This document shows, one piece after another, positions 1 to 60,980 of a DNA stretch of 60,980 nucleotides (positions are counted from its first letter, which is position 1; every line of letters starts with the position of its first letter). The notes under the pieces were generated by a model, which saw only the letters and a program-made list of their open reading frames with translations, ran no database searches and was not told the origin of the DNA. Source of the stretch: a virus (taxonomy: Duplodnaviria > Caudoviricetes); the IMG/VR virus record IMGVR_UViG_3300000317_000001, positions 1-60,980 of that record; one strand, 5' to 3'. A program made the position numbers and the translations under genes.

Positions 1-79
1 ATTATGTCAAAATTTGTTATTTCTTGTGAAGCATTTAGGTGCGTAAAAGAACCAATAGGGTATTGTGAGGAATGCAGAG
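1..79. repeat. 79-bp terminal direct repeat (copy at 60902-60980); circular assembly overlap
   Basis: Bases 1-79 are identical to 60902-60980. The ORF at 4 has its promoter and RBS at 60819-60904. Confidence 0.95.
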
Positions 80-174
80 CTAGCTTATGTGGAACTCATT
101 TGCTATTAGCATCTGTAGATGGCAAAAATAAGCATTTGTGTGAAAGTTGTGCAAGAAAGTTAGGTGCAAAATGA
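4..174 (+). CDS. Cys-rich microprotein, B-box/AN1-like zinc finger (56 aa)
   Basis: Hand translation MSKFVISCEAFRC..CEEC..CGTH..CESC. RBS AAAGGTGG lies across the circular junction. Confidence 0.75.
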   Translation: MSKFVISCEAFRCVKEPIGYCEECRASLCGTHLLLASVDGKNKHLCESCARKLGAK

Positions 175-305
175 AATGTGTGTTAAAAGGGTGTAAGGGC
201 GAGATGTTTGTATCGAGAGATTATGTAGATTCTTTAACAGGAAAACCCATGAGTGTATGGGTTTGTCCTTTGTGTAGCAGAATAGAACTTAAGGAGGCAA
301 GATAA
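171..305 (+). CDS. zinc-ribbon microprotein (44 aa)
   Basis: MKCVLKGC...WVCPLCSR; ATGA overlap with the upstream ORF. Confidence 0.7.
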   Translation: MKCVLKGCKGEMFVSRDYVDSLTGKPMSVWVCPLCSRIELKEAR

Positions 306-433
306 TGAAATGTACTTGTGGTGGTCAATTGGTGAGGTGTGGTGAAGATATAAATTATGTTTATTATATTTGCAATAAGTGCAAAGGACAAGTAGGTAAA
401 AGAAAACAAAATAGTAAGGGAGTTAAAAGATGA
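305..433 (+). CDS. zinc-ribbon microprotein (42 aa)
   Basis: MKCTCGG...ICNKC; AAGGAGG RBS; TAATG and ATGA overlaps with its neighbours. Confidence 0.7.
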   Translation: MKCTCGGQLVRCGEDINYVYYICNKCKGQVGKRKQNSKGVKR

Positions 434-1527
434 GAAATTTAAAAGAATATGATGAGTGGTTAAAAAGTTATTACAAGAGGCTAAAAGTTTCTAAAATTAC
501 ACCATTTAAATTTTCTGTTACAGATAGGCAGGAGTTTAAAAGATGCATTAGAAGATGGAATTATAGTTCATATAATGGTATGAGTATTGAACCTAAGGCA
601 CCAAATGTGAAATTATTATTTGGAACAGAAATCCATAGTGCACTAGAGTATTTTTACAAAAATACATTTTCATGCGTAGAATTTTTTAAGCAAAGATGGA
701 ACAACTATGTTGCCTATCAAAAGAAAAGAATGCTTGATCTCGATTTAACTGAACTAGAAGCGCATCTTCCGCTAGGGATAGCTATTCTAAAAGGCTATGA
801 AGAGTATGCAAATGATGATAAATGGAGTATTCTAGCAACAGAATTTGAAATCGAATATCCCCTAGTGGATAATGATGGAGAACCTATTTTAATTTGTAGA
901 AATGGTAATGCATCTAATTATGGAGTATATAACCCAATCGTGTGCGGCAGAATTGATTTAGTGATTTATGATGATAGTACAAAACAGTATTATGTAGTGG
1001 ATCATAAAACGGGAACTAATCATTTAAATCCAAAAGATCTTGAATGGGATGATCAGTTAACTATTTATAGCGCTATTTGTTCAAAAATATTTGAAACTAA
1101 GTTTAACGCAATGTATAATTTTATGCGTAAAAAAATACCTACTGTACCTAAAATACTCAAAAATGGAAGTTTGTCAAAAGCAGCAAATCAAGATACAACT
1201 TATGAAATTTATATGCAAGAAATTATAAATAATAACTTGCGGGTGCAAGATTACCAAGATATTTTAAGCACTTTTCAAACAAAACAAACTGGATTTTATG
1301 AAAGAATTACTTTGCCAAAATCTGAGTTGTGGAATAATTGTTTGGAAAATCAATTAAAACAAGAAGCACTCATGATGATAGTTGCTCTAGAAAATCAAGT
1401 AAATATATCAACTTGTACTTCAAGCTGTAGTTGGGACTGCAATTATCATATGCTGTGCAGAACTCAAAGTATTGGTGGAAATATTAAGCCACTAATAGAG
1501 CAATATTATCAGGAAAGGAGAACGTGA
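430..1527 (+). CDS. PD-(D/E)XK exonuclease (RecB/Cas4-like)
   Basis: FGTEIHSALE, GRIDLV..VVDHKT catalytic motifs, N-terminal C plus C-terminal CxxCxxxxxC cluster; adjacent to a Sak4-like ATPase and SSB. Confidence 0.85.
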   Translation: MRNLKEYDEWLKSYYKRLKVSKITPFKFSVTDRQEFKRCIRRWNYSSYNGMSIEPKAPNVKLLFGTEIHSALEYFYKNTFSCVEFFKQRWNNYVAYQKKRMLDLDLTELEAHLPLGIAILKGYEEYANDDKWSILATEFEIEYPLVDNDGEPILICRNGNASNYGVYNPIVCGRIDLVIYDDSTKQYYVVDHKTGTNHLNPKDLEWDDQLTIYSAICSKIFETKFNAMYNFMRKKIPTVPKILKNGSLSKAANQDTTYEIYMQEIINNNLRVQDYQDILSTFQTKQTGFYERITLPKSELWNNCLENQLKQEALMMIVALENQVNISTCTSSCSWDCNYHMLCRTQSIGGNIKPLIEQYYQERRT

Positions 1528-1531
1528 TTTT

Positions 1532-1759
1532 ATGGAAAAAAGTGATTGTGCAGAAAAGAAAGTGCCCTCTTCTTTGGGAGAAATACTGCAAAATTGGGTT
1601 AATGAAGAAGTAGTAGTAACTTGTGAAAATAAAAGTATGTATGGAACCTTAGTAACTTGTACCTATTTCAATAATGCGGTAGATGGTATATTATTAGCAC
1701 GTTGGGGATGGATTTCAATGGATTCTATTAAAAGAATAAATCTTAAAGGAGGAAGTTAA
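1532..1759 (+). CDS. hypothetical protein (possibly Sm-like small beta fold)
   Basis: RBS AAAGGAG; in operon; beta-rich pattern. Confidence 0.6.
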   Translation: MEKSDCAEKKVPSSLGEILQNWVNEEVVVTCENKSMYGTLVTCTYFNNAVDGILLARWGWISMDSIKRINLKGGS

Positions 1760-1760
1760 A

Positions 1761-2573
1761 ATGGCACTTAAACCGTTAATAAAAACAAGTGAAATAATTG
1801 GTACGGGAGTTGAAGGAGGCCTTGAAGGAATAGATGCTAGAGATAAATTTAGGTATTTAAATATTTTAATACATTCTCCAAGTGGACATGGAAAAACAAG
1901 CACTGTAGCTAGTGCTTGCGATGATGAACGAACTAGCCCAATATTAGTGCTAGATTGTGATGGTGGAGCACCATTAAGATTTGTTGGAAAAGATGCTTCA
2001 AAGTATACAATAATTGATATTAAAAGCATTGATGATGTTTCAGCGAATTTTAATTATTTAAACAAAGGTAGCCATCCATACAAGAGTGTGTTAATTGATA
2101 ACCTTGGTGCACTTCAAAAAGTTGGAATGTTTGAATTTGCAAATGCAAAAATACCAAATTTTCAGGATACAAAAGTTTGGAAAGATAATAAACAACCTGA
2201 AATACAACATTGGGGTAAGAGTCTTAACCAAATGTGTTTTATAATGCAAGCATTTAAAGATTTAAAAATGCATGTGTTTTTTACGACACTTTCCGCTAGG
2301 GTACTAGATGATTTAACTAAGAAAACATTTATAACCGTTAAGCTTCCAGGACAGCAATCTGATGAAATACCTAGTGTACCAGATATTGTTGGGTATATAA
2401 GTGTTGTAAAAGGAAAAGAAGGTTTAGAAAGATTGCTTATGACTCAACCAGATGGATCTGTTGATGCAAAAGATAGAACTGAAGCTTTAGGTGTTGGAAT
2501 TAAGCTTCCAAATGGTGGAAAACACGTTACTAAAATGCTTGATCTCATTTGGACTAAGTACAACATAAAATAA
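1761..2573 (+). CDS. Sak4-like AAA ATPase / single-strand annealing protein
   Basis: Walker A HSPSGHGKT, VLIDNL Walker B, AKDR motif; lies between exonuclease and SSB. Confidence 0.85.
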   Translation: MALKPLIKTSEIIGTGVEGGLEGIDARDKFRYLNILIHSPSGHGKTSTVASACDDERTSPILVLDCDGGAPLRFVGKDASKYTIIDIKSIDDVSANFNYLNKGSHPYKSVLIDNLGALQKVGMFEFANAKIPNFQDTKVWKDNKQPEIQHWGKSLNQMCFIMQAFKDLKMHVFFTTLSARVLDDLTKKTFITVKLPGQQSDEIPSVPDIVGYISVVKGKEGLERLLMTQPDGSVDAKDRTEALGVGIKLPNGGKHVTKMLDLIWTKYNIK

Positions 2574-2664
2574 TTTTTTAAAAACCCTTATTTTTCATTG
2601 TATTTCAATGGAAAATAATATATAATATAATTATAAGAAAATAAAAATTTAAGGAGAGATATAA

Positions 2665-3078
2665 ATGGCTATTATTAATTTTAAAAATGTATCTAGTGGT
2701 TTTGAAGTGTTACCAGTAGGAAAGTATTCCGTTGCGGTAAAGGAAATTAAGTTCAATGAAGAAAAAAATTATTTTAACTGGACTTTCGAAATTATTGCTT
2801 GTCTTGAAGATGAGTATGAAGGCAAATATGGTGGAAGAAAGTTATGGGCAATTACATCATTAAAGGAAAAAGCATTATGGAAGTTAAAAGATTTCTTATT
2901 AGCACTAGGTGCTACTGAAGAAGATTTAGATAGTGATGCATTTGAATTCGACCCAGATAATTTTGTTGGTGCAGAAGCAATAGCAATGGTAACTCAAAGA
3001 GATTATTTAGGAAAAATGCAGAATGATGTAGATTTAATACAAGAAAGTGCAGTAGAAGGATTAAGTTTATTTAAATAA
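2665..3078 (+). CDS. single-stranded DNA-binding protein (DUF669-like)
   Basis: FEVLPVGKY..WTFEI..GRKLW..ALWKLKDFLLALG pattern; position in the recombination module. Confidence 0.8.
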   Translation: MAIINFKNVSSGFEVLPVGKYSVAVKEIKFNEEKNYFNWTFEIIACLEDEYEGKYGGRKLWAITSLKEKALWKLKDFLLALGATEEDLDSDAFEFDPDNFVGAEAIAMVTQRDYLGKMQNDVDLIQESAVEGLSLFK

Positions 3079-3127
3079 TAAATGTGGAGCAGCATGCTGC
3101 TCCTAATAATAAAAGGAGGTAAAGAAA

Positions 3128-3295
3128 ATGGCTCAATTAACAGAGATGGTATCCATAGTATTATCAAAAGAACAAAAAGATGCTTTAGAAAAAGCAGCCG
3201 CAATTGATGGTAGAAAATTAAGTGCTGCAATTAGATTTGGTGCTTTGAAATATTACAATGTTCTTGAAGGAATAGACCTTATTGAAGCAGATTAG
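3128..3295 (+). CDS. ribbon-helix-helix (CopG-like) DNA-binding protein (55 aa)
   Basis: Hand translation MAQLTEMVSIVLSKEQKDALEKAAAIDGRKLSAAIRFGAL; AAGGAGGT RBS. Confidence 0.75.
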   Translation: MAQLTEMVSIVLSKEQKDALEKAAAIDGRKLSAAIRFGALKYYNVLEGIDLIEAD

Positions 3296-3306
3296 GAGGA
3301 AAACAT

Positions 3307-6075
3307 ATGTGGAGAAAGTTCTACGAAGTCTATATAGACACGTCAAGTGAAAGTGAAAGTCATGAAGTTAGAGTAACCTCTCCATTTAGATCTGATTCAA
3401 ATCCGTCATTGTACATTAACTTAAGTACAGGGCAGTTTAATGACTTCGGAGACGCTGATTTCAAAGGTGATCCAATCAATTGGTTAATGCTTGTACATGA
3501 AGCTTCTTATGAAGAAGCTTCAAGAATTGTAAAAACGTATACTCAAACGGGAAAACATCCATCTCCTCCATTGCAAGAAGAAGTGCTAGATTTTCATCAA
3601 CAACTTCTTCAAAGCAAGAATACTTTAAACTACCTTTCCACTAGGGGAATAACTAAACAAATTATCGACGAATATATGATTGGGTATGATGGAGATAGAA
3701 TCATCATACCAGTTATTATGTCAAATGGTATTTGCATAAATGCTAGGAAATATGATCCGAATAGTTCATCAAAAATGCTGCCATACCAAACTGGTTACGG
3801 GTCAGTAAAATTGTATCCCCTAGTGGATTATGATGCATCTCAACCAACATTTTTATGTGAAGGTGAATGGGATGCATTAGTTTTAAAAAGTTGGGGTTTT
3901 AATGCGCTTACAAATACTGGAGGTGCAAATACTTGGAAAAAAGAATGGTGCAATATATTAGGTACCAAGATATACATGTGCTATGATGGAGATGATGCTG
4001 GAAGAAAAGGAACAGAAAATGTAATTAGATATTTGGAAGGGTCTTCAAAATCTTTTGATGTGAAAATAGTTCCAATTCCTGAAGGAAAAGACATAACAGA
4101 TTTATATAAAGAAGGGTATAATGAGAGCAGTTTTAAAAAATTAATTGAAAAAGCTGCTCCACCAAGTGCACAAAAGGAAGAAACTATTGTACAGTTACCT
4201 AGATTTGATTTGTGCACTTCAATAAATGCAGAAAATAAAGGTGTAATGTGCAGATTAGCGTTGAGGGTTGTTGGGTACGATAACAGTCCGTATAATGTTC
4301 CTGTTGAAATTATTAGCTCATGTAGTGGTTCTCAAGATTTTGCTTGGTGCACAAGTTGTCCCTTATTTTCAACATCTGAAAAAAGAATGTCTATTCGTCA
4401 AGATGAGTTTTTGTTAAAGTTATTAAAAATTACGGATGTTGCGCAATTAATTGTTTTAAAAAACTTACTCGGAATTCCGAGTAAATGCTGTATTGTTAAA
4501 ATAAAAACAACTAAAAGCGTAAATATATATGAACTAATTGTAGCACCAGAGGTTGAACAGAGTGGAATGTCTAAATATGTACTTCAAGTTGCATTTGTAA
4601 TAACAGATGATATATCTTCAAATACTTCATTTTATTTTGATGGGAAAATGATTCCATCTCCTTGGCTTCAGAAGACCATTTTGTTTCTAAATAGTGCAGA
4701 ACCCGTACAACAACAACATCAAAATTTTAAAATGGATTCAGAAATTTTTAGAGAACTTTTCATTTTTCAGCAAGGCGATTTTACAATAAAAGAAAAACTT
4801 GCGGAAATACATAATGATTTTGAAAAAGTTACAGATATTATTGGCCGTCAAGATTTACTAACTAGTATTGATCTAACTTATCATAGCGTATTAAACTTTA
4901 AGTTACAAGGAAAACCTGTGGGTAAAGGATACGTAGAAATGCTCGTATTAGGCGATACGAGAACAGGAAAATCTGAAACAATTGAAGCAATGATGAAACA
5001 TTTTCAACTAGGAGAAATTAGCACAGCTGAGAATACTTCGTTTAGTGGTCTTGTTGGTGGATTACAGCAACAAGGAGATAAAAGATGGTTTGTTACTTGG
5101 GGAAAATTGCCTCAAAACAATGGCAAACTATTTATTATAGATGAAGCAAGTGGCCTATCAAAAGAAGACATAGGTAATATGAGTGGTGTTAGGTCAAATG
5201 GAGTTGCAGAAATTACAAAAATTGTAACGGAAAGAACAAATGCAAAAACTAGATTAATTTGGCTATCCAATCCAAGACAAGGTACTGGATTAGATACAAC
5301 TACATATGGTTGCTCTCTTATTAAAGAACTAATTGGAAATAATGAAGATATTGCACGCTTTGATTTTTGCGTATCTACTTCAAGAGAAGACGTAAGTCCT
5401 GAGTTAATAAATGCAAAAAGATCTTTTAAAGAAAATGCTCCTCTTAAATATTGCTCTGAAGCATGTAAATTACTTATCTTATGGGCTTGGTCTAGAACTC
5501 CTGAACAAATACATATTGATGAAGGTGCAGTTGATCTTATTTTAAAATATGCAATTGAGCAAGGGCAAAAATATTCTTCTTCAATTCCCCTAGTGGAAGG
5601 AGCGAATCAGCGTATTAAGTTAGCTAAATTAGCTGTAGCTATTGCGTGTAGATTGTTTTCAACTGAAGATGGAGAAAATGTGATTGTAAATAAAGAACAT
5701 GTGCAGTTTGCATATGATTTTTTAACGGAAATATACGCTAAGAAATCTTTTGATTATGAAGGGTATAGTTTAAATCAAATAAAAAATATTAAAGTTGCAG
5801 AAAGTAAAGTAGATGTAATTGCGTCTTATTTAAAAGCACATCAACTTATTGATGCATTTAATGCACCTTTTGTTACATTTCAAACGCTGAAGGAACAATG
5901 TGGTTTAAAAGATGATGACTTTAAAGCATTATTTAAAGATCTCATTGACGCGAAAATGCTAGAAGAATATAGAAGGGGCGAATATATAAAAACAGCACCT
6001 TTATTAAAACTAATCAAAAAATTACGAGAGGATGAGAGAAATGATACCAACAAAGAAAGTTCAAACTTTGTATGA
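3307..6075 (+). CDS. DNA primase (TOPRIM)-helicase (MCM-like AAA+) fusion
   Basis: CEGEWDAL and CYDGDDAG TOPRIM motifs; GDTRTGKS Walker A, SGLVGG, FIIDEA Walker B, SNP, ARFD. Confidence 0.85.
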   Translation: MWRKFYEVYIDTSSESESHEVRVTSPFRSDSNPSLYINLSTGQFNDFGDADFKGDPINWLMLVHEASYEEASRIVKTYTQTGKHPSPPLQEEVLDFHQQLLQSKNTLNYLSTRGITKQIIDEYMIGYDGDRIIIPVIMSNGICINARKYDPNSSSKMLPYQTGYGSVKLYPLVDYDASQPTFLCEGEWDALVLKSWGFNALTNTGGANTWKKEWCNILGTKIYMCYDGDDAGRKGTENVIRYLEGSSKSFDVKIVPIPEGKDITDLYKEGYNESSFKKLIEKAAPPSAQKEETIVQLPRFDLCTSINAENKGVMCRLALRVVGYDNSPYNVPVEIISSCSGSQDFAWCTSCPLFSTSEKRMSIRQDEFLLKLLKITDVAQLIVLKNLLGIPSKCCIVKIKTTKSVNIYELIVAPEVEQSGMSKYVLQVAFVITDDISSNTSFYFDGKMIPSPWLQKTILFLNSAEPVQQQHQNFKMDSEIFRELFIFQQGDFTIKEKLAEIHNDFEKVTDIIGRQDLLTSIDLTYHSVLNFKLQGKPVGKGYVEMLVLGDTRTGKSETIEAMMKHFQLGEISTAENTSFSGLVGGLQQQGDKRWFVTWGKLPQNNGKLFIIDEASGLSKEDIGNMSGVRSNGVAEITKIVTERTNAKTRLIWLSNPRQGTGLDTTTYGCSLIKELIGNNEDIARFDFCVSTSREDVSPELINAKRSFKENAPLKYCSEACKLLILWAWSRTPEQIHIDEGAVDLILKYAIEQGQKYSSSIPLVEGANQRIKLAKLAVAIACRLFSTEDGENVIVNKEHVQFAYDFLTEIYAKKSFDYEGYSLNQIKNIKVAESKVDVIASYLKAHQLIDAFNAPFVTFQTLKEQCGLKDDDFKALFKDLIDAKMLEEYRRGEYIKTAPLLKLIKKLREDERNDTNKESSNFV

Positions 6076-6146
6076 AAAAACAAAAAAAGAATTAAGGAAA
6101 GCTTTTCAAGAAGTTCAAGATAAAATAAACAATGGAGGTGATCGTC

Positions 6147-6605
6147 GTGAAAGTAACTAAGATATTTAATTTTTGTGCAGCACACAGATTAACCAACCAT
6201 GATGGACTTTGTAGAAATGTTCATGGGCATAGTTATAAATTAGAAGTAACTATGTGGAATGATGATTTGATAGAAGCAAGTGAGCCTTCAAGCGAAGGAA
6301 TGGTATTTGATTTTAATAAATTAAAAAAGCTAGTTGAGCCTATTGTTGCATTATTAGATCATTCACTTATTATATGGGACTCTCCAGATAATAAAGATCC
6401 ACTAGATTTATCACTAAAATTATTGAATACTAAAACTTATTTGATGAAATGTAGATCAACAACAGAAAATTTATGCGTCGAAATATATGATAAAATTTTA
6501 AATGAAATGGACTCTCAACATATATTTGATTGCTATTTATCAAAAGTAAAAATATGGGAATCTGAATCTTCATGGGTAGAATATGAAGGAGAGTGGAGCC
6601 ATTGA
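6147..6605 (+). CDS. queD: 6-carboxytetrahydropterin synthase
   Basis: FCAAHRL..CRNVHGHSY..DF..LDH..TTENL..WES. GTG start chosen after GGAGGTGA. Confidence 0.92.
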   Translation: MKVTKIFNFCAAHRLTNHDGLCRNVHGHSYKLEVTMWNDDLIEASEPSSEGMVFDFNKLKKLVEPIVALLDHSLIIWDSPDNKDPLDLSLKLLNTKTYLMKCRSTTENLCVEIYDKILNEMDSQHIFDCYLSKVKIWESESSWVEYEGEWSH

Positions 6606-7186
6606 AATATAAAGTGAATCAAATATTTACTAGTTTACAAGGTGAAGGAATACATATGGGTAAAACGGCTAATTTTATACGATTAGCTGGGTGCAACTTA
6701 TGTTGTAATTTTTGTGATACTTCGTTCAATACCTATAGCGAACTATCCACTAGGGAAATCATGGAATCTCTCGACGAAACAACGTTTATGACTGTAATAA
6801 CTGGTGGAGAACCAACATTGCATGATTTAACAGAGCTTATTAATGAAATTAAAAAGAGCTTTCCTGAAATGATTGTTGCGTTAGAAACTAATGGAACTAA
6901 TGAAACTGCTCAGTATGAAAAACTAGATTGGATCACGTGTAGTCCAAAAGAAGCAAATGATTATAAAATACATGCATTGTGCATTCCACATGAGTTAAAA
7001 TATGTTGTTGATGAAAATATTGAACTTAAAAATATTGCTGCAGGAAAAGCTCCAATAGGGCATATCTGGTTACAACCAGATGGTAATAATATGCAAACAA
7101 GTTTTACAAAATGTGTTGAATTAGTAAAACAAAATAATACGTTAAGAGTAGGAATTCAAATGCACAAACTTTTGAATTTTGAGTAG
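6593..7186 (+). CDS. queE: 7-carboxy-7-deazaguanine synthase (radical SAM)
   Basis: IFTSLQGEG, RLAGCNLCCNFCDT, ITGGEPT, ETNGT, SPK, QMHK. Confidence 0.95.
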   Translation: MEPLKYKVNQIFTSLQGEGIHMGKTANFIRLAGCNLCCNFCDTSFNTYSELSTREIMESLDETTFMTVITGGEPTLHDLTELINEIKKSFPEMIVALETNGTNETAQYEKLDWITCSPKEANDYKIHALCIPHELKYVVDENIELKNIAAGKAPIGHIWLQPDGNNMQTSFTKCVELVKQNNTLRVGIQMHKLLNFE

Positions 7187-7200
7187 AGGAGAATTAAAAA

Positions 7201-7767
7201 ATGAGTGGATTTAAGAAAAAGAAAATTAAAAGAGCTGTTAGAATGTTATTAGAGAGCATTCCTTTAGAGAATGCTGATCGGGAAGGGCTATTAGATACTC
7301 CTTCTAGAGTTGCACGAATGTATGAAGAAATATATTGTGGTTATTTAATTGACCCACAATCATATTTAGAAAGACACTTTGAATCTGATGGATATCAGCA
7401 GATGATAATTGTAAGAGATATTCCAATATTTAGCACATGTGAACATCATCTTGCAACTTTTAGTGGGGTTTGTCATATTGGGTATATCCCTAGTGGAAGA
7501 GTTGTCGGTATTTCCAAATTAGCTAGAGTTGCAGAAGCATATTCAAGAAGACTTCAAATACAAGAGCGTTTAACAAAGCAAATAGCGGATTGTATTACTG
7601 AAGTATTAAAGCCTAAGGGTGTGATTGTTGTTATAAAAGCAGAGCATACTTGCATGACAATGAGAGGTATTAAGAAAGCAGGTGCGCTAACTGTAACTTC
7701 TGAAATCCAAGGTGTGTTTTTAGAACCTACTGCAAAAGCAGAATTTTATGAAAATTTGAAAATTTAA
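7201..7767 (+). CDS. folE: GTP cyclohydrolase I
   Basis: REGLLDTPSRVARMY, STCEHH, GISKLAR, RRLQIQER, HTCMTMRG. Confidence 0.96.
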   Translation: MSGFKKKKIKRAVRMLLESIPLENADREGLLDTPSRVARMYEEIYCGYLIDPQSYLERHFESDGYQQMIIVRDIPIFSTCEHHLATFSGVCHIGYIPSGRVVGISKLARVAEAYSRRLQIQERLTKQIADCITEVLKPKGVIVVIKAEHTCMTMRGIKKAGALTVTSEIQGVFLEPTAKAEFYENLKI

Positions 7768-7780
7768 AGGAGTAAATTTT

Positions 7781-7909
7781 ATGAACAGTTGTCCAAAATG
7801 TGGATCTACTTTAACGAAAGTAGTTGGAAAGCATATTACTACGCTTACTTGCAATGATGAATATAAAAAAGATTGCAAATGGTCTACAGATTACTATACT
7901 CAAAAATAG
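7781..7909 (+). CDS. zinc-ribbon microprotein (42 aa)
   Basis: MNSCPKCGS...CNDEYKKDCKW; AAGGAG RBS. Confidence 0.7.
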   Translation: MNSCPKCGSTLTKVVGKHITTLTCNDEYKKDCKWSTDYYTQK

Positions 7910-7926
7910 CATAAAAAAAAATAAAA

Positions 7927-7972
7927 AAAAACTATGAAAAACATTGATTTTTCATAGTTTTTAATATATAAT
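7927..7972 (+). promoter_or_regulatory. promoter with -35 at the centre of a 15-bp perfect inverted repeat
   Basis: AAAAACTATGAAAAA-CATTGA-TTTTTCATAGTTTTT; TATAAT at 7967. Confidence 0.75.
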
Positions 7973-8003
7973 ATAAATATAAATAAAGAAAGGAGAATAC
8001 GAA

Positions 8004-9084
8004 ATGGAAAATTTTGAGCCTTGCGTTGGATGCGATGGAACAATTTGCAAAGGTTGTCCCAATGGTAAAAAGTGGAAATGAACTTTATTTGCGATAGTTG
8101 TAATTGTAGTATTGCAAAGGGATGTAGGTGTGCAGAATGTGGTAAGTTCTTTTGCTTAAATTGCTTAGAAATTTATGAAACTTTTTATCACTGCAGTGAA
8201 TGTATTAAAAAATTAAAAAGGAAATAGCTTGGCAATGAATGAAAAATGTAAAACATGCAACAAAGAAGGAATGCTTATAAAATGTGCAATATGTAGTGGA
8301 ATGTACTGCTCAACCTGTATAGAGTTTTACAACAGAAATACATTTTGTGCAAAATGTAAAAATAAAATACAAATGAAAGGAGGAAAATAAAATGGCAAGT
8401 GTAATGGAGTGTAAGAATGGAAAAGGATGCAAAGATTCAAGATTTTGCGTAGAAAAATTAAACCCAAGCCTAGTTAAGAAAATAATTGGTGGAAATGAAT
8501 ATTATGAATGTACAAAATCAATGTCAGAAATGAAAGCGTGTAAATTTTATAAATGAGGAGGATGTTCAATGCCAGTATATGTAGAACCTTGCAGTAATCC
8601 CAATTGTACACATGCTGCATTGCATGATTGCAGCATGTGCTACAAAGCATTTTGCTTATTGCATATCGAAAGAGTAAAAAGTACTTATTATTGCTTAACT
8701 TGCTATAACAAGTTAGATAAAAAATATTTGTAAGGAGTTTTAAAAATGGCTAAAACAGAATGTTATAGATGTAGCAGAGAATACACAGAAAAATGCCAGC
8801 AGTGTTTTGTAGAAACTTGTGACTTACATGGTCAAAAAATTGGTGGCAGATGGATATGTGATTGGTGTGATTACAATAATAAAATAAATTCAAAAAGGAG
8901 ATGAATAATAATGGCACTTTACGCAATTAGGTGTGAAGGAAAAATAAATGTCAAGCAAAAAGATGGCACATATAAAGAAGAAACATGTGGTGCAATCTGT
9001 GGAGGCATTATATCAAAAAATGGAGATATTCAATATGCGTGTAGTACAAAAGGTTGTAACTGGACTAAAATTGTAAAAGCATAA
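8004..9084 (+). CDS. operon of seven Cys-rich microproteins (8004-8081, 8078-8227, 8235-8390, 8392-8556, 8569-8733, 8746-8904, 8911-9084)
   Basis: Hand-translated ORFs of 25-57 aa, tightly packed, most with GGAG RBSs, each with 4-9 Cys/His in CxxC-type pairs. All are below the ORF-track cutoff. Confidence 0.8.
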
Positions 9085-9171
9085 AATGTAAAAAAGCAAC
9101 TTTCCACTAGGGAAATTGAAAAATTTCAGGATCCCTAGTGGATATTGGAGAATACTCAAGTAAATCAAAGT

Positions 9172-9243
9172 TTATAGCCGAATTTAAATTTTCTAATTAC
9201 ATATTTATATGAAAACGTTATTTAAATTCGGCTATAACCATTA
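9172..9243. repeat. tripartite palindrome family, copy 1
   Basis: TTATAGCCGAATTTAAAT..CATATTTATATG..ATTTAAATTCGGCTATAA; perfect 18-bp arms. Confidence 0.92.
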
Positions 9244-9337
9244 TATAGAAGAAAATATTTTTTTATAAATATATGAAAAAACATTGATTTATATTGAAAA
9301 ATATTATATAATAAATATATAAAAAACTAAGGAGGAA

Positions 9338-9655
9338 ATGAAATTGGCATTTGTAAAGGACAAAATATTTTGGAAGGCTGTTAGAGATGTAGTAAAAATG
9401 GAAAGGCAAAATGGTATTCAAAAATGGGGTGATTTTGCAAGTTCTATGGAAAGATATGCTATTATGAAAGCAGAGGTTGAAGAAGCAGAAGATGAAATGA
9501 AAAATTTATTTGAAGAGTTGGAAAATTATTGGCAAAGTGTTAAAAACAATAAAAATGATTTTATGAAAGGAGACTTGGCAAAAATTGATGAAAAGTGTAC
9601 ATATTTGATTTCAGAAATTTTGCAAGTCATGGGATGTTGCTATGACAAGGAGTAG
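9338..9655 (+). CDS. putative MazG-like nucleotide pyrophosphohydrolase
   Basis: KWGDFASSMERYAIMKAEVEEA...SEILQV resembles the all-alpha EExxE...ExxQ pattern. Confidence 0.55.
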   Translation: MKLAFVKDKIFWKAVRDVVKMERQNGIQKWGDFASSMERYAIMKAEVEEAEDEMKNLFEELENYWQSVKNNKNDFMKGDLAKIDEKCTYLISEILQVMGCCYDKE

Positions 9656-9866
9656 GCAAATGTATGCAATAAAAAATAATTTGCAGAAGTATCGCGTATG
9701 GAAGAAATTAACTCAAACTGAACTAGCTAAGTGTGTTGAAATATCTATCAATCAACTAAGAAAAATTGAGCATGATGGGTATTATCCTAAGTATATGATA
9801 CGTCAAAAAATTTGTAACTATTTTGGAATATTGCAAACTCAAATGTTTTATAAGGGGGAATCTTAA
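9642..9866 (+). CDS. XRE/Cro-family HTH regulator
   Basis: NNLQKYR..LTQTELAK.V.IS...IE...P......I..YF. Confidence 0.88.
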   Translation: MTRSRQMYAIKNNLQKYRVWKKLTQTELAKCVEISINQLRKIEHDGYYPKYMIRQKICNYFGILQTQMFYKGES

Positions 9867-10564
9867 TGAAAGTATATTTAAGTGGAAGTACTCAGCAGGA
9901 TAATCAAGGAGTTTTAAACTACGGTACGGAAGAGTACAGAATGCAGCAACTTGCTGATAAAGTAAAGTTGTTTATGGAGCAAGGCAAAGGTAACTTTGAA
10001 ATATATAGAAATAATGGTAGCATGTCTTTGCAGCAAATAATAGAAGATTCAAATTCAAAAAGCCCAAATGTACATGTAGCCCTACATAGTAATGCTGGAG
10101 GAGGTCATGGAACAGAATGCTATTATAGCAATTATCCATCATTTTCGGCTTCATCTAAAAAATTAGCAGATTTAATTTATAATGCTGTTGCGACAATTAC
10201 TGCTCAAAGTGATAGGGGATGCTTGGCAGATACAGTTTTATACAGCCATGGACTTGCAGAAACTAGAGATACTACTGCAGTTGCGTGCTTAATCGAAATT
10301 ATGTTTCATGATAATGAAACTGATGTAAAAGATTATTTATCAAAAATAGACATAATAGCAAAAGCAATAGCAAAAGCTATTTATGCATATTTTGGAACTA
10401 CCTATGCGGAAGAGTCCACTAGGGAAACTGAAAGGGATATCGCAGTTAAAAGAATAAAAGAAATATCAAAATATAGCGATACTTGGATTAAAGAATTTGA
10501 CAAGCTAGCCCAAGAAGGATTAAACATTTGGGGCTTATTAAACAAATACAAAGGAGATAAATAG
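9866..10564 (+). CDS. endolysin, N-acetylmuramoyl-L-alanine amidase (amidase_3)
   Basis: VALHSNA..GTECYY, DRG, LIEIMFHDN motifs; short C-terminal domain. Confidence 0.88.
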   Translation: MKVYLSGSTQQDNQGVLNYGTEEYRMQQLADKVKLFMEQGKGNFEIYRNNGSMSLQQIIEDSNSKSPNVHVALHSNAGGGHGTECYYSNYPSFSASSKKLADLIYNAVATITAQSDRGCLADTVLYSHGLAETRDTTAVACLIEIMFHDNETDVKDYLSKIDIIAKAIAKAIYAYFGTTYAEESTRETERDIAVKRIKEISKYSDTWIKEFDKLAQEGLNIWGLLNKYKGDK

Positions 10565-11089
10565 ATGGCAGAGCAATTAGAACTTACAAAGTGTGTAGTA
10601 TGCAATAGCAAAGTAAAATCAATTACAGATGAAGCAAAAAATGTTAAAGCATATTTTTGCACTAGTGAAAAGTGCAAATATTTTAAAAACGCTTTAAAAA
10701 CAGTTTCCCTAGTGGATATTGACTCTATGATAGGGAATACAAAAGATGATGGCACAATACAAGAGTACGAAACTGGTGCTCATAAAAGTGTTCAAGAAGG
10801 GAAAGGAGCTTTTTATTTGATACCATATGAAGCTATGGAACGTTTAGCAAAAAGATTTGAAGAAGGTGCTGTTAAGTATGGTGCTAGGGATTTTGAAAAA
10901 GGTATTCCAGTTAGCGATTGTGTAAGTGCTGCTATGAGACATTTGATGAAATTTGCGTGTAATTACGATAAAGAAGATCATTTAGCAGCAGCATTATGGA
11001 ACTTAAGCGTGGTTGCTTTTTATGAAGCAAAGCATGTTGGCAATGATATTATATTAGATTTGCCAAAATATAAGGAGGAGTCTAAATGA
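10565..11089 (+). CDS. DUF5664-type dATP/dGTP diphosphohydrolase with N-terminal Zn ribbon
   Basis: ETGA..GKG.F.LIP..GAVKYG.RDFEKG..AMRHL..EDHLAAALWN. Confidence 0.8.
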   Translation: MAEQLELTKCVVCNSKVKSITDEAKNVKAYFCTSEKCKYFKNALKTVSLVDIDSMIGNTKDDGTIQEYETGAHKSVQEGKGAFYLIPYEAMERLAKRFEEGAVKYGARDFEKGIPVSDCVSAAMRHLMKFACNYDKEDHLAAALWNLSVVAFYEAKHVGNDIILDLPKYKEESK

Positions 11090-11868
11090 AATTAGCAAAT
11101 ATTGTTCCAGAAGCGCATTTAGAATTAAGTAAAAATATGCATATGGTATTAGCACATGAATTTATGACTAGGCCTCAATATGCGGAATATTATATAAAAA
11201 AATCTAGTGAAGGAGATGAAGTTATTTTAGACAATAGTGCTTATGAAAAGGGTTGCAGTATCAATGCGGCAACTCTAGCATTAATTGCAAAAGAGTTGAA
11301 ACCTACTCATTTGATATTACCTGATAAAAGATTCGATCAAAAAGCAACTGTTGCTTTAGTAAAAGATTTTCAAAAAGTTGATGAACTAGCTTCTTTAAAT
11401 TGTAAATTACTTGCAGTACCGCAAGGTAATGATTTAAAAAGTGTAGTTGCTTGTTATGAAGAATTAAGCAAATTACAATTTATAGATGGATTTGCTATTT
11501 ATGAAGAAATTGGGCAAGTTACAAAATTGGGTGATGGCAGTAGAGCAGATTTTTGTAGTGCTTTACAACATTGGGAATTAATACATAAAGACTTTTATTA
11601 TCACATGCTAGGATGTGAAGAAAATTTAAATAATACAAAGAGATTAGTAGAATTTCCTTGGATCAATAGTATTGATACTGCAAAAGCAGTAGTATATGGA
11701 TTAAATGATATGGATATTTTGGATTCAAAAAATTATGAAAAATACCCACATAGGCCAAAAGATTATTTTGACATAAAAGAAATAGCACCAATGTGTATTC
11801 AAAACATTAGAACTTTAGAAAAGTGGCTAAATAATTCAAATGAAGAGGAGTGGAAAACTAATGTGTAG
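11086..11868 (+). CDS. putative TGT/DpdA-like TIM-barrel deazaguanine transferase
   Basis: VILDNSAYE, ILPD, AVPQG, HMLG, SIDTA parallel the TGT-fold motifs (DS, D, xxQG, HxxG, D); directly upstream of Gat-QueC. Confidence 0.6.
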   Translation: MKLANIVPEAHLELSKNMHMVLAHEFMTRPQYAEYYIKKSSEGDEVILDNSAYEKGCSINAATLALIAKELKPTHLILPDKRFDQKATVALVKDFQKVDELASLNCKLLAVPQGNDLKSVVACYEELSKLQFIDGFAIYEEIGQVTKLGDGSRADFCSALQHWELIHKDFYYHMLGCEENLNNTKRLVEFPWINSIDTAKAVVYGLNDMDILDSKNYEKYPHRPKDYFDIKEIAPMCIQNIRTLEKWLNNSNEEEWKTNV

Positions 11869-13261
11869 TATATCAGGAATTTTAAATGGAAGTAGTGATA
11901 CTCCAAAACATTGGGAATTAATGAGTGAAATATTTAGAAATTTAATAGAAGTTGGTTCAAATAGAGGTAGAGATAGTGTTGGATTTTGTCAATTTAATGA
12001 CAAATGTGCAAGTGTACTTAGGTTCAAAACTATCAAAAATATTGATTTTGACATAGATGAAATGCATGTTATTATAAACAATAGAGCAGAAGCTACAACT
12101 GAGTACATTAAAGAAAAAACATTTGAGGATATTCAACCTTTTACTTCAAAAAATTGGAGAGTAGTTCACAATGGAACAATAAGTAATGATAAGAAAATAG
12201 TTGAAAAATATCATTTAAAACCAAAAACTAAAATAGATACTGCAGTAATTCCACTAATGCTAGAAGAAGTTTTCGGAAATGAGTTTCCTGTAAATTCAGT
12301 AATAGAGTTTTTGCAAGAAGAATTAGTAGGGTCGTTTGCACTAGCAATTGTACATAAGTTATATCCAGATCAAATATTGCTAATGTGCAACTATAAGCCA
12401 ATATACATAGGCTACTATCATCAATTAGATACTTGGGTATTTGCAACTCAACCAGAAGCTTTTAGTAGTGGAATTGCTACAATGCAACAGTGCAGTGTTC
12501 AAAAATTGCCTCCATACAGTAGTTGTTTACTAAAGCAAGGTTCACAACCCAAAGTTAAAAATTTGTTACCTAAAAAGAAAGTTAATGAAAAAAGAGCGAT
12601 AGTAATATGCAGTGGTGGGTTAGATAGCACAGTTGCAGCAACTATAGCAAGTCAAAACTACAAAGAAGTAACTTTATTGCACTTTTTATACAAATGCAAA
12701 GCCGAATCAAAAGAAAAAGAAGCCGTAGTAAAAATTGCAGAGTATTTACGATGCAATGTTAAATTTATAAAAACTGATATTTTTAAAGAAATATTATCAA
12801 GTAGCTTAACTGATGTAGATAAAGAAATTACTCAAGGAGAAATTGGTATTGAATATGCTCACGAATGGATTTACTCTAGAAACCTGATCATGCTGAGTAT
12901 TGCACTAGGCTATGCTGAAAAGAATAATTTTGATGTAATAATGCTAGGTAATAATTTAGAGGAAGAAAATAGTTATTCGGATAATTGTCAAGAATTTATA
13001 AGAAAATTTGGAGAGTTAATACCTAATAGCGTAAATTTAAACAAAAAAATTGAAATTGCAGAACCCGTAGGTAATTTAATGAAACATGAAATTGTAAAAT
13101 TAGGCTTAGAAATTAATGCACCTTTGCATTTAAGTTGGAGTTGCTATGAAGGGAAAGAAGTACGTTGTGGCACATGCGGTCCTTGTAATCTTAGGAAAAA
13201 AGCATTCGCAATGAATGATAGGTTAGATTTAGTTCCGTATTCAGATTCAAAAATAATTTAG
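11861..13261 (+). CDS. queC: Gat-QueC fusion (class II glutamine amidotransferase + 7-cyano-7-deazaguanine synthase)
   Basis: N-terminal MCSISG, RGRDS, HNGTI; C-terminal CSGGLDS, RN, K.EIV, SWSCY..CGTCGPC..R. Confidence 0.93.
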   Translation: MCSISGILNGSSDTPKHWELMSEIFRNLIEVGSNRGRDSVGFCQFNDKCASVLRFKTIKNIDFDIDEMHVIINNRAEATTEYIKEKTFEDIQPFTSKNWRVVHNGTISNDKKIVEKYHLKPKTKIDTAVIPLMLEEVFGNEFPVNSVIEFLQEELVGSFALAIVHKLYPDQILLMCNYKPIYIGYYHQLDTWVFATQPEAFSSGIATMQQCSVQKLPPYSSCLLKQGSQPKVKNLLPKKKVNEKRAIVICSGGLDSTVAATIASQNYKEVTLLHFLYKCKAESKEKEAVVKIAEYLRCNVKFIKTDIFKEILSSSLTDVDKEITQGEIGIEYAHEWIYSRNLIMLSIALGYAEKNNFDVIMLGNNLEEENSYSDNCQEFIRKFGELIPNSVNLNKKIEIAEPVGNLMKHEIVKLGLEINAPLHLSWSCYEGKEVRCGTCGPCNLRKKAFAMNDRLDLVPYSDSKII

Positions 13262-13272
13262 TAGGAGGAAAT

Positions 13273-15894
13273 ATGATTTGTAACAAATGTAAAGAAACAG
13301 AAAAATGCCTTAAAATAGATTCAGAAATATGCCCAAAGTGTAAAGTAATGGTTGTTGCCGAAAAACCAACTGGATTTGAATGCATTAGTAAGACTAAATT
13401 TAAAGGATATCAATATAATTTTTTAATGCAAGTTATTCGGAAGGTGCAAAATGAGTTATCCCTAGCGGATAGCTCGATTTATGCAACATATGCTATAAAA
13501 GCGCCATTAACAGCATGGAGTGCAGTAAGAGCAAAAAAGTGTTCTGAAATATTATTTGAAGAAATTAAAGCAGTAAAACCAAAAGTAATAATTGCTTTAG
13601 GTGCATCTGTAGGCAGATTATTTACTGGAAAATCTCAAGATGTACCCCAACTTAGAAAAGAACCAGTATTCCTTAGAGATCTTAAATGTTGGATTGTACC
13701 TACGTATGCTCCAGGAAGCATAACGTATAATTTAAGCATATTAAAAGATTTAGAAAATGATATCAGAAAAGCATTTCAATTAACTCAAGCGAAATTTCCA
13801 CTAGGGAACAAGGTTGAAATCGGATTAGTAACATCTAAAAGTGTAAAAAGAAATAAAAAGATATTGGAGGCAATGTTGAAATGGAAGGGTAAAGATATAT
13901 CATTTGATATAGAAACTGAAGGATTAGATTATTGTCAACACCAAGTTTTAGCATTAGGATTTGCTTGGGATGAAAGATATAGCTATACAATACCTCAAAA
14001 TGTATTAGAAGACAAGGGTATTCAATGTTTGTTAGATCAATTTTTTCAAACTGAAAATATATTCATTGGTCAAAATGCGAAATTTGATGTTGGTTTCTTA
14101 AGATTTGATGCAGTATTTAAGAAAGTTGTAATACCACATGCAAGATATGATGAAGATACAATGTTAATGCATTACTGCCTTGATGAAAGAACTGGAACAC
14201 ATGGTTTAAAGAAATGGGCAATTGATTATTTTAACGCACCAGATTGGGAAAGTGATATTAAAAGATACCTTCCGAATAAAGAATCTTTATATAGTTTAAT
14301 ACCAGAAAATATCTTGCATAAATATTTGAAATTTGATGTACATTATACCCTACGAGGGTATCGTTTATTTAAAGAACTCATTAAATCAGAAGGTACTGAA
14401 ATGTGCTATAAAAATGTATTGCTTCCCGTATCAAAAGCATTTACTGAAATTGAACTTGAAGGTGTTATGCTTGATGTTGATGCACTTAAGCAAAAAATGG
14501 CAGAAGCAAAACCAGAAATGGCAAGATTGTCAAATGAACTTTTAGAAGAAGCAACTAAAGTTGGTTGGAGCCCAGAAAAATATGTTGAAGTTACTGGAGC
14601 AAAAGAAGTGCCAAAGTTCTTTAATGTTAAATCAAGCAAACAAATGCAATGGGTTGCATATGATCTATGTGATATGCCAAAGTGGAATATGGGCAGAGAT
14701 GGCTATAAAAAGAGTTGCTGCAAAGATGCAGTAGAAGTTTATAGATATAGGCATCCATTTTGGAAAAAACTACATGAGTATAAGCAAGTAGCAGATTTAT
14801 TTGGAATATATGTTAAGGGTATGTTAGAAGCCGTCGATGGTGATGGAAAAATAAGACCTGATTTTTACTTAACTGGTACAGTAACTGGACGTATAAGTTG
14901 CCATTCGCCAAATCTTCAAAATTTACCTAGAAAATCTTTTGTCAAAAATATGTTCATAGTACCAGAAGATTGCGTTTGTGTAAATGTTGACTATAAAACA
15001 CTAGAGGTTGTAGTTGCATCAATATTGTGTGGAGATGAAGTAATGCAACAACCATTTCTAGATGGGCAAGACTTTCACAACTTAAGTACAGAAGGTATTT
15101 TCAAAGATGATCTAGTTAACTTAAGAAACTGGACTTCCGCTAGGGAAACTGAGAAATTAATCGAGTATTGTAACAGACCAATAATGTCCGAAGTTCGAGA
15201 ATACATAGTAAATGATTATTTGCTCAAGAGTGATTTTGATGGTGCAATGGCTCAAATATTTGATTACTTAAGATTTTTAAATAAATTTGTGATTTTTGGT
15301 GTGCTTTACGGTAGAAAAGCAAGAAGTTTAGCAGAAGGAGAGTTAAATTGTAGCGTATTAGAAGCTCAAAACTATATTGATCAATTTTTTATAAAGTTTC
15401 CAAAATTTGCTATATGGGCAAAAAATCAACAAGAAATGGCAGTAACTCAAGGGTACGTACAAACGGCATTTGGTTTTAAGCGCAGATGGAGTTCAATATC
15501 ACAAGATGAAATTTATAGGATAGAAAACCAATCGATTAACACGCCTATACAAGGTACTGCAGCACAAATTACTTTGATGGCGTTAACAAAGTGCCATGAA
15601 GCGTTTAAAACAAATAAATATGGCAGAGTATTATTTACAGTACATGACTCAATTGTATTTGAAGTTAAAAAAGCATATTTAAATGCAAGTTTAGATTTAA
15701 TACACAACATAATGGCAAAAATGCCAAAAGAGTTGAATACAAAATTGCCTCTAGTAGCAGAAATTGAAATAGGCAAAAATTATGGGGAACACATATTAGT
15801 AAAAAGGTCCCCTAGTGGAATTTGGGTAAATGCAAAAGATAAAGATAAAGAGCAATTTGAAAATTTAATGCTTAAATATTTAACAAATTATTAA
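13273..15894 (+). CDS. family A DNA polymerase with N-terminal UDG-like and 3'-5' exonuclease domains
   Basis: FDIETEG, QNAKFD, TGRISCHSPNLQN, DYKTLE, K..FG..YG, NTPIQGTAA, TVHDS; EEIKAVKPKVIIALG UDG-family segment. Confidence 0.93.
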   Translation: MICNKCKETEKCLKIDSEICPKCKVMVVAEKPTGFECISKTKFKGYQYNFLMQVIRKVQNELSLADSSIYATYAIKAPLTAWSAVRAKKCSEILFEEIKAVKPKVIIALGASVGRLFTGKSQDVPQLRKEPVFLRDLKCWIVPTYAPGSITYNLSILKDLENDIRKAFQLTQAKFPLGNKVEIGLVTSKSVKRNKKILEAMLKWKGKDISFDIETEGLDYCQHQVLALGFAWDERYSYTIPQNVLEDKGIQCLLDQFFQTENIFIGQNAKFDVGFLRFDAVFKKVVIPHARYDEDTMLMHYCLDERTGTHGLKKWAIDYFNAPDWESDIKRYLPNKESLYSLIPENILHKYLKFDVHYTLRGYRLFKELIKSEGTEMCYKNVLLPVSKAFTEIELEGVMLDVDALKQKMAEAKPEMARLSNELLEEATKVGWSPEKYVEVTGAKEVPKFFNVKSSKQMQWVAYDLCDMPKWNMGRDGYKKSCCKDAVEVYRYRHPFWKKLHEYKQVADLFGIYVKGMLEAVDGDGKIRPDFYLTGTVTGRISCHSPNLQNLPRKSFVKNMFIVPEDCVCVNVDYKTLEVVVASILCGDEVMQQPFLDGQDFHNLSTEGIFKDDLVNLRNWTSARETEKLIEYCNRPIMSEVREYIVNDYLLKSDFDGAMAQIFDYLRFLNKFVIFGVLYGRKARSLAEGELNCSVLEAQNYIDQFFIKFPKFAIWAKNQQEMAVTQGYVQTAFGFKRRWSSISQDEIYRIENQSINTPIQGTAAQITLMALTKCHEAFKTNKYGRVLFTVHDSIVFEVKKAYLNASLDLIHNIMAKMPKELNTKLPLVAEIEIGKNYGEHILVKRSPSGIWVNAKDKDKEQFENLMLKYLTNY

Positions 15895-15971
15895 TGGATA
15901 TAGTCGATTTAAATTAAACGAATTTCATAATTTTATATGAAAACGTTATTTAAATTCGACTATAACCATTA
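15892..15971. repeat. tripartite palindrome family, copy 2
   Basis: TAATGGATATAGTCGATTTAAAT..TATATGAAAACG..ATTTAAATTCGACTATAACCATTA; overlaps the polymerase stop codon. Confidence 0.92.
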
Positions 15972-15993
15972 TATAGAAAGCGTATAAAACCAA

Positions 15994-16023
15994 AAATAAA
16001 TAACCCATATGGGTTATTTATTT
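15994..16023. terminator. bidirectional intrinsic terminator between convergent genes
   Basis: AAATAAATAACCCAT-ATGGGTTATTTATTT palindrome. Confidence 0.65.
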
Positions 16024-16029
16024 GTTTAT

Positions 16030-16209
16030 TTAAAATTCCATTTCTTCAAGAAATATTTCAAATTCTTCTATAAGTCTTTCTTTATTAAGTAATTTTTCAA
16101 AATATTTCCATTGACCAAATTCCCCAATGCTTTGAAAAATTTCTTCCCAATCTTTTTTATTTTGAAGGCAGTATTCTTTTAAAATTTCTTTACACTTTGT
16201 ATTTTTCAT
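16030..16209 (-). CDS. hypothetical protein (59 aa)
   Basis: Hand translation MKNTKCKEILKEYC...; AGGAGG RBS on the minus strand. Confidence 0.7.
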   Translation of the reverse strand: MKNTKCKEILKEYCLQNKKDWEEIFQSIGEFGQWKYFEKLLNKERLIEEFEIFLEEMEF

Positions 16210-16259
16210 TTTTTATATTCCTCCTTATTAAATAGGGTACCCTACATGGGTACCCTTTG

Positions 16260-16358
16260 TTATAGCCACTTACTAGACCATTTTGAATTGTGCTTGCGCA
16301 TAAACCATTTTAATTTTGTTTTAAGTCTTTTAAATTTTAAATGTGTTTTAGTATACAT
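16260..16358 (-). CDS. basic micropeptide (32 aa)
   Basis: MYTKTHLKFKRLKTKLKWFMRKHNSKWSSKWL; AAGGAGGT RBS; consensus promoter at 16434-16406. Confidence 0.6.
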   Translation of the reverse strand: MYTKTHLKFKRLKTKLKWFMRKHNSKWSSKWL

Positions 16359-16576
16359 AATGTTTACCTCCTTTTTAAAATAATTTATTTATTTATTATA
16401 TTATTATTATATAATACTTGAGTGTAAAAATCAAGTGTTTTATATTAAAATAACATTAAAATAATATTAAGTAAGTTTAATATTTATTTTGTAAAAACCA
16501 CTTGATTTTTGTTTCATTTTATTATATAATAATAATATAATAAATAAATAAAATTAATAAATAGGAGGTAACAAAT

Positions 16577-16978
16577 ATGTTACAAGAAAATTATAAAGAT
16601 TTTATAAAAGCTTGCCCCCAATGCAATTATTTTGAAAATGATTTAAATATGCAAAATATTTTCAAAATAATTGTGCAAGAGGATAACATAATTAAACAAA
16701 TTGAATTTACTAATTATAAAAAATGTGCTATTGGTGCAATTATAAATCAAATTGACAAATATGTATTAAGTGTTAATTTAGTTTTAACAACTAGGCATAA
16801 AAGTGCAATTGGTAAAATGGTAAGTTTTGTATTAAATTTATTTGGATATAAAGCAAAAAGTAGAGGCAATAGATGCATACCTATAACTTTAAATTCAAAA
16901 TACGTTAAAGGTGGGGCTGTATATATAAAAACAATTACAGCAAAATATCAAATTGTTACAACAATTGAAAATTGTTAA
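16577..16978 (+). CDS. hypothetical protein
   Basis: Own promoter, AGGAGGT RBS and terminator (16983-17013). Confidence 0.75.
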   Translation: MLQENYKDFIKACPQCNYFENDLNMQNIFKIIVQEDNIIKQIEFTNYKKCAIGAIINQIDKYVLSVNLVLTTRHKSAIGKMVSFVLNLFGYKAKSRGNRCIPITLNSKYVKGGAVYIKTITAKYQIVTTIENC

Positions 16979-17033
16979 AATTAAAATAACCCCAAGTGGG
17001 TTATTTTTTTTTTGCAAATATAGTCATTATATA

Positions 17034-17104
17034 TAATGGATATAGCCCAATTAAAATAACCTAATTATATATTTATGTGAAATGGTAATTTTAAATCGAC
17101 TATA
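17034..17104. repeat. tripartite palindrome family, copy 3 (more degenerate)
   Basis: TAATGGATATAGCCCAATTAAAAT..TATATTTATGTG..ATTTTAAATCGACTATA. Confidence 0.85.
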
Positions 17105-17247
17105 CAAAAAAAAAATAGCAACTATTTATATTAAAATAATATTAAGATATTTTAATGCTATTTTAATATAAAAACACTTGATTTTTGTTTCATTTTATTA
17201 TATAATAATAATATAATAAATAAAATTAATAAATAGGAGGTAACAAA

Positions 17248-17394
17248 ATGGCTAAAGTATTTGTAGATATGAAAGAAGTGTTTGATGGTTGTGACCAAGA
17301 CTGTGCAACATATGCAGTTCAAATGAAGAAATGTAACCCAAAATCATTTATTGAAATAGCTTTTGATGATGGCAAAACAGTTGAGCAAAGATAA
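17248..17394 (+). CDS. hypothetical microprotein (48 aa)
   Basis: Promoter/RBS block nearly identical to 16495-16576; AGAGGTC-TTCG-GACCTCT hairpin after the stop. Confidence 0.7.
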   Translation: MAKVFVDMKEVFDGCDQDCATYAVQMKKCNPKSFIEIAFDDGKTVEQR

Positions 17395-17532
17395 TAAAAG
17401 AGGTCTTCGGACCTCTAGTTAATATAATTTTAATAAAACTTTTTTAAGAAAACACTTGATTTTTGAACAAAAGTATTATATAATAATATTATAATAAATA
17501 AATAAAAAAAAAAAATATTAGGGGGAACAAAA

Positions 17533-18273
17533 ATGAAAAAATTTATAATTGAAACAACAGAAGGAAGAAAGTTTATAGAATTAGCACAAAGTAGAAAAAG
17601 TGCAAAAGAGGAATTTCAATATAGAACAGGTTTAACAATTGAAGATGTTGAACTAGTAGAAACAACAGCAAGTGCAGTTGATATAGAAAAAGGAAATTAT
17701 GAATTATCAGAAGATGTAGTAGAGCTATTAGAAACTTTAGAAGAAGCAAATTGGGCAGAAGATGAAAAAGTAGAAGAAACAATACCAGAAATGGTTGAAA
17801 GTACTCAAAGAAAACTTGAAAGAATTACTTGGACTTTGCATAAAGAATTAGCCTTAAAAATAACTGTAAATTCGAAATCAAAAGTTCAATCAGATTTAGA
17901 AAGTGAAATGGCAAATACCGTAAGTATATTTTATGGAAATGAGTTTGAAGTAGAAATTGATAAAAACACTTTAGGAATTGTTTTTAGAACAACTTATTCA
18001 AACCAGTTAATTGATGCAAATTTCTTAAAAACTTTAAATGATATCAATTACACAATAATTGCAATAAATAAAGCAATTGAATTAGGTGCATTTGATAATG
18101 AAACAAAAGTAGTAACTGAAACAATAGGAGAAGGAGAAGCACAAATTAAAAACGTTGTTTCATATCACGAATGTGTTTTAAGATTTATCAAGTGCAACTT
18201 CAATGCAAGAATTGAAACATTAATATCAACTGGAACAGCTCAATTGGGTAAAAGTACTTACACACTTGTGTAG
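17533..18273 (+). CDS. hypothetical acidic protein (probably early)
   Basis: Consensus promoter at 17456, RBS, 246-aa ORF. Confidence 0.75.
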   Translation: MKKFIIETTEGRKFIELAQSRKSAKEEFQYRTGLTIEDVELVETTASAVDIEKGNYELSEDVVELLETLEEANWAEDEKVEETIPEMVESTQRKLERITWTLHKELALKITVNSKSKVQSDLESEMANTVSIFYGNEFEVEIDKNTLGIVFRTTYSNQLIDANFLKTLNDINYTIIAINKAIELGAFDNETKVVTETIGEGEAQIKNVVSYHECVLRFIKCNFNARIETLISTGTAQLGKSTYTLV

Positions 18274-18400
18274 GAATTCCACTAGGGAAACTAATATGTG
18301 GTTTCCCTTAAAAATTTTTTAAATTATTTAATGAAAAACTATTGATTTATATTATATTATAATATATAATATAAATATAGAAAGTTAAGGAGGAAGAAAG

Positions 18401-18877
18401 TTGATTGAAAGGGAGTTTAACGTTTATTGTTTTGGTGTATCAAATAAAAAAGTTGGTGCTTGGTGCTTTACAATTTATGATAATTGTGGAGTAGCACAAA
18501 TTTTAAAAAGAAATCGCAAGAAAAATGCAACTGAAAATGAAATGTGCTTAACTGCAATTGTACATGCACTGTCTTATTTGAAAGAAGGCGCAAATATTTC
18601 AATAATTGTTAACAATAAATTTATATATGATACTATTGAGCAAGGTTGGGCTAAAACTTGGCTCAGAAATGGTTGGAGAACTTCAACAACTAATAAAGAG
18701 GTTGAGCACAAAGAGCTATGGGCACAAGTAATTGCACTCATGTCTTTAGCAAATGAATGTACAGTAATGCATTCACAATGCATTGAGTATTCAGAAATGA
18801 GGGGTATGTTTGTAAGAGAAAGTGTTGAAAGAGCACTTTCTTATACAAATAAATTAGTACAGGAGGAAATAGAATGA
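18401..18877 (+). CDS. RNase HI-like protein, apparently catalytically degenerate
   Basis: TENEMCLTAIVHAL, W..NGW.T...EVEHKELW; expected Asp residues are replaced (VYCFG, IVNNK). Confidence 0.75.
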   Translation: MIEREFNVYCFGVSNKKVGAWCFTIYDNCGVAQILKRNRKKNATENEMCLTAIVHALSYLKEGANISIIVNNKFIYDTIEQGWAKTWLRNGWRTSTTNKEVEHKELWAQVIALMSLANECTVMHSQCIEYSEMRGMFVRESVERALSYTNKLVQEEIE

Positions 18878-19134
18878 GTGATTTGCTACCAAGTTATTAT
18901 TTGCCAAAGCAAAAAAGTACAAATAAACAAATACGTGTAGCAGTTGGCAAATACGTTCAAAATTTAAGGGAAAGACTAGGGTGGAGTGTTGAAACGCTAT
19001 GCTTAAAATTTGATACTCAAAAAGTGCTTTGGGAGCAATTTGAAAAAGGAATATGTTCCCTAGCGGACTTTGCAGATGAAGATGTAATATATTACCTGCA
19101 AGAAAATGTTAAAAAATTGGAGGGAAAAAGATGA
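18874..19134 (+). CDS. HTH (XRE-like) protein
   Basis: VGKYVQNLRERLGWSVETL...WEQFEKG. Confidence 0.6.
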   Translation: MSDLLPSYYLPKQKSTNKQIRVAVGKYVQNLRERLGWSVETLCLKFDTQKVLWEQFEKGICSLADFADEDVIYYLQENVKKLEGKR

Positions 19135-19583
19135 AATTTAATGAAAAAATAATTGTAGGTGTAGCCGTTCTTAGTTTTTCAAGTATGTCTTTTAGTGGTA
19201 TATTTGCAGGCAATAAGAAGTTACAAAAAGTTGAGGATGTGCCTAAAGAAAAAGCACAAGTAGTACACGTAGACAAAGTAAATGTAACAAAGAAAGCAAC
19301 TGCTAAGCCAGAAGTTACACCAATACCAACTGTTAAGCAAGAAACAATAGCTGATAAATGCTTAAAAATAGCTCAAGAAAAACATGGGCAGTTACTTGTA
19401 AGTTTTTTAACTACAATTGATGAATTAAAATATGTTCAAACTGGGTATGATATATCCAAAGAAGATACTTTTACAGGACTATGGTGGTACCATGCTATTT
19501 CATTTAATGATGGTTCAAAAATAGTTGTAATATGCAAAGATAGTTCAGAAGGTCAAACAATTAGAAGTAGTGAGGTAAAATAA
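19131..19583 (+). CDS. secreted or membrane-anchored hypothetical protein
   Basis: N-terminal hydrophobic segment followed by a PEVTPIPT linker. Confidence 0.6.
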   Translation: MKFNEKIIVGVAVLSFSSMSFSGIFAGNKKLQKVEDVPKEKAQVVHVDKVNVTKKATAKPEVTPIPTVKQETIADKCLKIAQEKHGQLLVSFLTTIDELKYVQTGYDISKEDTFTGLWWYHAISFNDGSKIVVICKDSSEGQTIRSSEVK

Positions 19584-19969
19584 TGGAAGAAAAGCAAATG
19601 GAGTACGTTGATTACTTTAGTGATTTAGAACTTAGAGATGTAGTTTCAAAGTTGCAAATAAAAATGCGCCAAATGAAAACAAATCAAAATGAAAGATTGA
19701 TTGAGCTTGACATAAAACGCCAAGCTTTAGAAAAAGAGTTAAATCAAAAAGGGAGAAAATATGAACAAGATAAGAAAATAGTGTTACTTAATGGAAATGA
19801 TGCTCAAAAAGCACAAAAACTCGCAGAGTTAAAAGTACTAGAGCGTACAATATTGAGTGTATGTAACGCAATGCTTAAGATTAGTGGTGAAATGATTACG
19901 ATAAAAGAACTTGTTAAGTTTATGGATGAACTGGCAATATCCGCTAGGGAACATGGTATAGAAAACTAA
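19583..19969 (+). CDS. coiled-coil hypothetical protein
   Basis: RBS GAGGT; heptad-rich sequence. Confidence 0.6.
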   Translation: MEEKQMEYVDYFSDLELRDVVSKLQIKMRQMKTNQNERLIELDIKRQALEKELNQKGRKYEQDKKIVLLNGNDAQKAQKLAELKVLERTILSVCNAMLKISGEMITIKELVKFMDELAISAREHGIEN

Positions 19970-19991
19970 CGCTAAAATAGGAGGAAATCAA

Positions 19992-20351
19992 ATGAAATTT
20001 GTACAAACTTATATAAGGGAAAAACATTCATATTTGAAAAGTGAAAAGAGCATAGAAACAACTAAACTAGAGAGATTTGAAAAGGAACTTGGTGACTTGA
20101 TAAAAATGATACCGTGTGTTGAATTTGAAACTTCTATGCAAAAAACAATAAGTGATGAATTGCAAAAGAAAATGTGTGAAAAACAATTGCAAATTTTTGA
20201 AGTCAAAACTAGAATTGAGATGCTGATAGTTCAAATAGATTTAATACTTGACCTGCATAGCTTTATTTTAGAAAGATATACTTCTAAAAAGGCGAGACAA
20301 AATGCGAATAAAAAGATTAAAGGAGATAAAAATGATGTGTATAGCAGATGA
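19992..20351 (+). CDS. coiled-coil hypothetical protein
   Basis: AGGAGG RBS; heptad-rich sequence. Confidence 0.6.
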   Translation: MKFVQTYIREKHSYLKSEKSIETTKLERFEKELGDLIKMIPCVEFETSMQKTISDELQKKMCEKQLQIFEVKTRIEMLIVQIDLILDLHSFILERYTSKKARQNANKKIKGDKNDVYSR

Positions 20352-20571
20352 TTTAATAGTTTCAATGCAGTTTGAGAAAATGGGTAAAAAGACAGTTGTA
20401 TGTCTTTGCAGGTTGATAAATGGTTTTGAAGTAGTTACAAGTGCAAGCTGTATCAGAGAAAAAGATTTTGATTTTAACGTAGGTAGCAAATTAGCTAGAG
20501 AAAGAGCAGCAGTAAAAATTGCAGAATTAGAAGCATACGCAGAACACAATGATGAATACCAAATTGGTTAG
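20332..20571 (+). CDS. phage Gp49/Gp66-family protein
   Basis: TVVCLCRLINGFEV..SASC....FD..VG...A...A..KI.ELE.Y. Confidence 0.75.
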   Translation: MMCIADDLIVSMQFEKMGKKTVVCLCRLINGFEVVTSASCIREKDFDFNVGSKLARERAAVKIAELEAYAEHNDEYQIG

Positions 20572-20634
20572 ATATTTAGCACACAGTGCTTCATATAAAT
20601 AAAAATATAAAAAGTATAAGGGAGAAATTAAAAA

Positions 20635-21435
20635 ATGAAAAAGAAAATTATTAGTTTTGTAACAGCAGTAAGTTTAGTAGGTCTATTAGGTTCAAGTGTG
20701 TTTGCAGAAGATACTACACCTAATGCAACACCAACAACTACTTTAGAAGCAACCGTAACACCAGAAGTAACGCCAACAGCAATAGTTACACCAGAAACAA
20801 CTGCTACTCCAGAAGTTACAGCAACAGTATCAAATACACCAACTGCTACTCCAGAAGTAACAAATAGTGCAACTGCTACTCCAGTAGCAACATCAACTGT
20901 AACAAACAATACTACAACAAATTATACTACAACAACAAATAATTATCACTACTATTATTCATATAGTAAAGTTGATAACCGTAACTACAGTACAAACATT
21001 ACAGTTAACAACCATAACATAAATTATGGAAAACAAATAATTGCACAAGGTGGAATTGCAACAGTAAATACAACTTTAATTAATGGTGGAACTTTCACAC
21101 AAAATATTAAAATTGCAGAAGGTAAAAATGTGATTCAGTTTAAAAAGAATGGACACAACTACAGAAGTGAGTTTTATGTATATGGTTCAGATCAGGAAAT
21201 TAAGCACGTAAGAACAAAAAATGTGTATTTGTTATCACAAAACACAAAAGGAACAGGAAATTCAAAAACAAATGTAGTTGGAACTAGTGTAGTAACATCA
21301 ACTTTGCCACAAAGTGAAGTTGTAACAACACTACCTACAACAGGAGAATCTTTTCCTACTGCTTCAGTTGCTGGAGGTATCTTAATAATGCTAGTTGGAT
21401 TAGGTTTTGTGTTTAAGAACAAAATCTTAAACTAA
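20635..21435 (+). CDS. cell-wall-anchored LPXTG protein with Thr/Pro-rich repeats
   Basis: Signal peptide ending VFA-E, TATPEVT repeats, LPTTG + hydrophobic helix + KNK tail; terminator at 21448-21485. Confidence 0.85.
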   Translation: MKKKIISFVTAVSLVGLLGSSVFAEDTTPNATPTTTLEATVTPEVTPTAIVTPETTATPEVTATVSNTPTATPEVTNSATATPVATSTVTNNTTTNYTTTTNNYHYYYSYSKVDNRNYSTNITVNNHNINYGKQIIAQGGIATVNTTLINGGTFTQNIKIAEGKNVIQFKKNGHNYRSEFYVYGSDQEIKHVRTKNVYLLSQNTKGTGNSKTNVVGTSVVTSTLPQSEVVTTLPTTGESFPTASVAGGILIMLVGLGFVFKNKILN

Positions 21436-21545
21436 AATTGGCAAACAAATATGTGAGTTTTAAATAACTCACATATTTTTTTTTTCGCTAAATCCGCTAG
21501 GGAACATGGAAGTTTTTATTTTTGAGTAATATACCAATAAATACT

Positions 21546-21639
21546 CAAAATAGTAATGGTTATAGCCGAATTAAAATATCTAAATTACATAAATATATGA
21601 AAACGTTTTTTATATTCGCCTATAACCATTATTATTTTG
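21546..21639. repeat. tripartite palindrome family, copy 4
   Basis: CAAAATAGTAATGGTTATAGCCGAAT..CATAAATATATG..ATTCGCCTATAACCATTATTATTTTG. Confidence 0.92.
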
Positions 21640-21740
21640 TTAAAAAATAAAAATAAAATAATATATGAAAAACTATTGATTTATATTGTAAAATATCATA
21701 TAATATAATTATAAATAAAAATTATAAAGGAGTTAAGTTT

Positions 21741-22371
21741 ATGAAAACAAATTGGAACTTAGAAAGTGAAATTTCATTCAAAAATGATCTTGAATGCACA
21801 TCAGAAATGCTAAAAAGAATTGCTCAGTTAGATGCGAACACGCAAAAAATCCAAGATTCCCTAGTGGATATCGATCTAGTCAAGTGCATTCAAGAGGATG
21901 ATTTATATTTTTTAACAGGAGGAAAATAAAGATGGATTTATTTAAAGGTACAGCAACATATTGTAAGTGCAGAAGAAAAAGAGTTTACGACAAACATACA
22001 GGTGGTTGTAGACAAGGGTATTGTGAAACTTGCGCATACTTCAAAGAGTGGAAAAAAGATAGAATTAAAATAGCAAAGCAAAGAGTTAAAAGATACAAAA
22101 ACACAATTAGACCTTATGAAGGGAAGTGATTAGCGTGTCTAAAAATTACAGAATTGGTTCAAGATTTAGCTGTTGTGGGTATTATAAATCTTGCATGTTG
22201 CAAAACAAATGCGTATTTGGAGATCAATTTCATAGATTACAGGAGTGCTCCTTAGGTCAAAGATGTTTTGTAATCAAAGATGTTCAATTTTTAGAGTTTT
22301 ATAAAAATTCAGTTATATCAAAATTAACAAAAGAAGAAATTAAAGAGTGGAAGGGTGTTAGTTTATTATGA
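21741..22371 (+). CDS. three small ORFs (21741-21929, 21932-22129, 22126-22371), the last two Cys-rich
   Basis: ORF track; promoter at 21676; RBSs and overlaps. Confidence 0.65.
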
Positions 22372-22922
22372 GTCAAAAAGAGTTTGATAAAACATATAGT
22401 GTGTATGTTTTATACAGAAGAGGTGCAACAAAAGCTGAGTGTGATAATGCATTCAGCTTATGGCTAAAATTAGTTAAGAAATATAAGTTTTCTGAAACTC
22501 AATTTAGTAATGCATATGCACGTCAATACAGCACATCATCTTCAACAAATTCCGCTAGGGAAAATGAAAGTAAAAATTCCCGCAAGTATGAAGAAACAAC
22601 ATCAAGCTGGAGCAGTAGTCAAAAAGATGATTTCTACAAAAAAACATATGGGTTTTATGATGAAGGTTTCAAAGGGAACAATAATTATAGCAAACGAAAA
22701 GAGCAACAGCAAAAACAAGAGCAAGCTCACACATGGGCAACTCAAGCACAATATAGCTATATTTTAGCTATATGTCATGCTTTTGGCTTAGAACAACCAC
22801 CAAGGTTCATAACCTATGATCAAGCTAGGCAGTTCTTAAATCATTGGGCAACTGTTTACGAAAACTTTATTAAATATAAAAACAGTTTTCATCAAAAATT
22901 TGGACATGAGTGGTATAAATAA
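22368..22922 (+). CDS. hypothetical protein with DUF2786-like N-terminus
   Basis: RGATKAECDNA...LVKKY. Confidence 0.5.
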   Translation: MSQKEFDKTYSVYVLYRRGATKAECDNAFSLWLKLVKKYKFSETQFSNAYARQYSTSSSTNSARENESKNSRKYEETTSSWSSSQKDDFYKKTYGFYDEGFKGNNNYSKRKEQQQKQEQAHTWATQAQYSYILAICHAFGLEQPPRFITYDQARQFLNHWATVYENFIKYKNSFHQKFGHEWYK

Positions 22923-22990
22923 GTTGTAAGGGTAAAGTATCTAAAATCTACTGTCAAAACAAAAAAAAAATTTTAAAGGAGATTAAAAAC

Positions 22991-23701
22991 ATGAAAAATG
23001 AATTAGCAATTTTTAAAAATGAGGCATTTGGAGAAATTAGAACAATTGAAGAAGGAAATCAAATCTGGTTTGCCGCAAATGATATATGTAAAATATTTGA
23101 AATTCAAAACACAAGTCAAGCAATTAGTCGCTTAGGCAAGGAAGACGTGCAAATTTCTAATATATATATGGTGGCAAAGACGCAATTTGTTGATATGATT
23201 TTCATTACAGAAACTGGCCTATATGAACTTGCGTTCACATCAAGAAAAGAAAATGCAAGAATGTTTACAAAATGGGTTGCAAATGAAGTTCTTCCATCAA
23301 TTAGAAAAACGGGCATGTATGGCTTTAAACCAAAAACACTAGGTGCTACAATGGAAAGAAGATCTAGGTCATTTAAACTTAGCGTAAATGATTCTGATAA
23401 TTTAGCACTTTCCAGAAAATTTTGGGGTAAAAGCTTTGATCAAATTGTTTTAGAAGCTTTATATACTCACAAAATTGAAGAACACGAGGAATATCCAAGA
23501 GATATAAAGTTAAAAGAGCATAACGTATCCATGAATGATAGTTCATTTCTTGAATTAACTGAGCTTTTTGGTAAAAATGCACTTGAAAAAGTGTTTAAAT
23601 CATATATTTACTCAAAAGATAACATAATTGATTTCTCAAAATATATACGTACTGCTCAAGGTTGCTTGCATGTATCATCAAAACAAAATCAGTTAAGATA
23701 A
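22991..23701 (+). CDS. BRO-N domain protein (antirepressor-like) with RHH-like C-terminus
   Basis: FKNEAFGEIRT..WFAANDIC..ITETGLY..SRK.NA..F..WV..EVLPSIRKTG.Y. Confidence 0.88.
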   Translation: MKNELAIFKNEAFGEIRTIEEGNQIWFAANDICKIFEIQNTSQAISRLGKEDVQISNIYMVAKTQFVDMIFITETGLYELAFTSRKENARMFTKWVANEVLPSIRKTGMYGFKPKTLGATMERRSRSFKLSVNDSDNLALSRKFWGKSFDQIVLEALYTHKIEEHEEYPRDIKLKEHNVSMNDSSFLELTELFGKNALEKVFKSYIYSKDNIIDFSKYIRTAQGCLHVSSKQNQLR

Positions 23702-23708
23702 TGCTCTT

Positions 23709-23742
23709 AAATACGGCTTAAAATATGTTTTAAGCCGTATTT
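23709..23742. terminator. intrinsic terminator
   Basis: AAATACGGCTTAAA-loop-TTTAAGCCGTATTT followed by a T-rich run. Confidence 0.75.
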
Positions 23743-23924
23743 ATTTTGTGTTTTTAAATTCTTAGATTTCTAATTAAAATTTAATCGGAAAATTAAAATT
23801 TAAATTTGGTGGTTTTAAGTTACGTTTAAAACCCATTTATATGTAAATATATGTAAATATCCGTTCCCTATAACCCGTATAAATCGTATGTTTCTGCATG
23901 TTCATTTTGTAAAAAATAACCGTG

Positions 23925-24004
23925 CAAAATAGTAATGGTTATAGCCGAATATAGGCCTTCGGTTTTCATATTTATATGGAATGGAAATTTAAATTCGGCT
24001 ATAA
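23925..24004. repeat. tripartite palindrome family, copy 5
   Basis: CAAAATAGTAATGGTTATAGCCGAAT..CATATTTATATG..ATTCGGCTATAA. Confidence 0.92.
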
Positions 24005-24134
24005 ATAGGGCATATAAAAAAATTCCTATAACCTTACGTAATCGTAGGTTATAGGGTGCTCCATTTCCATTAAATTTTCCGTGTTTGATCGCTTTCCGCT
24101 AGGGAATCTTTTGTCTTTTTTGCGTCTTTTTTAT

Positions 24135-24416
24135 TTATTTTGATGTAGGTTTTTTAAAGATCATAAAACCTTTAGGTTTTTTAAAGGTCATAAAATCACC
24201 TAATCTCTTGGGTTTTGCGGTAGTTTCATTATGTTCTTTAAGTTCACTCATGCTTAAAATTCTAAGAGCTTTAGATAAACTAATGTTGTATTCTACTGCA
24301 AACTTTTTAAGAAGTTCATAATCTTGCATTTTAAATTGAATAGTGCATGTAACTTCAGCACTCTTAGGTTGATCATACATTTGCTTTAATTTTTTTAAAT
24401 TTTCCATTCTAATCAT
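24135..24416 (-). CDS. RHH-like DNA-binding protein
   Basis: CTIQF..QDYELLKKFAVEYNISLSKALRILS; paralog of the neighbouring ORF. Confidence 0.7.
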   Translation of the reverse strand: MIRMENLKKLKQMYDQPKSAEVTCTIQFKMQDYELLKKFAVEYNISLSKALRILSMSELKEHNETTAKPKRLGDFMTFKKPKGFMIFKKPTSK

Positions 24417-24598
24417 CTCCCTTTATTATGTTTTTTAATTGCACGTATGCTTAAAAGCCTAATAGCATGTGATAAACTTATGCAATGTTCATGTGCAAAT
24501 TTCTTTAGCAAAGAATGTTCTTCTTCGTTAAACTGAGCAGTACATACAATTGCATCTTTAATTTCCTTTAATTTCTTTAGATTTTCTAGATTTTCCAT
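24413..24598 (-). CDS. RHH-like DNA-binding protein
   Basis: CTAQFNEEEHSLLKKFAHEHCISLSHAIRLLS; start chosen after AAAGGAG. Confidence 0.7.
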   Translation of the reverse strand: MENLENLKKLKEIKDAIVCTAQFNEEEHSLLKKFAHEHCISLSHAIRLLSIRAIKKHNKGR

Positions 24599-24619
24599 GT
24601 AATCTCTCCTTTCCACTAG

Positions 24620-25730
24620 GGATCATATTTTTACTTAGTTTATATGATATGGTATGTTATATATTATATATTAAGAAGGGAATTATTTCAATGGATTTAT
24701 TGGATTTTCTATATTTTTTTTTTAGTTTATATGATCATATTTTTACTTATTTTATATGGAATTTATTACTGATTAAGTATTATATATATTTGAAGGGAAT
24801 AAATTTCAATGGATTTATTGGATTTTATTGGATTTTATTGGATTTTCTATATTTTTTTTTTAGATGTGAAAACCCTATAACCCGTATAGATAGTATGTTT
24901 TTGAAAATTTCTAGGGCGGTATGGTTCAACGAAAAAAGCTCCAAACGCACGTACCATATAAAGTGAATGGAAATGGAACAAAATGAGTGAAAAACAATGA
25001 AAATATATCTGATATTATTCAACCAAAAAAAATCAAAAGGAATACCTGGTATCTCTTTGTAATATAGGTATATAAAAACATCATTATTAGGGGAAAAATA
25101 AAGGATAATAATAAAATATAATATAATAAATATATATATATAGAAATATATAGAAATATATAGAAATATAAAAAACAATGAAAAACAATGAAAATATATC
25201 TGATATTATTCAATCTAGATGATCTCATCAATAATGGGTTTGCTCTTTTTTTTAGTCATTATGAATAATATCTAAATAAAAATAAGTAAAAACTATAGTT
25301 AATTTTATTTTTTATTCAAGATGTATATGATATTTATGTATAAATACCATATAATTACTAGTAATAATCTATTAAATACCATATAAAATATTTGATTTTC
25401 ACCACCAATCCATAATTTTTAAAATCGATCTTGCGCTTTTTTGGTTGGCCCATTCCGCCCTATAAAAAATTCCATATAATCTCTTTTTTTTAATTTAAAT
25501 ACCCATTGATTTTATATCGAAAATCCTATATAATATAAATATAAATTAAATATAAAATTAAAAATTTAAAGAAAACGTATTTTACTTGAGAATATATTGT
25601 ATTTTCAAGTGATAACCCGTAGTAACCATATAAAATATTTAATTTAAGGGTAATAAGCCCGTAATTTAAGGGTAATAAACCCGTAATAACGTGTAATAAC
25701 CATATAAAAATTTAAAAAAGGAGGAAAACA
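24620..25730. other. AT-rich non-coding control region with direct repeats (candidate origin or packaging/terminus region)
   Basis: Duplicated GATCATATTTTTACTTA, ATTTCAATGGATTTATTGGATTTT and AAAACAATGAAAATATATCTGATATTATTCAA; tandem TATATAGAAA; GTAATAA repeats; lies between divergent RHH genes. Confidence 0.5.
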
Positions 25731-25731
25731 G

Positions 25732-25908
25732 ATGCTTACGAATACAGTAGCGTGCAATTTTAAAGAAGAAGAGTGGTATAGGTTCGAAAAGTTGAAAAAA
25801 CATTATCATAGCCCATCTCAAACTTTTTTAATTAAGCTAGCCTTGAACGAACTTTATGAAAAAACGTTCCCTAGCGGAAAGGACGGTTTAAGTGAAGAAA
25901 TTAAATGA
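25732..25908 (+). CDS. RHH-like protein (58 aa)
   Basis: Hand translation MLTNTVACNFKEEEWYRFEKLKKHYHS..LIKLAL; AAGGAGG RBS. Confidence 0.65.
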   Translation: MLTNTVACNFKEEEWYRFEKLKKHYHSPSQTFLIKLALNELYEKTFPSGKDGLSEEIK

Positions 25909-26191
25909 AGTGGAAATATGTGTTAAGTTAAATGAAGTTGTGTGGAAAAAATTAAGAAGGTTGAAAAAGCATTACCATAAAAAATATATTGATATTGTAG
26001 AGGATGCATGGATTGAGGGGTGTATTAATTATAGTTTTGTTGTTCCGACAGGTCCTCAAAAAGAAATTTCTTTTTTTATAAACAGTGATTTCTTGCTTAT
26101 TATTAAAATACGTTTTGGAGAAGATGCTATACGGCGCATTTTGTATGCGTATGCCGAAACACAACTAGATCCAGAACCATGGGAGGTTTAA
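25892..26191 (+). CDS. tandem RHH-like protein, similar to the C-terminus of the BRO protein at 22991
   Basis: KEISFFINSDFLLIIKIRFGEDAIRRILYAY aligns by eye with KEHNVSMNDSSFLELTELFGKNALEKVFKSY. Confidence 0.55.
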   Translation: MKKLNEVEICVKLNEVVWKKLRRLKKHYHKKYIDIVEDAWIEGCINYSFVVPTGPQKEISFFINSDFLLIIKIRFGEDAIRRILYAYAETQLDPEPWEV

Positions 26192-26192
26192 A

Positions 26193-26828
26193 ATGAAAGA
26201 TTTACTAATTAGCAATTATGATGAATTATATGTGATTTTAGAGAAAGCTTCAAAAGTATTTGGTGTGAAGTACGTTGAATCTTTTGAAAAGATTAATTTG
26301 ATATTAAAGTACTTTGAAAACATGGCAACTAGGAATCCTGATATGCATGAAAAGATATCTTTGGATATTATGAAAGAAATTGCAGGGGAGTCGTATGTAG
26401 AAACTCCTCTTACTTTTAAGAGTAAGTGGCAAGAGTTTTTACGTTGGTATCATAAAGATAAAGAAGTAATAAGTAACAAAATGCCTTATTGTGTATTTTT
26501 AGAAAAAATGATACTTAAAAAATGGATCGCATCTGAAAGTGATATGCTGAGTCAATTAACGCAGCAGTTTGAAATAGAAAAGATTGCTATGTCAAGCTAT
26601 ACATGTACGTTTGAAGCTATGGTGAGTTGGTTTGCAACTCAAACTAATTATCCTAGCCTACTACATGTTGTACATGCATTCGTAAAGTCCCATGAGGTAG
26701 AAATAATAAGTATGTGGACTGAATTGCAACTTTATAAAGATATGCCTAGTGAATTAGTTGTTAAGAGAAGAGTAGCTCATGAGGGGTATCCATTGAGTTG
26801 GAAGTGGCTATATACTCCAAGGAATTAA
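26193..26828 (+). CDS. hypothetical protein
   Basis: GGAGGT RBS; 211-aa ORF. Confidence 0.7.
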   Translation: MKDLLISNYDELYVILEKASKVFGVKYVESFEKINLILKYFENMATRNPDMHEKISLDIMKEIAGESYVETPLTFKSKWQEFLRWYHKDKEVISNKMPYCVFLEKMILKKWIASESDMLSQLTQQFEIEKIAMSSYTCTFEAMVSWFATQTNYPSLLHVVHAFVKSHEVEIISMWTELQLYKDMPSELVVKRRVAHEGYPLSWKWLYTPRN

Positions 26829-27058
26829 AAATTAAAATAAAAAGGAAGTTTTAAAAATTATATTAAAATTTCCTTTTTATTTTATGGAATACGCGTTTTA
26901 TATATCGAAAGGTGTAAAAGTATACCCCAATAAAAACGTACCTTTAAATACGTAAATAAACCCGATTTTTAAATTTTTAAATTTCCTTGTTCCCTAGCGG
27001 ATATCCCTTGATTTAGGCCGCAAAGTATTATATAATTAAATTAAAAGGAGGTATAAAT

Positions 27059-28036
27059 ATGCCATCTATTAATGTAAGGACTATTCATCATAGTGCTGCT
27101 GTTGTTGCTGCTAATGGAACGGATGCTGTTTTGAATGCTAGTGTTGGTGTTAATTTAGCATCACTAATGGTATACATCAGTGGCACTAGTGCTACACGAA
27201 CAGTTGAGTTTAAAGGGAGTTTGGATGGGACTAATTTTGTAACTATTATGGGTCAGAAAATAGCTGATCTTACATTAGCAATATCTACAACATCTTCTGG
27301 AGAAGTTTGGCGGTTTAATGTTGCGGGATTAAAGAAATTTAGAGCAGATTTAACAGCAGTTGCAGGAGGTAATGTAACAATTGTATCTGAAGCTACACCA
27401 ATTGCAAATTCTGTTAATACATCTTTTAGTTCAATTGCTGATGGTAGTGATGTGACATTTGGCGCAAAGACAGACGCTAGAAATACAGCAACTGATGCTA
27501 CCTCTGTTACTGCAATGCAAGTATTAAAAGAAATGTCTTATATGCTGCAAACTAAGGAAAAACCATTTAAGGTAAGTGCATATTTTTCTAGACCTGCAGA
27601 TGCAAATGCATATACAACATTAGATGCAATTACAAATTCAACTTCTGCTCCTGCAATAATGACAATTGATCTTGCAACATCTGGCGTAATTGCAGGGGAT
27701 ATAATTGCAATTACAAATGCTAGAGTACTGGAAACCACAAAATTAAGTGGAGCAAGTGTTAATGTTTGGATATTACCCGCAACATTTACAGCAACTAATG
27801 ACAATGCTGAGCTTGCTTTGTCAGATGCAGAAAATCAAATTGGCGGAATTGTAGTTCCTTGCTTAAATTTATATACTGCATTAAATAATAGCAGAATGGT
27901 TAGTGACTCAGGGTTGTGGTTATTAAATATCCCTAGTGGAACTAGTATTTTTATTGCTCTACAAGCTGCAAGTAATTTTACTCCTGGAAACAATGCACGC
28001 TATGATGTAATAATAGAAGGTGTGATCTTAAAATGA
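27059..28036 (+). CDS. putative virion structural protein
   Basis: Ala/Thr/Ser-rich beta composition; promoter at 27008. Confidence 0.55.
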   Translation: MPSINVRTIHHSAAVVAANGTDAVLNASVGVNLASLMVYISGTSATRTVEFKGSLDGTNFVTIMGQKIADLTLAISTTSSGEVWRFNVAGLKKFRADLTAVAGGNVTIVSEATPIANSVNTSFSSIADGSDVTFGAKTDARNTATDATSVTAMQVLKEMSYMLQTKEKPFKVSAYFSRPADANAYTTLDAITNSTSAPAIMTIDLATSGVIAGDIIAITNARVLETTKLSGASVNVWILPATFTATNDNAELALSDAENQIGGIVVPCLNLYTALNNSRMVSDSGLWLLNIPSGTSIFIALQAASNFTPGNNARYDVIIEGVILK

Positions 28037-29184
28037 GTATAGTTTTATTAGCACCTAAAAATAAAAAAACATGGCTAGAAAAATTAAATGTTGTATCCGC
28101 CTTTTTAGATACAGCTGAAACAAAGTATGCAAAAAGTCGTAATCTTTGGATACAAATAATTCGAGATAGCGACGCAGCAACTATGGATGTTGGGTATGAC
28201 TCGACATCTAGAGCGGCAGCACTTGCTTGGAGTGCCGGAACTAGTAGTTATAAATGCAAAAGATATAATCAAATAGCAGGTAAAGCAGACATAACAATTA
28301 GTTCCTCAGCCGATCAAGAATTAATAATTACAGGTGACGCATGGGTTAATAATACAGCAAAATATTGTCTATTTGAGCCATCTAAGTCGACATTATCGGT
28401 TATGGATATACCACTTAGTGTTAATGGTAGGATGAAAAATAAGGCACTAACTACATATATTATTCAAAAAGATGATAAAAGTGCGGTAACTGGCTATACT
28501 AGTGATTATGTATTTCCCATAAAATGTTCAGCGGGGTCACAAGATTTCGGATGGACTAATTTATCTAACATATATTGGTATCTTGCAGGGGGTAGTAGTA
28601 GCACAAATGCAAGACCTGGCGCAACATTATCGGCAGGAGTAAGCTATTCGTTTGGTACCAATATGCAGGATACCAATATAATTTTATCCTCAAATCTTAC
28701 GTATAAGGTATTTATCGGAAATACAGTTGATTTTCCAAGACTATCTTACTATTTATCGTTACATAACTGTGATTGTATGGGGGATGTTGCTAATTTACCA
28801 CGAGTAAATTATCGACTAAATATTTATAGCAATGAAAGACTTACTGGTCTTGTTGATAATTTACCACCAGTATCATATTATTTATTTTTAAGTAACTCGT
28901 ACAATATTTCTGGTAATTTGTCAAATGCGCCTACACCTAATAATACTGCATACTTATCTTTATGCGCAGCATCGGGCATATATCATGCAAATGCAGCATG
29001 TCCATTAATACATTTGGAATCAACATCAATGTCCGCAAATGATACCGATCAAACTTTAATTTATCTTGCTGCAAATACGACAGTTGTATCAGGGGGAATA
29101 TTATATATCAAAAATAATCGTACATCTGCAAGTGATGCAGCGGTCGCAAGTCTGGCAGGCAAATTTACAATAACTTATGTTTAA
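28033..29184 (+). CDS. putative virion protein with LRR-like ~22-aa repeats
   Basis: G.V.NLP.V.Y.L.L.N unit repeated about 4 times in the C-terminal half. Confidence 0.55.
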   Translation: MSIVLLAPKNKKTWLEKLNVVSAFLDTAETKYAKSRNLWIQIIRDSDAATMDVGYDSTSRAAALAWSAGTSSYKCKRYNQIAGKADITISSSADQELIITGDAWVNNTAKYCLFEPSKSTLSVMDIPLSVNGRMKNKALTTYIIQKDDKSAVTGYTSDYVFPIKCSAGSQDFGWTNLSNIYWYLAGGSSSTNARPGATLSAGVSYSFGTNMQDTNIILSSNLTYKVFIGNTVDFPRLSYYLSLHNCDCMGDVANLPRVNYRLNIYSNERLTGLVDNLPPVSYYLFLSNSYNISGNLSNAPTPNNTAYLSLCAASGIYHANAACPLIHLESTSMSANDTDQTLIYLAANTTVVSGGILYIKNNRTSASDAAVASLAGKFTITYV

Positions 29185-29197
29185 GGAGGGAATAAAA

Positions 29198-29455
29198 ATG
29201 TCATATTTTTTAGTTTTTGATACCGAAACCATTGCAAATGAAACAATGGCAGGAATATCCGCATTAATACATGGTCGTACTTGGGATACCCCAATTTATA
29301 ATGTATATGTGGATAAGTGGTGGGCAGAATCACCACAAGATCAGACACCACCACGTTTCCCACAAACTTGGGATCTATGCGCAGAGTTTAGGCAGGATTT
29401 GGAAGAAACTTGGTTTCAGAATCCGAACCCAGAAGACCCACCAGAATATCCATAG
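29198..29455 (+). CDS. hypothetical Pro/Trp-rich protein
   Basis: AAGGAGG RBS before MSYFLVFD. Confidence 0.6.
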   Translation: MSYFLVFDTETIANETMAGISALIHGRTWDTPIYNVYVDKWWAESPQDQTPPRFPQTWDLCAEFRQDLEETWFQNPNPEDPPEYP

Positions 29456-29611
29456 TTTATGAAAAAAAAAAGATTTAAAATTCCCATTGATTTTTAATGG
29501 AAAGTATTATATAATATAATTAAGGATTTTTATTTTCTATTTCATAAATGTGCATTACATTTGTTTTATATTTTTCATTGACTTGACTTCCTATTGAGAG
29601 GAGATTATTGT

Positions 29612-30199
29612 ATGGATATCGAGATTGCAAGGCACATTAAAACATGCCCAATATGTAAGTTGAAGTGCCTTGATGAGCTGAATGGTGCTCTGTGTGAAGG
29701 CGTTTCAGAAATGCAAGTGTATAAAGTGTTTTTAGCATCCACCAGTATTACTATGACACAATTGTACGCACATAAAACGAAACTACCATTACTCGTATCT
29801 GATAATCTTCTAAGCATAATTATCACAAAATGGCAAGCGTATCAAGCGGATAACAGTTTTGAAGTAACAAGTCTTGAAAAACAAATTGCTGAAAAAGCAA
29901 TTAGCATGAAAGAAACAAAGGATTTAGTAGCTAGTGTAATATGGGAAGAAGCAATACCAGTAGCACTTAATAGATTAATTGAATTAGTTGCAAATCAAAC
30001 TATCAAGGCCATTGATTTATCTCGCATTGTAGAGTTGCTCATCAGATGTGGCATATCTATCTCACCTGAAACGTCACAACAGACTCTTGCGGATATTAGA
30101 AAAACCAAGTTCCCTAGCGGAAGTTCGGCAATATCAATGGATACTACATTATCGAATTTGATTAATTTGAATGAAAGAATTCAAAGTGCAGGTAGTTAA
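29612..30199 (+). CDS. putative terminase small subunit
   Basis: Directly upstream of and overlapping TerL; CPIC plus HTH-like N-terminus. Confidence 0.6.
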   Translation: MDIEIARHIKTCPICKLKCLDELNGALCEGVSEMQVYKVFLASTSITMTQLYAHKTKLPLLVSDNLLSIIITKWQAYQADNSFEVTSLEKQIAEKAISMKETKDLVASVIWEEAIPVALNRLIELVANQTIKAIDLSRIVELLIRCGISISPETSQQTLADIRKTKFPSGSSAISMDTTLSNLINLNERIQSAGS

Positions 30200-31673
30200 A
30201 AAACATATTTCTTTACCAGACACTTATTTGCTTAAACCTAGTGCAGATTTATTTAGAGATCAATTAGAAAATATGACATCTGAGCAAAGAAGACTTGTTA
30301 CATTGCAAAATCCAGTTTTGTTTGGGGAGTACTATATTAAACCTTATACACGCAAGTGGAATACTGAGACTGCTGATCATCAGTATCTTATGTTAGAGAA
30401 GATGATGGAGCATAAGCACATAGTAATACATGTGCCTATTGAGCATGCTAAGAGTACTTGGTTTTCATTAGTGGTACCTTTGTGGCTAATGTGTAGGGAT
30501 AGAAATACTCAAGGTGCAATTATTTCAAATACATCAAGACAAGCAGAAGGTTTTTTAGCAAGTATTAAATGGCACATTGAACATAACTTTAGATTCAAAG
30601 CAGATTTCGGAGATTTAATTAGACCTAAAGTTAAAGGTAAATGGACAGAAAGTCAAATTATGATTGAACGTGATGAAGAACAACAGTCAAAAGATCCAAC
30701 AATTTTAGCAATTGGTGTTGGATGTGCGCTATTAGGTGCAAGACTTGATTGGGTAATAGCGGATGATATTTTAGATTTATCAAATACACAATCTGAAATT
30801 TTAAGGAAAAAAGTTGAAGATTGGTGGATGGAAATTGTTGATTCAAGAATAGTTGAAGATGGTCGGAAAATAGTTTTAGGAACTCTTCAGCATATTAAAG
30901 ATTTATTGTGTCACTTAAGTGATTTAGAAGATTTTTATTATATACACTTGTGTGCACTTGATGAAAATATGAATAGTTTATGGCCAAATCTTTGGTCTGT
31001 TGATAGAATATTAGATAAAAAAAGAACAATGGGTACTATAAGATGGAAAAAGTGTTTGCAGAATGATCGGAAGAGTGCAAGTGCAAGAATGCTTGATGTG
31101 AATTGGCTAAATTATTGGACAACTATTTTACCTTTGAATAGATTACGTATTTTTATTGGAGTTGATCCAGCTATATGCGATGATAGAACAACTGCAGAAA
31201 GCAAGCAGCAAGATAAATTTGGATTAGTTGTTGTTGCTTGGGATGGGTATAAAGCATATTTAATTGAAGAGTATGCTGAGTGGCTAACTTTTCCACAACA
31301 ATTGAAATTAATTGCTCAGTATAATGAAAAATATGCTCCATTTAAGATAGGTATTGAGAGTGTTCAATTTCAAAAAGCACTTGCTCAACAAGCACAATTG
31401 CTTAGAGGATTGCCTCCAGTGATACCTGTACCTGTTGGTACTCAATCTAAGGCAACTCGAATTGAGGCATTTAGTGTGTATGTTGAAAATAAAACATTTT
31501 GGATCAATGCAAAGCATCAGTTGTTTGTAGAAGAGTGGATAGATTTTGAGCCAGGATGCAAGAGTCCAAATATTTTAGATGCATGCGTTGTTGCTATGAT
31601 AATGATAAAAGCATGTGGCCATATTAGAGATGTAAAATTTGTAACAAATAATATTGCGCAAGCAGATTGGTAG
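30171..31673 (+). CDS. terL: terminase large subunit
   Basis: PIEHAKS Walker A, GARLD.VIADD Walker B, LGT coupling motif, IGVDPA nuclease motif. Confidence 0.92.
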   Translation: MKEFKVQVVKKHISLPDTYLLKPSADLFRDQLENMTSEQRRLVTLQNPVLFGEYYIKPYTRKWNTETADHQYLMLEKMMEHKHIVIHVPIEHAKSTWFSLVVPLWLMCRDRNTQGAIISNTSRQAEGFLASIKWHIEHNFRFKADFGDLIRPKVKGKWTESQIMIERDEEQQSKDPTILAIGVGCALLGARLDWVIADDILDLSNTQSEILRKKVEDWWMEIVDSRIVEDGRKIVLGTLQHIKDLLCHLSDLEDFYYIHLCALDENMNSLWPNLWSVDRILDKKRTMGTIRWKKCLQNDRKSASARMLDVNWLNYWTTILPLNRLRIFIGVDPAICDDRTTAESKQQDKFGLVVVAWDGYKAYLIEEYAEWLTFPQQLKLIAQYNEKYAPFKIGIESVQFQKALAQQAQLLRGLPPVIPVPVGTQSKATRIEAFSVYVENKTFWINAKHQLFVEEWIDFEPGCKSPNILDACVVAMIMIKACGHIRDVKFVTNNIAQADW

Positions 31674-31684
31674 GAGAGTTTAAA

Positions 31685-31978
31685 ATGAACAAAGAAATTA
31701 TGGAAAAATTAAGATTGATGAAAGAAATTGATAATTTAAATGGTGTAATAACTTATATGCAACCTAACAAAAAGCAAAATTTTGTACTGCAATATATGAA
31801 AAAGATTAAAAATGACTTATTTGCTGAAGCACAAGAGATTGCTAAAAAAGAATTACAAGCAACTCAATGTACCTTAGAAAGTACAGTTGTAGATATGGAT
31901 GAAAAACATAAGCAAGTAACTATAGATGATATTCTTACAAAACATGATACAATTGGAATAAAGAAAGTTAGTATTTAA
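31685..31978 (+). CDS. hypothetical protein
   Basis: AGGAG RBS; within the structural operon. Confidence 0.6.
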   Translation: MNKEIMEKLRLMKEIDNLNGVITYMQPNKKQNFVLQYMKKIKNDLFAEAQEIAKKELQATQCTLESTVVDMDEKHKQVTIDDILTKHDTIGIKKVSI

Positions 31979-31990
31979 GGGGTGATTTAA

Positions 31991-32431
31991 ATGTCAGTAA
32001 CAGCATACATGTATGGAAAAGCAATTCAAGCAATTTTAAGTAAAAAGATTGATTGGGTAAACGATGCTATTAAAGTAGCTCTTTGTGATAGCGGATATGT
32101 ACCTGATCAAGATGTACATGACTACTTTAATGACATCACACATGAGTTAGCAAATGGAAATGGATATGCATCTGGAGGTGCTTTGTTACCTACACCAACA
32201 CTTGGATACGCAAGTTTGACAAATGTGACTAAATTGAGTGGAAGTTCTGTTGTGTGGTCTGCTCCATCAACGTTTACTGCAAGGTATGCGATCATATATA
32301 ATAGCACTCCAGGAAGTGATGCAACAAATCCACTAATTGGATATGTTGATTTTGGAGAAGATAAACCATGCGTTACTGGAACATTTACTATTACTTGGAA
32401 TGCTGCAGGAATATTTACCTTTACAGTTTAA
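31991..32431 (+). CDS. virion structural protein
   Basis: IDW..D.IKVAL..Y.PD..HD...GY..GG..TARYAIIY..LIGYVDFG..FTITW, a widespread phage family pattern. Confidence 0.75.
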   Translation: MSVTAYMYGKAIQAILSKKIDWVNDAIKVALCDSGYVPDQDVHDYFNDITHELANGNGYASGGALLPTPTLGYASLTNVTKLSGSSVVWSAPSTFTARYAIIYNSTPGSDATNPLIGYVDFGEDKPCVTGTFTITWNAAGIFTFTV

Positions 32432-32448
32432 ATTAAGGAGTTGAGATT

Positions 32449-33201
32449 ATGCCATCACTAAACTTACAACCAGATGCTACTATAGGAAAAGATACATATG
32501 TAGATGCTGCAACAAATTATGGCACTGCAACATATATGTATGCTGGTCATGGAAGTGCTCGTAAGTTAAGTGCATATCTTGAGTTTGATTTAAGTAGCAT
32601 TATTGGAATAGGTGCAATTATTGATACTGCAGTATTGAGTCTATATAGGCACTATTATGGAAGTAATGTGACGCTATATGTAAAAGCTTGTACTAGTAGT
32701 TGGACTGAATTAGGCTTAGTTTTAGCAAATAGCCCAACACTAGATGCTACAAAGTATGATGAACATGCATTAGGAACAGGATATGATGATTGGCCTTCAT
32801 GGAACATAAAAGATTTAGTACAAAGAATAGCTAGTGGTTCTTTATCAAACTATGGCTTTACTATTCAAGGAGACTCTGTTGCAGATTTAAAAGAGTATTT
32901 TAGAACATCTGATTACACAAATACGCCATATCGTCCAAAATTAGATATAACATATCATACGGTAGTTAATTCTACGCTTGAATCTCCAGTAACAAATATT
33001 TCAGTAGAAGCAAAAGCGCCTAGTGTTTCGGTCGACGTAAGTATTTCATGTTCCCTAGCGGATATTGGCGTAAATGCATTAGTACCTGTTGTTGAAAATA
33101 TAAGTTACGCTACTGAAAAAACCTTTAGTGTTTCAAGAAAAATGAATTTTCAAACTGCAGAGCGTAATTTAAGTTTTGTAGTATCTGATAAGAGGAAGTG
33201 A
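32449..33201 (+). CDS. DNRLRE/CBM96-like domain protein (virion decoration)
   Basis: KDTYV..TNYG..YLEFDLSSI..A.LSLY..W.E..NYGF..RPKLDITY. Confidence 0.75.
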   Translation: MPSLNLQPDATIGKDTYVDAATNYGTATYMYAGHGSARKLSAYLEFDLSSIIGIGAIIDTAVLSLYRHYYGSNVTLYVKACTSSWTELGLVLANSPTLDATKYDEHALGTGYDDWPSWNIKDLVQRIASGSLSNYGFTIQGDSVADLKEYFRTSDYTNTPYRPKLDITYHTVVNSTLESPVTNISVEAKAPSVSVDVSISCSLADIGVNALVPVVENISYATEKTFSVSRKMNFQTAERNLSFVVSDKRK

Positions 33202-33204
33202 TAT

Positions 33205-33495
33205 TTGATGGATGTGTTTTATAAACAGCCTAGTGAAGCGTTTGCAATTAGCTTAGATTTTACAAATACGCTTTCTACAACTGAAACAATTTCAAGTTAT
33301 ATTGTTGTTGCTATTTTAGCAGGAGCAGTTGTTACAAGTACTGTAATTGCAAGTAGTACAAATACAACTAAAACAGTATTAATAAGAGTTCAAGCTGGAA
33401 CAACGGATTGTAATTATAAAATAACTACAATGATTGTAACTAGCTTAGGAAATATTTTTGAACATGATATAATGATGAAAGTACATGAAATTTAA
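33205..33495 (+). CDS. fiber/head-tail adaptor-like small structural protein
   Basis: KQPSE...LDF..L...ETI...V..GT..NYKIT..VTS.G..E. Confidence 0.6.
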   Translation: MMDVFYKQPSEAFAISLDFTNTLSTTETISSYIVVAILAGAVVTSTVIASSTNTTKTVLIRVQAGTTDCNYKITTMIVTSLGNIFEHDIMMKVHEI

Positions 33496-33507
33496 GGGGG
33501 TTTTATT

Positions 33508-33837
33508 ATGAATTATGGTGAAATAGTTAGAAGTGATAATTTACAGATAGGTACAATTGCATTTAGTCCTTGGTATAATGATTCAGAGGGTATTAAAGAT
33601 GCGTTGTTTATGATACAAAATGATCAAATGTGCGATATTATTTTATATAGAAGAGATGATGAATTAAAAGAAGATGTTGGTACAGTAATATTTGCGCTTC
33701 CTGTTGGGGTAGTTGGTCAATATACTTCACATCAAATGAATCAGAGAGTTGGATATTCATTTAGAGTTGGGGTAAGAAATACTGGAGGTGCTATTATGAA
33801 TAATTTAAAACTTAGGTGTCAATTATTTTCAGATTAA
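33508..33837 (+). CDS. hypothetical structural protein
   Basis: Within the structural operon, with RBS. Confidence 0.55.
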   Translation: MNYGEIVRSDNLQIGTIAFSPWYNDSEGIKDALFMIQNDQMCDIILYRRDDELKEDVGTVIFALPVGVVGQYTSHQMNQRVGYSFRVGVRNTGGAIMNNLKLRCQLFSD

Positions 33838-33867
33838 TTAGTAAAATATGTGTAAGGAGGTGAGTTA

Positions 33868-35691
33868 ATGGCTGCAATGCAAGGAGAATTAGGGTCAACA
33901 GGTCGAAGTTGGAGTAGTATATTTCAATACGCATTAACAACTGATGAGTATTTGCAAAAAATGACTTGGCCTAATGATATAGCAGTGTATTCAAAAATGA
34001 GTAGAAGTGATGCTCAAATAAAGGCAATGCTATTATTGCTTGAGTTACCTATTAGATCAACTGCTTGGTTCTTAAAACCAGCAGATGATAGTGCACAAGC
34101 AAAGAAAAATGCTGATTTTATAGAAGATGCGTTGTTTACAGGACCTCCAACAGGAATGCAATTTCATTTCGAAGATTTCATAAAGAATGCTTGCTCAATG
34201 TTTACGTATGGGCATGCTGTATTTGAGAAAGTGTTTGAAGTAAAAGATAGTTTTCTTAAGTGGAAAAAGTTTGCTATTAGGCCAGTAAGTACAATTTATG
34301 ATTTATTGTATAATGAAGTTGGAGATTTATCAAGCATACAGCAGTACAATATTCAACAAGGGTGGCAAATAATTGATATTCCTTTGGAAAAAGCAATAAT
34401 ATTTTCTCATGATATTCAAGATGGAGATTATAGAGGTCGTAGTGTTTTAAGAGCAGCTTATAAGCATTGGGTAATTAAAGACTTTTTATATAAAATAACA
34501 AATATTGGGCTAGAACGTAATATGGTTGGTACTCCAGTAATTAACTTACCACCAAATTATACAAATGATGAATTTGAATTAGCTAAAAAAATTGTAACAA
34601 ACTTGCGCAGTAGTGAGTATGGTGGAGTTATCTTACCAGATGGATTTTTATTAGATATTTTTGAAGGTAAAAGAACATTGTTAGACGCATTGCCATTTAT
34701 TGAGTATCAAGATACTCAATTGAGCCGTAGTATTTTAGCGCAATTTTTAAATTTAGGTTCAACTGGTGTTGGAAGCTTTGCTTTAAGTTCTGATCAAACA
34801 GATTTATTTTTAATGATGTTGAATGCAAGTGCAAAATACATTGCAAATAATATAAACTCAAATGCAATACCTCAATTAGTGCAATATAACTTTAATAGTG
34901 ATTTGTACCCTACATTGTGTTTTAAACCCCTAGGGGATTCTAAATTATTAGAAACACTTAAATTGATGGTGGATGGTAAAATAATTTTACCAGATGAGAA
35001 TTTAGAAGAGTTCGTAAGAGAGATGCTAGAACTTCCAGAAAAAGCGGATGAACCTTACATGTTCCCTAGCGGAAGTAGTGCAACTGATACTGGAGTTGAT
35101 CCAAATGAGTTAAAAGTTGAAAAAGGATCTACTGGTCAAGGAGTTAATAAAGCAAAAGATCAGAAACAAATAGATGATGACGCATTAAAAACAAAGCAAA
35201 ATGAAACTGCTAGTGTAAAACAACAAGATTTAAAGGCAACTACTGAACCAAAAAAATTATCTGAGGTTACAAATAAAGTTGATTGGGCACAAGTTGATAA
35301 AGATTTTAGTACACTAGAAGGAATGTTTAAGCAAGGTGGAAGAGATATTGTTGAAAAACAACTTAAAGATTTTGCAAATAGAGTATCGAAAGTTGCACTG
35401 CAAGATATTGCAGCAGTACAAATTGGCTTTAAAGGGCAGATGACTACATTTGTTAAAGAAATGTATACTCGTGCATTTAAGACAGGTGTTGTACAAATGC
35501 AAAATGAATTAGGAACTAATGAAATACCAAAACTTGATGATAAAGTATTAACCGCAAAGGCAAGCATTGTTGCAAATAATATATCAGAAAGAGTTAAAAC
35601 AAAATACTTGAGTGAGTATATGTTACAAAAAGGTGTTGAAGGTGATCCAGAAATACAATCAAAAAATGCATTGAAAGCAATTTTAGGGTAG
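33868..35691 (+). CDS. portal protein (DUF935/Mu gp29-like)
   Basis: YSKMSRSDAQI, GHAVFEKV, G.SVLR.AY..W..K, ER..VG.P, QFLNLG...GS.AL. Confidence 0.9.
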   Translation: MAAMQGELGSTGRSWSSIFQYALTTDEYLQKMTWPNDIAVYSKMSRSDAQIKAMLLLLELPIRSTAWFLKPADDSAQAKKNADFIEDALFTGPPTGMQFHFEDFIKNACSMFTYGHAVFEKVFEVKDSFLKWKKFAIRPVSTIYDLLYNEVGDLSSIQQYNIQQGWQIIDIPLEKAIIFSHDIQDGDYRGRSVLRAAYKHWVIKDFLYKITNIGLERNMVGTPVINLPPNYTNDEFELAKKIVTNLRSSEYGGVILPDGFLLDIFEGKRTLLDALPFIEYQDTQLSRSILAQFLNLGSTGVGSFALSSDQTDLFLMMLNASAKYIANNINSNAIPQLVQYNFNSDLYPTLCFKPLGDSKLLETLKLMVDGKIILPDENLEEFVREMLELPEKADEPYMFPSGSSATDTGVDPNELKVEKGSTGQGVNKAKDQKQIDDDALKTKQNETASVKQQDLKATTEPKKLSEVTNKVDWAQVDKDFSTLEGMFKQGGRDIVEKQLKDFANRVSKVALQDIAAVQIGFKGQMTTFVKEMYTRAFKTGVVQMQNELGTNEIPKLDDKVLTAKASIVANNISERVKTKYLSEYMLQKGVEGDPEIQSKNALKAILG

Positions 35692-35698
35692 GTGAATT

Positions 35699-36232
35699 AT
35701 GTTTTTAAAATTAGTAGATGAAATAGTTACAATGATACTTTCTGAAACAGATGGGTACGATACTATACTTGAGGACAACTTAGGTGGAGTAAGTACTATG
35801 ATGAACTTAGGTAGAGATAGAACAGCTATTGCTACTTGCAAGAAAGTAGAGTACTCTGCTATTTTGGATAAGAGAACATGCCCACTTTGTAAATTTTTAG
35901 ATGGTCAAGTATTTGAAGTTAACTCTCCAGAATATTTTAAATACATGCCAAGAGTACATGAAAGGTGTAGGTGTATTTATGTATATGTTGGTCAAGAAGA
36001 AGTAAATCCACCAGACATAAAAATTAAGAAACCAGATGCTGAAATGCTTAAGACTCATGGTCATTTAATAGGAACTCCAGAGACACCAGTTAGTGAAACA
36101 GCTTCATTAATCAAATCAATGTTTGTACATGGCTTAGTGGTTGAAGCGTTGAAATCCACTAGGGAACAAGATAAAACAAATCCAGTGACTAATCCGGAAG
36201 ATAATCAAAATACAAGTGAAAATCCAGCATAA
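35699..36232 (+). CDS. MuF-like minor head protein
   Basis: YSAILDKRTCPLC..LDG..P..H.RCRC. Confidence 0.85.
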   Translation: MFLKLVDEIVTMILSETDGYDTILEDNLGGVSTMMNLGRDRTAIATCKKVEYSAILDKRTCPLCKFLDGQVFEVNSPEYFKYMPRVHERCRCIYVYVGQEEVNPPDIKIKKPDAEMLKTHGHLIGTPETPVSETASLIKSMFVHGLVVEALKSTREQDKTNPVTNPEDNQNTSENPA

Positions 36233-36235
36233 TAG

Positions 36236-36313
36236 TAATGGGTATAGTCGATTTTAAATTCTTTAATTACATATTTATATGAAAACCAAATTTAAAATGG
36301 GCTATATCCATTA
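36236..36313. repeat. tripartite palindrome family, copy 6
   Basis: TAATGGGTATAGTCGATTTTAAATT..CATATTTATATG..AATTTAAAATGGGCTATATCCATTA. Confidence 0.9.
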
Positions 36314-36379
36314 GATAGAAGAGTAGAAAAGAAAAAATTTCAAGTTCCCTAGTGGATATTGCAGAAAGGAGGAAAGCAG

Positions 36380-37699
36380 ATGCCTTATACACAAGCAAAT
36401 ATGCCAGATGCAGTAAAGAAGTTACCAAGCAAAGCACAAAGCATATGGGTTGCAGCATTTAATGAAGCATTTAAAGCTAAAAAGTCTGAACAAGAGTGCA
36501 ACATGATTGCTTGGGGTGCAGTTAAGAATGCCGGTTTTAAACAAAATGCAAAAGGTACATGGTCAATGGCTGAAGGTCCTTTTAACTATGCAATGAGATG
36601 CTCTGATAATTTAACTTCAGGAAGAGCTATTGAAATTATGAGAACTGGTCAATGGGACCATCCAAGATATGGTACTTTTCAAATTACTCAAGATGATTTG
36701 CAAGATTTTGTAAAGCATTTTGATGAGCGTGTTAGAGGAATAGATATTTCTTTTGATCTTGAGCATGGAGAAACTGTACATGCTGGAGCTTCTGTTGGAT
36801 GGGTGAAAAAGCTTTCAGTAGAAAATAACAGTTTAATGGCAACAGTTGAATGGACTGAATTAGGAACTCAAAAGATAAAAGATGGTGAATATCGATATTT
36901 TAGCCCAGAATTTACATTCTCATACAAGAATGCAGAAACTGGCGTGGTGTATACAAATGTATTGCTTGGTGGTTCTTTAACCAACAGGCCTTTCATAAAG
37001 GAAATGCAACCCGTATTGCTTTCAGAAGAAGTGTACAAGGAGACACTTAGCTTTGCGGAACCAATAAATAATAAGGAGGATGAAGTTACTATGAATAAAG
37101 AATTATTGAAAGCACTTAAGCTTTCTGAAACAGCTACTCAAGTTGAAGTAGATGCTGCTGTTGAAAAACAAATAGCTGATTCAATTAAATTAGCAGAAAA
37201 GGTAGTTGAAGTTGAGAAAAATTTAACAAAAGCTACTGAGGATTTAGCAGCAAAAACAACTGAAGTGGTTGCATTAACTGAACAAGTTAACACACTTACA
37301 GCATCTAAAACAACTACAGAACAGGAAAATATTAAATTAGCAGAAAGAGTAAAATCAATTGAATCTTCATTAACAGAAACTACTTGGAACTCAATTGCTG
37401 CAAAATATTTAAGTGAGGGTAAAATGACTCCAGCAATGGCTGAAAAGTTTAAAGCATCATATCTTAAAGATGCAGAAACAACTTTGGCACTTATGGAAAC
37501 TTTACAACCAGCAGTTGACCTTAGTGAAAAAGGAACTGCTAAAGGAAAAGGTGAAGTTACTAATTTAAAATTGTTTGAAGCAAAAATTGCAGAAATTGTA
37601 AAAGATAGAAAAGTTGGGTATCAAGAAGCAGTAGTTTTAGCTGAGATTGAAAACCCAGAATTGTTTAAATTATTTGATGCTGAAAGGAGAGGTCTATAA
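36380..37699 (+). CDS. ChaB domain + Mu-like prohead protease + scaffold
   Basis: MPY..PDAVKKLP.KAQ.IW..AFN..IAWGAVK (ChaB); DLEH, GWV, VEWT, YRYFSPEF, LTNRPF; coiled-coil C-terminus. Confidence 0.88.
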   Translation: MPYTQANMPDAVKKLPSKAQSIWVAAFNEAFKAKKSEQECNMIAWGAVKNAGFKQNAKGTWSMAEGPFNYAMRCSDNLTSGRAIEIMRTGQWDHPRYGTFQITQDDLQDFVKHFDERVRGIDISFDLEHGETVHAGASVGWVKKLSVENNSLMATVEWTELGTQKIKDGEYRYFSPEFTFSYKNAETGVVYTNVLLGGSLTNRPFIKEMQPVLLSEEVYKETLSFAEPINNKEDEVTMNKELLKALKLSETATQVEVDAAVEKQIADSIKLAEKVVEVEKNLTKATEDLAAKTTEVVALTEQVNTLTASKTTTEQENIKLAERVKSIESSLTETTWNSIAAKYLSEGKMTPAMAEKFKASYLKDAETTLALMETLQPAVDLSEKGTAKGKGEVTNLKLFEAKIAEIVKDRKVGYQEAVVLAEIENPELFKLFDAERRGL

Positions 37700-38088
37700 T
37701 GGTTGGAGAACATGGCATTCTTATGAAAAGTTTTGAAGCGTCAACAGATATGAGTACTGCAGGTCAATATAGATTTGTTAAAATGGCATCTGCAACTACT
37801 ATTGCATTGTGTGGAGATGGAGAATTAGCTATTGGTATTTTACAAAACAATCCTGCACAGTATGAACAAGGTAATGTTATGATGTTTGGAATTTCTAAGT
37901 TGAAAGTTGGTACTGCAGGAATTGCTTCAGTAATGGCATATGTGTCTTCTGATGGTAATGGAGATGGAGATATTGCACACGTTGCAGCAGATAAAGCAAT
38001 TGTAAATGCGCTATCATTAGGTACTGGAGTAGATAATGATTTAGTTAGCGTATTAGTAATTCCTGGTGGTCTTGGATTATCAGTATAA
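37699..38088 (+). CDS. head decoration / capsid cement protein (DUF2190-like)
   Basis: YRFVK..AIGILQN.P..GISK; lies between protease and major capsid. Confidence 0.75.
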   Translation: MVGEHGILMKSFEASTDMSTAGQYRFVKMASATTIALCGDGELAIGILQNNPAQYEQGNVMMFGISKLKVGTAGIASVMAYVSSDGNGDGDIAHVAADKAIVNALSLGTGVDNDLVSVLVIPGGLGLSV

Positions 38089-38109
38089 AAATGAGAGGAG
38101 TGAAGTAAC

Positions 38110-39042
38110 ATGAGGCCAACACCTAAAGATGTACATGTGGATCAAATTTTATCAAATATTTCCGTATTGTATAGAAATTCATTATATATCGCTGAGATGA
38201 TTTTCCCATTAGTTAAAGTAAATTTTCAGAGTGATAAATATTACATTTTCACTAAAGGAGATCAGTTCAGAAATACAGCTGCAAAAAGAGCAGCAGGAAC
38301 AGCTTCAAACAGGCATGGATTTAGATTATCAACTGACACCTACTATTGTGAAGAAGTTGCGGATGCAACTATTCTTGATGATGAGACAAGAGATAATGCA
38401 GATAGCGTATTAAATTTGGAAAGTGCAAAAACAAATTTTGTAACTGATAAAATTCTTTTGAACTTAGAAAAAACAGTTGCAGATCTTTGCTGCACAACTT
38501 CAAACTGGGGTACAAACTACTCTACACCATCTGACTTGTGGAGCGATTACAATAATTCAGATCCCCTAGCGGATTTTGAGACTGGAATCGAAGCAATTGA
38601 AGGTCAAACAGGTCAGAAAGTTAATAAAGCAGTTATTTCATATGATGTTTGGAAAATTCTTAAACATCACCCACAATTGCTTAATAGGTTGCCTAATGAT
38701 CAATTGAAATCAGCTAAATTACAAGACTTGAAAGACTTGTTAGATATTCAAGAAATTTTGATTGGTGGAGCACTTATTAATACTGCAGCAGATGGACAGA
38801 CAACTGATACATTCTCAAGAGTATGGACTAAAGATGTATGGCTAGGATCAGTAGCAAGTGCTCCTGCAAAGGAAACACCAACTGCAGGATACACATTTGT
38901 ATGGCCTAGAGAAGGAAAAATTAGAGGAGTTCGTAAATGGAGAGAAGAAGATATTCACTCTGATATTTATGAAGGTTTCATGAACTACGATAACAAAGTA
39001 GTTGGCGCAGATATGGGATATCTTTTAAATAATGTTATATAA
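38110..39042 (+). CDS. major capsid protein
   Basis: VDQILSNISV.YRN..YIA..IFP.V; W......DPL.D; L..HP; GYTF; hairpin at 39065-39089 downstream. Confidence 0.88.
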   Translation: MRPTPKDVHVDQILSNISVLYRNSLYIAEMIFPLVKVNFQSDKYYIFTKGDQFRNTAAKRAAGTASNRHGFRLSTDTYYCEEVADATILDDETRDNADSVLNLESAKTNFVTDKILLNLEKTVADLCCTTSNWGTNYSTPSDLWSDYNNSDPLADFETGIEAIEGQTGQKVNKAVISYDVWKILKHHPQLLNRLPNDQLKSAKLQDLKDLLDIQEILIGGALINTAADGQTTDTFSRVWTKDVWLGSVASAPAKETPTAGYTFVWPREGKIRGVRKWREEDIHSDIYEGFMNYDNKVVGADMGYLLNNVI

Positions 39043-39123
39043 GTTAATTAATTTATATAAGTTCCAAGGACTAATAAACTTAGTCCTTGAGGCATTCTCA
39101 TAAGAGAAGAAGGAGGAATTTAA

Positions 39124-40572
39124 ATGGATTTCATAGGCTATTTTAGAAAAGTAATTACTAATAAGTTGATTGTGAAAGATGAATTACTTATTGGTAACAA
39201 GAGTGTTATTACAGATAATGGACATACTTATTATGTTGATTCTGTAAATGGTAGTGCAACTGGAAATGGTAAAACATGGGAAACTGCTTTAACAACTATT
39301 GATGCCGCAATTAATAAGTGTGCAGCAAATGATACAATTATAGTTGCTCCAGCACATGTTGAAACTTATTCAACAACTGGTGCAAAAATAATTGCAGATG
39401 TTGTAGGTATTAAGATTATTGGTATGGGTGAAGGATCTTCAAGACCTACTTTGAACTTTGGGCATACAGGAGCAACAATTACAATTAGTGCAGCAAATGT
39501 AACAATTGAAAACATTTTATTTAAAGCAACTGTTGATAGTGTAGTAACATACGGTACTATTAGTGGAGCAGATTGTGCGTTAATAAATGTTGAAACTAGA
39601 GATGCTGCTAATGTAGAAGTTATTGATGACTTTACTGTAACAGGAGCAAGACTTACTGTTATTGGACTTACAAAAAGAGGAGATCTTGCAACAGGAGATG
39701 CTAATTTAAGAGTATTTAAAATGAATGCTGTTGTTGGTGCAAACTTTATTAATTGTAATTTCTTAACAAAAGTTACAACTGCTGTTATTAATTTTGTAAC
39801 TGCAGCATCTTCAAATGTAGTAGTTGATGGGTGTAACTTTTTAGTTTCAGGAACAACTAATTTATCAAAAACAGTTGTTGATACAATTACTGGATCTACT
39901 TGGGAAGTTAAAAATTCATTTGACTTAGCAGCAGGATATTCCTTTAGTGGAGGATCTGGAGCTTCATTAGCTGGAGATGATGTATCATCTGTTTCTACAA
40001 ATGTATCAACGGTATTGGATCAGCTTTCTGGCACAACAGGAATTGCTACATTTCCAAATGGTGCGGTTCCAGGAAACAATGTTTCCCTAGCGGAAGTTCT
40101 CAGAGATGTATGGGATGCTGTTAGAAATGGTACGGGTGGTACTGAACCAGGAACTAACATGTCTGTAGTTGATGAAATTCATGAATATGGTGGAGAAGGG
40201 TATAAAGTAAGTAAGCAAATAACCTTAAATGGATCTACTTCGTATCCGGTATTTACTGTAACTGGATTAGTTGCATTAAAAGTTGTTGCATTAGTAAATA
40301 CAGCACTAACAAATCATGCAGATACAAGTTCGCTTGGGACAACTACAAGCGCAGCAGGATTAATTGCCGCTACAGCAGGAACAGCACTACAAACAATTAA
40401 TCAAATTTGGGTGGATAATGCACCAAGTAAATTTGAAACATTTCCTGCATCTAGAACTTGCATAACTGAAAGTGTTGCTCTTGCTTCAACAGCTAATATT
40501 GCTGGAGGAGTCGTTACATTTTATGCATTTTGGAAGCCAATTAGTTCAGGTGCTACGGTAGTAGCAGCATAG
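39124..40572 (+). CDS. beta-helix (pectin-lyase-like) head fiber
   Basis: YYVDSVNG..GKTWETA..TI..AI...DTI.VAP.H.E; follows the major capsid gene. Confidence 0.65.
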   Translation: MDFIGYFRKVITNKLIVKDELLIGNKSVITDNGHTYYVDSVNGSATGNGKTWETALTTIDAAINKCAANDTIIVAPAHVETYSTTGAKIIADVVGIKIIGMGEGSSRPTLNFGHTGATITISAANVTIENILFKATVDSVVTYGTISGADCALINVETRDAANVEVIDDFTVTGARLTVIGLTKRGDLATGDANLRVFKMNAVVGANFINCNFLTKVTTAVINFVTAASSNVVVDGCNFLVSGTTNLSKTVVDTITGSTWEVKNSFDLAAGYSFSGGSGASLAGDDVSSVSTNVSTVLDQLSGTTGIATFPNGAVPGNNVSLAEVLRDVWDAVRNGTGGTEPGTNMSVVDEIHEYGGEGYKVSKQITLNGSTSYPVFTVTGLVALKVVALVNTALTNHADTSSLGTTTSAAGLIAATAGTALQTINQIWVDNAPSKFETFPASRTCITESVALASTANIAGGVVTFYAFWKPISSGATVVAA

Positions 40573-40592
40573 TGGTTTTAAGGAGGTAGCAC

Positions 40593-41042
40593 ATGGCTTA
40601 TAGTAGTGCAAGTGATATTCAAGCACTAATCAAGTGGGTAGTTTTTAGCACTTCATCAAAAGTTACATTAGCAGAATTAGATAATTATATAAGTGATGCG
40701 GATGCATTTATTAATTCGAAACTTGAACGAGTATATGTAGTTCCAATAACTCATTTAAATGATATTGAAATACTAAAATATATTTCTGCTAGATTTGCTG
40801 CTTGTGAAGTTGCCCAAGTATTAATATTACAAGCAGGAGGAAAAATTCCGGATATTGTAACTCAGTGGAGGAAAGATGCTACTGAAAGATTAGCTTTGAT
40901 ATTAGATCTTACAATTGATTTGCCAAATACAACTAAATTAGTTTCATCAAATGGATTATATTCGTATACTTATAATGGCAATGAAGAGAATGACTATGAA
41001 GATACTCCACCGATATGGAACATGTCAAAGGATGAGTGGTAA
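40593..41042 (+). CDS. head-tail adaptor (Mu gp36-like)
   Basis: MAYSS..DI...I.DA.A.INSKL...Y.VP. Confidence 0.75.
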   Translation: MAYSSASDIQALIKWVVFSTSSKVTLAELDNYISDADAFINSKLERVYVVPITHLNDIEILKYISARFAACEVAQVLILQAGGKIPDIVTQWRKDATERLALILDLTIDLPNTTKLVSSNGLYSYTYNGNEENDYEDTPPIWNMSKDEW

Positions 41043-41045
41043 AAT

Positions 41046-41552
41046 ATGTTTAGATTATCATTTACTTTAGATGGAGAACCTCAACTTGTAAGATATTTGG
41101 ATATTTTAGCAGATTCAATTACTGATTATTCAAGTATGTTTGAAAAAATGGCAGATGATTTTCGTTCTACTATGGGCAGTGTGTTTAGTAATAGTGGTGC
41201 GTTTGAGAGTAGAGGTCCTTGGGCATCACTATCTCCTGATTATGCTTTGTGGAAAGGAATTCATGCTCCAGGAAAACCAATATTAGAATTAACTGGAGCA
41301 TTAAGAGCTTCTTTAACTGGTGGAGGAAATCATATATCTCAAATTTCAAGAACTTCATTAAAGATTGGTACACGAGATCCAAAAGCACAGTTTCACCAAA
41401 AAGGAACTTCAATAATGCCACAAAGAAAAATTATTGAATTAACTCAACAGCAAAAATCAAGATGGGTAAGAATTGCTCATAGTGAAATATTTAGACTAAT
41501 GTCGCCAAATGAAAGATCTTCAAACTTAAGTGGTGGTCCAGGAAGGAGATAA
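41046..41552 (+). CDS. virion morphogenesis / tail completion protein
   Basis: W..LS..YA..K..PIL..TG.LR.SL...IGT....A.FHQ.GT..MP.R. Confidence 0.8.
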   Translation: MFRLSFTLDGEPQLVRYLDILADSITDYSSMFEKMADDFRSTMGSVFSNSGAFESRGPWASLSPDYALWKGIHAPGKPILELTGALRASLTGGGNHISQISRTSLKIGTRDPKAQFHQKGTSIMPQRKIIELTQQQKSRWVRIAHSEIFRLMSPNERSSNLSGGPGRR

Positions 41553-41555
41553 GTT

Positions 41556-42017
41556 ATGAATGCAGAGTACATGCTTGACAGTTGTAAAACATTGTTATCA
41601 ACTTATTTAGCAGCAGAATTAGTAATTATTGATGCTGAATCAAGTGCAGTTACTGCATCTCCTGTACCTGCAGAGTATCATTTTGGTGCAAGAGATCCAG
41701 AAGAATTAACTTCATTTCCAAGCATTCAATTAATAGGTAAAAATTCAAGCGGAAAAGATCAATATCAGTGGCAAGATAGAACATTCAGAATTGATGTTGT
41801 TGCTTGGATAGTAGAAGTTGATCCGGAAAATTTACACAGATTCATATTAAGATATGCAGATGCTATTTCAAGAGTACTAAGAGATGAAGATAAATGGGCA
41901 TCAAATAGTTACTCACCCGTAATAGGAACTGCAACTTATAGTGATTTATATAAAACAAGTTTTGGATTAGCACAAGGTTGTCAAGTACAGTTAAGTGTTA
42001 ATGATATTTTAATATAG
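41556..42017 (+). CDS. putative tail terminator
   Basis: Position before the major tail gene; FPSI motif. Confidence 0.6.
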   Translation: MNAEYMLDSCKTLLSTYLAAELVIIDAESSAVTASPVPAEYHFGARDPEELTSFPSIQLIGKNSSGKDQYQWQDRTFRIDVVAWIVEVDPENLHRFILRYADAISRVLRDEDKWASNSYSPVIGTATYSDLYKTSFGLAQGCQVQLSVNDILI

Positions 42018-42032
42018 AAAGGAAGTGCTATT

Positions 42033-42911
42033 ATGGCTAAAGATGCATCAAAAATTCATGTAGGTGCTGGAGATTTAACATTGAATCCAGGAACAGACGA
42101 TATTGATGGTGGCTTTTGCTCAGAAGGAGCAACATTATCATATAAAGCAGGGTTAAAACCAATTGAAGTAGATCAAGAATTAGCTGCTGTTGGTTTCTTT
42201 GTTCCAGGAGAGGAATGTCAGTTTGAAACTATTTTATCTGAAGCAAGTGCAACTAAGTTAAAATATGCAATAGGTTCAGCAAATGCGGTTGTGCATACTG
42301 CAGCAACTGGTTCAGTTAAGGAATCTTATCAATTAGACTTTGGTGGTGAAACTGTTTTAACTGAATATAGCTTGAAATATTCTGCACCAAAAAGAACAAA
42401 TAGAAATTTATACATTACAGTCTTTTTGAGAAAAGTAAATATTTCACCTCAGTTAGAAATTGCATACAAAAAAGATAAGCCTATTGGTTTTAAACTTACA
42501 GCATTAGCTTTTGCTGATACAACTCAAATTGTTGGCAAAAAATTGGGGTATTATTTAGAAGAAGTAGCAGATGTTACTGGTACTACACCAACACTAGCAA
42601 TTAGCTCAGTAGTTCCTGCAGATGCTGCAACTGGAGTTTCTGTATCCGCAAGCATTGTAGTTACCTTTAATAGGCCAGTTGATCCAGCAAGTTGCATAAG
42701 TGCAAATTTTGCATTAGTAAAAGCAACTGGTACTTGCGATGGAGTTGCATGTACAGTAACAAGAACAGCTGCAAATGTTGTAACTGTTACACCAAATAGT
42801 GCAATGTCTGGAACACAATTGCACGTATTTGTAGTAGCTTCAGATGTTGAAGCAATGGATGATAAAACAAAAATGGCTGCAAATGGCTATTACAACTTTA
42901 CAACTACTTAA
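42033..42911 (+). CDS. major tail tube protein with C-terminal Ig-like (Big_5) domain
   Basis: IHVGAG..G...GATL.Y..IEVDQ; SVVPADAATGVSV..IVVTFNRPVD. Confidence 0.82.
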   Translation: MAKDASKIHVGAGDLTLNPGTDDIDGGFCSEGATLSYKAGLKPIEVDQELAAVGFFVPGEECQFETILSEASATKLKYAIGSANAVVHTAATGSVKESYQLDFGGETVLTEYSLKYSAPKRTNRNLYITVFLRKVNISPQLEIAYKKDKPIGFKLTALAFADTTQIVGKKLGYYLEEVADVTGTTPTLAISSVVPADAATGVSVSASIVVTFNRPVDPASCISANFALVKATGTCDGVACTVTRTAANVVTVTPNSAMSGTQLHVFVVASDVEAMDDKTKMAANGYYNFTTT

Positions 42912-43184
42912 GAGAACTATCCGCTAAGGAACAAGTCCTTTCAAGTTCCCTAGCGGATAGTTCCCTTTTATTTTGAAAAACCATTGAAATTCATTGGAAA
43001 ATATTATATAATATAAATATAGAAAATGTTTTTGGGTAAGGTATTTAAGATCTATATTTGATTTTAATGTTTGTTGCTGGATTAGAAGGATATTGGTTGA
43101 AAGATCAGCCACAACCTTATGTTAATCCGGAACAAACATTTAAATGGCAGGAAAAAATATTGGGGAGTATTAAGGAGATTTAAA

Positions 43185-43463
43185 ATGATAAATTATTTGT
43201 CATATTTCGTAAAAAAAGATTTTGAAATAAATCAAATAAGAATGATTACAACTGATTATAGCTATAAAGAATTATCAAAATTTAAACTTTGGCAACTTGA
43301 ATCGATAAAATCATTGATACGTGTTGGATTTAAAAAAGATTATATAAATGAAAAAAGATTATATAATTTTGGAAAAGGTGCAATTAAATTTATTATAGAA
43401 CTTGAGATGCAAAATAAAAGAAAAAATGAGAAATCTCAAAAAAAAAATTACAAGGAGAAATGA
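43185..43463 (+). CDS. hypothetical protein (moron-like insert in the tail operon)
   Basis: Promoter at 42984; AAGGAG RBS before MINYLS. Confidence 0.5.
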   Translation: MINYLSYFVKKDFEINQIRMITTDYSYKELSKFKLWQLESIKSLIRVGFKKDYINEKRLYNFGKGAIKFIIELEMQNKRKNEKSQKKNYKEK

Positions 43464-43706
43464 ATGATGAAAAAATATGTTGGTACAAAATTAATACAGG
43501 CTAAACCTATGGCATACAAAGAATATTGCTTGCACAAGTATGGGAACTTTGAACCTAAAGGAGAACTTACAGAAATAAATGAATTTTCTGAAGGTTATTT
43601 AGTACAGTATGAAGGTGGATATCAATCATGGTCACCAAAAGGTGTATTTGAAAAAGCTTATGCAGAAGTAGATTTAGAAAAGTGGGAATTTGTCAATGTT
43701 AAGTAA
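43464..43706 (+). CDS. conserved phage protein (MKKYVGTK..GYLV.Y.GGY.SWSPK.VFE.AY family)
   Basis: Recognisable conserved phage motif; function unknown. Confidence 0.75.
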   Translation: MMKKYVGTKLIQAKPMAYKEYCLHKYGNFEPKGELTEINEFSEGYLVQYEGGYQSWSPKGVFEKAYAEVDLEKWEFVNVK

Positions 43707-43850
43707 ATGGGAAAGAGAAACATGTCCTTTTAATAGCATACAAAATTTTATTAACAACATTGGGAAACAGTCAAAAATTGACAGAATTCCAGTAATAAGT
43801 TTAGAACTTTATAATAAATTAAAGCAACTTGAAAAAGAGGAGGATTTAAA

Positions 43851-44297
43851 ATGACAAACGAAGATAAAGAAAAAATTTATTATTTAAACAAAGAAAGAGA
43901 AGAAAGAGACATTTTAATGAATAAGGGTGTTCCAGTTCCATTTGGTACGGATGTAGTAAATGTTAAGGCACTGGAGTGGAATGAATCAAATGCCTTTGAG
44001 GATGCAGTAGTAGCAGTAGCTAAGAAATTTAAAGAAGTAACTGGGACTGAGGTTGCAGGAACTGATGCTTTGAAAAAAGGTGTTAGTATTGATGAAATTT
44101 TAGAAACAATAGTTGGCATTATGCGAAATGATTTAGTTGAATTAGCGACGTTATCCACTAGGGGACTTGTTACTTTAAATTACATTCAGGAGAAGCATGC
44201 AACTAAAGCGGATGTAATTAAAGTTTTAGTTGAAGCATTCAAACTAAACTATTCGTACTTGGGAAACTTGCTAGCCCTTACCAAGGGATTGAAATAG
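43851..44297 (+). CDS. tail assembly chaperone
   Basis: Lies upstream of the tape measure gene; slippery G GGA AAC at 44261-44267. Confidence 0.8.
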   Translation: MTNEDKEKIYYLNKEREERDILMNKGVPVPFGTDVVNVKALEWNESNAFEDAVVAVAKKFKEVTGTEVAGTDALKKGVSIDEILETIVGIMRNDLVELATLSTRGLVTLNYIQEKHATKADVIKVLVEAFKLNYSYLGNLLALTKGLK

Positions 44298-44551
44298 AAG
44301 GGCAAGAACCATTTGGTTGGGGAGGAATGTTTGACTTGCTAATGTCGGAATACAATGTTTCCCTAGCGGATATCCAGCATTGGACGAAAGAACAAATGTT
44401 TCTGTTGAAGGATAAAATGGAACGTAGGTTAAAAGACAAACAAAAGTTTGAAGCAAGTCTACATGGTGCCAAAATGGAAGCAGAAGGATTAGATACAGAT
44501 GGTGCCATTCCAATAGAAGTTCTTATTGACAAAGGAATAGGTTTTATGTAA
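44261..44551 (+). CDS. tail assembly chaperone -1 frameshift extension
   Basis: The -1 frame from 44261 is open and in frame with ORF 44327-44551. Confidence 0.8.
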   Translation, partial: GKLASPYQGIEIEGQEPFGWGGMFDLLMSEYNVSLADIQHWTKEQMFLLKDKMERRLKDKQKFEASLHGAKMEAEGLDTDGAIPIEVLIDKGIGFM

Positions 44552-44559
44552 CAAAATAT

Positions 44560-44638
44560 TAATAGGTATAGTCGAATATAAATTGGGGTTTCATATAAAT
44601 ATGTAAAACGAATATTTATATTCGACTATATCCATTAT
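44560..44638. repeat. tripartite palindrome family, copy 7
   Basis: TATAGTCGAATATAAAT..CATATAAATATG..ATTTATATTCGACTATA; directly before the tape measure RBS. Confidence 0.92.
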
Positions 44639-44656
44639 ATAGAAAGGAGGTAGTTT

Positions 44657-47392
44657 ATGGCAACAGTTGAAGAACTCCTATTAAACATAAATACTGAAGG
44701 TGGACCTAGTGCATCAAATGCAATTAGAAATCTAGAGAGCGCAATTAGAAGCCTTATTAACCCAATTCAATTACTTGAAAATGCTCTTAGGCAATCTACA
44801 GATTATTTTAACAGATTTCAGAATGAAATTAATCAAAGCGATAGTGGCTTTAACAGATTTGAAAGTGAAACAAGGCAATCCGCAGAAACTATAAGGCTTC
44901 TTGAAACACAACTTAGAGAACTTACTTTGCAGTTTAATAATTTGCAAGGTGAGCAAAGGCAATCCGATACGACTACTGCTCAATTAGAAGCACAAATAAG
45001 GGAATTGACTGAGCAACTGCAACGTCTTGAAAGAGAAACTAGGCAAACAGATGAAGAAATGAGACGTATGGATAGGTCTACTAGAGAAGCTGAACAAGGA
45101 TTTGGTTTGTTACATCGTATGGGTGCAAATTTAAAGCAAACACTTATGAGTATTGTAAGTACTGCTGGAGGAATGCTTGTATATGGTGCAATTACAAATA
45201 TTTTTTATCAATTAGCAGATGCATTTAAGCAAGGAATCACAGATGGCATTAAGTATAATATAGAGATGGAAAATAACATGGCGTCATTTACTACAATGCT
45301 TGGCAGTGCAGATAAAGCTAAAAAGCTAATGGATCAAATAACAAAAATGGCTGCAGCAACACCATTTGAAACAAAAGATTTAACTTCTGCAACTACTATG
45401 CTAATGAGTTATGGGTTTACGCAAGAAAAAGTAATACCTATAATGAGCAAATTGGGAGATGTATCTCTAGGCAATAATGAGAAATTTCAATCATTATCAA
45501 GAACTATGGGTCAAATTAATGCACTTGGAAAATTACAAGGCGGAGATTTAAATCAACTTATTGGTCAAGGGTGGAATCCATTGAATGAAATCACCAAAAA
45601 AACTGGTGAGACTATGGAACAAGTTAAAGACAGAATGTCAAAAGGGAAAGTAACCTATAAAGAGGTTGAAGATGCATTAACTAGTGTGACTAGTGCAGGA
45701 GGTATGTTTTACAAATCAATGGATACCGCATCTAAAACTTTTGAAGGAACTTTAAGTACTTTAAAAGATAAATTTAGCATATTTTTAGGGCAAGCTACTA
45801 AACCATTATTTAATTATTTGAAAGATGTTGGAATACCCGCAATATCTGATTTGATTGATAGCTTTTCAAACATGGGTAAAATACTTAAAGATAAAATTCC
45901 TCCAATAATAAATACTTTTAAAACTAAATGGGTTGAATTATTTGGCACAGATGATGATAAAAAATCATTTAAAGAGTCAATAGATGATTTTAACAAAAAA
46001 TTACCGGATGCTTTAGATAAAGTAAATAAAAAAGTTGAAGGTGTTTTTAATAAATTAATTCAACTTAGAGATACTTGGAGATCAATTACATCAGGTAACA
46101 TGGGTACTTTAATTGATTTATTTCCTGCATCTTGGCAAGGCAACATTGCACTAGGTATTCAAAAATTTAATGAAGTTAGAAGTGCTATTAGTGGTATTAT
46201 TAGCTTTTTACAAACTTCTTTTGCACCAGTAATAGAAGTGTTTAAAAATACATTCAAGAATATGGATTGGGGACCTGCACAAGAAGCAGTTTCAAAATTA
46301 GGAAATACTATAATAAATGTGTTGATTCCAGCAATTAAGCCTTTAGCAGAAGTAGTTGGAGGTGTTCTTGTAGGTGCTTTTGCACTATTATTAGGTCACA
46401 TTAATGGAGTACTTACAATTTTACCATCAATTATTTCAACAGTTGCAAGTATATGGAATACTATCTTAGGTTTTGTAACAATAATTGTAGGTGTATTTAC
46501 TAACAATGAAAAAGCTATTAAAGATGGTTGGGATTCAATGTGGAGTGGCATTGTAGGTACTGTTACTGGAATGGTAGCAATAATACAGGGGTATATAAAA
46601 GGCTTCAATGATGCTATTGTAGGTTTCTTCAAAGGACTTTCTAATACATTAGTTGGGCATTCAATTGTACCAGAGATGTGCAATGCCATAACAGGTGTAT
46701 TTCAAGGTTTGTGGAATTCCATAACTGGAATTGTTAGTGGAATTTATAATACAGTTGTTGGGTGGTTTAATAACGCAAGAAATACTGCAGTATCCATATG
46801 GCAAGGTCTTGTAAATAATGTAGGTTCAATCGTGAGTGGGTTGTGGAGTACAGTTAGCAATGCTTTCCAAAATGTAGTAACTGCAATCAGTAATAAAGCG
46901 AGTGCTGCATATGATGCTGCAAGTAGAGTAGCAACTAGCATCAAAAATGCAATATCTGACATGGCAACTAGTATGTATAATGCAGGAGCAAATCTTGTAC
47001 AGAGTGTAATTAATGGAATAGGCAGCATGATTGGTAAAGTAAAAAATGCTGCAGGAAATGTAGCTCAAGCAATTAAAAACTTCTTTCCAAGTAGTCCAGC
47101 AAAAGAAGGTCCATTGCAAAGCATACCTAAGTGGATGCCAACTATGATTGGTACTATGACAGATGATTTGTATGCTGGGGTAGATAAAATTAGAAGAGCG
47201 TCTAGTAATTTAGCTACAAACATTAAAAGTGAACTTTATTTACAACCTGCAGCAGTATCTAGCAATAGTTATTCTAGGGTAGATCAAAATGTCTCAATTG
47301 TAGTTAATGCAGCACATTTAGCAGCAGATCAAGTTGGAGAGCAATTAGTTAATACATTATTGAGATACGGAATTAAAGTTAATAAGGGGTAA
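44657..47392 (+). CDS. tape measure protein
   Basis: FTTMLGSA..A..TPF..LGD..GQI...GKL.G; Trp/Phe-periodic repeats; PSSPAKEGPL. Confidence 0.92.
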   Translation: MATVEELLLNINTEGGPSASNAIRNLESAIRSLINPIQLLENALRQSTDYFNRFQNEINQSDSGFNRFESETRQSAETIRLLETQLRELTLQFNNLQGEQRQSDTTTAQLEAQIRELTEQLQRLERETRQTDEEMRRMDRSTREAEQGFGLLHRMGANLKQTLMSIVSTAGGMLVYGAITNIFYQLADAFKQGITDGIKYNIEMENNMASFTTMLGSADKAKKLMDQITKMAAATPFETKDLTSATTMLMSYGFTQEKVIPIMSKLGDVSLGNNEKFQSLSRTMGQINALGKLQGGDLNQLIGQGWNPLNEITKKTGETMEQVKDRMSKGKVTYKEVEDALTSVTSAGGMFYKSMDTASKTFEGTLSTLKDKFSIFLGQATKPLFNYLKDVGIPAISDLIDSFSNMGKILKDKIPPIINTFKTKWVELFGTDDDKKSFKESIDDFNKKLPDALDKVNKKVEGVFNKLIQLRDTWRSITSGNMGTLIDLFPASWQGNIALGIQKFNEVRSAISGIISFLQTSFAPVIEVFKNTFKNMDWGPAQEAVSKLGNTIINVLIPAIKPLAEVVGGVLVGAFALLLGHINGVLTILPSIISTVASIWNTILGFVTIIVGVFTNNEKAIKDGWDSMWSGIVGTVTGMVAIIQGYIKGFNDAIVGFFKGLSNTLVGHSIVPEMCNAITGVFQGLWNSITGIVSGIYNTVVGWFNNARNTAVSIWQGLVNNVGSIVSGLWSTVSNAFQNVVTAISNKASAAYDAASRVATSIKNAISDMATSMYNAGANLVQSVINGIGSMIGKVKNAAGNVAQAIKNFFPSSPAKEGPLQSIPKWMPTMIGTMTDDLYAGVDKIRRASSNLATNIKSELYLQPAAVSSNSYSRVDQNVSIVVNAAHLAADQVGEQLVNTLLRYGIKVNKG

Positions 47393-47431
47393 AAACTTTT
47401 ACAGTTTCCCTAGCGGAAAGAGGTGATTTAA

Positions 47432-48868
47432 ATGGCAGTAAGGCACTTGTATATTGATGGAACAAATATAACTGGAACTGAAATTTATATGAGTAAAGAT
47501 TGGTCAATTGAAGAAAAGATCAATAAAAGATCCACAATGAGTTGCACCATTGCAAGAGCAAATGGCGCAACTATATCTTGTGGAAAAGAAGTGATGTTAT
47601 ACGATGGCACTACATATATTTGGGGTGGAGTTATTATGGATATTAGTGATTTTGAAAGGCCAGATGGTACAGTAGAATACTCCCTAACTATTGATGATTT
47701 TTGTGCGTTGGTAGAAAGATTAATGATAACTAAAGTTTATGAAAATCAAACAATAAATGCTATTTTAACCGATTTTTTAATAACATTTGCAACACTTGGT
47801 ATTACAGAAGGGTATATTGAGCTCGATTTACCAAAAATTTCAAGGAATACATGTAATTACCAGTATGGGCATAATGCTTTAGATCATTTGAAAGATTTTG
47901 GCAATTATATTTGGAACATTGATTTAAATAAAAAGTTTTATTTTTATAGCATTGGGTATTTAGTAAGCACAACAACTCTAACAGATTACTTAGGGTTTAA
48001 AAGAAGTAGAAGTTTAAAAAATTACAGAAATACAGAATATGTTAGGGGCAAAAATAGGCAAACCGTTTGGCAATCTTCTGAAAGACCAACTCCAACGCCT
48101 GATGGAAATATTCAAGAGTTTTTTACACATTATCCAATAGGAAAAGCACCCGTAATAATGGTAAGTATTTCTGGAGGTACTTATGCCCTTAAAACAATAG
48201 GGATTAAAGGTATTGATACTGGAATGGATTGGTACTGGACTTATGGATCAACTCAAGTATCTCAAGATTCTAGTGGAACTAAATTAACTGCAGCAGATAA
48301 TATAAGAATAAGTTACTATGGTTTGGTACCTTTGTTTGTAATGACTTTGGATTCTACAGAGGTTTCCGCTAGGGGAACTTATTCTCATTATGTCCGCAAC
48401 GAGAAATTAGAGAGTTCAATAGACGCATTGAATTATGCAATTAAGCTTTTAGAAAAATACTCAAATGAAGCAGAGTCAATTTCATTTTCTAAAACAACAA
48501 AAACTTATGAAGCAGGAATGCAGTTTCCAGTTGTGAAAAGTGCATTAGGAATAAATAGCACATTCTTATGTGAAGGTGTTACTTGGAAACCAATGGGTCC
48601 AACTGCAATTTCTTATGAATATAAAGCAATTGATGGTGCTGCATTAGGTGGATGGGAAGAGTTTTTTAAGAACTTGGCAAAACCTGAAAGCATTGAAACT
48701 ACGGATAATGAAATAATTGTATATTTGAAGAGTTGGAGTGAAGGAATTGCACATGCGGGATCAACTGCAATTACAGTTTTAACTCCATTGTATCCTAGTA
48801 CAGGTTTATATCCTAGTGCAAGTTTGTATCCTGGAACAATTATAGCAACTGCAACAATAGTAGATTAG
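47432..48868 (+). CDS. minor tail / baseplate hub protein
   Basis: Follows the tape measure gene; beta-rich. Confidence 0.7.
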   Translation: MAVRHLYIDGTNITGTEIYMSKDWSIEEKINKRSTMSCTIARANGATISCGKEVMLYDGTTYIWGGVIMDISDFERPDGTVEYSLTIDDFCALVERLMITKVYENQTINAILTDFLITFATLGITEGYIELDLPKISRNTCNYQYGHNALDHLKDFGNYIWNIDLNKKFYFYSIGYLVSTTTLTDYLGFKRSRSLKNYRNTEYVRGKNRQTVWQSSERPTPTPDGNIQEFFTHYPIGKAPVIMVSISGGTYALKTIGIKGIDTGMDWYWTYGSTQVSQDSSGTKLTAADNIRISYYGLVPLFVMTLDSTEVSARGTYSHYVRNEKLESSIDALNYAIKLLEKYSNEAESISFSKTTKTYEAGMQFPVVKSALGINSTFLCEGVTWKPMGPTAISYEYKAIDGAALGGWEEFFKNLAKPESIETTDNEIIVYLKSWSEGIAHAGSTAITVLTPLYPSTGLYPSASLYPGTIIATATIVD

Positions 48869-48878
48869 GGGTGATGAA

Positions 48879-49367
48879 ATGAATTGGAAAGAACTTTGGG
48901 GCCATAGAGGTTGTTTTGATATATTTACCAGAAAAGCATACACTAAACAATGGCATCAAATAGATCACATAGAAAATTTAATAGTGAATCAATGCCATAA
49001 TTCAATTGCAAAATCTCTTATGGGGTACGATCCAACGGATGATGTTGATGTTTATCATTTAGCAGTAGGGAATAGTGCTACTGCACCAAATGCTGCAGAT
49101 GTTAAAATGACGAATGAAACATATCGTATTAGGTATATTTCACAATCAAATCCTAGTACAGGAGTTATAGTAACTGATTTCTTTATGACAGATACTGAAT
49201 TTTCTGGAGTTATTGCAGAAATAGGCTTATTTGGTGGGAATGCATCTTGGGATTGGGATGGTGGAACTGGAAAAGATTCAGGGTTTATGCTAGCACACGC
49301 TTTATGGAGTTATACGAAAACAACATCTGAGGAAATATTGTTTAGAAGAACAGATACATTTACTTGA
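48879..49367 (+). CDS. minor tail protein
   Basis: ENLIVN..LAVG...TAP.A.D....E.YR..I.EIGLF. Confidence 0.7.
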   Translation: MNWKELWGHRGCFDIFTRKAYTKQWHQIDHIENLIVNQCHNSIAKSLMGYDPTDDVDVYHLAVGNSATAPNAADVKMTNETYRIRYISQSNPSTGVIVTDFFMTDTEFSGVIAEIGLFGGNASWDWDGGTGKDSGFMLAHALWSYTKTTSEEILFRRTDTFT

Positions 49368-49423
49368 TCGGGAATAAAGAAAAATTCAGGTTCCCTAGCG
49401 GATTTTGTGAAAGGAGTGATATT

Positions 49424-49780
49424 ATGTATTTTGTTAAGGATTTTGAAATACCTAAAAGTGGAATAACTGATGTATATAGAAAAAGTGCTTATGCAACTTT
49501 TGCAATGGAATTTTTGAATCTATTGTCTGAAGGAAAGCAAATTCATGCATGGGGTTTAGAAAGTTCAGAACTTGAAAAACAATTTGAAGAAGATATTATT
49601 GTTGAGAGTAATGGGGTTAAAGAAAAAGCAGTTAAAAAAGTTAATAAAAAGGTAATAAGTTTTACAATACAGTATGAACTAGTAGGTAAAAAGTCAAACG
49701 GAAGGATTGAAATAAGTGATTTAGATAGTGTGATTAAAAGAGCAAAACCTAAAACTATTAAAGTAGGTGATATAAAATGA
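49424..49780 (+). CDS. hypothetical tail-region protein
   Basis: AAAGGAG RBS before MYFVKD. Confidence 0.55.
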   Translation: MYFVKDFEIPKSGITDVYRKSAYATFAMEFLNLLSEGKQIHAWGLESSELEKQFEEDIIVESNGVKEKAVKKVNKKVISFTIQYELVGKKSNGRIEISDLDSVIKRAKPKTIKVGDIK

Positions 49781-51495
49781 GTCATATTGGTTCATTTACG
49801 CCTGTAACTTTTGTAGATGGTACTACTCCTGCAATAAATGCTGTGAATTTAAATGCAGTAGAGGATGCTCTAGATAGAGTAGACCATGATGCTTCTTTTA
49901 GCAATGCAAATGGTTTTAAATACTGGAGTCATTATTTATTGCATAGAAATACAAAACTAATTGATGCATTTGGAGGAAATTCTTCTGATTGGACATCTGC
50001 AGGTACAACTACTCTTTCAAGTGATTACAATTCGATTTATGGAAAAACAGGTTTAAAAATTCTAGAAACTGACAATACTGCTGGGTATTGTAGTGCATAC
50101 AAAGCAATTACAAGCATGGATTTAACTAAATTTGAAAGTGGAGAGGCTGCATCTACTTCGGATGCAATAGCATTTGGTGTTTATATATCAGATGTTACCA
50201 AAGTTCAATACTTAGCATATAAATTAGGTGCAGATAATTCAAACAATTATTCCTTGACATGGCCAGGAAGTTCTTTAGTGACCGGTTGGAATTTTTTAGT
50301 ATATCAGAGAAGTGACTTTACTTCTGCTGGATCTCCTAACTGGGCAGCAATAACTTACATTAGGTGTGAATGGCAATCTACATCAAATGCTCAAAATGTG
50401 TATTGCACATACGGAATACTAGCTCTGCAAAGAAGTGAAGGTGGCTTAGGTGGTTCTAATCCATTTACAATTGATGATGGTGCTGCTCATTGGGACAGAT
50501 ATGTATTTGATTGGGCTTATGATTGTGTTTTGTATCAAGACTATGTTTCAAAACTTGTTGGTTTTTTATTAGCAGCAGAAAATAATTCCAGTAGTACGCA
50601 TATTCAAGTTAATACGGGACATGCAGTTGATGAATTCATGTATAGTGTTTCATTAGTGTGTAGGTATGCTGGAGAGACATGTTGCTTAGTAGATTGGGTA
50701 GACTCAAGTAATTTTTGTAAAATATATATTACTGGATCAGTTTTGACAATGGAACTTAAGCAATCCGGTTCAACTACTACAGTAACTTCTACTCTTGCAA
50801 GTACTTTAGAAAAAGAAGATAATGTTACTTTAGTGTTTAAAAAAGAAGGAGATATAATACGTGCATGGGCATTCATTGATGGTCAAAGGGCACACTATGT
50901 TGAATCTGAATGTACTTTAAGTGGAGATGGTTATTTATGGGTTGGGCACAAAAGTGTAAATGCATATTCATTTATTACAGAAGTATTATTTACCAAAAAT
51001 GTAATTGATTTAGTGGATGTGCACAATGGTGCTTTTTGGAGAAAACCAAGAATGATTAGAAAATCTGTAAATACACTTTTGTATTCTGATGCTACCTTAA
51101 ATGATGATGCAGATATGTACTGTAAATTTCCTCCAAATGGAGTGTTTAAAGTCGAACTAGATGCACATTGGTTGAATGGAGTTACTGAAAAGGCAAAATG
51201 TGCTTGGACTTTAGGCACAGGATTAGAGGCAATGTCTTGGAGGAATTGCATATTGCCAACAGGAACTTCTGCAAATATAGTAGATACTAATGTTGAAATG
51301 AAGTGCAATGACTATACTACACCCGTAACGGTAGGTTCAGATGGAACTAATATGACATATCATCGAGAAGTGTTTTACATATCTAGTGGCCCTAATGGAG
51401 GAAAACTTACATTTCAATGGTGTCAAAATACATCTGGTGGAAATGCTTCTATCCTTGCTTGGCAAACCATGATGATAGTTACAAAATTAAACTAG
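49777..51495 (+). CDS. tail fiber / receptor-binding protein
   Basis: TPAINAVNLN..E N-terminus; carbohydrate-binding-like GWN..PNWAAITYIR; last large tail gene. Confidence 0.7.
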   Translation: MSHIGSFTPVTFVDGTTPAINAVNLNAVEDALDRVDHDASFSNANGFKYWSHYLLHRNTKLIDAFGGNSSDWTSAGTTTLSSDYNSIYGKTGLKILETDNTAGYCSAYKAITSMDLTKFESGEAASTSDAIAFGVYISDVTKVQYLAYKLGADNSNNYSLTWPGSSLVTGWNFLVYQRSDFTSAGSPNWAAITYIRCEWQSTSNAQNVYCTYGILALQRSEGGLGGSNPFTIDDGAAHWDRYVFDWAYDCVLYQDYVSKLVGFLLAAENNSSSTHIQVNTGHAVDEFMYSVSLVCRYAGETCCLVDWVDSSNFCKIYITGSVLTMELKQSGSTTTVTSTLASTLEKEDNVTLVFKKEGDIIRAWAFIDGQRAHYVESECTLSGDGYLWVGHKSVNAYSFITEVLFTKNVIDLVDVHNGAFWRKPRMIRKSVNTLLYSDATLNDDADMYCKFPPNGVFKVELDAHWLNGVTEKAKCAWTLGTGLEAMSWRNCILPTGTSANIVDTNVEMKCNDYTTPVTVGSDGTNMTYHREVFYISSGPNGGKLTFQWCQNTSGGNASILAWQTMMIVTKLN

Positions 51496-51511
51496 AGAGG
51501 AGAAAAATTGC

Positions 51512-51739
51512 ATGACTGATCAAGAGCGCATTACAAAATTAGAAACACAAAATGAACTTTTAATAAAGAGCGTAGATGACTTAAGAAAATATGTAGAAAC
51601 AATGCTAGCAGATTATCATACAAAAGTGTGGCGATTAGTCGATATGCTATGGAAATTAATTTTAATTTTAATTGCAGTTATTACATTATTTGCTGGACTT
51701 AAAATGACTGGATTAATTGAATTACTACTGGGCAAATAA
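51512..51739 (+). CDS. putative holin (XhlA-like)
   Basis: ERITKLE coiled coil plus one C-terminal TM helix; end of the tail operon. Confidence 0.6.
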   Translation: MTDQERITKLETQNELLIKSVDDLRKYVETMLADYHTKVWRLVDMLWKLILILIAVITLFAGLKMTGLIELLLGK

Positions 51740-51918
51740 TTTCATTTGATTTTCTCCTAAAAATAATATATAATATAATTGTCCACTTTTATTAGTAAAC
51801 TTTTAAATTCTCTTTTTAACGAAAATTACTATTTTTAATAGTAATTTTTTTTTTACTTGATTTTTAGGCAAAAATACCATATAATATATTTATAAATATT
51901 TAATTAAAGGAGAAAACT

Positions 51919-52593
51919 ATGTCCGATAGAATAATAGATCGCATAACAAAGTTATTCGCATTGAGTAATAGTAACTTTGAAGAAGAAGCAAAAGCTGCTC
52001 TTCAAAAAGCACATTTACTAATGCTCAAATATAATTTAAGTATGCACGACATATCCGCTAGGGAACATGAAATACCAATAATGTCACAAACGGAATGTAA
52101 AATAAATACACTAGTATCTAAATTACTAGCTCAAGTAGTTGCGGATAAATTTCGTTGCCGATTATTGGCAAGAATCCCTAGCGGAAAGAGCGGTAAAAAT
52201 ATGTATGCTACATTTTGTGGTTTTAAAGAAGATGCACAAGTAGCTGCTACTGTATTTAAATATGCTCTTGAATATTTAACAAGACTTAGAAATTTAGAAG
52301 CGCAGAAAATGTATGATAAGGGGTTTTCTACTAAAGGATTTAGCTATAGTTTTGGAAGAGGATTTGCAATTGGGTTATCAAATGAATGGCAAGAACAATG
52401 CACAAGTGAGTATTCTTTAGTGTGTACAGTGCCATTAGCAGTTGCAACATTTGCGAGTAAACTAGCGCTTAAAAAATGTGGTGTTGTTTCGCAAGATTTA
52501 GATTTAGAGTCTTTTAATTTAGGTGAAGAAAAAGGTAGAGAATTTGGGTCAAATAAAAATGCATTAGAGGAGGAAATAAAAAATGACAGTTGA
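51919..52593 (+). CDS. DUF2786-domain protein
   Basis: IIDRITKLFALSNS..EEAKAAL.KA..LM.KYNL; SF..GF..G. Confidence 0.82.
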   Translation: MSDRIIDRITKLFALSNSNFEEEAKAALQKAHLLMLKYNLSMHDISAREHEIPIMSQTECKINTLVSKLLAQVVADKFRCRLLARIPSGKSGKNMYATFCGFKEDAQVAATVFKYALEYLTRLRNLEAQKMYDKGFSTKGFSYSFGRGFAIGLSNEWQEQCTSEYSLVCTVPLAVATFASKLALKKCGVVSQDLDLESFNLGEEKGREFGSNKNALEEEIKNDS

Positions 52594-52798
52594 TAGAATA
52601 TGTAAAATTTTACAAGATAATAATTTTTATCCTGATTGCAATATGCACATTTGGGTGCGTGAAAATGACATTTATATTACGGATGAGTTTTTGTGCGATT
52701 GGGAAGGATCTGAAAGTGAATTTCAAGAATTTTTACACTGTTTAATTAATCAAAGAAAGAATAAGATGGAAAATCCACTAGGGAAACTAAGTGATTAA
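52583..52798 (+). CDS. hypothetical protein
   Basis: GAGGAGG RBS. Confidence 0.55.
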   Translation: MTVDRICKILQDNNFYPDCNMHIWVRENDIYITDEFLCDWEGSESEFQEFLHCLINQRKNKMENPLGKLSD

Positions 52799-52834
52799 AT
52801 CCCACAAATACCCAATAAAACAACTTAGATATTC

Positions 52835-52917
52835 TGGATATAGTAGAATTAAAATACTTGGTTTTCATATTTATGTGAAATAGAAATTTAAATTCGGCTA
52901 TATCCATTAATATTTTG
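52835..52917. repeat. tripartite palindrome family, copy 8
   Basis: TGGATATAGTAGAATTAAAAT..CATATTTATGTG..ATTTAAATTCGGCTATATCCATTAATATTTTG. Confidence 0.9.
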
Positions 52918-53057
52918 TATTTTATTTTTTATTTTGTTAATATAATTTTAATAAACAAATTTTAATAAAACACTTGATTTTTGCCCCAAACTATTATATA
53001 ATAATAATATAATAAATAATAAATAAATAAAAAAAAAATACTAAGGGGGAAAAATAA

Positions 53058-53879
53058 ATGAAATTTAATGAAGAAAGAACATTTGGAGTAGAAATAGAAT
53101 TTTTTAACGCTGAAAGGTGTATGGTATATGAAGCATTAGTAGCAAAAGGAATTAAAGTAAAAGTTGAAAATTATAACCATACCACTAGAGATTATTGGAA
53201 AATAGTAACAGACAGTAGTGTAAATGAAAGTGGTTGCTATAATGAAAATGGTAGTGGAAATGAGATAGTAAGCCCAATATTAAAAGGACTAGATGGTTTA
53301 GAACAATTAAGACTAGTGTGTGAAGCATTAAAAGAATGCAATGCACAAGTGGATAAAACTTGTGGAGTACACATACATCATGGAGTAGATGATTTAGATT
53401 TTGAACAAATTAAAAATGTGTATGCTTTAAATATTAGATACGAAAACGTAATAGATTCAATGCTACCAAGCAGTAGGAAAAACCAACGCTATTGCAGAGA
53501 ATTAAATACAGTAAGTGCAGAAATAAATGAATATTTAAAAATGATAAAAAATTTAAAAAACTATCAATCATTACAATATTGGTATGATAGCAGATATTAT
53601 AAGTTAAATCATAAAAATTATAGAACAAGGGGTACTTTAGAATTTAGACAACATAGTGGTACTATCGATTTTGAAAAAATAGGCAGTTGGGTAATCTTTA
53701 CGCAGCAATTAGTAGAAAGATCAAAAACAAGCGTTCAATATAAAACAAATATTAGTAGTTTTCAAACATTAAAAGAGTGTTTAAATGTAACTAAAAAAGA
53801 TGGTGATTTAGTATTTGCCGCATTTAAGTTTTTAGAAAGTAGAATTAAACATTTTGCTCAAAAAAGGAGGGTTGCATAA
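53058..53879 (+). CDS. putative amidoligase (COOH-NH2 ligase type)
   Basis: TFGVEIE, WKIVTDSS, EIVSPIL, TCGVHIH, RYYKLN, GTLEFRQHSGT. Confidence 0.88.
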   Translation: MKFNEERTFGVEIEFFNAERCMVYEALVAKGIKVKVENYNHTTRDYWKIVTDSSVNESGCYNENGSGNEIVSPILKGLDGLEQLRLVCEALKECNAQVDKTCGVHIHHGVDDLDFEQIKNVYALNIRYENVIDSMLPSSRKNQRYCRELNTVSAEINEYLKMIKNLKNYQSLQYWYDSRYYKLNHKNYRTRGTLEFRQHSGTIDFEKIGSWVIFTQQLVERSKTSVQYKTNISSFQTLKECLNVTKKDGDLVFAAFKFLESRIKHFAQKRRVA

Positions 53880-54103
53880 TGAAAGCTTTTTTAGAAAATA
53901 ACACAGTTATAGAAGGAAGATCAAAAGCGGAAATTGTAAAGAAAATGTGCATTATTGCTGGAGTTGATAATGCAAAAGAATATATGAAACAAGTTAAGAA
54001 AAGAAATAAAATTTGGAATTTGCAAGAAATGAAATTTAAAACAGCAGATGAATTTTTCGATTCATGTGTGAATCAAAAGATAATTTTAATGTACTTAATT
54101 TAA
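53879..54103 (+). CDS. hypothetical protein
   Basis: Translationally coupled to the amidoligase; AGGAGG RBS. Confidence 0.6.
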   Translation: MKAFLENNTVIEGRSKAEIVKKMCIIAGVDNAKEYMKQVKKRNKIWNLQEMKFKTADEFFDSCVNQKIILMYLI

Positions 54104-54108
54104 AAATA

Positions 54109-54161
54109 ATAATATAAATTCATATAAAACTATTGATTTATATGAATTTATATTATATAAT
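54109..54161 (+). promoter_or_regulatory. promoter with -35 at the centre of a 20-bp perfect inverted repeat
   Basis: ATAATATAAATTCATATAAA-ACTATTGA-TTTATATGAATTTATATTAT; TATAAT at 54156. Confidence 0.75.
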
Positions 54162-54198
54162 ATAATTAAGAAGATTAAAATAAAAGGAGGAAAATAAA

Positions 54199-54523
54199 AT
54201 GCTTAAAAAATTGCTAGAAATGCACAATGAAGTATGTGCTAAATGTGGAAGCAAACGCAATCATGAAGTTAATTGGGTAAATCCACATTACACAATATGT
54301 GAAGATTGTGGGTACACATGGTAATTAAATCAATTAAAAGGAGGAGAGCAAAATGACTTATAAATGTGATATCAGAGGATGTCTTGAAGATGTAGAAAAC
54401 AGCTGTGAAGCAAATGGATGTAATAATAATAAAATATGCGATATGCATACACATGTAGTTTGTGGAAGAAATAATAAAAGTATATTTGTATGCGAGGAAT
54501 GTCACAAGAAAGGAAATGTGTAA
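54199..54523 (+). CDS. two Cys-rich microproteins (54199-54324, 41 aa; 54353-54523, 56 aa)
   Basis: CAKCGS..CEDCGYTW; CDIRGC..CEANGC..CDMH..CEEC; both have AGGAGG RBSs. Confidence 0.75.
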
Positions 54524-54804
54524 TGGAGCAATTAACAAAAGTACCTGAGGATTTCACTTTGAAATCCTCAGTTTCCCTAGTGGAAAGTGTGTTTCAAGAA
54601 ATTTATACAAACATTCACAATGAAGAATTGTATGTAATAAGAAAAAATGAAAAGATATTGTTTATGTCTTGCAACAAATACGCGTTTCAATGTGCTTTAA
54701 ATTTAATTAGCTTTGGAAATAAGCCTCTTGAGAAATTATCCGATTTATCAAAAGTAGTGCCAAATAGAAAACAAAGGAGAGATAAAAAATATGGAAAGCG
54801 TTAA
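54523..54804 (+). CDS. hypothetical protein
   Basis: TAATG coupling gives start MEQLTKV. Confidence 0.55.
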   Translation: MEQLTKVPEDFTLKSSVSLVESVFQEIYTNIHNEELYVIRKNEKILFMSCNKYAFQCALNLISFGNKPLEKLSDLSKVVPNRKQRRDKKYGKR

Positions 54805-55049
54805 GTTACTTGAAAGATTTCAATATTTTGAAAAAGTTGGTAGGTGTGGTATTCGGGATTTAACAAAACAGGAAGTTTTGCAACTAATGGATATGGCAAT
54901 GGATAAAGGAATTTTATATCAAGCAACAGAACATTTTTTATTCAATATGGGTAAACTATAGTGTTTGGGTGGATTTTGTTTTATGGTTCAATACCTTTAA
55001 TTGCAATTCTTAGTTTTGTGTTTTATAAAATAAGTAATAGGAGGAACAA

Positions 55050-55541
55050 ATGATGATTGGAAAATGTGATTGTGAGCAATGGGGAGAAATATACAAATGT
55101 AATTGTTGTGGAGATACTATATGTGAAAAATGTGCTTGTGGTAAATGTATGGAGTGTGGGAATTGGACATGTTCGGATTGTGGAGCTAGTGAGTGTGCCT
55201 TTTGTGATAAAATAATTTGCATGTCATGTGCAGGAGATATACCTGGAGTGTACAAATGCTCAGATTGTAAAACTAAAAAAGTAAGTGCTATTAAAATTGA
55301 TTTTGATGGGAGTACATTTATGGAAATAACACCAAAAATGTATATAAGTAAGTGGGTAAGTGAATTGCAAAAACTTGTTACATTTGAAGATTTTAAAAAA
55401 TATGTAGCTTCAGATGAATTTTGGACAAATAAAGATCAAGTGCTAAAAATAGACCTAAGGCAATGTGGTTCAATATGTACAGTATTTATACCTCATAATA
55501 AAATTCAATTTTTAACAATTCTAGAAGAGGAAGAAACATGA
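55050..55541 (+). CDS. multi-zinc-finger Cys-rich protein
   Basis: About 17 Cys in CxxC pairs in the first 75 aa; AGGAGG RBS. Confidence 0.75.
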   Translation: MMIGKCDCEQWGEIYKCNCCGDTICEKCACGKCMECGNWTCSDCGASECAFCDKIICMSCAGDIPGVYKCSDCKTKKVSAIKIDFDGSTFMEITPKMYISKWVSELQKLVTFEDFKKYVASDEFWTNKDQVLKIDLRQCGSICTVFIPHNKIQFLTILEEEET

Positions 55542-55631
55542 ACAAATGGGATAAATGTATGTGTGCAATAGCAATTATTATAGTTATATGGTGTTGGGTT
55601 GATATTATTAGAATGATTATGGGAGGTTAAA

Positions 55632-56255
55632 ATGCTTAAGAAAATTTTTGAATGGTTACATGTTGATGAAGAACTTGTATTAAGATGGACTCCAGAAGGT
55701 TTAAGTGTTCGATTATATGAAAACATTTGTGGTCAACAGTATTGTGTTTCTCATATAATATCACCTTCTGAAAGGTTAGCGTTTGATGATATAATGTGTG
55801 AATGCTTACTTGTTAAAATGAGACGAGAAATGCAAGTTGTAAAAGATCAATGCTTAAAACCAGACGTACTAGAAAAACGTAAAAATAGATTTAAAAATCA
55901 TATCCAAGGTCAGTTTTAAGCAGAAATCCGCTAGGGAATCAAAAAATTAAAATTCCATGTTCCCTAGTGGATTTTGTGTAGAGGAGGAATATTTATGAAA
56001 CGACTAAATGCACAAGGTTATAAAAGAGTAAATGAAATTGCATTAAAGTACAGAATGTGTGTAGTGGAAATTACTGATATGGGTGAATATAGTCATTGGA
56101 GGCAAAATTTTTGGACCGGATATCAATTTATGGATATTTGTCAAAAAGATGCAAATTATATTTTTAAACTGGATGTTGCATTTGAATATTTTGATTTAGA
56201 AGATGAAACTTTCAAATTAGAAGAAAAGTGTAATTGTATTGATTGCAGAAAATAA
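55632..56255 (+). CDS. two hypothetical proteins (55632-55919; ~55995-56255)
   Basis: GGAGG RBSs; ORF track. Confidence 0.55.
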
Positions 56256-56279
56256 AACAAATTTAAAGGAGAATGAAAA

Positions 56280-56864
56280 ATGAATGAATTAACAATTTTT
56301 AACTTTGAGGAAAATGAAATTAGAACGGGTGTAAAAGATGGGGAAATATGTTTTTGCCATCTAGATTGTTGCAAAGCAATTAATTTACAAAATGCATCTC
56401 AAGCGTTACAACGTTTAAATAACGATAACATATATTATATATATATATATAGTATCGATAATTTAGGAAGATCTCATGAAATGGCATTTATTAGTAAATC
56501 AAATTTTTACAAATTAATGATTCAATCTAGAAAACCAGAAGCAGAAGCATTAGCAGATTGGGCTACTGAAGTTGTATTTCCAAGTATTGAAAAATTTGGA
56601 ATGTACCTGACACTTGAAAAAGCAAAGGAAGAACTTGAACTTAAAAGAAAACTTGCTGTACAAATTTTAAAAAGTGAAGGGTCTATTTATCCAAGAATAA
56701 ATAGCATTTGGATACCAAAAGAAGGGCAAGAGGTGCATGGGGAAATGTTTGTGCTTTATGACACAATTAAAACTGCAAAAGATTATGCACTATTTAGAAT
56801 TGATGAGTTAGAAAAATTTATCAAATTTGTTGGAGAAAAAGAAGCAAAAATTATGAAAAGATAA
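56280..56864 (+). CDS. BRO-N domain protein
   Basis: FNFEENEIRT..FC..D.C..FISKSNFYKL..SRKPEA...DW..EVV.PSI.K.G.Y. Confidence 0.88.
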   Translation: MNELTIFNFEENEIRTGVKDGEICFCHLDCCKAINLQNASQALQRLNNDNIYYIYIYSIDNLGRSHEMAFISKSNFYKLMIQSRKPEAEALADWATEVVFPSIEKFGMYLTLEKAKEELELKRKLAVQILKSEGSIYPRINSIWIPKEGQEVHGEMFVLYDTIKTAKDYALFRIDELEKFIKFVGEKEAKIMKR

Positions 56865-57068
56865 TCAAAATATTAAAATTTTAGGTACCCATATATTTTT
56901 AAAATATATGGGTATTTGGTTGAAAATTCCGGATTAAACGGTTTTATATATTTAAAATTAAATAATATAAGGGTTGGTATTTTTTAATGAATATACCGTT
57001 TTATTTTGGTAGCATCATTCAAAAATTCCGCTAGGGAACATTTTAGGTAAAAACGCAAATAAATAGTG

Positions 57069-57151
57069 CAAAATATTAATGGATATAGGCGAATATAAAT
57101 TGCCAAATTTCATATTTATATGAAAACGAAATTTATATTCGACTATATCCA
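57069..57151. repeat. tripartite palindrome family, copy 9
   Basis: CAAAATATTAATGGATATAGGCGAATATAAAT..CATATTTATATG..ATTTATATTCGACTATATCCA. Confidence 0.92.
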
Positions 57152-57550
57152 GTATATCTATGATGGGTATGCATGTAACCGGCAGTTAGTGGTTTCTAAA
57201 AAAGCTCCAAAATTATTTTTTATATTATATAAGGGTTATTCATGAATAATTGTTAGAAATCAATTTATTTACATATATTTCAATATAAAAAGGATGCCTG
57301 TATCGAAGCTAAATTAAAGATATATAAATATACCCTAATACGCCAAAAATAAAATAATAAATAAATAATAATGAATAATAATGAATAATTCATATAATAT
57401 AAAATTTTAATTTGGAGCTTTTTTTAAAGTGAATGGCTCCCCTTTAAAAAAAAACAAAAGTGTAAGCTTTTTTTTTTCAAAAAACCATTGATTTTTATCA
57501 GTAAGTATTATATAATATAATTAAGAAATAAATTAAAAGGAGAGTTTAAA

Positions 57551-58081
57551 ATGACAGTAGAAAATGCAGGAATACCTGTTGATGTAAGAACTGAAACGGA
57601 TTTAGTTTCCCCTAGTAGAAAGAAACAAGCACCTAGAAGGATGTTCTTCAAAATGGCAGATATCAACAAATATTTTCATTCACTTGAAAAAATAGGTGAT
57701 TTTACACTACCTATTACAGATCAAAAAGTATTTGAGGAAGAAGTTATAAAAGCACTAGCATCATTAAATCAAGGTGAATTAGATTGCATTGATTTTGGCC
57801 AAGCAGAAATTCCAGTTGATATGTTAAAAGTTGCATATACAAATTCTAAACTTAGCTATACTGAATTGAGAGCTAAGTTAAAGAAAGAAATTACTGATAC
57901 AGCAGTTCTTAAAAGAACAATTACTGGAGCGGTACTTCATTTTTGGAAAACTTCAATAATTGAAGCAAGAATGCTTGCTGAAGGTATTCCACTTAGGAGT
58001 AAAAAAGGAACTAAAACAACAGCAACAGCAGATGCAGCTAGTGAGATGGTATCTCCAGTTGCAGAAGCAGAAAAAATTTAG
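57551..58081 (+). CDS. hypothetical protein
   Basis: Promoter at 57488; AAGGAG RBS. Confidence 0.75.
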   Translation: MTVENAGIPVDVRTETDLVSPSRKKQAPRRMFFKMADINKYFHSLEKIGDFTLPITDQKVFEEEVIKALASLNQGELDCIDFGQAEIPVDMLKVAYTNSKLSYTELRAKLKKEITDTAVLKRTITGAVLHFWKTSIIEARMLAEGIPLRSKKGTKTTATADAASEMVSPVAEAEKI

Positions 58082-58219
58082 GGTCGATAAATACACAAAT
58101 TAAATTTAAATAACACATGCTTTATATAATTTTAAAACTTTGGTGAGGTAGCTACCAAGGAGTGCAGATGTATCTAAAAGTGACCTACACAGACTTATTC
58201 ATTAGTGTTTAGATAGGAT

Positions 58220-58306
58220 TTGAGGATGCTCGAGAGGTTGAAGAGTATTGCCATAATGGCATAAAAGGCGTAACTGCTTTCAGGAGTTCGAATCTCCTTC
58301 CTCAAT
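58220..58306 (+). tRNA. class II tRNA-like element with non-canonical anticodon arm (pseudo-tRNA or mimic)
   Basis: Acceptor TTGAGGA/TCCTCAA; D arm CTC-GAGAGGTTGAA-GAG; variable arm AAGGC-GTAACT-GCTTT; T arm AGGAG-TTCGAAT-CTCCT; no encoded CCA. Confidence 0.7.
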
Positions 58307-58459
58307 TAGGGCAAGATAACAAGTTCCGTTTGGAAACTTAGTAGCTAAGATAACAACTTAACGGTGGAAACTTGCCCGTACTGTCAATGGTGATTGATCG
58401 AACTTTGTTCAAGAATTATTCTAAATAGCTAGTACTGTACTAGTTATACCCTTTATGTA

Positions 58460-58491
58460 AATGTACATTCAGCAGTGTACATTTTTTTTTT
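58460..58491 (+). terminator. intrinsic terminator
   Basis: AATGTACATT-CAGC-AGTGTACATT followed by a T run. Confidence 0.75.
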
Positions 58492-58608
58492 GGAAAAATT
58501 TCAGATTCCCTAGCGGATAGTCCGAAATTTATTTTAAAAAACTATTGATTTATATTGGAATTTCATATATAATATATAATATAAGAAATATTAAAGGAGG
58601 AAATAAAA

Positions 58609-58749
58609 ATGTTTGAAGTTTGTAAAAATGGTAGTGGATGCTTATATAGCACTGCTGTAAAGAAAATCGATGGTACTACAGTATGGGTTTGCCTGTTAGG
58701 TAAGAAAGAAAGAGAAAAATGCCAAAAGAATATGGCAGGATGGGAGTAA
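58609..58749 (+). CDS. Cys-rich microprotein (46 aa), paralog of 8392-8556
   Basis: CKNGxGC..VKKIxG..C..E...C shared with the 8392 ORF; promoter at 58544 and AAGGAGG RBS. Confidence 0.72.
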   Translation: MFEVCKNGSGCLYSTAVKKIDGTTVWVCLLGKKEREKCQKNMAGWE

Positions 58750-58753
58750 AGCT

Positions 58754-59203
58754 ATGATTGAAAAGATAGTAGCAATTGATCCAGGAGTACATTCTGGAAT
58801 AGCGGAGTTTGTTATTCGTGAAGATAAAAAAATTGCAATTTTAAGAAAGATACACGTGTATCCTGTAAATGAAATGCACAAGTATATTAGCTTCTTTTTA
58901 GATGATACTGATTTGGTAATCCTAGAGCGTTTTGTTAACCCATACAGCAAATTAACAAAAGACGCAATAACTACAATTGAAATGTGTGGTGCAGTAAAAC
59001 ATGAAACTTATATATGCGAAGTTAAATTAATAACTTGTGTGCAATCTCAAAAAGAAGGTTACATATCTTTTGCAAAAGAATTACTAGATGATGTGCATTT
59101 TGAAGGAAAACAGCATTGTGTTGATGCTGTTGCACACGGATTAAGGTATTGCGTAAAAACTTTAAAAATGGAAGTGGGTAGTGTAGAATGCAACTTGATG
59201 TAG
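58754..59203 (+). CDS. RuvC-like Holliday junction resolvase
   Basis: IVAIDPGVHSGIA, VILERF, H..DA.AH. Confidence 0.75.
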   Translation: MIEKIVAIDPGVHSGIAEFVIREDKKIAILRKIHVYPVNEMHKYISFFLDDTDLVILERFVNPYSKLTKDAITTIEMCGAVKHETYICEVKLITCVQSQKEGYISFAKELLDDVHFEGKQHCVDAVAHGLRYCVKTLKMEVGSVECNLM

Positions 59204-60816
59204 TAGGTTCTAGGCTGTTATGTACGGATGCAGATCCAAAAGATCAAAAAATGTTAATGAAGTTTTATGGAGCATCTAAAACCACTAAGGGAATTTCATT
59301 TCCAATAGAACCCCTTGTTGTAAGATATTTCATAGCATTTGTACCAAGTTGTGAATTATCAAAGGAAGTTCAAAAATTTTACAATGATTTTCTTGTTGAA
59401 TTTGACAAATTGATGCAAATCAAGCAAGGGGAATGGACTAATTACAGTTTCCCTAGTGGAAATAGCGTTTTACCATTAAAAGAACATCAAAGAATAGCGC
59501 TAGCATTTTTTACAAGAAATAATAGATTTATATTAGGCGATGAAATGGGGCTTGGAAAAAGTTGTTCTGCTTTAATGTGTGCTTTTCATAGTTCAAAAAA
59601 AGTGTTAATTATATGCCCTAGTTATTTAAAATATAATTGGTACCGAGAAATTGAAAAATGGTTAGGTGAAGAAGTAGTAGAAACTGTGCTGTGTGATGGA
59701 GACAGATCCGTTAGGGAACTTGGCATAAAATTAAACAAGAGATGGACTATTGTAAATTATGAAATGTTAAGACCTCAAAGAGCAAGAGGTGGATATCCTG
59801 AACTATTTGCAAAGCAATGGGATATGGTTATCATTGATGAAGCACATAGAACAAAAAATCCGAAAGCACAGCAAGTTGTAGGTATTAAAAAGTTAAAAAC
59901 AACTAATATGATTATGCTTACTGGAAATCCAGTAGGTAATTATCCTCAAGATATTTGGCAATTGCTTAATATTTTATATCCTAAGAGATTTACAAGTTTG
60001 TGGACTTTTATTGATTATTTTTGTGATCAGATAGATGCATTTTTTAGCAAAGAGATTGTAGGTATTAAGAAAAACAAGCTTAAAGAACTACAGTATATTT
60101 TACAGCCAGTGCTACTTAGGCGTATGAAAGAAGGTTTGCCAGAAAAAATACATAAAGATATTTATGTTAAAATGCAAGGTAAGCAATTAAAAGCCTACAG
60201 GGAAGCAAAGCAATTTAAGATTAATAAAATTGGAGGAGATTTACGAATTATTGATTCTAAGCTAGAAATGATAATACGTCTGCAGCAAATTGTTGCAAAC
60301 CCATCAATTTTAGAAATTGATGCTTCTAGCATAATTGAAGAAACAATACTACAATTAATTTCTGATATTGGAAAAACAAAATTTATTGTAGGTACTAAGT
60401 TTGTTGTTGCTGCACAAGAGATGTACAATATGCTATTAAAAGCAGATATTCCAGTAAGTTTAATTACTGGAAATGTAAAAGCAGAAATGAAAGATAAAAT
60501 TATTGAAAATTTTAAAAGGCAACCCTTTCATGTGTTGGTAGGAAATATTGATGCCATGAGTGAAGGTCTTAATTTAGATGAGTGTGACCACATGATATTT
60601 GCAGATAAAAGTTGGTCTCCTGCAACAAATCAACAATTTGAAGATCGCATACACCGAATGAATAGTACTCGAAACAAATACTATTATCATATTATTGTAA
60701 GTGATAGCGTTAGTGAAAAGCGTGAAAAAATGTTACGTGAAAAAACTGAAATGCTTGATTCAATATTGAGGGATAAAGAATTAGTTGATGAAATTTATTG
60801 TAGTGTTTTAGATTAA
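59188..60816 (+). CDS. SNF2-family helicase
   Basis: GDEMGLGKS, ICP..LK.NW..EI, IIDEAH, LTGNP, EGLNL, QFEDRIHR. Confidence 0.92.
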   Translation: MQLDVVGSRLLCTDADPKDQKMLMKFYGASKTTKGISFPIEPLVVRYFIAFVPSCELSKEVQKFYNDFLVEFDKLMQIKQGEWTNYSFPSGNSVLPLKEHQRIALAFFTRNNRFILGDEMGLGKSCSALMCAFHSSKKVLIICPSYLKYNWYREIEKWLGEEVVETVLCDGDRSVRELGIKLNKRWTIVNYEMLRPQRARGGYPELFAKQWDMVIIDEAHRTKNPKAQQVVGIKKLKTTNMIMLTGNPVGNYPQDIWQLLNILYPKRFTSLWTFIDYFCDQIDAFFSKEIVGIKKNKLKELQYILQPVLLRRMKEGLPEKIHKDIYVKMQGKQLKAYREAKQFKINKIGGDLRIIDSKLEMIIRLQQIVANPSILEIDASSIIEETILQLISDIGKTKFIVGTKFVVAAQEMYNMLLKADIPVSLITGNVKAEMKDKIIENFKRQPFHVLVGNIDAMSEGLNLDECDHMIFADKSWSPATNQQFEDRIHRMNSTRNKYYYHIIVSDSVSEKREKMLREKTEMLDSILRDKELVDEIYCSVLD

Positions 60817-60818
60817 AA

Positions 60819-60868
60819 AATATATTTAATGAAAATCTATTGATTTTTCATTAAATATATTATATAAT
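60819..60868 (+). promoter_or_regulatory. promoter with -35 at the centre of a 17-bp inverted repeat
   Basis: AATATATTTAATGAAAA-TCTATTGAT-TTTTCATTAAATATATT; TATAAT at 60863. Confidence 0.75.
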
Positions 60869-60980
60869 ATATTTAATGAAAAAAAAAAGAAAGGTGGAAA
60901 AATTATGTCAAAATTTGTTATTTCTTGTGAAGCATTTAGGTGCGTAAAAGAACCAATAGGGTATTGTGAGGAATGCAGAG

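Follow-up and report, generated by a model that had tools for sequence, protein, structure and literature searches.

A precedent for the repeat array reported here is provided by the stoperators of mycobacteriophages. These are described (PMC6550527, PMC9283540) as asymmetric sites, dozens per genome, that are oriented with transcription and that vary among related phages in step with the repressor; they lie mostly in one orientation (PMC6550527). We here describe an array of CCCTAGYGGA decamers that runs along a phage genome, and show that it is a selected, oriented, cis-acting DNA signal.

A sharply defined word in a complete phage genome

The window (the whole stretch of DNA that was analysed, 60,980 bp) comprises an entire virus record, carries an exact terminal repeat of 79 bp, and represents a complete 61-kb bacteriophage genome. 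The stretch 30000-39999 was at least partly present in 20 public runs among those listed, nine of which contained at least half of its words; these were soil and wetland runs from 2012-2019, belonging to 9 named studies. For positions 1-20000, contigs from 4 runs were nearly identical to the window. Since near-identical copies of the phage appear in independent soil and wetland assemblies, the motif array is not an artefact of raw reads or assembly, a concern raised when the motif was first noticed.

Exact matches to CCCTAGYGGA number 49 (28 on the + strand and 21 on the − strand), which reproduces an earlier count, made from the sequence alone, at the same coordinates. The largest gap between copies on both strands is 3,047 bp, in line with the earlier estimate that no gap exceeds ~3 kb. 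Dinucleotide-preserving shuffles (n = 100) contained a mean of 0.01 copies, with 0/100 reaching 49, and the decamer read backwards has 0 occurrences in the whole 60,980-bp record. The word has sharp limits: the genome contains just 6 variants with one mismatch, and the exact word accounts for 49/57 occurrences of CCCTAG and 49/51 of CTAGYGGA. Flanking positions −6 to +17 show weaker conservation, alike in the + and − sets. The copies are as follows (RBS, ribosome-binding site; RHH, ribbon-helix-helix):

768..777, −, antisense in PD-(D/E)XK exonuclease gene, P-L-G
860..869, +, sense in exonuclease gene, P-L-V-D
2292..2301, −, antisense in Sak4-like gene
3637..3646, −, antisense in Toprim-MCM primase-helicase gene; (−,+) pair with 3818
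3818..3827, +, sense in primase-helicase gene
5588..5597, +, sense in primase-helicase gene
6746..6755, −, antisense in QueE-like gene
7488..7497, +, sense in GTP cyclohydrolase I gene, I-P-S-G
9103..9112, −, intergenic; left arm of 40-bp near-palindrome with 9133
9133..9142, +, intergenic; right arm of 9103/9133 pair; upstream of promoter-like site 9284
10415..10424, −, antisense in amidase gene; (−,+) pair with 10707
10707..10716, +, sense in dGTP-diphosphohydrolase-like gene
13460..13469, +, sense in PolA gene, S-L-A-D
13797..13806, −, antisense in PolA gene; P-L-G over conserved P-G-G
15136..15145, −, antisense in PolA gene
15810..15819, +, sense in PolA gene, S-P-S-G
18278..18287, −, intergenic
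19058..19067, +, sense in ORF 18874-19134
19940..19949, −, antisense in ORF 19583-19969
21493..21502, −, intergenic
21859..21868, +, sense in ORF 21741-21929
22551..22560, −, antisense in ORF 22368-22922
24095..24104, −, just past 3' end of the only leftward operon; co-oriented with it
24612..24621, −, adjoins RBS of leftward RHH gene (ATG 24598); co-oriented
25869..25878, +, sense, end of RHH-like ORF 25732-25908, directly before next start
26992..27001, +, intergenic; 6 nt upstream of TTGATT-N17-TATAAT site (27008)
27931..27940, +, sense in ORF 27059-28036 (XepA/YomS-like N-terminal domain)
30112..30121, +, sense in ORF 29594-30199, upstream of large terminase gene
33053..33062, +, sense in ORF 32449-33201
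35064..35073, +, sense in portal gene, variable stretch
36155..36164, −, antisense in ORF 35699-36232; (−,+) pair with 36347; only − copy between 24.7 and 44.1 kb
36347..36356, +, intergenic; precedes RBS of protease/scaffold gene
38564..38573, +, sense in major capsid gene; D-P-L-A-D conserved in relatives
40085..40094, +, sense in ORF 39124-40572
42948..42957, +, intergenic, between genes 42033-42911 and 43119-43463
44154..44163, −, antisense in ORF 43851-44297; (−,+) pair with 44361
44361..44370, +, sense in ORF 44327-44551, V-S-L-A-D
47408..47417, +, intergenic; 14 nt before ATG at 47432
48365..48374, −, antisense in ORF 47432-48868
49393..49402, +, gene junction; precedes RBS
52054..52063, −, antisense in DUF2786 gene; (−,+) pair with 52176
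52176..52185, +, sense in DUF2786 gene
52774..52783, −, antisense in ORF 52583-52798
54575..54584, +, sense in ORF 54490-54804
55927..55936, −, intergenic; (−,+) pair with 55962, 35 bp apart
55962..55971, +, intergenic, before RBS
57027..57036, −, in 690-bp intergenic region preceding ORF 57551-58081
58508..58517, +, intergenic; 27 nt upstream of TTGATT-N17-TATAAT site (58545)
59451..59460, +, sense in SNF2-type helicase gene

Enrichment within coding sequence

As estimated earlier (~34 and ~15), 34 copies are coding and 15 intergenic. The coding copies occupy all four frames that avoid an internal TAG, giving the peptides P/S-L-A/V-D/E, P-S-G, S-A/T-R-E/G and P-L-G. Copies 42948 and 44361 overlap doubtful minus-strand ORFs, and were placed as intergenic and in the + ORF 44327-44551, respectively.

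When codons were permuted among synonymous positions in 82 genes, gene by gene and in 500 rounds, with the 15 copies outside the gene set untouched, the totals had a mean of 15.59 and a maximum of 20. About 0.6 coding copies (at most 5) are thus expected as compared to the 34 observed, so that the codon-preserving shuffle, proposed earlier as a check, yields a clear enrichment. The copies also draw on rare codons, as the sequence-only reading had stated: CCC makes up 5% of Pro codons in this genome, TCC 4% of Ser, GCG 8% of Ala and CTA 12% of Leu. The copy in the major capsid gene (38564) arises solely from rare synonymous codon choices, CCC CTA GCG; the relative L058 likewise encodes the peptide D-P-L-A-D, but as CCG TTA GCA.

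Relatives carry a palindromic form at the same places

The nearest relatives, R1 (L055 and L238) and R2 (G006 and G007), are represented by fragments that cover part of each genome, and have structural and replication genes in common with the window at 40-73% protein identity. In place of CCCTAGYGGA they carry the perfect palindrome TTCCACTAGTGGAA. The half-site CTAGYGGA is the unit common to this phage and its relatives, and this phage requires CC on the opposite side; half-site density is 0.57-0.88 per kb in the relatives (palindromes and single half-sites) vs 0.80 here. CCCTAGYGGA is an asymmetric derivative of the 14-bp palindrome TTCCACTAGTGGAA, and the motif, which was not recognised at first, is in kind not peculiar to this phage.

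Among the 13 comparable sites in relatives, six coincide with sites of this phage (5 codon-precise, 1 at the same gene junction; binomial 4×10−8). Copy 860 is orthologous to an R2 palindrome (G006:19376), with a synonymous change of CCA to CCC, and copies 15136 and 15810 to R1 palindromes (L238:2613 and L238:3291), the latter with a single base difference (A to C). Copy 44361 corresponds to palindromes in both R2 (G006:2582) and R1 (L055:5985), which read V/I-P-L-V-E, and here CCA became TCC (Pro to Ser). Copy 49393 lies at the gene junction of R2 site G006:7625. Copy 13460 falls within a 4-residue insertion in PolA, compared with R1 and other homologs. Sites have been kept at identical codons and gene junctions through 40-60% protein divergence, their sequence changing in concert.

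The proposal that the motif is a selected DNA-level signal, rather than a product of chance or coding bias, is borne out by the synonymous shuffle, the rare-codon capsid site and these orthologous sites. Copies running even through conserved genes, even spacing on the coding strand and the relatives' palindrome at the same places together point to a selected, co-evolving signal. The motif was not enriched among 522 sampled Bacilli and Clostridia genomes.

Orientation and regular spacing

Copies on the sense strand are nearly periodic, with a mean gap of 2.2 kb. For the + copies the coefficient of variation (CV) of the gaps is 0.35 (minimum 939, maximum 4,010), and 0/20,000 random placements were as even, whereas the − copies have a CV of 0.88, which is not significant. 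With the two − copies that belong to the sole leftward operon added, the sense set (n = 30) keeps a CV of 0.35 and has a maximum gap of 3,248; sense copies recur every 0.5-3.2 kb. Eight of the nine adjacent pairs less than 350 bp apart are arranged (−,+) (binomial 1×10−4). Nine of the 28 + copies lie at most 100 nt upstream of a start codon, as compared to 13.6% of random positions, and 2 of the 21 − copies do so. The far more regular sense series (CV 0.35 vs 0.88) and the excess upstream of start codons (9/28) contradict the initial impression that the array is not aligned with transcription. Copies antisense to transcription (19 to 21 of 49) are as well conserved as sense copies.

Candidate reader and alternative explanations

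The reader of the motif is quite probably a phage-encoded, sequence-specific protein whose specificity shifted between lineages. Two adjacent genes are candidates:

24135..24416, −, RHH-like protein A, 93 aa, candidate half of the motif reader
24413..24598, −, RHH-like protein B, candidate half of the motif reader

Proteins A and B are tandem paralogs that share 49% identity across 63 aa and differ in the predicted DNA-contacting strand (TCTIQF vs VCTAQF). The phage has four small RHH-like paralogs, two of them in tandem; the RHH assignment comes from weak Pfam hits to DUF6290 that fall short of the curated cut-off (E = 5×10−4 and 6×10−3). No RHH homolog was found in the relatives' fragments, which cover part of each genome.

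The best reading is that the array consists of oriented half-sites, and that the specificity of the phage protein reading them moved from a symmetric to a hybrid site. In the relatives, an RHH homodimer would read the symmetric core CACTAGTG; in this phage, the tandem paralogs of the leftward operon would form a heterodimer reading a hybrid core, with an ancestral-like half (C-R-C-T) and a new half (C-C-C-T). Such a heterodimer could explain the asymmetry of the motif, and the hybrid core could explain why the only degenerate base, Y, mirrors the new invariant C in its position. Phages with the palindrome would then be expected to have a single RHH gene, and those with the hybrid site a pair. 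Once bound, the protein would serve as an orientation-dependent transcription block or insulator, regularly spaced along operons, with some copies adjoining ribosome-binding sites. Recognition of the site as double-stranded DNA by a small RHH regulator, acting in a stoperator-like manner, is a tentative proposal, to which we assign a probability of about 0.35-0.4.

The sequence-only reading had offered a binding array, a nick or modification site, or a packaging signal, and the computation cannot tell these apart. The array may instead serve as a replication priming signal, as a Chi-like signal or as a set of nicking sites, all of which are live alternatives; for the even 2-kb intervals on one strand, replication-linked signals are at least as good an explanation. 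The phage also has genes for a DpdA3-like transglycosylase and for a 7-deazaguanine pathway, and in DpdA3 phages most G is reported to be replaced. If so here, major-groove reading of a G-rich site would be altered, which would count against an RHH reader. Also against the stoperator-like reading, no lysogeny module was found, with PF00589 integrase and ParB_N giving no six-frame match.

Stoperators lie mostly in a single orientation, whereas in this phage 19 to 21 of 49 copies are antisense.

A sharp word written through coding sequence

The word CCCTAGYGGA occurs 49 times in the window, 28 times on the plus and 21 times on the minus strand, as compared to 0.01 copies expected from dinucleotide shuffles; the count made in the sequence-only reading, and its judgement that this is far above chance, are upheld. 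That reading had also placed about 34 copies in coding sequence, in several frames and with rare codons, and about 15 between genes. We find 34 coding and 15 intergenic copies, the former using all four frames that avoid an internal TAG, and the codons that write the word are indeed rare in the window (CCC 5%, TCC 4%, GCG 8% and CTA 12% of their own amino acid). The enrichment also survives the codon-preserving shuffle that had been proposed as a check: when codons were permuted within each of 82 genes, preserving proteins and codon usage (500 runs), coding copies averaged about 0.6 with a maximum of 5, against the 34 observed. The word is sharply defined, with six one-mismatch variants in the window and with 49 of 57 CCCTAG and 49 of 51 CTAGYGGA occurrences lying inside it. 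The flanks are also conserved, less strongly, over positions −6 to +17 (C-A-k-k-T-T, core, W-a-t-t-G-c-G), and similarly so in the plus and minus sets.

An assembly or adapter artefact, which the sequence-only reading had named as grounds for refutation, is rejected because the phage recurs nearly unchanged in contigs of independent soil and wetland runs. A 10-kb stretch was found at least partly in 20 listed public soil and wetland runs (2012-2019), nine of which contained half or more of that stretch's words, and contigs from four independent runs, compared over 1-20000, are almost identical to the window. No RNA run carrying the stretch was present among the public runs listed. The 20 kb of run contigs contain 14 variant positions, none of them inside the 19 sites there; the population in these runs is too uniform for 14 variants to give any power on site conservation.

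Among the viral, genome and metagenome matches listed, only the window record itself holds several copies of the extended word in one contig. Viral contigs scanned with CANGTTCCCTAGYGGA gave 46 stretches with one copy each. The extended word matched at least 120 stretches of genome contigs, all single copies among the matches listed, and at least 116 stretches of metagenome contigs, all single 16-mer matches among those listed; two copies of the 10-mer were found in 2 of these 116 listed stretches, and none of the 116 is a relative. Neither the capsid protein nor PolA alone retrieved a close relative. Megablast against phage isolates gave no match, and the nearest isolates by protein are 25-34% identical.

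The word in related phages

Relatives were reached through capsid homologs (44 related loci) and polymerase homologs (80 further loci). The two nearest lineages, R1 (contigs L055 and L238) and R2 (contigs G006 and G007), have both structural and replication genes in common with the window, with identities of 73% (capsid) and 60-63% (polymerase) for R1, and of 35-65% for tail, helicase, exonuclease and capsid in R2. The word of R1 and R2 is a perfect palindrome, TTCCACTAGTGGAA, plus single half-sites, CTAGTGGA, found both in genes and between them; their counterpart of CCCTAGYGGA is CCACTAGTGGA. Half-sites occur at 0.57-0.88 per kb in the four R1 and R2 contigs, as compared to 0.80 in the window. 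For thirteen sites of R1 and R2 the surrounding gene or junction aligns with the window, and six of these sites coincide with window copies.

Window copies that coincide with sites of the relatives
860, plus strand: site in the R2 exonuclease gene
15136, minus strand, and 15810, plus strand: both palindromes of the R1 polymerase gene
44361, plus strand: chaperone-gene site, in R1 and in R2
49393, plus strand: R2 junction site before the gene following 48879-49367; a positional match, not base-precise

The chance of six coincidences within +/-10 nt is about 4e-8, the six including the positional case at 49393. Seven sites of the relatives have no partner in the window and most window copies have none in the relatives, so sites also turn over; conservation and turnover, the two outcomes that had been proposed for inspection in related phages, are therefore both seen.

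The aligned sites record how the word changed. In the exonuclease gene CCA CTA GTG GA became CCC CTA GTG GA, which is synonymous for proline; the polymerase conversion is A>C, and that in the chaperone gene is CCA to TCC, replacing proline with serine. The capsid copy is new in the window lineage and is made by codon choice alone over a conserved D-P-L-A-D, and one of the four PolA copies (13460) lies in a 12-nt, 4-residue insertion relative to homologs. In essential phage genes, selection for a DNA word has clearly prevailed here over codon usage, and even over amino-acid sequence.

When the cores are aligned at CTAG, that of the relatives, CACTAGTG, is symmetric, and that of the window is CCCTAGYG. 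In the window, the half on one strand reads C-C-C-T and that on the other C-R-C-T, the latter being ancestral-like when R is A, so that the one degenerate position is the mirror of the new invariant C. Since a single palindrome can no longer accommodate both orientations, window copies are single and occupy about twice as many loci, and close pairs retain the order that the halves have inside a palindrome. Of nine neighbouring pairs less than 350 bp apart, eight are (-,+), with their CCC ends pointing toward each other, one is (+,-), and none has both copies in the same sense (binomial 1e-4). The same sites were kept across deep divergence as the word went from symmetric to asymmetric, and this evolutionary record offers a natural experiment on the joint evolution of a DNA-binding specificity with its dozens of targets.

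The complete relatives G001-G005 have only the structural module in common with the window, and their enriched words are unrelated to its word. In G001, G002 and G003 these words are local tandem arrays, not dispersed, of 23-45-bp units (G003 (L102-L105), 50505-50806 and both ends; G001, 13509-13644; G002, 38908-39328; an example unit, aattccctgaggttttccctagg, is repeated about 13 times), which look like enriched words in k-mer counts and are probably origins or packaging sites. The 56-kb G005 (L109-L111) holds a dispersed asymmetric word, ATCCCTRGTAAA, at 15 sites on both strands, genic and intergenic, with a TCCCTRG core in common with the window motif, and G004 holds a palindrome, TTTGCCGGCAAA, at about nine dispersed loci; a link of either to the window's system could not be made. 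Four other contigs with several CTAGTGGA each (L416, L417, L397 and L406) were set aside as peptide repeats in large genes without homology to the window. The R1 polymerase gene carries about 870 nt (L238:1508-2379) that are absent from the window gene (alignment residues 546/545); the interruption may represent an intein or else an intron that carries a homing gene.

Spacing and orientation

Pooled over both strands, the copies are distributed more evenly than random points would be (gap CV 0.66 versus 0.97, P ~0.0008; largest gap 3,047 bp versus a random mean of 5,566, P ~0.0008). The earlier statement that no gap exceeds about 3 kb holds, at that approximation, for all copies pooled. The 28 plus copies have gaps of 939-4,010 bp (mean 2,175, CV 0.35), and 0 of 20,000 random sets were equally even; the 21 minus copies have a CV of 0.88 and no significant evenness. 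The evenness is therefore confined to one orientation. The largest gap in the plus series falls at the only leftward operon of the genome, which holds two minus copies. Counting these two as sense, that is, oriented with the overlying transcription, gives 30 sense copies with a CV of 0.35 and a largest gap of 3,248 bp, and 19 antisense copies. Of the 21 minus copies, 14 lie in 0-24.6 kb and 6 lie in 44-57 kb, leaving a single one for 24.7-44.1 kb (post-hoc Fisher p 0.014).

The array had been described as not aligned with transcription, a description that the evenly spaced sense series and the link of orientation to transcription correct. Nine of 28 plus copies but 2 of 21 minus copies lie within 100 nt upstream of a start codon, compared to 13.6% of random positions, and several copies directly abut a ribosome-binding site. 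We rejected a promoter role for the word itself: no second conserved element lies downstream of it, its distance to the 17 TTGATT-N17-TATAAT sites varies, and some copies stand 14 nt before a start codon. A hairpin role was rejected as well, as the flanks show no covariation (flank pairing 19/49 and 23/49).

The TTGATT-N17-TATAAT element is itself promoter-like and occurs 17 times on the plus and once on the minus strand. Its −10 region often takes the form of the palindrome TATTATATAATA; with 11 sites, this palindrome ranks second among the enriched long words of the genome.

Examples of TTGATT-N17-TATAAT sites
7944, 9284, 16502, 17178, 17456, 18342, 25506, 27008, 57488, 58545 and 60840, all plus strand

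The fact that copies recur near-periodically, about every 2 kb, on one strand points to a process that moves along the entire genome. The literature compared here describes no such spacing for stoperators, for nick sites or for Chi.

Gene content and candidate readers

The record is complete, with 60,980 bp, a 79-bp exact terminal repeat, about 31% G+C and nearly all genes on the plus strand. It encodes a morphogenesis set (large terminase, portal, protease, major capsid, tape measure) and a replication and recombination set comprising a PD-(D/E)XK exonuclease, a Sak4-like protein, a Toprim plus MCM-like primase-helicase and RNase H, together with a SNF2-type helicase, a RuvC-like protein and a family A polymerase with UDG-like and 3'-5' exonuclease domains. 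A 7-deazaguanine pathway is also present, with GTP cyclohydrolase I (FolE), QueD, QueE, Gat-QueC and a DpdA3-like protein of 260 aa that is 27-31% identical to DpdA3-type transglycosylases of CP220 (Campylobacter), phiST (Cellulophaga) and Flavobacterium phages. The host looks Gram-positive, judging from an LPXTG protein and a XepA/YomS-like domain.

Features of the window
3128-3295: RHH-like (ribbon-helix-helix) paralog
6132-7767: QueD, QueE and FolE
9200-9217 and 57111-57128: 18-nt word CATATTTATATGAAAACG, in two long intergenic regions; each copy lies within a longer inverted-repeat element downstream of a motif copy
10565-13261: dATP/dGTP diphosphohydrolase-like protein, DpdA3-like transglycosylase (11086-11868) and Gat-QueC
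13273-15894: family A polymerase; its N-terminal UDG-superfamily domain is a fusion common to metagenomic homologs
20635-21435 and 53058-53879: LPXTG cell-wall anchor protein and Amidoligase_2 enzyme, in different parts of the window; the latter lies closely downstream of a DUF2786/DUF7168 protein (51919-52593)
24135-24598, minus strand: two tandem RHH-like paralogs, RHH A and RHH B
25178-25732: 550-bp AT-rich intergenic region adjoining the leftward operon, with repeats in direct orientation (four copies of ACCATATAA; two tandem copies of a 22-bp unit, TAATTTAAGGGTAATAA[G/A]CCCG; a repeat of 34 nt); it may serve as an origin of replication or as a complex control region
25732-25908: RHH-like paralog
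58220-58306: tRNA-Leu (UAA), the single phage tRNA gene, which matches the commonest leucine codon, TTA (52%)

The DpdA3 family is reported to modify genomes completely, replacing all G (10.1101/2023.04.13.536721, cited from excerpts of its text), so the DNA of this uncultured phage is probably heavily modified. Since the phage carries this DpdA3-type pathway, the protein that recognises the word (the reader) may be required to recognise modified G. That would make it relevant to the study of protein-DNA recognition and to tools for reading modified DNA.

We looked for the reader with Pfam, PHROG and NCBIfam scans of about 80 ORFs, PDB sequence searches with two ORFs and ESM Atlas searches with two ORFs. 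No nickase, methyltransferase, ParB or integrase turned up among the ORFs scanned; tyrosine integrase (PF00589), ParB_N (PF02195, for a ParB-family reader) and HNH profiles gave no match in the six frames of the window, and Rfam gave no family. The recognisable DNA-binding candidates are one XRE-type HTH protein (9642-9866), two BRO-N proteins and the four small RHH-like proteins. The genome looks lytic. RHH A and RHH B, whose Pfam matches are below cut-off, form the tandem pair of the genome's sole leftward operon; they have 49% identity to each other but not the same strand predicted to contact DNA, and their ribosome-binding site is directly adjoined by a motif copy. A heterodimer of the two on the hybrid site, derived from a homodimer on the palindrome, would fit the anatomy. 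The RHH profile gave no match in the fragments of the relatives, which exclude the RHH region. If the pair is the reader, a gene duplication would have turned a palindromic operator into an oriented one.

Possible functions of the array

The reading that we rank first, with a probability of roughly 0.38, is that sites bound by the reader would act as a stoperator-like, orientation-dependent protein block or insulator of transcription. It draws on the regular sense series, the start-proximal copies, the dimer-type palindromes of the relatives and the co-variation known between stoperators and their repressors (PMC6550527, excerpts); the 19-21 well-conserved antisense copies speak against it, and no lysogeny module was found. 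We consider it nearly as likely that the word is a replication- or recombination-linked polar signal read on single-stranded DNA, marking fixed lagging-strand primer starts for the phage's Toprim-MCM primase-helicase, or serving as a phage-specific Chi-like word that tames a translocating helicase-nuclease (the SNF2 helicase with the PD-(D/E)XK exonuclease). The plus series would then belong to rightward (rolling-circle) forks or ends, and the minus series to leftward forks from an origin near 25.5 kb. The 2.2-kb spacing of the plus series, seen on one strand only, is the size of an Okazaki fragment, and the minus copies thin with distance from the repeat-rich 25.2-25.7 kb region. A palindrome is the cheapest way to write one word on both strands, R2 conserves the helicase and exonuclease genes, which lie side by side, and a C-rich template 5' of CTA should yield a G-rich primer in a genome of 31% GC. 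On the other side, known primase words have 3-5 nt and known Chi words 5-8 nt, much shorter than this word with its 10 nt plus flanks, and we know of no phage-encoded Chi system. Primers at the (-,+) close pairs would converge, a hairpin-type priming signal lacks stem covariation, and the position of the origin is itself only inferred. CTA is invariant in the word and Toprim_2 is found in ORF 3307-6075; Firmicute DnaG-type primases initiate at CTA (PMC2978363, excerpts), the phage primase being Toprim-type. Phages are described in which Chi has built up within coding sequence to about one site in 1.9 kb, a density similar to that of the array, with 23 sites in LLS, but the strand bias in such phages is about 7:1 (PMC12315714, excerpts) as compared to 28:21 here. 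On this account the array might be a phage-private strand code. The word would recur about every 2 kb along the lagging-strand template, the opposite strand bearing a sparser set that falls off with distance from the origin, and would tell the phage's own machinery for replication or recombination where primers should start or degradation should end; it would have switched from palindrome to asymmetric form with some 50 sites rewritten in concert, amino-acid changes in conserved proteins included. We know of no phage-encoded system of this kind, be it Chi-like or one priming Okazaki fragments at fixed sites.

Four further explanations carry less weight. Phage nickase sites, with a localized single-strand interruption at each copy in packaged DNA as in T5, phiKMV-like phages and tf, are rather unlikely. 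In tf, 14 exact TACTRTGMC sites stand beside only three near-variants, and LUZ24-like relatives have similar site positions with a main consensus one base different, read as nickase-site co-evolution (PMC3517423, excerpts). The word here is equally sharp (49 exact versus 6 one-mismatch copies), its sites are syntenic in the relatives, and the phage likewise has terminal repeats and a family A polymerase. The known sites all lie on one strand (PMC3517423, excerpts), however, as compared to 28 plus and 21 minus copies here, opposite-strand pairs 30 and 35 bp apart (9103/9133 and 55927/55962) would create fragile double-strand breaks, and besides the negative HNH scan no nickase-like protein was seen among the ORFs scanned, many small ORFs being unannotated. 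We consider it very unlikely that the word directs or excludes 7-deazaguanine modification as a target, loading or exempt site of DpdA. FolE, QueD, QueE, Gat-QueC and a DpdA3-like protein are all encoded, and other DpdA enzymes prefer particular sequences, GA and GGC (PMC7544227 and PMC10484667, excerpts), but known DpdA motifs have 2-3 nt and DpdA3 phages are reported as fully modified (10.1101/2023.04.13.536721, excerpts). A modification target would also have no reason to be enriched, evenly spaced or conserved in position. Little credence is due to the view that the copies imitate a word of the host chromosome (Chi, or a site of the Noc or ParB type), by which a host protein would be recruited to the phage genome. 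The TTCC...GGAA arms presumably resemble those of Noc and ParB sites; when Y is C, the word includes AGCGG, the Bacillus subtilis Chi; and the LPXTG protein and XepA/YomS-like domain would suit a Gram-positive host. Against this, AGCGG outside the motif is not enriched in the window over an arithmetic expectation, and the 120 of 120 listed genome-contig matches were single. The search of candidate host genomes that had been suggested revealed no enrichment in the genomes sampled: none of 401 Bacilli genomes exceeded 20 copies and none of 121 Clostridia genomes exceeded 12, the reversed control word often being the more frequent. As the word is not host-chromosomal in the sampled genomes and close relatives use a different one, a phage-encoded reader is the economical inference. 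Equally improbable is a selfish or mutational by-product, spread by copy-and-paste or biased repair with no benefit to the phage. Copy 13460, in its 12-nt insertion, would suit it, and biased conversion would also leave few one-mismatch variants; most coding copies, however, overlay existing codons without indels, in aligned capsid, PolA, exonuclease and chaperone genes rather than as the intergenic insertions of MITE or REP elements, the sense spacing is far more even than such drive would yield, and positions persist across deep divergence.

Comparison with known systems

The C1 regulator of P1 acts at many dispersed asymmetric sites, some in inverted pairs, a likeness to the scattered and partly paired copies of the window. 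Its operators have 17 bp, stand at promoters and are fewer than the window copies, and we know of no report of P1 operators running through conserved coding sequence at regular spacing. The stoperators of Cluster A mycobacteriophages (L5, Bxb1) resemble the array in being short asymmetric words present in dozens, genic and intergenic, with transcription-linked orientation, syntenic sites and a consensus that differs among relatives with their divergence (PMC6550527, excerpts). Here, too, the consensus shifts between relatives, from palindrome to hybrid, and six of the 13 comparable sites coincide in position. Stoperators have 13 bp, lie predominantly in one orientation, are bound by a monomeric HTH immunity repressor and belong to temperate phages (PMC6550527, excerpts), whereas about 40% of the window copies are antisense (30 sense, 19 antisense), the relatives have a perfect palindrome, six-frame searches with PF00589 and ParB_N revealed neither an integrase nor a partition gene, the host would be a low-GC Gram-positive bacterium and the candidate reader is of RHH type.

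The nick sites of T5, phiKMV-like phages and tf are exact words of 9-10 nt with one or two degenerate positions and few near-variants, conserved in position despite a differing consensus, in phages with terminal repeats, as in the window; they number 4-14 and lie on one strand (PMC3517423, excerpts), whereas the window has 49 on both, some of them 30-35 bp apart on opposite strands. Chi-rich lambdoid phages (LLS, MD8) also carry a polar word above chance through coding sequence, at about 1 per 2 kb, but theirs is the host's own Chi, abundant in the host chromosome, strongly biased to one orientation and clustered toward one end (PMC12315714, excerpts); the window word is not numerous in the sampled hosts, occurs in both orientations and is evenly spaced. 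In open-access papers and preprints we found no description of an evenly spaced two-strand word array through phage coding sequence, nor of a palindrome-to-asymmetric switch of such an array. We place the array with the genome-wide cis-site arrays that have a co-evolving reader, and see a substantial chance that its underlying mechanism is new.

Follow-up and report, generated by a model that had tools for sequence, protein, structure and literature searches.

A nine-copy family of hairpin-forming intergenic repeats in the genome of an uncultured soil phage

The stretch of DNA analysed here, referred to as the window, is the complete 60,980-bp genome of an uncultured phage from soil whose host is Gram-positive and Bacillus-like. 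Nine palindromic repeats (c1–c9) lie between its genes. Their positions, which include module borders and sites within the structural operon ahead of the protease and tape measure genes, agree with a sequence-only reading of this DNA. Protein functions were scanned in 59 of the ~98 ORFs, and no transposase, recombinase, phage RNA polymerase, resolvase or HUH enzyme occurred among those 59; the same reading had seen no transposase or recombinase. Phage gene products include a Sak4-like annealase, an SSB and a PD-(D/E)XK nuclease, and candidate DNA-binding proteins are RHH-like (24135-24616; 25732-26191) or Bro-N (22991-23701; 56280-56864). Cumulative GC skew climbs monotonically along the genome, and the region at 24.6-25.5 kb, after c5, is very AT-rich (GC 0.25).

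A profile search of the whole window returned exactly the nine tripartite palindromes previously reported (Table 1), which an arm-pattern search also recovered. The 17-nt arm pattern (≤3 mismatches) matched 21 times against 2.4 expected, a count reached in 0/100 shuffles; 18 of these matches form nine inverted pairs and the other three are lone 3-mismatch matches. After the nine copies, the next match in the whole-window profile search had E = 5.5. From start to end the arm pairs measure 63 nt in eight copies and 65 nt in c2. This puts 50 bp between the CG positions of the two arms in each of the eight and 52 bp in c2, the spacings that had been described. The unit had been put at ~75 bp. The palindrome is real, but conserved sequence reaches ~16 nt leftwards beyond TATAG and ~12 nt rightwards beyond CTATA, giving a unit of ~93 nt. 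All 20 half-sites agree at a set of arm bases that includes TATAG and CGA, the conserved arm forms ~30 bp of unbroken sequence, and the centre CATATTTATATG is conserved while the linkers are randomised, which matches the conserved centre and variable linkers of the original description. Selection is visibly uneven within the element (arms and centre vs linkers), which argues for function and not drift. The nine-copy repeat is genuine, is under selection and has a constrained geometry.

Table 1. Repeat copies and neighbouring 12-mers in the window. Arm pairs (start/end) are from the pattern search; z compares the RNA fold with shuffles.
Feature	Coordinates	Strand	Arm pair	RNA fold (kcal/mol)	z	Character	Surroundings
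c1	9163..9252	+	9173/9236	-21.1	-4.6	arms 9173-9189 and 9220-9236 perfectly paired; lacks left flank extension	after gene ending 9084; 47 bp 5' of -35 of sigma-A promoter at 9284
c2	15884..15980	+	15899/15964	-28.6	-7.7	sole copy with 52-bp spacing	PolA stop codon (15892-15894) inside left flank; followed by bidirectional terminator 15994-16023
c3	17030..17108	+	17041/17104		-1.5	most degenerate copy: 3 arm mismatches, lacks right flank	behind terminator 16983-17007; promoter at 17178 is 73 bp on
c4	21546..21634	+	21561/21624	-29.0	-7.7	longest stem, ~34 bp including CAAAATAGTAATGG / CCATTATTATTTTG extension	behind terminator 21447-21478; promoter at 21676 is 51 bp on
c5	23923..24018	+	23940/24003		-2.9	right flank replaced; 50 nt downstream resemble L132 copy	behind terminator 23708-23743; opposite 3' end of two minus-strand RHH-like genes, 24135-24616
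c6	36227..36322	+	36243/36306	-26.1	-5.4	within head operon	left flank overlaps stop of minor-head/head-morphogenesis gene; protease gene starts 36380
c7	44552..44645	.	44567/44630	-28.0	-6.9	within tail operon; interior inverted relative to other copies, flanks keep + pattern	3 nt 5' of Shine-Dalgarno of tape measure gene (ATG at 44657)
c8	52825..52910	+	52839/52902	-23.9	-4.1	T-rich tail past stem	37 nt past stop at 52798; promoter at 52974 is 71 bp on
c9	57067..57163	+	57084/57147	-28.7	-5.2	top match to family profile	downstream of Bro-N gene 56280-56864; promoter at 57488 follows
12-mer TCCRCTAGGGAA	57027..57038	-				example	upstream of c9
12-mer TCCRCTAGGGAA	9103-9114						c1
12-mer TCCRCTAGGGAA	21493-21504						c4
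12-mer TCCRCTAGGGAA	36155-36166						c6
12-mer TCCRCTAGGGAA	52774-52785						c8

Leave-one-out scoring favoured the + orientation in 8/9 window copies and in a diverged copy on a metagenome contig (L132), with margins of 2.5-25 bits (c3 and c8 <4 bits). Only c7 scored better inverted, by 13 bits (57.9 for - vs 45.0 for +), and it scored equally on both strands in the whole-window profile search; its centre is shifted by -2/+2, leaving the total arm spacing unchanged. The sequence-only reading was therefore correct that the asymmetric parts occur in both orientations, but inversion is rare.

Each copy has an outer stem (24-33 bp), an asymmetric internal loop and, at the apex, a small hairpin (CAUA-UUUA-UAUG). 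The 5' side of the loop is variable and the 3' side is AAAACG-like. Seven of the nine copies fold as RNA with z ≤ -4 relative to shuffles. Standard pairs occupy 86.4% of 280 pair cells, compared with 29-45% when the partner is slid. The remaining 13.6% are unpaired, so arm mismatches do go uncompensated as had been claimed, yet the arms co-vary above shuffles: double changes occur in 14 cells vs 7.0 ± 2.2 (reached by 1/500 shuffles), and the co-variation score is 0.167 vs 0.114 (6/500). The right halves of c1 and c2 share 98% identity over 47 nt, and their sole difference (G/A), read by eye, compensates a C/T in the left arm. Template-switch correction of quasi-palindromes could also produce arm co-variation, with no selection needed. 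On the sense strand, 14 cells are G.U and 5 are A.C (one-sided binomial ~0.03, by hand arithmetic). The stability advantage of sense over antisense RNA was not significant (mean -2.1 kcal/mol, Wilcoxon p = 0.375; sense more stable in 5/10).

Copy c2 lies between the PolA stop and a terminator and is thus transcribed in the PolA 3' UTR. Judged by position, c2, c6 and c7 must be transcribed, and c1 and c8 probably are. Scan-listed intrinsic terminators stand upstream of c3, c4 and c5, each before the next promoter, and c9 lies behind two terminator-like hairpins (56886-56918 and 56975-57000) that were seen by eye and are absent from the terminator scan; these four copies would therefore be transcribed by read-through only. 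The scans listed no promoter or terminator near c6 or c7. The flank of the in-operon copies is purine-rich (TATAGAAR) with no T-tract. The 12-mer TCCRCTAGGGAA, present in 51 copies in the phage, precedes TATAG by 46-77 bp in c1, c4, c6, c8 and c9, oriented as at c9, and by ~58 bp in L132.

The palindrome was absent from IMG/VR and from the other phage, viral and genome collections searched. The sequence-only reading had named a match to an Rfam family or to a host MITE or REP as evidence against its inference, and neither was found: no Rfam family matches the palindrome, and 9 pattern matches in 185,579 species genomes included 0 real copies and no host MITE or REP. The only other carriers found were two metagenome contigs. 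One (L134) has a copy identical to c9. The other, L132, has a diverged copy with a CG-to-CG distance of 51 bp, accompanied by the same promoter; the genes on either side show no homology to the window that could be detected (best tblastn E = 0.024 among 11 ORFs), and a very AT-rich tract lies past the copy (positions 780-930). In three relatives with ~50% protease identity, the hairpin before the protease gene had z-scores of -2.6 (modest), -0.6 and -0.4. In a distant relative (G001), a single intergenic region of 700 bp contains two unrelated palindromes whose outer arms are compensated.

These observations fit best with ~93-nt intergenic repeats that form hairpins and make up a lineage-specific family, carried by the uncultured phage. 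The repeat would function in folded form, most probably as RNA. We tentatively prefer, as the leading possibility among several, a transcript-level dsRNA helix acting as an RNase III-type processing site or decay barrier at module borders, which the co-variation and the in-operon positions favour. A transcribed copy would fold into a dsRNA helix of 22-34 bp, and a helix of such length would be a substrate for host RNase III and a barrier to exonucleases. Polycistronic mRNA may thereby be cut or punctuated between portal plus minor head and protease, scaffold and capsid, with further punctuation between chaperones and tape measure and at the PolA 3' end; terminator-shielded copies would act on read-through transcripts. 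Several findings count against this reading. The hairpins of c4 and c9 rank with the best preserved although transcription would reach them only by read-through, and only one of the three protease relatives has even a modest pre-protease hairpin. RNase III has no sequence requirement, yet the TATAG/CGA arm bases are invariant, which points to a sequence-specific partner, and the inverted interior of c7 means that the polarity of the asymmetric loop is not fixed. The 13.6% of unpaired cells, the non-significant stability advantage of the sense strand and the template-switch route to co-variation weigh on the same side.

Such a partner could instead be a sequence-specific protein docking on duplex DNA or a cruciform, a reading we consider unlikely on balance but worth serious attention. 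The protein could be one of the phage RHH-like or Bro-N candidates or be host-encoded, and the site would be a boundary, roadblock or organiser upstream of promoters. The invariant half-sites with conserved centre and free linkers, the 50-bp spacing in 8/9 copies and the preserved total spacing in c7 all fit a docking site, for which, being symmetric, the c7 interior flip would be neutral. The DNA that contains c3, c4 and c5, between terminator and next promoter, is probably untranscribed, c9 sits behind its by-eye hairpins, five copies are 47-340 bp 5' of a sigma-A -35, and the 12-mer accompanies 5/9 copies and L132. Promoter distances vary (47, 51, 71, 73 and 340 bp), however, and there is no promoter at c6 and c7 for such a site to regulate. 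Arm co-variation is not required by a dimer reading two half-sites, and a continuous arm of ~30 bp differs from the short contacts, phased with the helix, that operators usually have. For a cruciform, non-complementary linkers would probably impede branch migration. The sequence-only reading had ranked a dsDNA site above an RNA hairpin; the terminator-shielded c3-c5 and c9 and the invariant arms speak for that ranking, and the co-variation, the long continuous arm and the transcribed c2, c6 and c7 speak against it.

We regard as doubtful the idea that the repeat is a regulatory cassette which propagates itself or was spread by recombination, in the manner of Correia/MITE elements or the PeSLs of T4-type phages. 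Copies would have spread by phage homologous recombination, for which the annealase, SSB and nuclease are candidates, and would be kept as exchange points between modules with little function per copy; PeSLs are described as exchange points between unrelated sequences (PMC4122927). Mosaic copies (the c1/c2 right halves; 26 identical left nt in c4/c5), decayed copies (c1, c3 and c5 lacking flanks, c3 barely folding), the palindrome-spacer-promoter composite common to c1 and c4, and the recurrence of palindrome and promoter among unrelated genes in L132 are consistent with such spread. By inspection, however, no target-site duplication is visible at the flanks, the 59 scanned ORFs yielded no transposase or recombinase, no copy was found in the species genomes or IMG/VR, and the uneven selection inside the element favours function over drift.

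An ssDNA hairpin or cruciform serving replication or recombination, as multiple origins, priming signals or resolvase-cut sites that start recombination-dependent replication, is improbable. The sequences do fold as ssDNA with z ≤ -4 in 7/9 window copies and L132, AT-rich tracts follow some copies (L132; c5), and G001 has its compensated-arm pair, but an arrangement of nine sites with two in late operons does not resemble known phage origins, neither a resolvase nor an HUH enzyme is among the scanned ORFs, and the monotonic GC skew gives no sign of the several origins that had been suggested. Least probable of all, and very unlikely, is a non-canonical terminator or insulator on both strands: 7/9 copies are at transcription-unit ends and only c4 and c8, both at such ends, have symmetric bidirectional-terminator-like flanks (A-rich left, T-rich right), but the other 7/9 lack a T-tract, canonical terminators already adjoin c2, c3, c4 and c5, c6 and c7 precede essential late genes, and the terminator scans picked out no complete palindrome, just a small hairpin inside c5 (23943-23964).

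The repeats resemble several known systems in part. Integron attC sites and Vibrio cholerae repeats stand 3' of gene cassettes and are recognised as folded single strands. Like the window repeats, they combine conserved outer boxes with a variable middle in an imperfect palindrome of constrained geometry, mostly in one orientation. The scanned phage ORFs, however, include neither an integron integrase nor any other tyrosine recombinase, and the units adjoining the window repeats have their own promoters. Stoperators, the genome-wide repressor sites found in Cluster A mycobacteriophages, are asymmetric duplex sites of 13-14 bp and, as in the window, many copies of one site are distributed across phage intergenic spaces as possible roadblocks; the window unit, in contrast, is a 93-nt palindrome with co-varying arms, and the 51-copy 12-mer is the closer analogue. 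Correia repeat-enclosed elements (CREE) of Neisseria can be bound and cleaved or protected by RNase III and have a central IHF site (PMC2649163). They share with the window repeats long terminal inverted repeats around a conserved core, an intergenic and co-transcribed position and the same arms-plus-centre logic. Unlike CREE and MITEs, the window repeats have no visible target-site duplication or transposase source, are unrelated in sequence and comprise nine copies, all in phage, with none in the 185,579 species genomes.

The PeSLs of T4-type phages (PMC2839356) are described as composite terminator/promoter motifs (PMC4122927). Like the window repeats, they are short conserved repeats at small variable gene borders in which a stem-loop adjoins a host-type promoter, and they are common to phages with unrelated flanking genes, as the palindrome is to L132 and the window. 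The window palindrome, however, stands apart from its promoter (47-340 bp) and from real terminators, and its ~93-nt tripartite unit also occurs inside late operons, in another phage type with a Gram-positive host. T7 has ten RNase III sites (R-sites), the Bacillus phage SP82 has such sites in its early mRNA, and in T7 and SP82 the RNase III sites of one phage resemble each other in sequence. In common with these, the window has several similar intercistronic hairpins in co-oriented operons, each a long helix with an internal loop. The window stems are longer (24-33 bp) and AT-rich, their arms are conserved beyond the needs of RNase III, c3-c5 lie behind scan-listed terminators and c9 behind by-eye hairpins, and the c7 interior is inverted. 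SP82 RNA contains cleavage targets of B. subtilis RNase III (PMC4838370), a precedent for the processing reading.

The arm motif matched the window 21 times against 2.4 expected, and 18 of these matches paired up into nine inverted pairs at the positions picked out by the sequence-only reading. A profile built from the copies (c1 to c9) recovered exactly nine in the window; c2 has 52 bp between the CGs of its arms and the other eight pairs have 50 bp, both as first described. The tripartite organization also held, but the unit is ~93 nt long rather than the ~75 bp originally given, because comparison of flanks among copies extended the conserved stretch leftward to CAAAATAKTAATGG and rightward to CCATTATATAGA. 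The outer stem spans 24–33 bp, with arms of ~30 nt when flanks are included, and terminal inverted repeats are present. Between the arms lie a left linker of 10 nt with free sequence, a conserved centre (CATA-TTTA-TATG), and an AAAACG-like right linker of 8 nt that leads into the second arm. This uneven conservation, with arms and centre kept and linkers free, shows that selection acts on the palindrome, which seems to be kept both for its sequence and for its pairing.

Standard pairs occupied 86.4% of 280 pair cells compared with 29–45% when the partner was slid, and 13.6% of cells were unpaired. Both-sided changes occurred in six pairs and accounted for 14 cells, versus 7.0 ± 2.2 in shuffles (reached by 1/500). 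Covariation of the arms had been proposed as a check, and they did covary, with a score of 0.167 vs 0.114 in shuffles (6/500), which shows that the two arms of one copy are coupled, through pairing or arm-to-arm correction. Eight of the 24 outer pairs never varied. Bases that are invariant in the arms hint at a partner that reads sequence. MFE structures contained 22–34-bp stems in 8/9 copies. RNA folds reached z ≤ -4 in seven copies (c5 had -2.9 and c3 -1.5), and ssDNA folds likewise did so in 7/9. RNase III sites of the T7 and SP82 type need some two turns of dsRNA (≥20 bp), a length that the outer helix has with its 24 pairs, in which 84.6% of cells were paired. The plus strand had 14 G.U pairs vs 5 A.C cells, which is suggestive only, and its RNA was not significantly more stable than minus-strand RNA when sense and antisense folds were compared. 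In leave-one-out scoring the plus orientation was favored by 8/9 copies and by a diverged copy on a metagenome contig (L132), two of them only marginally, and the interior of c7 was inverted relative to other copies.

The whole virus record (60,980 bp, 32% G+C) begins and ends with the same 79 bases, and its genes lie nearly all on the plus strand with strong Shine-Dalgarno sequences. Near-identical sigma-A promoters (~19; TTGATT-17-TATAAT) and canonical intrinsic terminators delimit tandem transcription units. As the sequence-only reading had it, the palindromes sit at module borders and also inside the structural operon, c6 before the protease and c7 before the tape measure gene. Promoters follow 5/9 copies at distances of 47–340 bp and none follows the other four. 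Processing sites for RNase III are expected in transcribed stretches that are intercistronic or untranslated. Three copies (c2, c6, and c7) are certainly transcribed, and c1 and c8 probably are, with no terminator between gene and copy. Scan-listed terminators precede c3, c4, and c5, and terminator-like hairpins picked out by eye precede c9, so that transcription of these four would depend on read-through.

Positions and context of the palindrome copies and other features of the window
Feature	Coordinates	Context or content
Palindrome c1	9163..9252	After gene end and 12-mer inverted pair; promoter 47 bp on
Palindrome c2	15884..15980	Overlaps PolA stop; then bidirectional terminator
Palindrome c3	17030..17108	Behind strong scan-listed terminator; promoter follows
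Palindrome c4	21546..21634	Behind strong scan-listed terminator; promoter follows
Palindrome c5	23923..24018	Behind strong scan-listed terminator; two RHH-like genes face it from the minus strand
Palindrome c6	36227..36322	Between head-morphogenesis gene and protease-scaffold-capsid block
Palindrome c7	44552..44645	Between tail chaperone region and tape measure gene; stops 3 nt short of the latter's Shine-Dalgarno sequence
Palindrome c8	52825..52910	37 nt after gene end; T-rich tail; promoter follows
Palindrome c9	57067..57163	Terminator-like hairpins (by eye only) precede; promoter follows
12-mer, examples	9103-9114, 36345-36356, 55927-55938/55960-55971	
Host-type promoters (~19)	2590-60887; e.g. 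9284-9312, 29487-29515, 42984-43012	(C/T)ATTGATTT-N-TATAATATAA; near-identical, flanks conserved
Two small minus-strand ORFs	16030-16358	59 and 32 aa; own consensus promoter (16434-16406); end at bidirectional terminator (15994-16023)
DNA metabolism genes		PD-(D/E)XK nuclease, Sak4-like annealase, SSB, primase-helicase, UDG-PolA fusion, RNase H (annotated)
7-deazaguanine genes	6132-7767, 11840-13261	FolE, QueD, QueE, GATase-QueC fusion (annotated)
Head/packaging genes		TerL, Mu-type portal, head-morphogenesis protein, protease, scaffold, major head protein (annotated)
Tail genes		Including tape measure protein (annotated)
Other genes		Endolysin, LPXTG-anchored protein, two Bro-N proteins, amidoligase, SNF2 helicase (annotated)
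ORF beside 7-deazaguanine genes	11086-11868	260 aa; no family match
LPXTG protein	20635-21435	266 aa; cell-wall anchor motif; threonine/proline-rich 30-42-nt DNA repeats
Four small RHH-like proteins	24135-26191	Arc/CopG-like; divergently oriented; flank ~1-kb stretch of 25% G+C
Direct repeats in that stretch	24660-24743, 24778-24861	

The closest cultured TerL proteins, at about 41% identity, were those of Weizmannia phage Youna2 and Bacillus phages. Like this similarity, the LPXTG motif and a domain resembling XepA/YomS indicate a Gram-positive, Bacillus-like host. The 7-deazaguanine gene set makes it probable that the phage DNA is modified, and the neighboring 260-aa ORF may be a transglycosylase. 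The LPXTG protein looks like a host-surface protein carried on the phage (a moron), and the region of RHH-like genes could be a regulatory switch or origin. The two small minus-strand ORFs are rare antisense genes in an otherwise one-strand genome. In agreement with the earlier observation, no transposase or recombinase was evident in the 59 of about 98 ORFs scanned, the others being mostly under 100 aa; nor did this set contain an integrase, HUH enzyme, phage RNA polymerase, or RNase III.

A separate 12-mer, TTCCCTAGYGGA, occurred at 51 sites in the window with up to one mismatch against 0.15 expected, a strong signal across the genome. Sites were divided between strands (28 plus, 23 minus); 16 are intergenic and the other 35 fall within genes, where each orientation uses two reading frames. 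Some intergenic regions, that of c6 among them, are flanked by inverted pairs. The 12-mer could be a stoperator- or KorB-type protein site, or a modification or nicking site; we presume a likeness to parS, Noc, KorB, and Mnt sites.

The sequence-only reading had named an Rfam family or a host MITE/REP as the match that would speak against it, and the searches returned neither. Across the window, Rfam gave no match that reached a gathering threshold; when thresholds were relaxed, only generic (miRNA-type) hairpin matches below the cut-off turned up at c9, and c2 and c3 had none. The two-arm pattern had nine chance matches in 185,579 species genomes (one per species), none palindrome-like, though the true host may be missing from this set. 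The palindrome was absent from 50,697 phage records (INPHARED): window positions 36000–48000 were unmatched by megablast and c9 had only chance blastn matches of 23–34 nt (E about 0.9). In IMG/VR, the exact arm hit 82 loci, each with one single chance match, and the two-arm core hit 29 loci, none resembling the palindrome. In metagenome contigs the two-arm pattern had 16 hits, and two of them, on L132 and L134, were genuine. At least 118 stretches contained the promoter pattern. Beyond the loci of the window itself, a profile run over 265 loci (2.2 Mb) placed the palindrome in L132 and L134 alone.

Around c9, L134 has the same sequence as the window. This contig (1,001 bp) matches window positions 57037–57751 at 100%, and its first 286 nt are unrelated and G+C-rich, which reflects chimeric assembly or else a mosaic junction within ORF 57551–58081. 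L132 (2,987 bp) carries its one diverged copy with an arm spacing of 51 bp, preceded by a perfectly palindromic 14-mer that is related to the 12-mer and present twice, and followed by a very AT-rich spacer and then a sigma-A promoter of the type seen in the window. All 11 of its ORFs lacked a detectable homologue in the window, and the palindrome is conserved where genes are not. Because carriers were limited to the window, L132, and L134 across the collections searched, the palindrome seems to belong to a small phage lineage and not to be a host repeat. With proteins as queries, the protease gave three loci at about 50% identity, all without the palindrome, and neither PolA nor one L132 ORF found relatives. 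A hairpin before the protease was rejected as support, as it occurred in only 1/3 of these relatives and was modest. One of these three relatives (L275:14090-14355) has two 66–68-nt palindromes, 200 bp apart and unrelated to those of the window; they share an identical 34-nt core, their outer arms are wholly different yet fully compensated, and partial direct copies lie nearby. These could be an origin or regulatory hairpin pair. The phage itself recurs in soil and wetland samples, since nine such metagenome runs (2012–2019) contained at least half of the words sampled from 36000–45900; the record may have come from four of the nine. No RNA run was among them, which is uninformative on expression.

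We tentatively rank first an RNA-level processing and barrier element, because the helices of c2, c6, and c7 lie in transcripts and are expected to be cut or to block exonucleases. The positions of these copies put a 22–34-bp dsRNA helix into essential transcripts. RNase III enzymes cut helices of such length, or the helices at least block exonucleases, and the palindrome would act in mRNA as a cut site or exonuclease barrier. The sequence-only reading had instead preferred a protein site on duplex DNA or a cruciform, a preference neither confirmed nor refuted here: the copies behind terminators and the invariant arm bases favor it, whereas the transcribed helices of c2, c6, and c7 do not. We place such a site second, as possible but doubtful, with candidate binders to be found in the annotation.

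Third, and unlikely in our judgement, is a PeSL/Correia-like cassette spread by recombination, with which the mosaic copies and L132 are consistent. In T4-type PeSLs a stem-loop and an early promoter form one compact composite motif, whereas the window palindromes are not compact with their promoters and four lack one. PeSLs mark exchange points between unrelated genes in related phages, for which L132, sharing palindrome and promoter, would be the one case here. Also speculative is a docking site made of the palindrome and the 12-mer ~46–77 bp upstream, where a phage protein with sequence specificity (RHH and Bro-N proteins being candidates) might read the folded form and split the genome into transcription or recombination domains, within a three-element grammar of 12-mers, palindromes, and promoters common to the lineage. 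Integrases on attC and RAYT enzymes on REP recognize folded forms in a parallel manner, and a site of this kind would amount to a phage-borne structured-DNA system without a known enzyme family. Replication or recombination hairpins are improbable; the multiple origins suggested earlier find no hint in the GC skew. A non-canonical terminator is more improbable still, since intrinsic terminators have a G+C-rich stem with a T-tract directly after it, whereas the whole palindrome was never scan-listed and T-rich tails occur at c4 and c8 only. The readings are not exclusive and might be combined, as in Correia elements, mobile repeats described as binding RNase III and, at their centre, the protein IHF, and as able to generate promoters (PMC2649163).

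An uncultured phage of a Gram-positive host, with one long structured repeat at module borders and before the capsid and tape measure blocks, offers a clean case of a cis-element. Cis-elements punctuate phage genomes, where they set gene dosage and permit module swapping, and to our knowledge few are known outside T7, T4, and mycobacteriophages. Should the palindrome prove to be an RNase III site or a barrier to decay, post-transcriptional dosage control in Firmicute phages could readily be tested with it, and it could serve as a portable part for mRNA processing; should it instead be bound by a protein as folded DNA, phages would have a genome organiser of a new kind. Under either reading, palindrome, 12-mer, and promoters together form a signature for finding the lineage in metagenomes.

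Among known element classes, MITEs are marked by terminal inverted repeats, target-site duplication, and host-chromosome copies or a parent IS or transposase. The palindrome shares terminal inverted repeats with MITE and Correia elements but differs in having no target-site duplication (no shared direct repeat outside the arms in 10 copies, by inspection), no copies in the 185,579 species genomes, and no transposase among the scanned ORFs. REP/BIME elements are 20–40 nt, G+C-rich, present in hundreds per bacterial genome, and associated with a RAYT transposase; the palindrome is instead ~93 nt, AT-rich, in nine copies, and in phage only, with no HUH enzyme among the ORFs scanned. Integron attC sites have R/L core boxes and an integron integrase nearby, and the 59 scanned ORFs included no tyrosine recombinase. 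A sporulation-sigma or sigma-A promoter inside the arms was rejected, as no acceptable -35/-10 pair was seen by eye; the only promoter-scan matches overlapping copies, and these in some copies only, were weak ones (9 of 12) on the minus strand. Spo0A 0A-boxes are described with the consensus TGTCGAA, usually as two boxes 3 bp apart (PMC2731898). A phi29-type cluster of these was rejected with no consensus box in the window vs 2.8 expected; the arms (AGYCGAA) match at best 6/7, in inverted boxes 50 bp apart. The palindrome matches no described family in the collections searched and appears to belong with the intergenic regulatory hairpin repeats of phages.
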